Shown: positions 1 through 37,684 of the stretch, piece after piece
Layout of the letters: each line of letters opens with the position of its first letter
Numbering within the stretch: the stretch's first letter is position 1
The notes under the pieces: generated by a model
Told to the model about the DNA's origin: nothing
What the model saw: only the letters and a program-made list of their open reading frames with translations
Databases searched by the model: none
Translations under genes and position numbers: made by a program
Assembly (NCBI GenBank): GCA_048213135.1
Contig: PS015097.1
Coordinates: 424,724 to 462,407 of the forward strand
Length of the DNA stretch: 37,684 nucleotides
DNA from: Reclinomonas americana ATCC 50394
Lineage: Eukaryota
Direction of reading: 5' to 3'

Positions 1-577
1 GGTGGAGACGTCAGGGAGAGAGACAGCTCTCCATTTGAGCAGGATCGCGGATCGTGCTACTGAACAGACACAATGAATGAATGAGTGAGCGAGGCAGCCG
101 CGGTTGATTTCCCATCCACACCCCAAGGCCACACATACGCACGTACCTCCAAAAGATGCCCATGTCGCCACATCCAGCAGATCATCTTCTTTCCTTCTCC
201 TCCTCCTCCTCAAGGAGAAGACGATGAAATGGCACAACAGCAATGACTGAGGGCCGCTAACGAAATTCGGTGGAGGCGAACTGGGATCAATAATCGTCCA
301 GCAGATGGAGGAAGGTGGAGGTGCGAGTCGCGCTCCATGAGTGTCTCTTGCATCATCAACCAGAGCGCCTGTGCGGGCAGAAAACCAAACTGATAAGTGA
401 GAGCACGTAGCGTGAGAAGAGAAAAAAGAGAGAAACAGGACGATGGGCTGCTGCGGTGTGGAGGCTTCTCTTTTCTTCGTCTCTTTAACGACCAGTCTTT
501 CTCTCTCTGTCTCTCCCCACACCGACACCGCTTCTTGCGTCAAGTACACGAAGATTGATCTTTCTTCTGTGTTCTGC
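1..577 (-). other. Possible terminal exons of an unidentified gene, or a decayed gene fragment
   Basis: Splice-like signals on the minus strand (…cttgcag| near 577, …cttatcag| near 390, GAG|GTACGT near 147, …gttcag| near 60). One frame reads IAVVPFHRLLLEEEEEKEEDDLLDVATWASFG, but I could not build a stop-free spliced frame or recognise a domain. Confidence 0.25.
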
Positions 578-2854
578 AAGCCAACGGCTCAAAATGGCAA
601 CAACAGCAACCACACACACACGAAGACATTCACTCGTTGCGCATATGCATCGGAAGAATAGAAAACGGGACAAGCGGCGGACAGCACGGCCGTGAGAACG
701 AAGTGGGCGGAGAGAGAAGAGAGAAGAGAAAGAGAGTAGGGATGACGAATGAATGAGGGAAGGAAGAGTGCATAAAGAAAGGATGGAGAAGGAATTGAGC
801 GGGGAAGGGATAAAGAAGGAAGGAGCTCAAGCGGGAAAGAGGCGAAGAAGGAAAGGATGCGATGGGGAGAAGAATGAGGGATCCGGATGGATGAAGAAGG
901 ACAGGAGTGGGGAAGAAGAAGAGGCGAAGAAGGAAGGGATGCAGAGGAAAAAGAGCGGTGAAGAAGAAGAGAGAGCGGGAGTGGGAACAGGAAGAAAAAG
1001 AGAAAGAGGCGAAGAAGGAAGGGATAAAGAGGGAAAGGAGCGCGCGAGGAAGAGGAAGAAAGCCGAAACGATAGGCAGAGAAAGAAGGCAGGAATATGAA
1101 TGGCGGTGATATGCAACGATGGAGGAAAGGAGAGAGGCGCGCGGTAGGAGAGCAAGGGAGACAGGAAGAAGAAAGAGAGAGATAAAAAGGTGGCGTGAGA
1201 GAGATAAAGTCGAGATAGGGAATGGAAGGAGCGTGATCAGCAAACGGCCGATAATCACCGCCACACACGCACACATACGGTGAAGAGGTACATGGAGAAG
1301 GAATAGAGGGAGAGAAAGGAAGGCAGCGGGGGGAAGGGACGCAAAGAGAGAGCGAGAAAGTGTGCAATGCAGGCGGGGCGGCGGAATAACTGCATGAACA
1401 CGCGGTGCACTGGCGAATCCATGCACGAAGACATTCAGGAAGGGGGAAAGGGAGGCGAAGAGAGAGGAAGGGAGGGAGGAAGGGGAAGAGGTAGAGAGAG
1501 CGTGATTCGTGTCGGAAGAATTGNNNNNNNNNNNNNNNNNNNNNNNNNNNNNNNNNNNNNNNNNNNNNNNNNNNNNNNNNNNNNNNNNNNNNNNNNNNNN
1601 NNNNNNNNNNNNNNNNNNNNNNNNNNNNNNNNNNNNNNNNNNNNNNNNNNNNNNNNNNNNNNNNNNNNNNNNNNNNNNNNNNNNNNNNNNNNNNNNNNNN
1701 NNNNNNNNNNNNNNNNNNNNNNNNNNNNNNNNNNNNNNNNNNNNNNNNNNNNNNNNNNNNNNNNNNNNNNNNNNNNNNNNNNNNNNNNNNNNNNNNNNNN
1801 NNNNNNNNNNNNNNNNNNNNNNNNNNNNNNNNNNNNNNNNNNNNNNNNNNNNNNNNNNNNNNNNNNNNNNNNNNNNNNNNNNNNNNNNNNNNNNNNNNNN
1901 NNNNNNNNNNNNNNNNNNNNNNNNNNNNNNNNNNNNNNAAACACACAGGCACAGCGATTCATCACCACCACCACCGTCATTCTCACGAGTGGGAAAGGAG
2001 AAATCAGTTGAACTGTCGGACAGGTGAAATGAGGCAAAAACCGATTGCATGCTGGCCGCCCTCCTGGTGGGTGTGGGTGCGTGGTGGGTGGGGGGACAGC
2101 CGGCTGCTATTGATGCAGGAATAGGGGGCGGGAATTGGGGGGAGGAAGAGAACTCTGCAAGAAATGGAATTGGAGAAAGGGGAAGAAAGGAAACACGAAC
2201 GGGCGGTGAGCGGTGGAAATCGAAGCAATCCGGCATGGCACCGAATGAAATGCAGCCGAGAAATCCGGCAGGGGGATGGGTGGAAGGTGTGAGTGAGATG
2301 AATTGCACGATGGAGTCGATGGAGAGAGTGGAGAAGAGGCACGGCATGCGAAACATTCACACACAGACGCATGCAGCAAGCAACGGTGCGGATTCAGCTG
2401 AAATGATGGACATCGATGGAATAACAGGGCGAGAATGAGGTCGGATTTGGAAACAAAGGATGGGATCACATGGACGGAGAGGGGAAGAAGGATTCTGCCA
2501 GAGGGAATGCGGAATTCAGATGCCGGTGAGGAGCTGCAATGGATTGACTGATGCAATTCCGATGGAAGATTGAGAAAATCGTGGAGGACGGAGGAGAGGT
2601 GGAGCAGGTCATTTGATGCAAGTATCATGTACAAGGAGAGGTGAGGAAGGGTGATACAATGGGGAATCAAGAATTGAGATACTGGTGGGGAGATACGAGG
2701 AGAGACATTTGATTGGTCACTTCCGAATTGACATGAATCGCAGAGAGAGGGTGAAAGGAGAGGTCAAATCGATCATTGGTTGATGGAGGAGTGGGGATGG
2801 AGAGGTGCGAGAGTGTATTCTTGGAGTGGAGTGAGGAAAATAAGAAAGGCACGG

Positions 2855-3345
2855 GTGAGAATTGGGGAGAGGAGATGGAAGGGCGAGAATTGGGGAAGGG
2901 AGATGGAAGGGAGCAAGGGCGAGAATTGGGGAAAGGAGATGGAGAGAGAATAGAATGTGGAAACATTTTCTTGAAGTGAAAGAAAGAATTTGGGCAATGC
3001 AAGAGGTGAATGGTGATATTGATGCAATGATGGAAATAGCTTCAATGCAGAAGGCACAAGGGCGGGTTATTTTGAATACAAGNNNNNNNNNNNNNNNNNN
3101 NNNNNNNNNNNNNNNNNNNNNNNNNNNNNNNNNNNNNNNNNNNNNNNNNNNNNNNNNNNNNNNNNNNNNNNNNNNNNNNNNNNNNNNNNNNNNNNNNNNN
3201 NNNNNNNNNNNNNNNNNNNNNNNNNNNNNNNNNNNNNNNNNNNNNNNNNNNNNNNNNNNNNNNNNNNNNNNNNNNNNNNNNNNNNNNNNNNNNNNNNNNN
3301 NNNGGGCGAGAATTGGGGAAAGGGCGGCGTATTTTGAATACAAGA
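2855..3345. repeat. Degenerate ~33-bp tandem repeat (GGGCGAGAATTGGGGAA… core) flanking an assembly gap
   Basis: gagaattgggga recurs near 2858, 2885, 2921 and 3308; tattttgaatacaag occurs on both sides of the gap (3068, 3330). Confidence 0.7.
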
Positions 3346-3769
3346 GACGTGTGAATGAATAGGTAGTGTGTTTTAAAAGGGGTTGTATTTGAAAGAATCT
3401 GGGCAATTCAAGAGGGGAGTGGCCTATTGAGCGCACTTGTCTCCCTTGACCAAAAGCCACATGACCCCCTCTTTCCGCATCATCTTTCAAAACAAATAAT
3501 AGATTACCTGCAGAAATAAAGTGACATTACTCTTCTGATCAGGGGTTGGGGTATTCTGATGAAAGGAAAGGGCTCTATTCATGAAACACTGCCCAGTGAG
3601 CGCACTTTACACACACAAAACGAGCCAATGGACGCCCTATTTTTCAATCATTGTTGCGAAGGGAAAGGAAGGAGCGAAGCAACATCCTTTTCTTTTTTCT
3701 TTCTTTTCAATTGAGAAGAGAGGAGCCGAAGACTCTCTTCTCTTTGAAAGAGAGAGACTTCCTTTTCTC

Positions 3770-4025
3770 TTTCATCAAGAAAGAGAAGAAAGAAAGTCAG
3801 TCTCTCTCTCACTCTCATCAAGAAAGAGAAGAAAGAGAATCAGTCTCTCTCATCACTCATCAAGAAAGAGAAGAAAGACAATCAGTCTCTCTCTCGCTCT
3901 CTCATCAAGAAAGAGAAGAAAGAAAATCAGTCTCTCTCTCCTTTCTCATCAAGACAAAGAAGAAAGATAATCAGTCTCTCTCTCTCACTCATCAAGAAAG
4001 AGAAGAAAGTTTCACTCTCAAAGAA
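3770..4025. repeat. ~40-bp minisatellite (TCATCAAGAAAGAGAAGAAAGA…ATCAGTCTCTCTC), about 6-7 copies
   Basis: Units can be read directly at ~3772, 3815, 3857, 3902, 3946 and 3989. Confidence 0.85.
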
Positions 4026-4767
4026 AGCCCATGAGAGATGAAAGAAAAGAAAAAGAAGAATCGAGTCAGGAACAAGAGAGGAGAAGAGAGAGACGAATCA
4101 TTCTCCATCTGTGAGAGAGAGTGAGAGAGAAAATGGAGAGAGAGAAAATAAATGACCGCCTCTCTTTTGAATCATCCTACAAAACAAATGATAGATCACC
4201 GTGGCAAATCAAAGGGCATTACTTTTCTGACCAGGGATGTGGGCATTCANNNNNNNNNNNNNNNNNNNNNNNNNNNNNNNNNNNNNNNNNNNNNNNNNNN
4301 NNNNNNNNNNNNNNNNNNNNNNNNNNNNNNNNNNNNNNNNNNNNNNNNNNNNNNNNNNNNNNNNNNNNNNNNNNNNNNNNNNNNNNNNNNNNNNNNNNNN
4401 NNNNNNNNNNNNNNNNNNNNNNNNNNNNNNNNNNNNNNNNNNNNNNNNNNNNNNNNNNNNNNNNNNNNNNNNNNNNNNNNNNNNNNNNNNNNNNNNNNNN
4501 NNNNNNNNNNNNNNNNNNNNNNNNNNNNNNNNNNNNNNNNNNNNNNNNNNNNNNNNNNNNNNNNNNNNNNNNNNNNNNNNNNNNNNNNNNNNNNNNNNNN
4601 NNNNNNNNNNNNNNNNNNNNNNNNNNNNNNNNNNNNNNNNNNNNNNNNNNNNNNNNNNNNNNNNNNNNNNNNNNNNNNNNNNNNNNNNNNNNNNNNNNNN
4701 NNNNNNNNNNNNNNNNNNNNNNNNNNNNNNNNNNNNNNNNNNNNNNNNNNNNNNNNNNNNNNNNNNN

Positions 4768-5345
4768 CTTTTCTTTCATCAAGAGAGAGAGACTTTCCTT
4801 TCTTTCTTTCTTTCATCAAGAGAGGGAGTTTCTTTCTTTCATTGAGAGAGAGAGTTCCTTTCTTTCATTGAGAGTGAGATTTTATTTCTTTCGTTGAGAG
4901 AGAGTTTCTTTCTTTTTTTCATTGAGAGAGATAGAGTTTCTTCCTCTCCTTTCTTTCATCAAGAGTGAGTTTCTTTCATTCCTTTTCTCTGAATGAAAGA
5001 AAGAAAGAAATAATTCAGTCTCCCTCTGCATGAAGGCAAGAAAAGAAAGAAACTGTCTCTGAAAAAAAAGAAAGAAAACTCCCTCTCTCAAAGAAAGAAA
5101 AGAAAGAAACTCACTCTCTCTCTCTGTTGGTGAAAGAAAGGAAAGAATCAATCTCTCTTGATGAAAGGAAGAGAAGAAGAAAGAAACTCTCCCTCTCGAA
5201 GGGAAAGGGAGTGAGCGAAGCGACCTCCCTTTCTTTTCTTTTCTTTTCTTTCATTGAGAGTTGTTCCTTTCTTTCATTCTCTTTTTTCTTTCTTTCTTTT
5301 CTTTCATTCCGAGAGAGAGTTTTTTTCTTTCCTTTTCTTTCATGC
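4768..5345. repeat. TC/GA modular repeat of the same TCAT(C/T)(A/G)AGA family, with internal inversions
   Basis: tttcatcaagagag modules lie on + at 4770-4980 and their reverse complements (ctctcttgatgaaag) at 4990-5200. A perfect 12-bp inverted repeat TTTCTTTCATTC/GAATGAAAGAAA sits at ~4970-5002. Confidence 0.7.
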
Positions 5346-5704
5346 GGAGAGAGACTGAATTATTCTGGCGATCACTGGTAGATGCTCATTGTTGTATTTG
5401 TTAGTGAAGTTTCTATTATTGNNNNNNNNNNNNNNNNNNNNNNNNNNNNNNNNNNNNNNNNNNNNNNNNNNNNNNNNNNNNNNNNNNNNNNNNNNNNNNN
5501 NNNNNNNNNNNNNNNNNNNNNNNNNNNNNNNNNNNNNNNNNNNNNNNNNNNNNNNNNNNNNNNNNNNNNNNNNNNNNNNNNNNNNNNNNNNNNNNNNNNN
5601 NNNNNNNNNNNNNNNNNNNNNNNNNNNNNNNNNNNNNNNNNNNNNNNNNNNNNNNNNNNNNNNNNNNNNNNNNNNNNNNNNNNNTCTCTGCATGAAAGAA
5701 TGAA

Positions 5705-5920
5705 AGAAAGAGAAGAGGGGCGAGAAGAGATATGTGGAGGAGGGAAAAAGTGATTGATTATACAATCACAGAAGAAAGGGAAGAAGAAGAAGGAGATATG
5801 TGGGGGAGGAAAAGGTGAGTATACAAGGATGATATCCTATGGAGAAAAGGGAAGAAGAGGGAGAAGAGATGTGTGGGGGAGGAAAAGGTGACTATACAAG
5901 GATGATATCCTATGGAGAGA
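5705..5920. repeat. ~72-bp tandem repeat, about 3 copies
   Basis: gagat(a/g)tgtgggggaggaaaaggtga…tatacaaggatgatatcctatggaga is repeated at ~5790 and ~5865, with a more diverged copy at ~5725. Confidence 0.75.
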
Positions 5921-6872
5921 GATGATCTCATTTCCACCCCTTTGTGAGATCGACTCGCCCTCTTCAATCATGGAATACACAATCGCACATTCTCTACAAC
6001 ATGCATGGAAAGTGACGAATGAACCAGCCTGATGGAACAAGAGATACTGGAACACACACGAGTGGAATGCGTGAGGGGTGGGAGGGAAAGAGTGAGTGAA
6101 ATCGATTCCACTCCACAAATCGCATTTCTCCATGAACAGACATTGACTGACTCTGTCCAATCACATAATGCACACTCCCTGTCAATCAAAGAGATGACTC
6201 GTGCAGCTAAAAATAGCGCGCACAGTAACATCATCACGAATCACTGCACGCACCCTCCTCCCACACAAACTGCACACACCCCACTCCCAGTCAATCTCCT
6301 TTTCTCTACTATTGACCAAGAAAGTCACGCATCCCAATAACAGAGAAATTGCGTAGATGNNNNNNNNNNNNNNNNNNNNNNNNNNNNNNNNNNNNNNNNN
6401 NNNNNNNNNNNNNNNNNNNNNNNNNNNNNNNNNNNNNNNNNNNNNNNNNNNNNNNNNNNNNNNNNNNNNNNNNNNNNNNNNNNNNNNNNNNNNNNNNNNN
6501 NNNNNNNNNNNNNNNNNNNNNNNNNNNNNNNNNNNNNNNNNNNNNNNNNNNNNNNNNNNNNNNNNNNNNNNNNNNNNNNNNNNNNNNNNNNNNNNNNNNN
6601 NNNNNNNNNNNNNNNNNNNNNNNNNNNNNNNNNNNNNNNNNNNNNNNNNNNNNNNNNNNNNNNNNNNNNNNNNNNNNNNNNNNNNNNNNNNNNNNNNNNN
6701 NNNNNNNNNNNNNNNNNNNNNNNNNNNNNNNNNNNNNNNNNNNNNNNNNNNNNNNNNNNNNNNNNNNNNNNNNNNNNNNNNNNNNNNNNNNNNNNNNNNN
6801 NNNNNNNNNNNNNNNNNNNNNNNNNNNNNNNNNNNNNNNNNNNNNNNNNNNNNNNNNNNNNNNNNNNNNNNN

Positions 6873-8353
6873 CTCGCCGCAGGCACATTGACAACCTCCG
6901 CAACCTCGTCGTCACTCGCATCGTCATCCACATCGTCATTCGCTCCACCCGTCCCACTGGCACCCTTGCCCTTCTTCTTCTTGTTCTTGTTCTTCTTCTT
7001 CTTGCCGCCCGTGGCGGTGGCTGTCGCCGCGACGGCCACGCCAGCACCGTTCATGCTTCGCTTCGCCTCCTCCTCCAGCGCCGCCACCAGCGCCACCGCG
7101 GCCGCATTGGCCTGTGACGCCTGAGCGGCAGTCGGCTGCAGTTGCGCAAGTGCCGTGGGCCGCGAGGCCAGTGCCCGGTTGATGCGGTCGATCATGCTGA
7201 TAAGCTGCGGGTTGTGCGGTGCGATCTTCAGGCAGTTCTGCAGCTCCACCAGCGCCATGGGGTAGTGATGTTGCGCCTCGCACGCCTGTGCTTTCCGGAA
7301 ATGCGTCTTCAGCATGAACGCCTCGTTGGGCGCGTCCATTTGTGCGAGGAAACGCTCCACCGAGATGCAATCGGCCAGCGCCAGCGACCATTGACTCTGT
7401 GCACGGGGGATGGTGAGACACGCGAAGACGACAACGACGACGAGGATCTGTTTCGTAATACTCACCGTCTCCAAAAACACCTTGGCGCGATTCAACATGA
7501 GTGGCACCACATAATCGTCCACCTTAGCTGGATCGCCCAACTGCAGACCACCACTGCTCGTGCCTACTGGCGACACTCCCAGCGCCTCCAGACCCTCGGT
7601 GAACGACAACACTGCCTGCGCATGCATGCCGCGCGAAAACAACGAGTTTCCTTCCGTGTTGCACAGGTACGCACGCTCGTGCCGTTCCTTCTCGGCCACC
7701 AGGTTGTGGTAGAGTTGTCGCAAAAAGATGGATGCCAACACAATGCCAAAGTACGTCACCGTCTCCTCTAGTCGCTGATTCAGTGGCATGTGCTCGTCCC
7801 GGCAGTCTGCGTACAAGCACGAACGGCACACGGGGCGGCCCCAGCTGCGCAAAAAGCACACCTGCGTCCGATGGTACATTGAGTCACAAGCACTCTCGTC
7901 GTGTGCAAACACACACACACACACACCTCGGGCTTGCTGAGGAAGCACTTGACGCACTTGAACCAGCGCTGGTACAGAATGACCGTGTTGAAGAGTGGTG
8001 GCACGTGCTCCTCTTCCTGCACCGTGTCCAGCTCGCTCTCCTGCGCAGCACGTCAGTGATTCCGCCGCAAGTCTCACTCTCACTGGTCCCTGCCACGACT
8101 CACCTCATGCACGTACTTGGAGCTGGCCGGCACCAGGCACTCACGACGGTAGAAAAAGTAGGCCAGAGCGCGGGGCGCTGGCACCTCCCACACACCGCGA
8201 GACATCATGTCGTCAAACAAGGCCGACACCAACGTCAAGAACAACGGGAACGAGCAATCAAAGTCGTCGTACTCGTCCATGGTCGGATCACCCTCGCCAT
8301 CCTCGTACTCGTCGTGATGCGCCAGCGACCGCTTCGCTCGCAGCTGCACCTGT

Positions 8354-8385
<32 letters not shown>

Positions 8386-9398
8386 GCGACCCTCACGTCG
8401 CCGCAGACGCAGCGCGCTATCCTCCTCATCGTCGCCATCCTCATCGTCGTCGTCATCATCATCATCATCATCGTCCACATCTCCATCATCGTGCCCATCC
8501 ACACCCCCTGTCGTCTTACCGGCCGCAGCCGCACGCTGCAAACGACGCTTCCGTCGCCGCTTCTGTCGCTTCGACAACGCCGTCGACGACGACGACGACT
8601 TACTGTCGGCCGACGCGCCAGCACCAGCACCTCCCCCACTGCGCGCCGCCGCCGTCGCCGGTGCAGCAACAGCCGGAGTTGCCGACGCCACCGGCGGCGG
8701 TGGCGGCTTCATCGGCACAATGAGGCTCTCCACCGATTCCACAAACTCGCCCAGATTGACGCGCACAATGCGGCTCTGGAAACACACGCGAGTCAATGAA
8801 GGGATCGCACAACTGAACACGCGTTGTCTGCTAACAATACACATGCTCACTCTCACACACTCTCATACACACAACGCAGAGTGCAGTGCGTACACACCTG
8901 ACCAGCAAGGACCCACGATGCTGCCGCCGCCGCTGCCGAGGGCGACGGGAGAGACGGCGACGGAGGTGACGAGGACGATGACGCAGCATTGGCGCCATTG
9001 GCCGTTGCCGTCGCAGAAGCAGCGGAGGCGGAGGAGGAGGGCACAGCCGCAACTGCCGCCAGTGCCACCTGCGCCTGCTCGACCGTGAGGCGACTGAGTC
9101 GCGCACGCCGGCGCATGCACAGACGACGATAGAACTCGCTCAGTGCCGGCAGCGAGTGCGTCTCGCTGACAGAGACCACTGATGCTGCGGCTACTGAGGA
9201 GGAAGAGGCAGGAGGGTGGTGGCCATGTCGGCTGCCACCTTTGCTCGCTGATGCAGGCGCTGGTGGAGGTGAGTTGCTGGGGCGTGACTGCGCAGCGAGT
9301 GGCACTGGGGCCAGGCTCAGCAGCTTCTCCCACAGGAGGTAGTCGGTGGGGTCGGCGGGGTTGGGCGTGCTCGGAGAGAACTCAATCACGCGCTCCAT
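6873..9398 (-). CDS. TPR-domain protein (3-TPR co-chaperone-like unit) with a Cys/His Zn-binding motif and poly-D/poly-Q/poly-K tracts; 3' end lost in a gap
   Basis: ATG at 9398 and four GT-AG introns give a continuous frame. TPR helices: YLCNTEGNSLFSRGMHAQAVLSFTEGL, VPLMLNRAKVFLET|SQWSLALADC, LKTHFRKAQACEAQHHYPMALVELQNCLKIAPHNPQL. The spliced motif CVKC-x17-CRSC-x4-C-x3-H precedes them. Confidence 0.8.
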
Positions 9399-9647
9399 GG
9401 TGGACGTGGAAAGACAACCCAGAAAAAGCCTCTTTCACGCGGGAAAGAGAGATAGAAGAGCGGGGAGGTCGAGAGAGATTGATAGAGAGCGTATGTGCAG
9501 CTCTCGTCTCTCTGCGCCTCTCTGTGTGCCTCTTCTGTGTGTGTAAGAGTGTGCGTTGCGATGGAATGGCGGGAGTGCATTGTACCGCGCGGGTAATGTC
9601 CTTCCTTACTCTATCGCAACCGCACCGCGCAGTCGTCACACACAAAC

Positions 9648-10473
9648 ATGGGGTGAGTCTGTTGCCTGTTGCTCTTTGTGTTGCTGGCATGCGTGTGTGC
9701 GTGTGTGTGTGAGTGCGATGAAGCGCTGTGGAGTGGGGTGGCACATGTTGATGTCCATGTGCATGTCGTCGTCGACCCGTTCACTGACCGCGCCCCTCCC
9801 TCCCTCCCTCTCTCCCCCACTCCCATTTCCATTGTGCCTCACAGCAAGGGTGCGTTATGCGATGCGAGTGTGCTTCCTCTTGTGTGTGTCAACGCCCAGT
9901 GACCTAATTTGGATCCCTCTCTCTCTCTCTCCTCTCTGCTCACAGTCCACGGATCACTCTCGCGTGCCGGCAAGGTCCGCTCGCAGGTGAGCCAACAGCG
10001 CAGACACAGAATGTCCCCATAATCTCGCTCTCTGGTGTGCAGTGATTGCTCACTGTCATCTTTTCTCTCTCTCTCTGCAGACCCCCAAGGTCGACAAGAA
10101 GGAGAAGCCGCGCTCCAAGCTCGGCCGCGCCAAGAAGCGCATTCAGGTGTGTAGCTACGCGGGGCAGGGAGTGGGTGCGGGGGAGTGAGTGAGTGAGTGA
10201 GAGCGATGGACATGGATGGCATGTCTGCTCTCTCTCCTCTGCGCACGTGCGTGTGTGTGTGTGTGCTCACTTGTTTGTTTGCCTTGCAGTACCGCCGTCG
10301 CTTCATGAATGTGGTGGCTGGCCCTGGTGAGTGTTGGCGATTGTGCATGTGTGTCATGAGTGATCTCCTTCTCAATCATTCTCTTCTGTGAACGATCAGG
10401 CGGCAAGGTGATGGGCCCCAACAAGCTGGCCATGCAGCAGAAGCGCGCTGGCATCGAGCCGACTGCTCCTTAA
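9648..10473 (+). CDS. RPS30: 40S ribosomal protein eS30, not fused to a ubiquitin-like domain; 6 exons: 9648-9652, 9845-9849, 9946-9986, 10081-10146, 10290-10326, 10400-10473
   Basis: Spliced product [75 protein letters not shown] matches the eS30 signature. All introns are GT-AG. Confidence 0.97.
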
Positions 10474-10775
10474 ACACCGTGCCAGGCAGGACTGCTCTCA
10501 CCCTCGCTCTCTCCACGCCGGTGCTTCTTCTCATGTGACATGTATGATGGTGTGGAGGCTGCGTAAGAACTCTCTCTTTGCCACTGCTTGCCATTGCGTG
10601 TGGAAGTGCTTGTGTGTGGGAGTGTGCGTGTGCGTGTGTGTGATTCTGTTTGCCAACGGGCGCGTCTACTCTGTTGCATAAAAACCACAACAATTTCACA
10701 AGACCTCTCCGTGTGTGTGTTTGTGTTATCCTTTTCCTTTATCACTCTTCTCACGGCTGTGTGCGTGTGTGTGGA

Positions 10776-13007
10776 TTATCGGAGGGCGCGTGGACCGAGT
10801 ACTTGACGACGCTCGCCATCGCGGATGGTGCCACCGAGCAGCTGGTTGTCTGTGAGGAGGAGAGTTGATTCGGAATTGGTTGTAGTCTGCGCGCAGCGTG
10901 GTGGTGGATGGACGCAACTGACATTCTCGGGCTCGACATTAGCACCGGCAGTGCGTGGAGGTGGTCGCGATGGCGCAGCTTCGCGTGGTTTGCTGAGCGC
11001 GAATGGCGAATCCTGTTCGCGTTTGGCGGCGCCCAGATCGACACCTGTATCCTCGGTCGACACACCGCCCGTGGTTTGCTGCTGCTGCTGCTGTTCCTCC
11101 AGCAAGTGCGCGGCGGTGACGATCTCGAGGATGCGCTCGCTCACGTCCTCGTCGCCGGGACGAATGGTGTGGTGGCGCGGCAAGTCATCATCTGCACACT
11201 ATGTTGTGAGCACTTAAGACAAGCCAAGGAAAGCACTCCAGCAAAACGCAACAAGCGACACGAGTAAGCTCTGTGCGCGGCACGCGGTTGACCACACCCT
11301 GTACTGCCTGGAAGAACTCGCCACTCGACTCCTCCTCGGCCTCGGCAGGAAGCACTGCGTCGCAGGTCAGACACGAGACAACAACAAAGAGACACGAAAG
11401 AGGGTCAACCAGACCAGACTCAATATCGAGCTCTCGCAGACGTGGCCAGGCGGTCACACGTGAGGCCAGTTCCTCCAGTCCGCTCAGGCCAATGACGTTG
11501 TCTGCGCACGAACACCAACTATTAAAAACATTGTGTAGGCTACATGACTTGTCAGCCAGCAGTGCGCAACTGGCCAAGTTGAGCACACGCAAGCCTGGCG
11601 CCTTGACCAGGGCGCGTACAACCGAGGTGACGCCCTCGGCCGTCAGGTGGCATGCCGACAGTCCCAACACCGAAAGTCGTCCATTGGCGGCGATCTTGCT
11701 CACCAGGTGCGACAGCTGCCGCACGGCATCGTGGCTATCGCCAATCGGTGTCTCTGCAATCGTGGGCGGTGCGCTGTCAGTTATCGTGATACGCGGTGTT
11801 CCCATTGTTCACACCACAAACCATCCAATCGCAGCTCCTCCAGGTTCACGGCATACTTCTCCAGCGTCTCGAACAGCTCCACAAAACCGCCGAGCTCCGG
11901 ATCGGTCTCGTCGGTAATGTCGGCACCCACCGCCTGCTCGCCGTTCATCGTCAGCACCGCAACAGAGGACAAGGCACGGGGGAGAGACAGAGCAAAGAAC
12001 CTTGAGTTCCACGCGTCGCAAGTGCGGCCAGTGTGGCACGGCATGCGCAAGAGTGGCCATACCGTCGGCGCCCACCGGATTCTCTGCGCGCACGTACGGT
12101 GAGCTGCTTCACAGAGGAAAAACACTGCTTGGTTCCACACACCCCTCCTCACCCTCAATGACCAGCGTCTCCACATGCTGCGCCTCGCCGAGGGCAGCCA
12201 CCAGGAACTTGGTGGCATCGGCATTCAGCGCGTTCCCGGCACCAATGGTCACGCCCTTCAACGCCGGCCACGTCGCCGTCACCGTGCCCAACCGACCCCA
12301 CTCGGTCCACGCCGGTCGCGCCCGTGCCGACACCTCAAGCCACTCCAGCGCCGGTGCCTTGGCCAGCGTGCTCACATCCAACGACGCCGCCGACGTGCGA
12401 GACAACAGACACGCCACGTCGGTGCGTTCCCACGACTGCCGACGCGCCCGCGCACTCGGCCACGCCAACACCGCGTCAGCATAGACCGCCACTCGCCGCG
12501 CCTCGCTCAGCTGGAACGAGCACACGTGCAGTGACAGACTGACTCCGCCCTGCAACTCCACAGCGATCTTCGGAGGAACTGTGCCGATGGCATCATCGTC
12601 GTCGTCGTCGCTGACAAGAGGAAGCTCTCTGATGGGGAACGAGTCATCATCATCATCATCATCAACGCGATCAACATCACTGTTGTTGCTGTTGTCATAG
12701 TCATAGTCGCTCACTGGCCACATGACCGATTCGATCGGCTCCAAAGGCGCGACGAAGAACGACTCAAACGCATTCATCTCCCCATTGTGAACATCGCTGA
12801 GGATGGTGTCCCATGCGTCGTTCTCACTGTTGTTGTTGTTGCTGATCGGGTCGGAGTCGCTCACATCCTCGTCGTTTGCACTGTGAACACGTGTCAGTCA
12901 TTGTGCGGGAAGATGAGGAGACAGACAAGACGCAACACGACGGTGATCGCGAACAGGAGGGAGACGACGACGAGGAGGAGAAGAAAGGGGGCGAGGAGCG
13001 CTCGCAT
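10776..13007 (-). CDS. Signal-peptide-bearing leucine-rich-repeat protein (RNase-inhibitor-like LRRs) with an acidic N-terminal region; about 9 exons
   Basis: Exon 1 encodes MRALLAPFLLLLVVVSLLFAITVV, joined in frame via GT|GTTGCG…ACAG|T to ANDEDVSDSD…. LRRs include WPALKGVTIGAGNALNADAT, VETLVIEENPVGADGMATLA, WPHLRRVELK, LEELRLDETPIGDS, LSVLGLSACHLTAEGVTSVV, LRVLNLANNVIGLSGLEELA and WPRLRELDI. Stop TAA at 10776. Confidence 0.8.
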
Positions 13008-13074
13008 GATATCGCCTCAAGTTCGTTGGTTGATGGTTCACGGGACAGGTTTACTACTTCGCGATCGAGCTCGA

Positions 13075-16000
13075 CTATCTGTGCGCCTGCGCTTGCTTGC
13101 GAAGTACCTGTGCTACACGCTGGTGGTTCCTGGATTCTGCCAGCTGCAGCGCCGTCATGCCGTCCTTGTCGGTCATGCTGAGCAGCGATTCCGGTTGTCG
13201 CGCCAACAAGCAAATCATGTCCACGGATTCGGGACTGCCGCGGAGAACGGCTTCGTGCAGCGGCGTGCGGCCGGCGGCATTGCGCACCGACACTGCTTCG
13301 TCGCTGATACCACGCCGTTCGAGCTCGCCGCAAAGCCATCGCACGACTTCGCGACAGGACACGGCCAGGTGCAAGCACGTGCTGCCGTCTTCATCGCGCT
13401 CCGTCAGCGCCTCGGCGGCTGCCTCGGCGGCCAGGAAGCGTGCAGTGCCTTCGTGTCCGCCCATGCATGCCATGGCGAGTGGCGATCGACCGTGACAGTC
13501 GCGCACGGCGAGCAGTGTCGGCATTTGCCGCACGATCCACGACACCAGCGATTGGTGGCCATTGAGAGCGGCGTAGTGCAGTCCCGTGGAGCCGTCCTTG
13601 GCGGTGAGTGCCAGTAGCGACGGATCGCGCAAGGCCAGTGAGCGAGCAAGCTGTGTGGTGAGAAGAGAAAAGGAGAGGATCTGAGATTGGTGATGCACAC
13701 TGGATGACAGAATGGCGCACGGAACCTCTTCAAATCCGTGCAGACAGTTCCGGTGAAAGTGCTGCGTTCAACAATCGATTGAGGATCCTGGAGAGCAGTG
13801 GGTACAGACACAGACACAGACACAGGCCGTACCGTGCGTCCCAGTGGATCCACGTCGCGGAGTTGATTCGGCCGCATTGTAGAGAGCCACTCTGCCAGTT
13901 CACTCTGCCACAGCGACACACCATCAATGGGGCATCACCACCACCACCGCTTCCATGATAATGCCCACTCACCTGTCCGACGGCATAATACAGCGGTGCG
14001 CGCCCGAATCGATCTCTCATTTCCACCAAATCCGGCAACTTCTCCACCAGCCACCGGCACAGCTCCACCGAGCTGCCGACATGGGCTGCCGTGTGCAGCA
14101 CCGTGCGTCCCTGCCGGTCACGCATCGACAGCAGCGCCGGCAATTCGTTCGCTAATGACTCGATCAGTCGCCGAGGAGCGCCGTCACGAATGGCCACATG
14201 CAGTGGCGTCTGTCCGGATCGACTTACGCTCTGCGCGTGGCGCCTGTCAGTGCGCAATACCTTGTGCGACAAACGGATGGAGAGAGGTACGCACCAAGAT
14301 CAGCCGCTCGCCACCAACATCGGTCAACCATCGCATCATGGCCTCGTCGCCCGTGCGCGCCGCCACGTGTGCCAGCGTGAAACTGTTGTCCTCGCGCAGC
14401 AAGATCGCCTCTGGCCACAACTCGATAGCCACCTGCAGACACCGCAAGTGACCGAGACGTGCGAGTGCATGAACCACCGTGCATTGCCGCTCTGCCGGTG
14501 TGCGCAGCAGCAGTGGTTGCACGAATGCCGGCCGGTCACGCTCAATATCGCCCCACCCGTCGAACGTGGCCAGCGCATGCGGTGCCAGGTCGCCCAGCCA
14601 CGCCACATACGCCTGGTACCGCACATCGTCGGGCCGATCACACCACGGCTGGATGCGCAGTATGAGGGACGCGACAGCCTTGTGTGCCAGTGATGCGTCT
14701 TTGGCTGCGCACGACGGTGCATGAGACGGGGGACGAGAGGAAGGAAGAAGAGCATTGCGTGAACCATACCAGTTGGATGCTCGCCCGCCAGGTCCGACAG
14801 CCACGACAGCGGTTTGAGAATGGCCGCGATAGCAGCCTGCACTGTCGCACGCGGCGCACCGCGCGTCTGCAACGCGTCCGCCAACATCGATGCCGCCAGG
14901 AACACCAGCTCGTCCAGAGTGCGGTCGTGTGGAGCATCCGCATACACCCCCATCTGACCAAATACGGCTCCCGCGCGACACGCAATCACCTGACTCAGCA
15001 GCTGGAACGGTGTCGGCATGGAGGTGAGCTGTCGCAGCTCCTGTGGTGCAGCAGAAGTAGCATGCAGTTAGTTTGTGAGCGGATTCACTCAACTGGAAGC
15101 ACATGGCACGCAACAGGCACTGAATCCCACAAGGCGCACAACTGGTACCACATGGCCCAGGCGAGTGCCTCCAGCACGTCAACAGACCGCGCAGCACAGC
15201 GGTAGCTCACATTTTCTGACGACATGAGCCACTCGGGAAGCGAGCGATGAAAGAACTCGTATGTCGGCGAGGCCGACTGTCGTGTCTGTGCCACCTTGAG
15301 CCACGGTTCGAGTGCTGCCGCGGTGAGAGGACGATGAGCATCGCTGCAAGTGAGTGCCTACAGCTTGTGGCGAAACGCAACAGCTCAACAGGCGATCAAA
15401 ATCGGCGGCCGAGGTGGTCGGCCGCAAGTATCGCATCACATCGTACAATTCGCGGTGCGACAGTGGAGTGGGGGTGCACAACACGGCTTCGAGTATCGGG
15501 CGCACGTCATCAAAGGGAATGCGCGTGTCACCTGGGACTATACCCGTCATTCCGGTCATTCCAGGCAGCAGACTCGCCGTCATTGTCGACCGCGTGTCGC
15601 CGACTGCCGAAGATGGTCGCTGTCGGAGGGGCGGGAATGTCAGCCACAGCGACACAAGACATGTGGCGGTAATTGCACGCAACAGATCCGGTCTCGGCGT
15701 TTGTTTTCACGGCCTCGTTGACAATGCGTCGGCAGGCTGCAACTCGGCACATGAGACTCTTTACGTGCGACGTGTCAACAGGTGAAACACAGACACTTGC
15801 CATTGATTTCGCCACGCTTGAACGACAAATGCTCGGTGAGCCAGGCAATGAAATCAGCGCGCACTTCTGCATCCTCCAGATCCAGTGGTCTGCACAGTAC
15901 TCAGTTTTTGTAGGAAGGAGAGAGTGCGCAACAAACAAGGCCAGCGCACCTCCATCCCTCTTCTTGCATGGCCACACGGAGCTGCTCGCATCGCTCGGCA

Positions 16001-19000
16001 GGCAGTGCCTCTGCATGCGCCGCCACGAACGTGTCGATTGACTGCAGTACGGATACCCCTCGGCCAGCAGCAGTACCAGCAGAGGCCATGCTTCCAGTCG
16101 CGGCGAGACGTGCCGAGGGTGGCGACGAAAGCGATGCACTGCCGTATCCACTCGGCGAATACACGCGCTCGAACGAGTGCATGTAGATGCTGCGAGACGA
16201 CAGGAATTGAGCCGCGATGGTCTCCTAGTGAATGAGTGTGCACACACACCACAGACCCCTTCAAGCCGCGAGGCAGTGCGCGCAGCGAGGCGAGATCGGC
16301 AAACTCGCCGGCGTGAATCCCGCGAATGTATTCGCGCGTACACAAGAAATTCCACTCGCTCTGCTCACACAACTGCGTGGCGGCATCCTCCAGCGTGCCG
16401 TCTGCCTACTCCCACCAGGCGACACAAATGAGTGCGAATGCAATGAAGGGAACATGCAACAGTCACACGAACCGGTGTCGATCGGTCCAAAAACATTCGC
16501 ATCCTCTCCTCCGAGCCCTCGCGCACCACGTGCGCCAGCAGGTCATGTCGACTCTCCTCGCGTTGCAGATTGACTTGGTAAGGAATGTAGAGGCGCGAGT
16601 GCACGGTCCGTCGGTCACGAGTGGTGCACACGATGCGCATCCACGACGGCAACTCGTCGGCACTGCAATCCGCACACACGTTGGCCACTGACACTGTTCA
16701 TCTGCCCTCCTCTGTCGTCGCCACCACCCACCTTTCTCGCAACAAATCCAAAATCGTGTCCCTCGCCCCCACATCGTCGCCCACCAGCTCGTCAAGCGCA
16801 TCGACAACAATCAGCCGACTGCTGTCGCCCTCGGCAGGCAAATCATCTAACCGCGCCAAACTGCGAAGCGGCAGCAACACTCCGCGTCGCCATGCATGCT
16901 CGTAGCCACTGCCACCCTCCGCATTCATGAGAGCCGTGCGCGCATCGGCGTCAGTGCGCAGCACTGTGGTGTGTCACGAATGAGACACCGCTCACTGTGA
17001 TGTCGCTTGCGGCTGCTCTCACCGTCACGATACTCGGGCATGGTGCGGCACAGCATTCCCGCAATGCTCCGCACAAATGCCGAAGTCTGGTTCACAGATG
17101 GAGGAGAGAGATATCAGAGTGATGTATGCAGAGTGAGACAGTCGAGGTGACGCAACGTCACGCAGTTTCGGATGCTGTGCCTTGCCCATGTGAAACGCAA
17201 TGACACGCGCACGACACCTTCCCAATGCCGTGGAGAACACGCTCCACGTCGACAACTCGCGAAGATCCTCCATCTGTTCATGCAGGGACAACAGAGTGTG
17301 TCAGAGAGACTCATATGGAACCGCGTTGTTGGTGTCGACAAAACTCCACGCTCAAAGCCAGTCCAAATACTGCGGCGTCCCACAATGGCGGCCACCACGG
17401 CCGTCTTACCAATGCCAGGATCACCGAGCAGCATCATGATTCGCTCTCCCTGCGCGGCAAGATGAGCGCAACAGGGATGGTGGCGCACCATTCTGTTCAC
17501 AGCTCACCGGTCGGCGTGGAGTGGCACAAAACTGATCAATCATATCAAACAGCCAGTCGCGGCCGACAAAACTCTCTGCCATGTCTTCTAGTGCACCCAA
17601 ATAGTCGAAGCATGCTGACGGCAAGTGGGTGTGCATCTAGAGTGCGGCGCACAGCACGTGTCAACCATGCATCGGGACGGAGACGGGTGATGGAAAACAA
17701 CAAAAAACGCACAAATCTGGCCATGGCGTCCTCTGTTAATTGTGAATCGGTGCCCGACGCTGCGCCCCATGCCTCGCCACTGCCACCGCCCGCTGAGCTT
17801 CGAGAGGGTGGTGTACTGGGTGGTGACTGCCCGCGCAATAGTAATGAGAGTGAGCGACCGCATGACAACTCAAAGAGAAACAATGCTCACCGGTAATCTG
17901 GGAATGGCCGATCGCTGTCGATTGGTGATGAACTGATGACTGAGGAGCTCGGCTGCCGTTGGTCGTTCCGCAGGGTTGCGTCGGAAGCACTGCAGTAAAC
18001 CTCAGTCATTGTGTGCTTGCGCGTGCACGAATACATGGATGCGCACGCACCAGCTGGAGAAAGTCGCGAACTTCTGGCGACACTTGGAAGGGGATGTCAG
18101 GAGTCTTGCCACCCTGCGTCACCTGGTACCAGATGGCCAGCGAATTGCTGCGATCGGCAAAAGGCACTGCGCGGTAGCAGCAATGTTACGAAGGAGCATC
18201 TGTAATTCCACACGCGGTAACGGCACGCAACTCTCGCCAGTCACCAACTCTAGCACGGTTGCACCCAGTGACCTGCATGACGACGGCGCAATAAGAGTCT
18301 CGCTCTCTCTTTCCCCTCTCACTTCGGCGACTCCCATACCAAATGTCGGCCTTGACAGTGTATCCGTTGCCGGGCGTGAGGACCTCTGTGATGATTGATT
18401 GGAGGTGAGCAGCGACGGTTGCACTTTTTCCTTCTAGTGAAGCAAACCTGGCGCCGCATAGGCGACAGTGCCCTTGCCGAGAGTGTTGGCCATCTGCGAC
18501 GCTCCCAGCACCTTGGAGCATCCGAAATCTGTATCAAGCACAGCGTAAGCACAAGACGGAGAGATAAACACAAGAGCAGTGCACCACGAACCACCGAGTT
18601 TCACCACACTGCCCTCGGGTGTGTGTGCAATCAGCACATTCTTTGGTTTCAAGTCGCCTGAAAGCAGAGATGAGAAGATGAGGGAAGGGAAGAGAGGGAA
18701 AGGGAAGAGAGGGAAAGGGAAGAGAGAGGAGAGTAGAGAGAGAGAGAGAGTTAGAGGAGAGGAGATGAGCACGAGAAGAGAAGCAAGGACGAGAGGAATG
18801 AGAGAGGCAAGACAAGAGAGACAAGGCCGAGAAAGAAGAGAGACAAGAGACGAGGGAAATGACAGAAATAAAAGAGAGGAGACAGACAAGAGAAGACCAC
18901 GAAGAGCAGACGCGTAGAGGAGACAAGAAACGCAAAGAGAAGAGAAAGGACAAGTGAGAATACCGCGACTGAGAACAGATACCAGGCAAGCGTGAAGAGA

Positions 19001-20634
19001 GAGAAAGAGAGAAACCAGCGAAACGCAACGATGAATAACGCCATTCTCATGCAAATACCGCAGGCCCTCGAGGATCTGCGCCGTGTACACCGCCACAATC
19101 TGCTCATTCATCGTGAACGATCGCTGGNNNNNNNNNNNNNNNNNNNNNNNNNNNNNNNNNNNNNNNNNNNNNNNNNNNNNNNNNNNNNNNNNNNNNNNNN
19201 NNNNNNNNNNNNNNNNNNNNNNNNNNNNNNNNNNNNNNNNNNNNNNNNNNNNNNNNNNNNNNNNNNNNNNNNNNNNNNNNNNNNNNNNNNNNNNNNNNNN
19301 NNNNNNNNNNNNNNNNNNNNNNNNNNNNNNNNNNNNNNNNNNNNNNNNNNNNNNNNNNNNNNNNNNNNNNNNNNNNNNNNNNNNNNNNNNNNNNNNNNNN
19401 NNNNNNNNNNNNNNNNNNNNNNNNNNNNNNNNNNNNNNNNNNNNNNNNNNNNNNNNNNNNNNNNNNNNNNNNNNNNNNNNNNNNNNNNNNNNNNNNNNNN
19501 NNNNNNNNNNNNNNNNNNNNNNNNNNNNNNNNNNNNNNNNNNNNNNNNNNNNNNNNNNNNNNNNNNNNNNNNNNNNNNNNNNNNNNNNNNNNNNNNNNNN
19601 NNNNNNNNNNNNNNNNNNNNNNNNNNNNNNNNNNNNNNNNNNNNNNNNNNNNNNNNNNNNNNNNTGATCCGACAGCGAACCGCCATTGCACAACTCCATG
19701 CCTACATCCCCACACAAATGAGCGCACAGATAGCAGAAGAATAAGAAGAGGATAATGATGAGAGGAAGAAGAGGAGAAGAAGAAGAAGAAGGAAGAAGAA
19801 GAAGAAGACCAACAACAAGAACAACAAGAACATGAAGAAGAACTGGAAGAAGGAGACGGAGGAGAGGAAGAAGAAGAACAACAAGAACAACAAGAACAAG
19901 AAGGAGGAGGAGAAGAAGAAGAAGAACAAGAAGAACAACAAGAAGAAAAGGAAGAACAAGAACAAGAACAAGAAGAACCAGAAGAACAACACCAACAAAG
20001 AGGACTGACATGACAAACCAATGAGAATAGAGTCGGGCTCACGTCGCACACCGACCAACTTGACGATATTCGGATGCATCAATTGCCGCAACAATGAAAT
20101 CTCCTCTGCAATCGCATTCATCGATGCCGCCTGGGTGAGCACAGAGAGTGAGAGGAGAGTGTGGGAGGTTTATGTGTGCAAGTATCATCATGTCACGAGT
20201 AACGTTTTGCACAGCTAATCGTTTCACAGCAATGATATCGCCTGCGCGGTCGCCGGAGATGACCATTGCGCGGAACACATCGCCTTTTGTGTGAGAGAAG
20301 AGCGAAAGAGAGAGTTAGAGAGCGAGGAAAAGAGTCATCAATCAGAGAGTGTGCGCACCGAAAGCTCCGCGTCCAAGACGATCCTTGACTGTGCGTGTGC
20401 GTGTGTGTGAGAAGAGAGAGCACAAGGAGAGAGAGAGAGAGAGTGAGTGCGAGGTCACGCGACGTTTTCCCCGATTTCTTTCGCGTAACTTTCCAGTTGC
20501 AAGTCGCCGGACTCACGCACTGTGGCGTCGAGCATTGCTGCGCCATCAGTGACACTGCTGTCTCCCATTGCTTTGCACAGAGACGGAAAACAATGATGTC
20601 CCAGTGTCCTTCGAAGGTGTTTCCCATCAATCAT
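13075..20634 (-). CDS. Multidomain Ser/Thr kinase (STE11/MAP3K-like) + STAND P-loop NTPase (NACHT/NPHP3-N/TANC-like) + winged helix + ~11 ankyrin repeats; ~30 exons, roughly 1,400-1,500 aa
   Basis: Kinase motifs: LGRGAFGDVF, IIAVK, EEISLLRQLMHPNIVKL, IHRDLKPKN, KLGDFG, GTVAYAAPE, ADIWSLG, RPTAAELL. In-frame phase-0 joins lead to FVGRDWLF, Walker A GDPGIGKT (17402-17425), Walker B LIVVDALDE (16788-16814), LPSWMRIVCTTR, LPRGLKGIY and FFHRSLPEWL, then ankyrins (TPLHVA, TVLHTAA, TGLHYAA, TPLHEAV…) to TAG at 13075. The start is ambiguous (ATG at 20634, 20627 or 20568), and a few kinase codons lie in the 19128-19664 gap. Confidence 0.88.
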
Positions 20635-20662
20635 TGTTGCTGCTGAGAGAAGCGCGCGCACA

Positions 20663-22024
20663 ATGCAAGTTGACTCTTCCGCATTTGAGCTTTCCTCTCG
20701 CCTGCTCAGCGAGTTTGCAGTGGGCGCAGTCTTCAAAGACCATGTGAGTGGGCATGCCTCGCTCTCTCTCACTCTCTGTGTCACTCACTCACTTTCAACA
20801 TGTGAGAGAGTGCAGAGTGCACCAGTGAACTCTGTGGACTTTTCGCGCGATGGATCGTGGTTGGTCACAGCAGGCGACGATCGAAGTGTGCGATTGTATC
20901 GCTGTGAGAATGCATCGTTGCGTTGTCTCTCTCTCACACACTCTCACACAAACTCATTGTGTCTGTCTGCACGCTCACCTCTGTGGCAGACTGGAAAAAA
21001 CCTCTCTGTGTCAAAAGTTCGGCTGTGAACACGTGCGATTCACACATCATCCGCAGAATGTCATTCATGCAAGCAGCAATGCGTGGGATCGTTGCGCGCA
21101 CACACACTCACTCACACGCCCACTCACTACTCTGTCTGACACAAGCGCGTGCAGACAGCATACGATACCTCAGTCTGTACGACAATGTCTACTTGAGATA
21201 CTTTCGGTGCGGCTTCTTGCTGCTGCACGCAGACAGCTCCGCCACTACACTCAGTGAGTGCTGACTGGTATTGTCGCAGTGGGCATCGCGATCGAGTCAC
21301 CAGCTTGGCCATGTCGCCGAAAGACGACACGTTCTTCTCTGCAGCGCGCGATCATACGGTGCTCATGTGGGATCTGCGGCAGTCCAAGTGCCAGGGCAGG
21401 ATTAACTTGACATCGTCGTACAATGTGGTGGGCTTTGATCCGACGGGCGAGGTGTTGGGTGTGGCGTCGTCGTCGTCGAATGCGTTGCGGTTATACGATG
21501 CGGCCAACATGAGCAGTGGGCCATTCGAGGTGGTGAACGTGGAGTGCCCCTCGGTCGAGTTCACGCACGTCAAGTTCTCCAACAATGGCAAGCTGATCAT
21601 GCTGGTCACCAATCAGTCGCTCATTATCATTCTCGATGCGTTTGAGTATCACAAGGTGCATCGAACCACCCCTGCTCGATCACCTCTCTTGTGCTTACTG
21701 CTCGTGCACGCGCAGCTGGCCGAGATCACCGACTACAGCAACCTGCAGAGTCTGGAGCTGGAGGCCTCGTTCACCCCGGACTCACGATACGTGCTCGTGG
21801 GCTCCGACGACGGTGCCGTGCGTGTCTTTGACGTGTCCGAGTGCTGCGCCGCCGCCGGCACCGAACGAGAAGGCCATGCACCTCCCATACTCTCGCCTTC
21901 GCTGGTCGCCACCTGGCAGGTGCACGCTGGACCCGTGCGCGCAGTCAAGTTCTCGCCGACGCACTTGCTGGCGGCCAGTGCGTGTCAGAATGTGGCCATG
22001 TGGATCCCCTCGTCAGCACTGTGA
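20663..22024 (+). CDS. WDR82: WD40 protein Swd2/WDR82 (COMPASS and PNUTS/CPF subunit); 6 exons
   Basis: Spliced product includes [101 protein letters not shown] and LEASFTPDSRYVLVGSDDG, all characteristic of Swd2/WDR82. Confidence 0.95.
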
Positions 22025-22102
22025 GTGGTGTATGTGTGTGTGTGGCAAAGAATGAACGGCGTCAAGTGTCCTGCGAGTTGTCACACTCTTTCGTTTTTGT
22101 CG

Positions 22103-24584
22103 ATGGAGAGCGTACCACTGCGCATTCTCTATGCCACACAGACGGGCAAGGCATGTCTGTCTCTCTCTCTCTCTCACTCACTCACTCTCCCTGTGTGTGC
22201 GTTGAGGCTCACCAGTGATGCAGGCGCGCGAGGTAGCTTCTCGTGTCTCTCGCGAGGCCCGACGACGAGGTTGCGCAGCCTCTCAAGTCGCACCTGTCTC
22301 TCTGCGTGACTATGACAAGGTATCTCTCATCCTCCTTACTCACTCTGTCTCTCAGTGAGCAGCAACTGATGATGATGATTGATAGGCACTATTGGTCGAT
22401 GAGAGCATTGTGGTGTTTGTGTGCTCGACCACTGGTCAGGGAGAGGTGCCCGACGACATGAAGGCAAGCTCTTACTCACTGACTCACTCTCTGTCACAAC
22501 AGCATCTCACGCCCGCGACTGCTCGTTTGTTGACAGAGCTTTTGGCACTTTCTGCTTCGTCGCGATCTGCCTGCTGGTTGTCTCTCGCGAGTGTGTGTGG
22601 CCGTGTGTGGACTCGGCGACTCGTCGTATGCACAGTTCAATGCCACTGCGCGACGATTGGAGAAGCGACTGGAGCAGCTGGGAGCACAGATCGTAGTCGA
22701 GCGAGCAGAGTGCGATGAGTTGCATCCGCAGGGGTGCGTGGACGACTGCGTGTGCGAGAGACGGCGTTGTTTGTCAGGGCGTTTGACAATGTTAATGCAT
22801 ATAGAATTGAGGGCTCGTTGACGCCGTGGTTGTCGCGTCTGTGGTCGGCGGTCTCGCAGCGGTTTCCGGCATGTCCGCGCTATCCGGTGATTCCCGACGA
22901 GGAGCTGTTGCCGACACGGTTCACTGTGCAGAGTGTGGCGACGCCGGATCATGTGGCATCGCCGTCTGAGTTGCGTTGTGATGGGGAAAAAAGGGGAGGG
23001 AGGTGGGGGAGGAAGGTGCTCATTTCGCGCAGACTGTTCGAGGACGCTGTGCAGTTGGTGCGACGGGTGTCGGCGCAGCGCATCACGCCGGCCGATCATT
23101 GGCAAGATGTGCGGCATGTGGTGTTTGATATTTCCGGTGGCGATGAACAGGAGGAACCGCTGTTGAGGTGCGTTTTTTTTTGTCGCGGTTTGTGCGCTCT
23201 CTCTTGATTCACGGGTGATGTGAAGATATTCGCCCGGTGACGTGCTGGTTGTGCATGCACCCAATCCATCGGCGCTTGTCGATGCGATGCTGGCTCGTCT
23301 CGGCGCTGAGTTGGCCGAGACGCCAGTCACCATCTTGTCGGCGAGTGGAGGTGAGTGGTGCACTGCACACACTGTCTTCCCACACGCTCATACTTACCGG
23401 TGAACCAGCTGGCGCACTGTTCTCGGGCGCTCCGGTGCTGCCGCGTGATCTGTTCACGTGGTGCCTGGATCTCGCGGGTGTGCCCTCACGCTACTTTTTC
23501 GAGGTGGCCTCGCACTTTGCGCAGGATGAGCGGCAGCGGGAGCGATTGCGTCACTTTGCCAGCGACGACGGTGTCGACGACATGACGCGGTACGCGAGGA
23601 CCGAGAAACGCACTTATGTGGACGTACTGGAGGACTTTGACTCGGTGCACATGCCACTGGAGTACATGATCGAGTGCATCCCTCCGCTGCAGCCGCGTCC
23701 CTTTAGCATCGCCTCCAGCCAGCTGGCGCATCCCACCGAGATTCACTTGTGTATGGCCGTGGTGCGCTACGAGACGCCGTTCCATCGCAAGAAGGAAGGG
23801 CTGTGCTCGGCGTGGTTGGCGAGCGAGGATGTCAGTTGCGTCGAGTCGCGAGACGAGGTAGAGGCGGTGGGTATTGTGTTCACTGTGTGTTGTGGCATAG
23901 ACACGGTGTATGTGTCGGTGAAACGCGGTGCATTTGTGTGGCCGGAGCCTCTCCTACACACGCCGCTGATTCTGGTGGGACCGGGAACCGGTTGCGCACC
24001 ATTCCGCTCCCTCTGGCAGCACCTCGAGGTGCTGGAGCGTGAGAGCGACGGTTTGCAAACAAGGGGGGGTGGAGATCTAAGGAGAGTCTCTCCCGTTTGC
24101 TCACACACATGCCCGACACACAGATCGACCACGCCCGAGTCGGCGCCACTTTTACTTTGGCTGCCGCAATCGCGACAAGGACCGCCACTACGGTGAGGAG
24201 CAAGACAGTGTGCAGGCCGCGGGCGTGCTGGAGACCGTGCGTGCGGCGTACTCTCGCGACTCGCCCGACGAGGAGCCCACTGGCGGCGTCTACGTGCAAC
24301 ACCTGATGAAGATCGACGGAGCGACACTATGGCACCGACTGCACGACGAGGGCGCCTACCTGTTCATCGCAGGGTAAGTCGAAAAATCGACAGCCTTTTT
24401 TTCAACAGCACGGTTGTCATTGCTGTTTTGTGTGCGCAGGTCCGCGGAGAAGATGCCGCGCGACGTGCTCGCCGAGCTGCGGCGCATCGTGCAGCAGCAC
24501 GGAGGCATGTCGGAGGCTGAAGCGGTGGCGTATGTTCGACGGCTGGAGGTGCAGAGGAGAATTCAAATGGAGACGTGGACGTAG
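22103..24584 (+). CDS. NDOR1: NADPH-dependent diflavin oxidoreductase 1 (Tah18; cytosolic Fe-S assembly); 11 exons
   Basis: [134 protein letters not shown] and C-terminal ETWT*. There is no N-terminal membrane anchor, unlike cytochrome P450 reductase. Confidence 0.95.
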
Positions 24585-24590
24585 AATGAC

Positions 24591-24773
<183 letters not shown>

Positions 24774-27296
24774 TAGTAGTACGTACGTACGTACGTACGT
24801 ACGTACGTACGGTACGTACGGTAACGGTAACGGTAACGGGTAAACGGTAAACGGTAACGGTACGGTAACGGTAACGGTAACGGTAACGGTAACNNNNNNN
24901 NNNNNNNNNNNNNNNNNNNNNNNNNNNNNNNNNNNNNNNNNNNNNNNNNNNNNNNNNNNNNNNNNNNNNNNNNNNNNNNNNNNNNNNNNNNNNNNNNNNN
25001 NNNNNNNNNNNNNNNNNNNNNNNNNNNNNNNNNNNNNNNNNNNNNNNNNNNNNNNNNNNNNNNNNNNNNNNNNNNNNNNNNNNNNNNNNNNNNNNNNNNN
25101 NNNNNNNNNNNNNNNNNNNNNNNNNNNNNNNNNNNNNNNNNNNNNNNNNNNNNNNNNNNNNNNNNNNNNNNNNNNNNNNNNNNNNNNNNNNNNNNNNNNN
25201 NNNNNNNNNNNNNNNNNNNNNNNNNNNNNNNNNNNNNNNNNNNNNNNNNNNNNNNNNNNNNNNNNNNNNNNNNNNNNNNNNNNNNNNNNNNNNNNNNNNN
25301 NNNNNNNNNNNNNNNNNNNNNNNNNNNNNNNNNNNNNNNNNNNNNNNNNNNNNNNNNNNNNNNNNNNNNNNNNNNNNNNNNNNNNNNNNNNNNNNNNNNN
25401 NNNNNNNNNNNNNNNNNNNNNNNNNNNNNNNNNNNNNNNNNNNNNNNNNNNNNNNNNNNNNNNNNNNNNNNNNNNNNNNNNNNNNNNNNNNNNNNNNNNN
25501 NNNNNNNNNNNNNNNNNNNNNNNNNNNNNNNNNNNNNNNNNNNNNNNNNNNNNNNNNNNNNNNNNNNNNNNNNNNNNNNNNNNNNNNNNNNNNNNNNNNN
25601 NNNNNNNNNNNNNNNNNNNNNNNNNNNNNNNNNNNNNNNNNNNNNNNNNNNNNNNNNNNNNNNNNNNNNNNNNNNNNNNNNNNNNNNNNNNNNNNNNNNN
25701 NNNNNNNNNNNNNNNNNNNNGAGAGAGAGAGAGGAAAGGGAGGCGAAGAATACAGGATTTAGGAGAAGGAGGAGGAGGGAAGGGAAATAAGGGGAAGGCG
25801 AACGAGAAGAGGTAGGAGGAGAAGGGGAGGACGAAGGGAAAAGGTGAAGGGGGAAGGAGGAGAGGGAAAAGAAGAAGAAGGTGGTGCAGCAGGAGAAAAA
25901 GAAGGAAAGGAGAAAGGCTGCAGATGAATTGGCCAGTATTGACCTCGTTGGCTGGAACTGAGAGAAACGAGTGCGAAGGAACGCTGTGATGAAGTCTGAA
26001 GGATGATTGGGAACGCATTGGAGAGTGCAGGCAAGTAGAATCGTGGACGAAAGAAGAGGAAGAAGAAGGCAAATGGGAAGATGAGAAAGAAGAAGGTGTT
26101 TGACACCCATTCTGGAACTGCAACGCCAAGCGCAACAGAGAGAAAAGTCTGAGGTCTGTGAAGCTTGACTGAGAATGCAGAGAGGGTGCTCGCAAGGTAG
26201 AACCGTGGACGAAGACGAGGAGGAAGAGTTTACGAAGAGAGAAAAATCGGCAAGGAATGCAGCTGCAGTGCTGAGGCCTGTGCAGAGATGGCAAGAGATC
26301 GGAAGAAGGAGTTGTTCGCCTGGCGCAACTGAGAGACAAAAGGCGGGAAGCTTGCAAACAGTGACTGACTTGGCCTGGAAGTGACAACTTGACTTCAAAG
26401 AAAGTCCTGCTACAATACAACACATTGACTCGAGCTAGGAATGAGCGAAGNNNNNNNNNNNNNNNNNNNNNNNNNNNNNNNNNNNNNNNNNNNNNNNNNN
26501 NNNNNNNNNNNNNNNNNNNNNNNNNNNNNNNNNNNNNNNNNNNNNNNNNNNNNNNNNNNNNNNNNNNNNNNNNNNNNNNNNNNNNNNNNNNNNNNNNNNN
26601 NNNNNNNNNNNNNNNNNNNNNNNNNNNNNNNNNNNNNNNNNNNNNNNNNNNNNNNNNNNNNNNNNNNNNNNNNNNNNNNNNNNNNNNNNNNNNNNNNNNN
26701 NNNNNNNNNNNNNNNNNNNNNNNNNNNNNNNNNNNNNNNNNNNNNNNNNNNNNNNNNNNNNNNNNNNNNNNNNNNNNNNNNNNNNNNNNNNNNNNNNNNN
26801 NNNNNNNNNNNNNNNNNNNNNNNNNNNNNNNNNNNNNNNNNNNNNNNNNNNNNNNNNNNNNNNNNNNNNNNNNNNNNNNNNNNNNNNNNNNNNNNNNNNN
26901 NNNNNNNNNNNNNNNNNNNNNNNNNNNNNNNNNNNNNNNNNNNNNNNNNNNNNNNNNNNNNNNNNNNNNNNNNNNNNNNNNNNNNNNNNNNNNNNNNNNN
27001 NNNNNNNNNNNNNNNNNNNNNNNNNNNNNNNNNNNNNNNNNNNNNNNNNNNNNNNNNNNNNNNNNNNNNNNNNNNNNNNNNNNNNNNNNNNNNNNNNNNN
27101 NNNNNNNNNNNNNNNNNNNNNNNNNNNNNNNNNNNNNNNNNNNNNNNNNNNNNNNNNNNNNNNNNNNNNNNNNNNNNNNNNNNNNNNNNNNNNNNNNNNN
27201 NNNNNNNNNNNNNNNNNNNNNNNNNNNNNNNNNNNNNNNNNNNNNNNNNNNNNNNNNNNNNNNNNNNNNNNNNNNNNNNNNNNNNNNNNNNNNNNN

Positions 27297-27383
<87 letters not shown>

Positions 27384-27627
27384 TGTGTTTATCTCCCTCC
27401 TGCTTTCCCTTGTCTCTCCTTCCCCTTCCCTCCCATTCTCTCTCCCTTCCTTCTTTCTCTCTCACCCTTCTCCATTCTTTCCATGCCTTTCCATTCTCTC
27501 TCTCTCTCTGTCTCCCTTCTTCCTTTCCCTCTGTCTCCCCTCTCTCCCTTCCCCCCCTCTCTCCTCCCTTCCCTCCCCTCTCCCCCTCCCTCCCCCCCTC
27601 TCTCCCTCTCTTCCCCTCTGTGTGCAG

Positions 27628-30689
<3,062 letters not shown>

Positions 30690-30794
30690 GTGAACGGGAA
30701 AGAGAGCAAGGAAGAAACGAGTAAGTGACGCCTCCTTTCACATTATTCTTCCCCAGCGAAAGGGAGGGAGAGGGGGGCGAGTATGAGAGAAAAT

Positions 30795-33112
30795 CTATAT
30801 GGTGGTGAGTTTGTCGACCAGCGCACGATACCGCACCGGGTCCTCGACGCGCAAATACCGCAGCATCTTGCGTCGCGAGTCCACGGCGCGCAGCAGTCCC
30901 CGTCGTGAGTGGACGTCCTTGGTCGCGCGGGAGCAGTGCTCGGAGAGGTGCTTGATGCGGAGGGTCCAGCGGGCGACTGAGTGGAGAGGGGGAAGGGGAT
31001 AAAGGGAAAGGGTGAGAGGGGGGAGGGGAAGGGGTAAAGGAGAGGATCAGAGAGTTTGTGAGAGTGCGTGAGAGCGGGAGGGTGAAATGAGGAGGATTGC
31101 GTGCGTGTGAGAGTGAAGGCATGGAGAGACGGAGAAGGAGGCAAAGTCAGGAAGGAGCGAGAGATAAGTGAGGAAGGGAGGTGACGAGATAGAGGAAAAG
31201 AGAGANNNNNNNNNNNNNNNNNNNNNNNNNNNNNNNNNNNNNNNNNNNNNNNNNNNNNNNNNNNNNNNNNNNNNNNNNNNNNNNNNNNNNNNNNNNNNNN
31301 NNNNNNNNNNNNNNNNNNNNNNNNNNNNNNNNNNNNNNNNNNNNNNNNNNNNNNNNNNNNNNNNNNNNNNNNNNNNNNNNNNNNNNNNNNNNNNNNNNNN
31401 NNNNNNNNNNNNNNNNNNNNNNNNNNNNNNNNNNNNNNNNNNNNNNNNNNNNNNNNNNNNNNNNNNNNNNNNNNNNNNNNNNNNNNNNNNNNNNNNNNNN
31501 NNNNNNNNNNNNNNNNNNNNNNNNNNNNNNNNNNNNNNNNNNNNNNNNNNNNNNNNNNNNNNNNNNNNNNNNNNNNNNNNNNNNNNNNNNNNNNNNNNNN
31601 NNNNNNNNNNNNNNNNNNNNNNNNNNNNNNNNNNNNNNNNNNNNNNNNNNNNNNNNNNNNNNNNNNNNNNNNNNNNNNNNNNNNNNNNNNNNNNNNNNNN
31701 NNNNNNNNNNNNNNNNNNNNNNNNNNNNNNNNNNNNNNNNNNNNNNNNNNNNNNNNNNNNNNNNNNNNNNNNNNNNNNGAGAGAGAGAGAACGAGAGAGA
31801 ACGAGAGACAGATAAGAGGAGAGATATGGAGAAGAACAGAATGAACGAGGATGAGATGTGATGGCAGGGAGAGTGAAGGAGAGCAGTACTGGACGAGACG
31901 TGCAGCTCGTCGGCGATGCCTATAGCTCATGCAGGAGCACGAGTGCAAAGCAACAAGCGCGGAAGGAGACAGAGAGAGAGAGAGAATGGAGAAGAACAGA
32001 ATGAACGACAAAATGCGATGAAGGCAGGGAGAGTGAAGGAGAGAAAGACTGGACGAGACGTGCAGCTCGTCTGCGATGCCTGTAGCTCATGCAGCAGCAG
32101 GAGAGCAAAAGCAACAAGCGCACAGAGAGAGAGAGAGGGACAGTGAACGACAAAGTGCAATGAAGGCAGCAAGAGTGAAGGAGAGAAGGCTGGACGAGAC
32201 GCGCAGCTCGTCGGCGATGCCTATAGCTCATGCAGCAGCACGAGTGCAAAAGCAACAAGTGCGGAGGGAGACAGAGAGAGAGAGAGAATGGAGAAGAACA
32301 GAATGAACGAAAAAGTGCAATGAAGGCAGGGAGAGTGAAGGAGAGAAAGACTGGACGAGACGTGTAGCTCGTCTGCGATGCTCATGCAGCAGCAGGAGTG
32401 CAATAGCAACAAGCGCGGAGAGAGAGAGAGAGAGAGAGAGACAGTGAACGAGAAAGTGTAATGAAGGCAGCAAGAGTGAAGGAGAGAAGGACTGGACGAG
32501 ACGTGCAGCTCGTCTGCGATGCCTATAGCTCATGTAGCAGCAGGAGTGCGAAAGAGCAACAAGCGCGGAGAGAGAGAAAGAGAGGGACAGTGAACGAGAA
32601 TGTGCAATGAAGGCAGCAAGAGTGAAGGAGAGAGGGCTGAACGAAGAAAGACAACAAAGGCTCTTTCTCCCCCTCCCTTCCCCTCCCTCTGCCCCTTCGC
32701 CACACTCAACTCTGCACCTCCGGACTCCCACAATCATTCGGCGCACGCGCAAACCGCTGCACCACCTCCCTCATCGCCGCCGCATTGCGCTCCGCCCGCC
32801 CCGCCGCCTCCAGCGACAACACCGCCCTCACACTCCCATCAATTGCCGCCAACGCCGATGACTCATGTGACAGAGCGGTTGAGACAACGCGCTCTGCGGC
32901 CGCCTCGCTGAGGTTGTAACGCGCGCGAGCCTCGGTGGCCAACGCCGACGAGGAGGTCGACATGAGGCGCCATGCCGCACCTCGTCCTCCTCCGCGCGCG
33001 CCACTTGATGTGAGCGGTGGGGAGGAGAGGCACGCCAGTACTGTGCGTGTGCACATGAGAGAGTGAGTGGCAGAGGCAATGAGAGTGTGTGTGCGTGACT
33101 AGTGCAATGCAT
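30795..33112 (-). CDS. MRPS15: Mitochondrial (bacterial-type) ribosomal protein uS15 with presequence; ~1.7-kb intron at 30977-32710
   Basis: …RFARAPNDCGSPEVQ(A|TC=I)ARWTLRIKHLSEHCSRATKDVHSRRGLLRAVDSRRKMLRYLRVEDPVRYRALVDKLTTI* matches uS15. The N-terminus is Ser/Arg/Gly-rich with a WRLMST cleavage-like motif. The start is either 33112 (with a short intron) or 33056. Confidence 0.9.
31820..32640. repeat. Intronic minisatellite with ~140-160-bp units, ~5.5 copies in two variant types
   Basis: GTGAAGGAGAG…CTGGACGAGACG(T/C)GCAGCTCGTC recurs at ~31875, 32035, 32177, 32337 and 32477, with a partial copy at ~32624. Confidence 0.9.
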
Positions 33113-33179
33113 TGTGTTGTGCGATGGAGATGCGTATATGCGTGCGTGTCAGTGCAGAGCAGGCGGTTGAGAAGGGGAG

Positions 33180-33860
33180 AGAGTGCGCGCACGTGTGTGT
33201 GCGACAGAGAGAAGTGCGACACGCACAGTGTGCGTGTCGACCAAAGTGCCTTTTCTTTTCTCTCGTCACACACTCGCGCACGCTCTGTGCTAGCCTCACA
33301 CACAAGTGCACACACACACACGTGCAGAGAGTGTGTGCGTGAGAAAGAAGTGTGACACAGAGTGTCGACCAAAGTGCCACTCATCTTCTCTCTTTTTCTC
33401 TCTTCTCACATACTCGCGCATGCTGCGTTCTCTCTGTGCCAGCCTCACACGTGCACACACACACACGCATGGGGAGAGTGTGTGCGTGTGAGAGAGAGAA
33501 GTGCGACTCACTGTGCGACAAATGCCTTTCATCTTTTTCTCTCCTCGCACACTCGCGCACGCTGCTCTCTCTCTCTCACACACAACCTTACACACGTATA
33601 TGCGTGCACACACACGTGCAGAGAGTGGCAGCAAGAGCAACCAGCGACCAAAGTGCCCTGCATGTCTTTTCTCTCTCTCTTCTCTTTTCTCTTTCTCCTT
33701 CGCGCTCTCGTCTCTCAACACCACACATACACATACAGGCGCGTACACACACACAGGTGCAGAGAGAGTGCGTGGCCAGAGACGAGTCACAGGCGGTGTC
33801 GATCAAAGTGCCTTTTTTTCTCTCTTTCTTTCTCCCACGCTCACTCGCGTCTTCTTCTCC
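33180..33860. repeat. Degenerate ~130-150-bp tandem repeat in the divergent uS15/HORMA intergenic region
   Basis: A CGACCAAAGTGCC-like core occurs at ~33238, 33366, 33516, 33646 and 33800, usually followed by a TC tract, CACTCGCGCA and CACACGTGCAGAGAGTG. Confidence 0.75.
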
Positions 33861-34465
33861 CTCTCTGCACACACACACGCATCGCACACACGCAAGAGAT
33901 GAACCTCGTCGCAACAACATCGATGCCACAGAGCGATGGCCACGCAACTTCAATTGGAGCCATCGATCGACGGGGGTCCATCGCACACACTACACAAAAA
34001 CGATCGCGTTTCTGCGACGATGATCATCGCGTTTGCCGTGTCGACGATGGAGACGATAATGTGCTGCCATCGATGTCCGTGCACGCATGCATGGGCGCAG
34101 TTGAAGTGCGGAGGCGATCTACCGCGTCGATCGGAGGCACTTTTACGTGTTTCTTCTTTGAGTGTGTGCGTGAGAGAGAAGACAACGTGAGGTGCGTTTT
34201 TGTTGGTGTTGCTGTTTTGCATGTGTGTGTGTGTGCTGTGTGTGAGGGCATGCATATGTGCATTGATCAATCAGTTTTTTTCCGAGAGACAAGTCACTTT
34301 CTCTCTTTCTATCTCCTTCTCTCCTTCTCTCGACTGCATGTGCATTGCCGCATTGACCACTGCCTTCTCCTTCTTCTCGCGTGAAAAAAAACTCGCGCTC
34401 AATCACGCGCACTTGAGCCCAATTGAAGTCAAAAGTGCCTCACTGTTATTTGTTGCACATGTCAG

Positions 34466-37400
34466 ATGGCCGCCGCTGCTTCTGCCACCATGCAAGCTGT
34501 CCGCGAGAAGACTGCGTCCGCCAGTATCACTGCCGCGCAGAGTGAGACTCTTGTGCGCAACCTCATGCGCACTTCGATCTCGTCCATTTGCTACCTGCGC
34601 AATCTGTTTCCCGACGACTGTTTCGAGGACAAGGAGCTGGCCAGTTGCGTCTGCGCGTGTGCTCGCTATATTATCTTCTTGTGATGAGAACGCCCACTCC
34701 TTCTCAGCTGTTGTCTTTTCCTCGAGAGTCCTCTTTTCTGCTCTCTTTTTTTATCGTTCTCACTGTCTCTTGCCGCTCTTGGTTGTCCGTTCCTCCCGTG
34801 CTCTTGTCACTCTCTCAGTCCTACCTGCCACTCCTTACTGTTTGCTCTCTGCACTCTTCTCTCTCTCTCTGCTACGTGCCAGTCCTTGCTGTTGACTCTG
34901 TGCTCTTGTTTCTTTCGTCGTTCCCACTGCTGTAGTTTCTGTCTCTTGCCGCTTGTTGGTTAACGTTCCTCTCGTGCACTTGCCTCTCTCTCTCCCTCGT
35001 GCCAGTCCTTGCTGTTGGCTCTCTTCTCTCATTTCTGGCGTCAATCAGCCTTGTGCCTGTGTCGCTCGTTCCCACTCTTTCCGTTTCTGTCACTTACCAC
35101 TCGTGCCCTTGTAACTCTGTTATCTGTCTCTGCTCTCGTTTCCACCAGTGTTTCCACTCCTTCGGATTCCGTCACAGTCGTGTGCCAGTGCCACTCTCTC
35201 ATTAATTCTTCTCCCCTCTCGTTTCTTCAACTGCGTTCCCCTTCTGTTTCTGCTCTGCCCGTCTGGGTGTTCTCTCTTCACTGTCTCCACTCACCGAGTC
35301 CCCACCCTTCGCTTTCTTCAACACGCCACCTTCCCACAGACTTGCAAATCAAGAGCATCCGCGGCCGCAACACCGAGGCGCGCCTGCTCATCGACTGGCT
35401 CGAGAAGGGCGTCTTCCACGCACTCAAGCTCAAGTATGTTGCGTGGCGGCGCGTTCAATCGCTTGACTTCTCCCTCTCTCTCCCTCTTCGCGCCTCACCT
35501 TCCGCACGCGCGCACAGCTGAAGACGCTCATCTTTGGCATCTACGGCGATCCGGGCCGCGAGTCGACCATGCTCGAGTCGTACTACTTTCACTTTCGGTA
35601 CTCGGAGGACGGCGTGGAGATGCAGAGTTGCGCCCCTTCAATCATGTTGCTCTTGCTTCTGTCTCTCTCTCTCTCATGCGTTGTCGGCGAACTCAGTGGA
35701 CCGCCAAGCGGCTGTGGTCGGGCAGTCAGCTCTGCCGCGGACTCGTGAGGAGATCCGCAAGTCGACGGTCATTGTGCTGCGCACGCTCATCTCGCTCATC
35801 CAGACGCTGCCGCCGCTGGCGGGTGAGTGCCACTCGCTGCTGCCACTGCGCCCTGTTGCTTCTCTTTACTGACGCGGACGCACAGACACGCGCTTCCTGA
35901 CGATGCGCCTGCTGTACTACGACGACATTACGCCGCCCGACTACGAGCCAGACTACTTCCGCGCCTCCTCCAGTGGTGCTTCGCGCAGTGCTTTTTATGT
36001 GCCCTTTTCCCCCTGTGTGCTTACACTGTTTGCGCAGACGATGCGGTGACCTTCTGTCGCCAGGAGGATGACCTGATGATTGGCGAAGTCCGCACACCGT
36101 ACCACGAAATGTCGTTGCGTGTGCGCACTCGCCCCGAGACCCTGGAGGTGACGCACGAGGCTATCCAGCACTCGCAGTCGACGTCGGTCACGGCTGCCCC
36201 GCCCCCTCCGCCACCGCCGCCGCCACCGCTAGCCTTGCAGGGTCAGTGACGAGCGGGGCTGTCTCTTCCCCCATTTTTCGTTCCCTCACTGCTTGTCCCC
36301 AGACACCACCATGGTGGCCATCCGACCGTCGTCGCCATCGGCGGGCGACGGACAGAGCAGTGCGTCGGGCGACGACCGCGACGGCGAGGAGCTCTTCTAT
36401 GCCACGGCGCTGGTCCAAGTGCTGACTGCGGTGCGGTATCGAAGAAGAAGCCGTGTTGTGTTGTGCTTTTCTTGCTGATTTAAGTGCAGGATGTGGTGAG
36501 CGTCAGTTCCCTGGCTCGTGCCCTCGATACCACGAGCTTTGCTGCGCGGGCAATCCTCAAGCGCATGGAGGACGAGGGCATTGTGGTGACCAATGGTCGT
36601 CGCGGTCTGTACCCTTTACCGTGCGCGCGCGCGCGCGCGCATTGCGGTGTTGTCGCGCGCTCACTCTTTGTCGCCCCAGGCATGCAAGTCATGCACAACG
36701 ACTGCACCAAGCGTCGCCTTGTCGAGGCGCGACGCGTGCTTGCACAGGCTCCGACGACAGTGCACGCTGCTGTGGTTCGCGACACACCGCCGGCACTCTC
36801 CTCCGACTACTTCAGCACCGGCCAGCACGCGCTGCTGATGCCGGCCCATGTTGCTGCGACGACGGCGACTGTACCGAGTGTCGCCGACATTGAGGAGCAC
36901 CTGGCACGCACCACTATCGACACGACGGCGGGGGCGGGAGTGGGAGTGCGTTGTTGCTGCTATTGTACTATTGTGCGGGTGGCTGTTGCTGACTGTCGCC
37001 GACAGATGAGCGCCTTCTCCGGCGTGAAGAATCGCCGGGTGTTCCCGGGTCAGCCAATGTCGACTCCACCGCTCTCCGCCACAGATGTCGACGGGGTGGT
37101 GAGTGCAACGCCGGTGGAGTCGCCCAAGCTGTTTGCGCCCGTCCCCGTCGGTGAGTGAGCCTGGTGGAGTGTGTGCTGTGTGTGGTGTGCAGTGACGACT
37201 AATTTCGGAAGATATTGCAGCTGCAGCTGCTGAAGTGCATTCGCCTTTTCCGGTGGTGGTGCCCATGGACGATGGCGACGAAACGGACGCGGAGGACGAG
37301 CTTGTCGGCGGTGCGTACCGCGCTGATCCCTGCGTCTTGCACACCCGGCTGACACACTGCACAGAACCGGCGCCTGTTGTGCAATGCACGCCACCTCCGC

Positions 37401-37684
37401 CGCCACCACCCCAGGCGCCGCCGTCGGCGCCCCGCAAGCGTGGTGTCCGTGGCGGCGGCGGCGCATCGCCGTCGTCGTCGCAGGCGCCCCCACTCGACGC
37501 GCCGACAATGACGCGGTCGATGAAGCGCACACTGCAGGAGATCAGTCGCAATGATGACGAGGAAGAGGAGGAGGAGGAGGAGGAGGAGGGCGGCGGCGAG
37601 AAGGGCATCATGGCCGTCGACGAGCGGGCCGTGTTTCCGCCCAAGGTGTCGGTGATTTCGGAGCCGATTCAGCAGAAGCGGCGC
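34466..37684 (+). CDS. HOP1: Meiotic HORMA-domain axis protein (Hop1/ASY1/HORMAD) with a central winged-helix and a C-terminal closure-like motif; runs off the window end
   Basis: HORMA motifs: QSETLVRNLMRTSISSICYLRNLFPDDCF, LIDWLEKGVFHALKLKY|LKTLIFGI, ESYYFHFRY, LRTLISLIQTLPPLADTRFLTMRLLYYDDITPPDYEPDYF, IGEVRTPYHEMSLRV. wHTH: VSVSSLARALDTTSFAARAILKRMEDEGIV. Tail: KVSVISEPIQQKRR. Confidence 0.93.
34644..35339 (+). repeat. Long pyrimidine-rich intron 1 of the HORMA gene, built from diverged internal repeats
   Basis: ctgtctcttgccgct…cgttcctc occurs at ~34763 and ~34939; cgtgccagtccttgctgttg at ~34875 and ~34998. Confidence 0.65.

Follow-up and report, generated by a model that had tools for sequence, protein, structure and literature searches.

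Do the introns in this 37.7-kb stretch of DNA (the window, which is the whole data set) begin at two kinds of 5′ splice site and, if so, what might read the second kind? A first-pass annotation had listed 19 unusual donors whose last exon base (-1) is A, C or T. All 19 sequences matched at their coordinates: 18 read H/GTTGCG and one reads A/GTTGAGT (the slash marks the cut). The exon base is A in seven, T in seven, C in five and G in none, and position +7 is T or C in 18 of 18 GTTGCG sites. Together with an extra candidate at 28375 these form the class-2 set (n=20), which has T at +3, G at +4 and G at +6 throughout, C at +5 in 19, and T (17) or C (3) at +7. Class 2 is a second, rigid donor class, used by about 19-20 of roughly 60-83 introns in the window; in roughly a quarter of introns GTTGCG(T/C) replaces the common start GTG(C/A)G. 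The annotation's total of ~83 introns was not reproduced, our own models giving ~60-65, but the existence and abundance of the sites are established. The host genome is intron-rich. Judged from the DNA, the H/GTTGCGY sites are probably real 5′ splice sites, and the introns that they open ordinary U2-type GT-AG ones; the explanation to which this belongs is held with middling confidence.

Frequency and orientation of the motif

GTTGCG occurs 44 times on the two strands of the window. Its extended form, GTTGCGY, is present in 33 copies, against 13.51 ± 3.64 expected from 100 dinucleotide-preserving shuffles, none of which reached 33. Across 19,725 bases of oriented gene regions, GTTGCG was the most strand-biased 6-mer among those not of low complexity (28 sense, 3 antisense), and GTTGCGY showed the same established bias, with 25 sense and 2 antisense copies (binomial 5.6e-6). 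Eighteen of the 33 copies are listed donors and one is the candidate donor at 28375; two lie inside other introns (15932, 17472), four are sense and exonic (22270, 23991, 30170, 36114), two are antisense within genes and six fall outside gene models. The class-2 introns do not form a repeat family.

Placement of the junctions

The class-2 introns of the minus-strand LRR and kinase genes are as follows.

10850..10918, minus strand, class-2 intron: A/GTTGCGTC ... CACAG/AC, 69 nt, phase 1
11192..11252, minus strand, class-2 intron: T/GTTGCGTT, 61 nt, phase 1
11502..11570, minus strand, class-2 intron, LRR gene: A/GTTGCGCA, 69 nt, phase 1
12881..12936, minus strand, class-2 intron: T/GTTGCGTC, 56 nt, phase 2
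15041..15114, minus strand, class-2 intron: T/GTTGCGTG, 74 nt, phase 0
15315..15381, minus strand, class-2 intron: T/GTTGCGTT, 67 nt, phase 1
15620..15683, minus strand, class-2 intron: T/GTTGCGTG, 64 nt, phase 0
17087..17156, minus strand, class-2 intron: C/GTTGCGTC, 70 nt, phase 0
18167..18231, minus strand, class-2 intron, kinase domain: A/GTTGCGTG, 65 nt, phase 1
18658..19029, minus strand, class-2 intron splitting the HRD motif: C/GTTGCGTT, 372 nt, phase 1

The remaining ones lie in the WDR82, NDOR1, RINT1, uS15 and HORMA genes.

20917..20989, plus strand, class-2 intron, WDR82: C/GTTGCGTT, 73 nt, phase 2
21091..21154, plus strand, class-2 intron, WDR82: C/GTTGCGCG, 64 nt, phase 1
22970..23032, plus strand, putative class-2 intron, NDOR1 linker: A/GTTGCGTT, 63 nt, phase 2
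23835..23900, plus strand, class-2 intron, NDOR1 FAD/NADPH linker: A/GTTGCGTC, 66 nt, phase 1
28375..28434, plus strand, extra candidate class-2 intron, RINT1: T/GTTGCGTG, 60 nt, phase 2
29142..29197, plus strand, class-2 intron, RINT1: C/GTTGCGTG, 56 nt, phase 1
30977..32710, minus strand, class-2 variant intron, organellar-type uS15: A/GTTGAGTG, 1734 nt, phase 1
34644..35339, plus strand, class-2 intron, HORMA: A/GTTGCGTC, 696 nt, phase 1
35438..35517, plus strand, class-2 intron, HORMA: T/GTTGCGTG, 80 nt, phase 0
35627..35696, plus strand, class-2 intron, HORMA: A/GTTGCGCC, 70 nt, phase 1

Three of them (372, 696 and 1734 nt) are the long introns that the annotation had ascribed to the class; the longest includes 573 N and a tandem repeat.

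Protein evidence, meaning Pfam profile coordinates, homologue alignment or kinase motifs, fixed seven of the 19 listed donors (19029, 32710, 35438, 34644, 20917, 21091 and 18231). At 19029, Pkinase profile positions 91-121 extend to the final complete codon of the exon, position 122 is divided by the intron and 123 opens the following exon; similarly, at 32710 Ribosomal_S15 positions 3-21 reach the exon end, the intron divides the Ile codon at position 22 and the match resumes downstream with 23, read-through meeting a stop at +2. HORMA positions 69 and 70 are exactly contiguous across 35438, while at 34644 positions 1-33/34 lie upstream and 37/38-69 in the next exon, read-through meeting a stop at +38. 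In WDR82, alignment with homologues P0001-P0005 was gap-free at 21091 and, at 20917, within five residues of the junction. Removal of the frame-shifting intron at 18231 leaves a kinase domain unbroken over HRD, DFG, APE and DIWSLG to the profile end. The cut itself, which had been placed at the GT, is established there by the profile-consistent Ile at 32710, by the split His codon at 21091, shared with P0002 and P0003 (two of the five homologues), and by 15381, where moving both ends by +1 creates TGA.

Eight more introns are frame-shifting or stop-containing and are needed for continuity of the ORF (11252, 12936, 15114, 15381, 15683, 17156, 29142 and 35627). Read-through meets a stop at +62 at frame-shifting 11252, +40 at frame-shifting 12936, +27 at 15114 and +74 at frame-shifting 29142. 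The last is the single frame-compatible GT-AG combination, and the exon upstream of it corresponds to RINT1_TIP1 profile positions 69-143. When donors were scored without regard to the motif, 12936 was the top of eight combinations, although it is less certain because its upstream exon is hydrophobic and of low complexity; frame-shifting 35627 was the best of five, with the HORMA profile picking up about eight positions later, in a variable stretch; and 11252 was third of four frame-compatible combinations. The frame-shifting introns at 15683, part of a forced single-ORF model, and 17156 (S = 15.6, motif-blind) each had the best of three donors, frame-compatible in the former. For the frame-shifting intron at 15381, a rival model of 46 nt pairs donor T/GTTGAGC at 15389, likewise class-2, with acceptor 15344.

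The annotation had allowed that a few introns are in-frame and stop-free; we found four among the 19 (10918, 11570, 22970 and 23835), which therefore rest on signals only. Site 10918 was the best motif-blind choice of five frame-compatible GT donors and, like 15114, was called by a donor-blind gene finder. Splicing at 11570 (local motif-blind S = 20.4) would, by our own reading, retain the 28-residue LRR spacing. At 23835, the sole frame-compatible GT donor there, the spliced NDOR1 linker is 1-8 residues shorter, and the unspliced one 14-21 residues longer, than in six of eight solved diflavin reductases; linkers are longer in the other two chains. Of the 19, site 22970 has the weakest case, since its interior is rich in G and A, unlike that of other introns; a profile search gave no coverage at its junction. 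The candidate at 28375, absent from the earlier list, keeps the frame and contains no stop; its interior resembles that of an intron, and a rival donor, G/GTATTT at 28384, has a slightly higher motif-blind score.

Over 19 ranked sites (18 listed sites plus 28375, with 32710 left out for its N run), the class-2 donor came first in the motif-blind ranking of frame-compatible donors at 11 and within the top three at all 19, another GT being ahead at eight. The donor-blind gene finder matched six of 19 donors exactly. Outside the conserved parts, many junctions allow several frame-compatible solutions and are thus ambiguous. Splicing at the class-2 sites is inferred from the DNA.

Dependence on the exon end and relation to the main class

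G precedes the cut in none of 20 class-2 donors and in 22 of 24 others (44-intron set, whose main class was picked partly with motif-aware models; Fisher 2.6e-10). Among the 16 best-fixed junctions, class-2 donors were used by none of eight G-ending and seven of eight non-G-ending exons (p 0.0014). The annotated association of an abundant second class with non-G exon ends was thus upheld. Its stricter wording, that GTTGCG serves only when -1 is not G, stood in part: G is depleted relative to background (0/19, P 0.002-0.007), but the rule is partly trivial. Almost any GTNNNN is tolerated after a G-ending exon, as in G/GTTCGT, G/GTTTGC, G/GTATGG, G/GTATCT and also G/GCAAGC (the only profile-fixed GC-AG donor), so GTTGCG would be rare there by chance. 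More telling is the converse, that almost all non-G exon ends carry GTTGCGY.

Comparison of heptamers agreed with the earlier view that the class-2 donor is the main one displaced by one base, G-T-T-G-C-G-Y being G-G-T-G-C-G-Y set one base further into the intron. Main-class donors (class 1, n=24) have G at +3 in 17, C or A at +4 in 21, G at +5 in 23 and T or C at +6 in 22. A perfect AGG/GTAAGT donor lies at 24374. The -2 base of main-class donors is G in six of 24, whereas the equivalent class-2 -1 is G in none of 19-20, a zero that pure slot-for-slot displacement does not predict. In other respects the classes are alike: median intron length is 68 nt in class 2 and 63 nt in the others, interior composition is the same, C occupies acceptor -3 in 19/20 and 20/24, respectively, and CTNAY branch-like motifs appear, by our own reading, similar in both. 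These likenesses speak for one type of spliceosome.

Pairing with U1 and hypothetical guides

RNAduplex found no consistent or stable class-2 register with the textbook U1 5′ end, mean energies being -1.2 kcal/mol for class 2 and -7.0 for class 1. A at +5 pairs far better than C (GTTGAG -7.2, GTTGCG -1.0 kcal/mol), yet class 2 has C over A by 19 to 1, a ratio that is 11 to 10 at the corresponding position of the main class (Fisher 0.0036). Because pairing is negligible and the +5 preference runs the wrong way, simple shifted or bulged pairing of the mammalian kind with standard U1, one of the mechanisms first proposed, is insufficient. The donors would seem to call for a guide RNA that is GC-adapted or variant, or for a protein factor, and the annotation's other proposal, a variant snRNA or specificity factor, now appears more likely. 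The earlier interpretation as a whole is thus partly supported, the observation beneath it being confirmed.

A hypothetical ACGCACC guide paired with GTGCG donors at -13.3 and with class 2, via the displaced register, at -7.3 kcal/mol. It was inferior to textbook U1 for GTGAG donors (-7.4 vs. -9.5) and for the rest of class 1 (-5.5 vs. -6.2), and G/GCAAGC and GTAAGT donors likewise suit the U-U of textbook U1 at positions 5-6 better. Deleting the extra T from class-2 sites improved the mean with textbook U1 from -1.2 to -2.6. As H/GTGCGY would pair at least as well as H/GTTGCGY with any single guide, pairing energy alone leaves the extra T unexplained. No snRNA genes were found within the window.

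Possible readers of the class-2 donor

The most likely mechanism, to which we give moderate confidence and whose recognising RNA is deduced entirely from the donors, is a guide in a displaced register. Class 2 would stand in for the loose G/GTG(C/A)GY where coding constraints leave a non-G exon end. The first G of the intron would take the slot normally held by the last G of the exon, the cut still falling before GT, and the donor-reading RNA (U1, later U6) would pair with the same U-G-C-G-Y core one nucleotide out of register. Such a guide would differ from the textbook ...ACUUACC... in having G-C in place of U-U, or would be one of at least two U1 variants, so built.

A rather unlikely alternative is a dedicated second guide, a variant U1 snRNA or other small RNA (...ACGCAAC...) pairing with GUUGCGY in the normal register, in effect a parallel 5′ splice-site code feeding the same U2-type spliceosome. 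When 16,384 guides were screened against class 2, ACGCAAC ranked near the top; its energy there is -11.5 kcal/mol and weakens to between -4.2 and -8.0 with main-class donors. All seven positions are nearly invariant, as would be expected if every one were base-paired, and the motif lacks usable complementarity to textbook U1. The exon base would have no influence, as in U12-type donors, which do not depend on it. Under a second guide, however, the match between the class-2 core and a one-base-displaced main-class core becomes coincidence and the absence of G at -1 goes unexplained. No organism is known to rely on a variant U1 for a quarter of its introns.

It is improbable that a protein of the U1C, LUC7 or similar type binds GUUGCGY and recruits or stabilises the standard U1 snRNP on non-G exons. 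RNA-binding protein motifs are typically 5-7 nt, textbook-U1 pairing is negligible in every register, and the preference for C at +5 is contrary to U1 pairing; but the motif begins exactly at the cut, in a fixed position, its displaced main-class core points to the reader of the main class, and the window holds no candidate protein.

We also doubt strongly that a fully standard U1 acts as it does at the rare atypical human donors, only far more often, through pairing shifted by +1 or with a bulged U+2/U+3. Such shifted and bulged registers were reportedly the subject of original papers in 2009 and 2012. The GC-AG and GTAAGT donors of the window are compatible with standard U1, and GU, an extra U, a normal core and a non-G exon end correspond to the shifted and bulge +2/+3 registers described by Tan et al. 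(2016, PMC4856993). In that paper, however, the human site that serves as the model of shifted pairing is listed at -6.5 kcal/mol, whereas class 2 reaches about -1 with no consistent register, and the better-pairing GTTGAG (-7.2) is used once against 19 times for GTTGCG.

That hand tracing simply picked up GTTGCG as a frequent word near exon ends, the true donors being other nearby GT or GC, is highly improbable and already contradicted at seven sites. In its favour, four introns keep the frame and lack stops, several solutions exist at many junctions and eight of 19 sites have a better-scoring GT. Against it, three junctions are located to the residue by profile coordinates and a fourth to within about two positions, alignment places two more, the 25 to 2 bias and the shuffles speak against chance, and rival GTs are almost never preceded by G or part of a main-class motif.

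Taken as a whole, the tie between GTTGCGY donors and non-G exon ends suggests an unusual way of recognising intron starts.

Gene Content of the Window

The window is GC-rich, is interrupted by 10 runs of N within its 37,684 bases, and carries densely packed eukaryotic genes with short introns. Gene orientation was set by open frames, Pfam hits and homologues, giving the following arrangement:

Within 10.7-20.4 kb, minus strand: LRR gene
Within 10.7-20.4 kb, minus strand: very large gene encoding a kinase, a P-loop STAND module and ankyrin repeats
20.6-24.6 kb, plus strand: WDR82 and an NDOR1-type diflavin reductase
27.7-30.7 kb, plus strand: RINT1/TIP20-type gene
33.0-30.8 kb, minus strand: organellar-type uS15
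From 34.5 kb, plus strand: HORMA-domain gene

When positions 13075-20283 (minus strand) were forced to one gene, 25 introns and an uninterrupted frame spanning the kinase, P-loop STAND module and ankyrin repeats were obtained; an N run at 19128-19664 covers part of the kinase domain, and at several junctions of this gene two or three solutions fit equally well. A WDR82 exon searched against a protein collection returned 20 matches, of which the best (Galdieria and a Cyanophora-style EukProt identifier) reached 38-40% identity, and searches of the collection with a kinase-STAND exon and an NDOR1 exon found no homologues. The lineage's own proteins are absent from that collection. A protein atlas returned generic WD40 clusters only and pointed to no lineage, and a metagenome scan for relatives found none. 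No Rfam match to an snRNA gene was obtained within the window at gathering thresholds.

Positions 1-6350 and 24590-27700 consist of long GA/CT- and CA-rich low-complexity tracts broken by N runs; no convincing gene was found in these two regions, and the GTTGCG copies there showed no strand preference. Much of the 1.7-kb uS15 intron is taken up by a tandem repeat at 31805-32644, which shows periods of 141 nt (about 5 copies) and 302 nt (about 2.4 copies), and because of the repeat's recurring AGCTATAG/GC units (a slash marks a possible exon/intron cut) a gene finder was misled into micro-exon calls.

Enrichment and Strand Bias of the GTTGCG Motif

In addition to the usual donors of these genes (G/GTGCGY or G/GTGAGY; the main class), the first-pass annotation had proposed a second class, displaced by one base and having the form H/GTTGCG (class 2; sites are named by their +1 position). 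All 19 of its members, 18 GTTGCG and one GTTGAG, were found to carry the sequence claimed for them, with A, C or T at -1 and T or C at +7. GTTGCGY occurs 33 times, compared to 13.5 +/- 3.6 in shuffled sequence (n = 100), and none of the 100 shuffles reached 33. Within 19.7 kb of oriented gene sequence, GTTGCG was the most strand-biased non-simple 6-mer (28 sense vs. 3 antisense), and GTTGCGY was found in 25 sense and 2 antisense copies (p = 5.6e-6). The usual donor words displayed no such bias (sense:antisense, 14:16 for GTGCGT and 10:19 for GTGAGT), which we put down to the CT- and CA-richness of the sense strand, a source of antisense copies. Two sense T/GTTGCGC copies on the minus strand, at 15932 and 17472, lie within ordinary introns (15949 to 15890 and 17507 to 17450), 17 and 35 nt 3' of the respective G/GTG donor, a spacing that would shift the frame; they may represent alternative donors, vestigial ones or ones that are never used.

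Evidence for Class-2 Splice Junctions

Judging from the sequence, the class is very probably real, its members being predicted U2-type GT-AG donors that are displaced and tied to non-G exon ends. Seven of the 19 junctions are fixed by a profile, an alignment or a motif, eight are needed for frame, and four rest on neither. At 19029, which splits the HRD motif, Pkinase profile position 121 is the last full codon, 122 the split codon and 123 opens the next exon. In Pfam coordinates, the Ribosomal_S15 profile runs through positions 21, 22 and 23 over the junction at 32710, the HORMA profile is contiguous at 35438 (69 to 70), and at 34644 it picks up again within two positions after the intron. 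Spliced WDR82 has four junctions, 20917 and 21091 among them, and its alignment with five homologues shows no gap at any of the four. In the spliced kinase domain, HRDLKPKN, DFG, APE and DIWSLG all read through to the end of the profile, and this continuity fixes the junction at 18231. Eight further class-2 introns have a length not divisible by three or an early stop, and their removal keeps long frames open.

The first-pass annotation had conceded that some of its introns are in-frame and stop-free, which is indeed the case for 10918, 11570, 22970 and 23835. For 23835, linker length relative to solved reductases leans toward splicing, short of being decisive; 22970 is doubtful as a donor, given a G/A-rich interior. 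Three additional candidates, each with a rival solution, are a donor at 28375 in the RINT1 gene and the variants 15389 (GTTGAGC) and 16743 (GTTGCGA).

Every frame-compatible GT...AG pair within 30 nt of a junction was then scored blind to the donor motif at 19 sites (18 from the first-pass annotation plus 28375; 32710 was excluded for its N run). The claimed donor was the top choice at 11 of the 19 and among the top three at all 19; two sites had no alternative. A gene finder blind to donor sequence placed 6 of 19 class-2 donors exactly. The local motif-blind score (S) separated the strands well (111 vs. 1 at S > 15) and was too blunt for single sites, wrongly preferring an exonic G/GTTGCGC at 22270. 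When a gene finder was self-trained on one donor model, it got no further than 35-51 introns and placed their boundaries wrongly. Given these two limitations, no complete intron catalogue is offered.

As to the register of the cut, it had been argued that cleavage falls at the GT, and moving both ends of intron 15381 by +1 does create a stop codon. A cut one base further in (G/TT...AGN) is ruled out by this stop, and would also lose a profile-consistent Ile at 32710 and a His shared with two homologues at 21091.

Dependence on the Last Exon Base

In a working set of 44 introns, G occupied -1 at none of 20 class-2 donors (the 19 and 28375) and at 22 of 24 others (Fisher, p = 2.6e-10). The test was also restricted to 16 junctions, namely seven class-2 junctions together with 20744, 21207, 22464, 18591, 18447, 18339, 18050, 22734 and 23351, of which 22734 and 18050 were placed by ORF continuity and motif reading, not by profile coordinates. 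Class-2 donors were used by none of eight G-ending exons vs. seven of eight non-G-ending exons (p = 0.0014). Relative to background, G was depleted at -1 of the class-2 donors (0/19; P = 0.002-0.007).

Exons ending in G were followed by very loose donors, including GTTCGT, GTTTGC, GTATGG, GTATCT, GTAAGT, GTCAGT and the GC donor GCAAGC, so the absence of GTTGCG after G is expected. The earlier claim that the motif is used only when -1 is not G stands as an observation, none of the 19 having G there, but part of it follows from the looseness of G-ending exons. The informative direction is the converse: non-G exons use GTTGCGY nearly always. The unshifted exceptions already noted among non-G exons are T/GTGAGT at 20744 (fixed by alignment) and A/GTGCGT at 30272. 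The only sense G/GTTGCGC copies, at 22270 and 23991 (plus strand), both belong to conserved coding motifs of NDOR1, where they evidently remain unspliced; they are consistent with G at -1 barring use of the motif, although there are just two of them.

Further regularities were seen around these donors. The six exon bases 5' of the cut are identical in three pairs (11570/34644, TGGCCA; 10918/23835, ATGTCA; 32710/35627, TGCAGA), and 10918 and 23835 are alike over about 10 exon and 8 intron bases. At least three such pairs arose in 0.12% of 20,000 draws of random exonic non-G-ending hexamers, and no such pair occurred among the 24 ordinary donors. Twelve of 19 class-2 donors lie in phase 1; an AAC codon is split (A/AC) by 5 of 20 class-2 introns, and the next exon starts with AC in 8 of 20.

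Class-2 Introns Have Ordinary U2-Type Bodies

All 20 class-2 introns start with GT and end with AG. Their median length is 68 nt (63 nt in other introns), C is found at acceptor position -3 in 19/20 (20/24 in others), and their interior composition (A.18, C.32, G.20, T.29) is close to that of the other introns (.17,.30,.21,.32), with 22970 as the exception. By inspection, unscored, CTNAY-like branch motifs occur 10-30 nt upstream of the acceptor in class 2 as in other introns. An all-against-all blastn of the interiors of 43 introns returned short CT-rich low-complexity matches only, no stronger for class 2 than elsewhere; the best non-self match was 18 nt (E = 6e-4). Because their bodies are ordinary and their interiors are not shared, class-2 introns are neither of the minor type nor copies of a mobile element.

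There is accordingly no sign of a second spliceosome, as branch-like motif, acceptor, length and composition all match those of other introns. A U12-type identity was rejected on the donor, which lies off the U12 consensus, and on the 3' parts, which on inspection show the usual CTNAY and no separate box. An introner or mobile intron family is dismissed by the lack of blastn similarity along the introns between copies.

Among the ordinary introns, one at 22464-22536 (plus strand) is of the GC-AG type (G/GCAAGC) and is fixed by the Flavodoxin_1 profile (66 to 67). Three more possible GCA(A/T)G donors, at 22151 (plus), 15800 (minus) and 17010 (minus), are ambiguous.

Predicted Pairing with U1 and Candidate Readers of the Motif

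Aligned with the main class (G/G-T-G-(C or A)-G-Y), class 2 (G-T-T-G-C-G-Y) has the same U-G-C-G-Y core one base farther from the cut. Pairing was predicted using RNAduplex, with bulges allowed, and the textbook U1 5' end given by Tan et al. 2016 (PMC4856993). In the canonical register, the mean for main-class donors was -7.0 kcal/mol. Class-2 donors averaged -1.2 kcal/mol with no consistent register, the canonical one never being chosen consistently, and RNAduplex found no stable displaced duplex between class 2 and the textbook end. A helix with a bulge at +2/+3 formed at the single GTTGAG site (-7.2 kcal/mol) and at none of the 18 GTTGCG sites. The displaced register proposed in the first-pass annotation is supported by the shared core one base inward, but its mammalian version fails with textbook U1, and we consider it unlikely that standard U1 reads class 2 in a mammalian-type register.

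Position +5 is C in 19/20 class-2 donors, whereas the equivalent main-class position has 11 C vs. 10 A (p = 0.0036). Textbook U1 would bind the A form far better than the C form (-7.2 vs. -1.0 kcal/mol). Since C is kept even though A would pair better, whatever reads the motif should carry a G opposite this C. In a scan of all 16,384 7-mers at U1 positions 3-9, a hypothetical ACGCACC end paired with GTGCG donors at -13.3 kcal/mol and with class 2 at -7.3 kcal/mol through a displaced register, and with a hypothetical ACGCAAC end class 2 reached -11.5 kcal/mol in the normal register. GCAAGC, GTAAGT and many GTGAG donors of the window fit the textbook end better than a single GC-adapted U1, and the presence of at least two U1 types is a serious possibility. 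Removal of the extra T never weakens the predicted pairing of class-2 donors, and G is avoided at their -1, yet 6/24 main-class donors have G at the corresponding position (-2). The extra T and the avoided G are accounted for by no pairing model.

One arrangement that we regard as improbable, while still worth stating, is that two donor codes operate on one U2-type spliceosome: conventional U1 would serve G-ending exons, and a dedicated U1 variant or U1-bound factor would read GUUGCGY at non-G ends, which would account for about a quarter of all introns. If true, GUUGCGY would mark a second system of 5' splice-site recognition, distinct from both the U1-canonical and the U11/U12 one, and the finding may prove new in category should there be a dedicated guide RNA.

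Few steps of gene expression are as conserved as recognition of the donor by the 5' end of U1, and displaced registers are known from rare exceptions only; here, a nearly invariant displaced motif that cannot pair with textbook U1 is predicted to open about a quarter of introns. Class 2 would suit the study of what sets the cleavage site when U1 pairing does not, of the handover from U1 to U6 with an extra nucleotide, and of whether U1 variants partition a genome's introns. Gene finders trained on one donor model will mis-annotate such genomes; the single-model runs performed here missed or shifted many class-2 introns.

Comparison with Known Systems

Among the matches listed in a full-text literature search for the motif, which covered main texts outside the subscription journals, there were only primers and unrelated uses, and none described a donor class of this type. 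Like introners, many class-2 introns start identically; unlike introners, their interiors are not copies of one element. With U12-type introns they share a rigid intron-side donor motif that does not rely on the last exon base, the U12 donor consensus itself being unrelated to GTTGCGY. Variant U1 snRNAs with altered 5' ends are familiar from work on vertebrates and insects, and a reader of this kind would likewise guide the spliceosome to donors beyond the pairing reach of standard U1; we know of no variant U1 to which a large and sharply delimited share of the introns of one organism is assigned.

In U2-type donors, -1 and +4 to +6 compensate for one another (the "seesaw" or maximal-dependence pattern), usually by a strengthening of the consensus. 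Class 2 resembles this pattern in that donors without an exon G have the stronger intron motif and G-ending exons tolerate almost any GTNNNN. It departs from it in that the consensus is not strengthened in place but moved by one base, and a mismatch-type C persists at +5.

The closest counterparts are the atypical human 5' splice sites with shifted or bulged U1 registers, reportedly described by Roca and Krainer in 2009 and by Roca et al. in 2012. As in those donors, class 2 has a GU and one extra nucleotide before a normal intron core, its exon end is usually not G, and the cut stays at the GU while pairing would be displaced by one. In humans, all validated non-canonical registers together make up 1.5% of 201,541 donors, the +2/+3 bulge accounting for 68 sites, and a model shifted site pairs at -6.5 kcal/mol (Tan et al. 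2016, PMC4856993). Unlike that 1.5%, class 2 makes up about 19-20 of the 60-83 introns in the window (about 23-31%), and, unlike the human sites, which are stabilised by standard U1, it gains no such stability while being almost invariant over seven positions.

Follow-up and report, generated by a model that had tools for sequence, protein, structure and literature searches.

A single minus-strand gene of about 31 exons probably encodes a chain of about 1,500 residues that joins a protein kinase, through a short Ser/Pro/Gly linker, to an NPHP3_N/TANC-type STAND ATPase and about 11 ankyrin repeats. The locus lies at positions 13075-20634 of the window, i.e. the whole 37,684-nt stretch of Reclinomonas americana DNA that was analysed, and carries in order a kinase, a P-loop STAND NTPase, a TANC1-type winged helix and the repeats (Table 1). 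An earlier note on this DNA had proposed a fused receptor kinase. Its inventory and order of domains are upheld by motifs and Pfam matches. Its claim of one fused protein is favoured somewhat by the domains, their order, their common strand and the statistics of the junction, whereas its argument from an open reading frame lacks discriminating power.

Gene model and domain content

The modelled gene runs on the minus strand from an ATG at 20634 to a TAG at 13077-13075. Each of the 31 exons in the model has an open frame, is bounded by canonical splice sites and scores positive for codon log-odds. Intron length is 58-79 nt in 23 of the 30 modelled intervals, and the two introns linking kinase to NTPase (64 and 76 nt) are inside this range. 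The splice-site and codon models were all trained on the exon model of this single gene. The genome is GC-rich, extremely compact and intron-rich with short introns, and unrelated neighbouring genes can be only 78 nt apart (tail-to-head) or 28 nt apart (head-to-head). Ten runs of N are present in the window, one of them within the kinase. Introns rich in microsatellites border N gaps.

Table 1. Coordinates of the modelled features, numbered along the window
Feature	Position	Strand	Basis
Ser/Thr protein kinase, 12 exons	17891..20634	-	all junctions GT..AG; spliced translation open; Pfam Pkinase on K4 and K6
Kinase exons K1-K4	K1 20634-20517, K2 20388-20359, K3 20283-20204, K4 20130-20019	-	
Kinase exons K5-K8	K5 19701-19665, K6 19126-19030, K7 18657-18595, K8 18528-18448	-	
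Kinase exons K9-K12	K9 18385-18340, K10 18272-18232, K11 18166-18051, K12 17989-17891	-	
Assembly gap between K5 and K6, 537 N	19128..19664	.	
Putative intron K12>LK, 64 nt	17827..17890	-	splice-site PWM score 10.2; codon use intron-like in 3 of 3 frames
Putative linker exon LK, 38 codons, Ser/Pro/Gly-rich	17713..17826	-	codon log-odds +8.6 bits in frame
Putative intron LK>S1, 76 nt, GT..AG	17637..17712	-	splice score 3.0
P-loop NTPase core of STAND module	16473..17636	-	exons S1-S6
Exons S1-S3	S1 17636-17508, S2 17449-17345 (Walker A), S3 17273-17157	-	
Exons S4-S6	S4 17086-17023, S5 16963-16732 (Walker B), S6 16662-16473 (TTRD sensor-1-like motif)	-	
Helical lid and insert	15684..16405 (S7 16405-16248, S8 16189-15950, S9 15889-15816, SX 15736-15684)	-	
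TANC1-type winged helix-turn-helix	15115..15619 (S10 15619-15362, S11 15285-15115)	-	
Helical spacer, winged helix to repeats, exon S12	14770..15040	-	open frame; codon log-odds +31
Ankyrin repeats (about 11) and stop codon	13075..14704	-	Pfam Ank families on S13, S14 and S17
Ankyrin exons	S13 14704-14295, S14 14230-13973, S15 13904-13833, S16 13761-13699, S17 13650-13075	-	

The spliced translation of the kinase exons contains the G-loop, AVK lysine, HRD, DFG and APE motifs in canonical order, with HRDLKPKN spanning the K6/K7 junction, DFG the K7/K8 junction and APE the K8/K9 junction. Scanned as single exons, K4 (E 1.2e-4, 22.0 bits, model positions 43-75) and K6 (E 1.3e-5, 25.1 bits, model positions 91-121) match Pfam Pkinase in the right order, each below the gathering score of 31.7 bits. 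The segment between kinase subdomains V and VIa falls in the N gap; the Pfam positions, with K4 ending at 75 and K6 starting at 91, suggest that it conceals only a few residues, none of them in a catalytic motif. The earlier description of the kinase as intact holds for the G-loop, lysine, HRDLKPKN, DFG and APE, but the domain is interrupted by the 537-base N run and as a whole is not demonstrably intact. Judged by its canonical motifs, the kinase looks catalytically competent.

Assignment of the kinase to the STE11/MAP3K type, also part of the earlier description, fares less well. In the PDB, the K6-K8 read-through ORF matches GCN2 and ASK1/MAP3K5 best, with CHK2 and PLK3 alongside. The ASK1/MAP3K5 kinase domain is the best single-stretch PDB match (29.6 bits) of the exon with the helix before the catalytic loop, but the likeness is confined to that one exon; K4 matches CDK2 and CaMKK2, and K11 gave no kinase match. 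Because one exon alone points to it, membership of the STE11/MAP3K group is weakly indicated. HRDLKPKN is not known as the usual STE11/MAP3K form of the catalytic loop.

In the NTPase core, Walker A (GDPGIGKT, S2) and Walker B (LIVVDALDE, S5) are both intact, as had been reported, and fit the STAND NTPase patterns GxxxxGK[ST] and hhhhDxxDE. Sub-threshold Pfam matches include NPHP3_N (12.9 bits on S2 and 12.4 on S5; cut-off 24.8) and, on S2, NACHT (15.9 bits) and AAA_16. Among named Atlas clusters, the closest ones all belong to NPHP3_N; their top score of 0.82 is below evidence level and a lead only. The lid region that follows has GT..AG introns of 58-79 nt and positive codon log-odds, its exact junctions are the least certain of the model, and its exons S7-SX have no Pfam match. 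HTH_TANC1 matches S10 (E 4.3e-4, 20.5 bits, positions 7-53) and then, in order, S11 (E 7e-4, 19.8 bits, positions 64-102); each match is below the cut-off of 27 bits and their simple sum is above it. The winged helix, with the stretch FFHRSLPEWL in S11 as the earlier reading had it, is placed after NTPase and lid, as expected of STAND NTPases. The spacer exon S12 has no Pfam match.

The repeats at the C-terminus give a strong Pfam Ank signal (Ank_2 on the last exon, S17: E 6.9e-38), and 11 were counted by eye in the translation, in agreement with the number first proposed. The protein stops directly after the last repeat. TPR repeats were found in no exon and in none of the downstream minus-strand ORFs of at least 90 aa. 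With ankyrin rather than leucine-rich repeats at its C-terminus, the predicted protein falls outside the NLR class in the strict sense (NACHT or NB-ARC plus LRR). A separate downstream ORF gives faint LRR hints (E 0.055).

The junction between kinase and NTPase

The kinase frame continues only if the segment 17890-17827 is spliced; read through, it meets a stop at 17872-17870, 6 codons past the donor. The PWM score of this putative intron is higher than the median of the 27 other introns (scored leave-one-out; range -0.8 to 14.3) and is reached by only 2 of 156 exon-internal decoys. The in-frame codon log-odds of the putative linker exon, LK, are above those of all 29 scoreable introns in every frame (highest 5.5) and of three non-coding controls (-4.7 to -15.5), of which one is the 78-nt intergenic spacer and the other two are windows past the stop codon. 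Dinucleotide shuffles match the LK score in 107 of 2000 cases, a borderline result, and the frame preference is weak (+8.6 vs +6.6 in another frame). A sliding codon profile runs coding, dip, peak, dip, coding, in agreement with the predicted boundaries. The only in-frame ATG of LK, in good context, is at 17724-17722; since the exon-like signal begins at about 17826 in a frame with no ATG before 17724, LK would need an upstream exon. Splice-site and codon statistics suggest that the kinase frame is spliced via 17890-17827 into LK and onward to the NTPase.

The step from LK to the NTPase is less well defined. The GT..AG intron 17637-17712 drawn in the earlier note is present as a segment of 76 nt. 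Its acceptor is poor, and 57 of the 156 decoys score at least 3.0, its own value; an alternative intron, 17657-17585 (73 nt), scores 10.1. If LK is joined to the kinase but left unspliced to the NTPase, the frame enters the NTPase coding sequence for 90 bases and stops at 17547-17545. The real junction offers 20 two-intron in-frame paths, among which the path first proposed ranks 9th by splice-site score; the best-scoring path includes intron 17890-17827. An acceptor at 17793 (score 11.6) was rejected as the main form, its frame having log-odds of -4.7 and a stop at about 17739. A T-rich motif in 17712-17637 was dropped as a candidate terminator or promoter signal: it occurs 3 times in the window and shows no clear tie to gene ends.

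The continuous spliced frame itself, the central observation of the earlier reading, exists as an open path but adds no weight for fusion. Of 2000 shuffled junctions, 1818 gave an in-frame GT..AG bridge when introns were set to 55-80 nt, and 1936 did so at 48-130 nt. In this GC-rich, short-intron genome, an open spliced frame between neighbours is to be expected from chance and is no evidence of fusion.

Because the genome is so compact, two separate genes are a serious rival, with a considerable probability that stays short of even. A kinase of about 330 residues would end at the read-through stop. The next gene in tandem, adjacent by chance, would encode a STAND-ankyrin protein that lacks an effector and is about 1,150 residues long, with its start at ATG 17636 or, if the 76-nt intron is used, at ATG 17724. 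Spacers of 78 and 28 nt between unrelated neighbours make the 234 nt from the read-through stop to ATG 17636 ample as an intergenic spacer. By 17891 the kinase domain is already complete, and ATG 17636 directly follows an in-frame TAG (17639-17637), 22 codons before FVGRDW at the start of the NTPase domain, just the appearance that a gene of its own would have. The good context of the second ATG, the weak acceptor of 17712-17637, the chance bridge in more than 90% of shuffles and the borderline shuffle test and weak frame preference of LK all speak on the same side. Such a pair would be nothing out of the ordinary, a kinase gene and a STAND-ankyrin gene side by side. Against it, 17826-17713 is exon-like in codon use, differing from every intron and non-coding control, with no start before 17724, and 17890-17827 scores as a good intron of typical length. 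Eukaryotic STAND proteins mostly bear an N-terminal effector domain; a STAND protein that lacks any N-terminal domain is less usual than a fusion, and so is a MAP3K-like kinase that lacks a regulatory region. The intron-like character of 17890-17827, the exon-like codon use of LK and its lack of an upstream start codon somewhat favour fusion.

Far less probable is that the locus is a pseudogene, or that the fusion is an artefact of joined or collapsed sequence in the draft assembly. The N runs in the window, the one inside the kinase and the microsatellite-rich introns beside gaps would be in keeping with this. The junction from 18500 to 17300, however, is clean sequence with no N, and the catalytic and nucleotide-binding motifs are all intact, as are the open frames, splice sites and codon use of every modelled exon.

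Related architectures and a possible mechanism

By word-index search, the Walker B exon S5 found no orthologue among longer proteins, and the last ankyrin exon had 34 matches, all generic ankyrin proteins. One of these 34, P0021 (kinase plus ANK), was ruled out as having the same architecture, its middle being a coiled coil with no NTPase by Pfam. HMMER with S13 against 1.84 billion representatives gave 393 matches at E<=1e-3; all 150 that were listed align mainly via the ankyrin-like part of the query. A Pfam scan of 23 of these 150 found 6 with a STAND domain, 1 with a kinase (ANK-Pkinase-HECT) and 0 with both. No match came from a phmmer comparison of the STAND part, as spliced, with 191 retrieved proteins, fungal NPHP3_N-ANK proteins included, and two metagenome scans found no relative. 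The word-index, HMMER and metagenome searches together yielded no orthologue or homologue with a kinase-STAND-ankyrin architecture.

Fungi and mosses are known to have proteins of the kinase-NOD-repeat layout, and the locus, if fused, would vary a known kind. The available portions of three papers on fungi (PMC4986451, PMC9815663, PMC12258605) list Pkinase as an N-terminal domain of fungal NLRs and ANK as one of the three usual repeat types of fungal NLR-like proteins; in the Sordariales, the part available of one of them has the kinase at the C-terminus in 9 of 12 Pkinase-bearing NLRs (PMC12258605). Moss PK-NBS-LRR (PNL) genes appear in the portion available of Xue et al. (2012, PMC3352924), which, with the fungal papers, bears out the earlier statement on kinase effectors in these two groups. 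As far as the excerpted text of Dyrka et al. (2014, PMC4986451) describes them, fungal Pkinase NLR-like proteins share with the locus a layout of effector, NACHT/NPHP3_N-kind STAND NTPase and ANK. They differ in that the locus has a TANC1-type winged helix and a STAND part for which phmmer gave no match, and in that its host, to judge from the best Swd2 matches, is not a fungus.

TANC1, TANC2 and rolling pebbles, animal STAND scaffolds, likewise have a P-loop STAND NTPase followed by ankyrins, and HTH_TANC1 matches the locus, each exon below the cut-off. In the excerpts available of PMC5533708, TANC proteins combine P-loop, ANK and TPR with long disordered ends and no kinase, which agrees with the earlier characterisation of this family; the locus has no TPR and ends at its ankyrins. 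Moss PNL proteins, again from the available part of PMC3352924, have an N-terminal kinase fused to a STAND NTPase and C-terminal repeats, but theirs are NB-ARC and LRR whereas the locus is NPHP3_N/TANC-type and ANK. This difference in NTPase and repeat types points to separate origins.

By analogy with STAND/NLR proteins, the ankyrin array of a fused protein would keep the ATPase off and bind a partner or ligand. Nucleotide exchange could then lead the STAND module to oligomerise, and oligomerisation would gather the N-terminal kinases for trans-autophosphorylation and a downstream signal, which may be immune, stress-related or part of a scaffold function. By the same analogy, the locus may be credited with ankyrins that sense a ligand, with oligomerisation, trans-activation of the kinase, feeding of a MAPK cascade and an immune role, immune function being conjecture. 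A fuller proposal is speculative and rather unlikely. In it, a deep-branching eukaryote with an ultra-compact genome and no close relative sequenced would have independently built a kinase-effector STAND receptor whose kinase is MAP3K-like, whose ATPase is of the TANC/NPHP3_N type and whose sensor is made of ankyrins, and in which oligomerisation directly starts a kinase cascade with no adaptors. Should the fusion be true, a kinase as the output of a STAND/NLR-like switch would be found in a third lineage of eukaryotes besides fungi and mosses, this time with an NTPase of the TANC/NPHP3_N type and with ankyrin repeats. It would also support repeated assembly of effector-NOD-repeat proteins from the same parts, and would make it possible to study in one simple polypeptide how a kinase is activated when a STAND module oligomerises.

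Beside the locus, a neighbouring Swd2-like exon has matches that are only 32-40% identical, the best of them (38-40%) from a glaucophyte and red algae.

Exon model and domains

The exon model of the locus on the minus strand (20634-13075) was drawn by coordinates from the sequence and then checked by script. The DNA of the whole window is eukaryotic, has a GC content of about 58-60% and includes ten N runs. The model comprises 31 exons with GT..AG at every junction and no internal stop, and its one unreadable stretch is a 537-base N run (19128-19664) parting kinase exons K5 and K6; the spliced translation holds about 125 residues N-terminal of this gap and 1,365 C-terminal of it. Intron lengths are very narrow, with 23 of the 30 modelled intervals at 58-79 nt; the outliers are three microsatellite-rich introns (128, 317 and 372 nt), one of 48 nt, the N gap itself (538 nt) and two slightly above the main range. 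Junctions S7/S8, S9/SX/S10 and S11/S12, all within the NTPase-to-ankyrin exons, were fixed with the aid of this regularity. The donor consensus is weak, mostly G or T after GT. A motif resembling CTCAY or CTGAC recurs in many introns, 10-25 nt upstream of the acceptor, and may be a branch site. The ten assembly gaps (20-846 N, window 1524-31778) tend to adjoin CT/CTT microsatellites, e.g. at about 19665-20000 and 18660-19020, which suggests that a short-read assembly was broken by repeat-rich introns.

Pfam scans of the locus were made on each exon alone. The kinase motifs (G-loop, catalytic lysine, HRD, DFG and APE) are all found in the spliced translation. The earlier note called this kinase intact, which cannot be claimed across the N run; judging from the Pkinase matches of the flanking exons (K4 at model positions 43-75, K6 at 91-121), the gap should hide few kinase residues and none of the catalytic motifs. 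Its STE11/MAP3K label becomes a weak lead. Exons K6-K8 were searched together against PDB sequences because they share one open frame through their introns, and the best single stretch was ASK1/MAP3K5 (29.6 bits), alongside GCN2, CHK2 and PLK3, whereas K4 alone matches CDK2 and CaMKK2 and K11 alone gives no kinase match.

In the NTPase exons Walker A (GDPGIGKT) and Walker B (LIVVDALDE) are present, as first read. NPHP3_N and NACHT profiles match single exons at 12-16 bits, below cut-off, and a language-model look-up with the Walker B exon places it nearest to clusters that are all NPHP3_N (score 0.82), a lead and not evidence. A winged helix of TANC1 type has good support from Pfam, as two successive exons match successive parts of HTH_TANC1 (20.5 and 19.8 bits). 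The estimate of about 11 ankyrin repeats agrees with a count by eye of 11 in the spliced translation; the ankyrin signal is unambiguous, as Ank_2 matches the last exon at E 6.9e-38, with more ankyrin matches on S13 and S14. No TPR was found after the ankyrins. Because of these domain matches, the lack of TPR and the location of faint leucine-rich repeat hints in a different open reading frame, the predicted module is an NPHP3_N/TANC-type STAND ATPase bearing ankyrin repeats, neither a TANC orthologue nor a strict NLR.

One fused gene or two tandem genes

The fusion of kinase and STAND-ankyrin parts had been argued from one continuous spliced frame. The 254 bases between the last kinase exon and the first NTPase exon were shuffled 2000 times with dinucleotide content kept, and any in-frame, stop-free GT..AG path across the junction was accepted. 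When introns were limited to 55-80 nt, such a path arose by chance in 1818 shuffles; allowing 48-130 nt raised this to 1936. The real junction offers 20 two-intron paths, among which the one originally chosen (introns 17890-17827 and 17712-17637) ranks 9th by splice-site score, and 488 paths when up to three introns are allowed. Since most shuffles yield a path and the real sequence yields 20, the continuous frame carries no evidential weight, and this argument falls.

Two tandem genes are a serious alternative because the genome is extremely compact, so that a 234-base spacer would be generous; because the kinase frame, if donor 17890 is read through, stops six codons on (17872-17870); and because the NTPase exon has an ATG directly 3' of an in-frame TAG, 22 codons upstream of the NTPase domain start, with a further ATG in good context at 17724. 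On the plus strand, a WD40 gene resembling Swd2/WDR82 starts at ATG 20663, only 28 bases from the kinase ATG (20634, minus strand). The stop of this WD40 gene (22022-22024) is 78 bases upstream of ATG 22103, where an unrelated gene for a flavodoxin/FAD diflavin reductase begins; transcripts at 20634-20663 and 22022-22103 must overlap or carry very short UTRs. Splice scores, codon log-odds and frame logic, taken together, favour a single fused gene. The models behind these scores were small and trained on the locus's own exon model with the junction left out. Splice-site matrices give 17890-17827 a score of 10.2. The 27 other introns, each scored with itself left out of training, range from -0.8 to 14.3 with a median below that value, and of 156 GT..AG decoys taken from within long exons only 2 attain it. 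The originally proposed second intron, 17712-17637, scores only 3.0, a level that 57 of the 156 decoys attain; an alternative, 17657-17585, scores 10.1. The proposed linker exon (17826-17713) has a codon log-odds of +8.6 bits in frame (+6.6 in another frame), while none of the 29 scoreable introns exceeds 5.5 bits in any frame, both linking segments have negative values in all frames and three genuinely non-coding control windows give -4.7 to -15.5. The sliding codon profile falls, rises and falls at the predicted linker boundaries. Against its own dinucleotide shuffles the linker is borderline (107 of 2000 reach its score), as are several true kinase exons of like size. The first ATG of its frame is that at 17724, though exon-like signal begins about 100 bases upstream, and joining the linker to the kinase without a second splice would extend the frame 90 bases into NTPase coding sequence. 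With models so small and self-trained, and two candidate second introns, we hold with modest confidence that the two parts form one fused gene.

A CG plus T-run motif lies at 17700-17709 (minus strand), at the start of the segment 17712-17637, and a similar T-rich stretch lies just 5' of ATG 22103. The window has three matches to the strict pattern, where 0.15 would be expected. The motif may serve as a terminator or belong to a promoter, or be just an intron pyrimidine tract.

Neighbouring genes, relatives and known architectures

The diflavin reductase, RINT1/TIP1 and HORMA neighbours are of ordinary housekeeping types, and the open frames that closely follow the STAND stop are probably a gene separate from the STAND gene.

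Features of the locus and its neighbourhood (window coordinates)
Feature	Position	Strand	Remarks
Open frames with acidic stretch and RNI-like leucine-rich segments	11191-12897	-	just downstream of STAND stop; faint Pfam LRR hints, E ~0.06
NTPase-to-ankyrin exons	13075-17636	-	
Predicted linker exon	17713-17826	-	
Kinase exons	17891-20634	-	
Swd2-like conserved exon	21197-22021	+	best database matches <=40% identity, Cyanophora (glaucophyte) and Galdieria (red alga)
Diflavin reductase	22103-24200	+	Flavodoxin_1 + FAD_binding_1
RINT1/TIP1 family protein	28121-29215	+	
HORMA domain protein	34964-35745	+	

Word-index searches in which the Walker B exon and the last exon served as queries yielded only generic ankyrin proteins, and so, among the matches listed, did a full HMMER search of 1.84 billion representatives with exon S13; metagenome scans gave no relatives, and none of the 23 matches scanned with Pfam combined a kinase with a STAND domain. 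Since even the highly conserved Swd2-like exon has no match with more than 40% identity, the host seems to be a eukaryote, plausibly a protist, with no close sequenced relative in the collections searched.

Published work bears out that kinase effectors occur in some fungal and moss NLRs: the N-terminal domains known from fungal NLR-like proteins, which carry ANK, TPR or WD40 repeats, include Pkinase (PMC4986451, PMC9815663, PMC12258605), and PK-NBS-LRR genes occur in mosses (PMC3352924). Likewise, TANC proteins are described with a P-loop STAND domain, ANK and TPR and without a kinase (PMC5533708), as had been stated; they share the STAND P-loop and ankyrins with this locus, which lacks their TPR and has the kinase that they lack. 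Searches of open-access main text found no description of a protist protein that joins a kinase to ankyrins and an NTPase of TANC/NPHP3_N type. Given the fungal and moss precedents, the protein, if fused, would thus be a variant of an already known kinase-STAND-repeat layout. An immune role for it is conjecture. By analogy with STAND proteins in general, the ankyrins would hold the protein autoinhibited and bind ligand, the STAND module would then oligomerise in a nucleotide-dependent manner, and the kinase would be activated by proximity.
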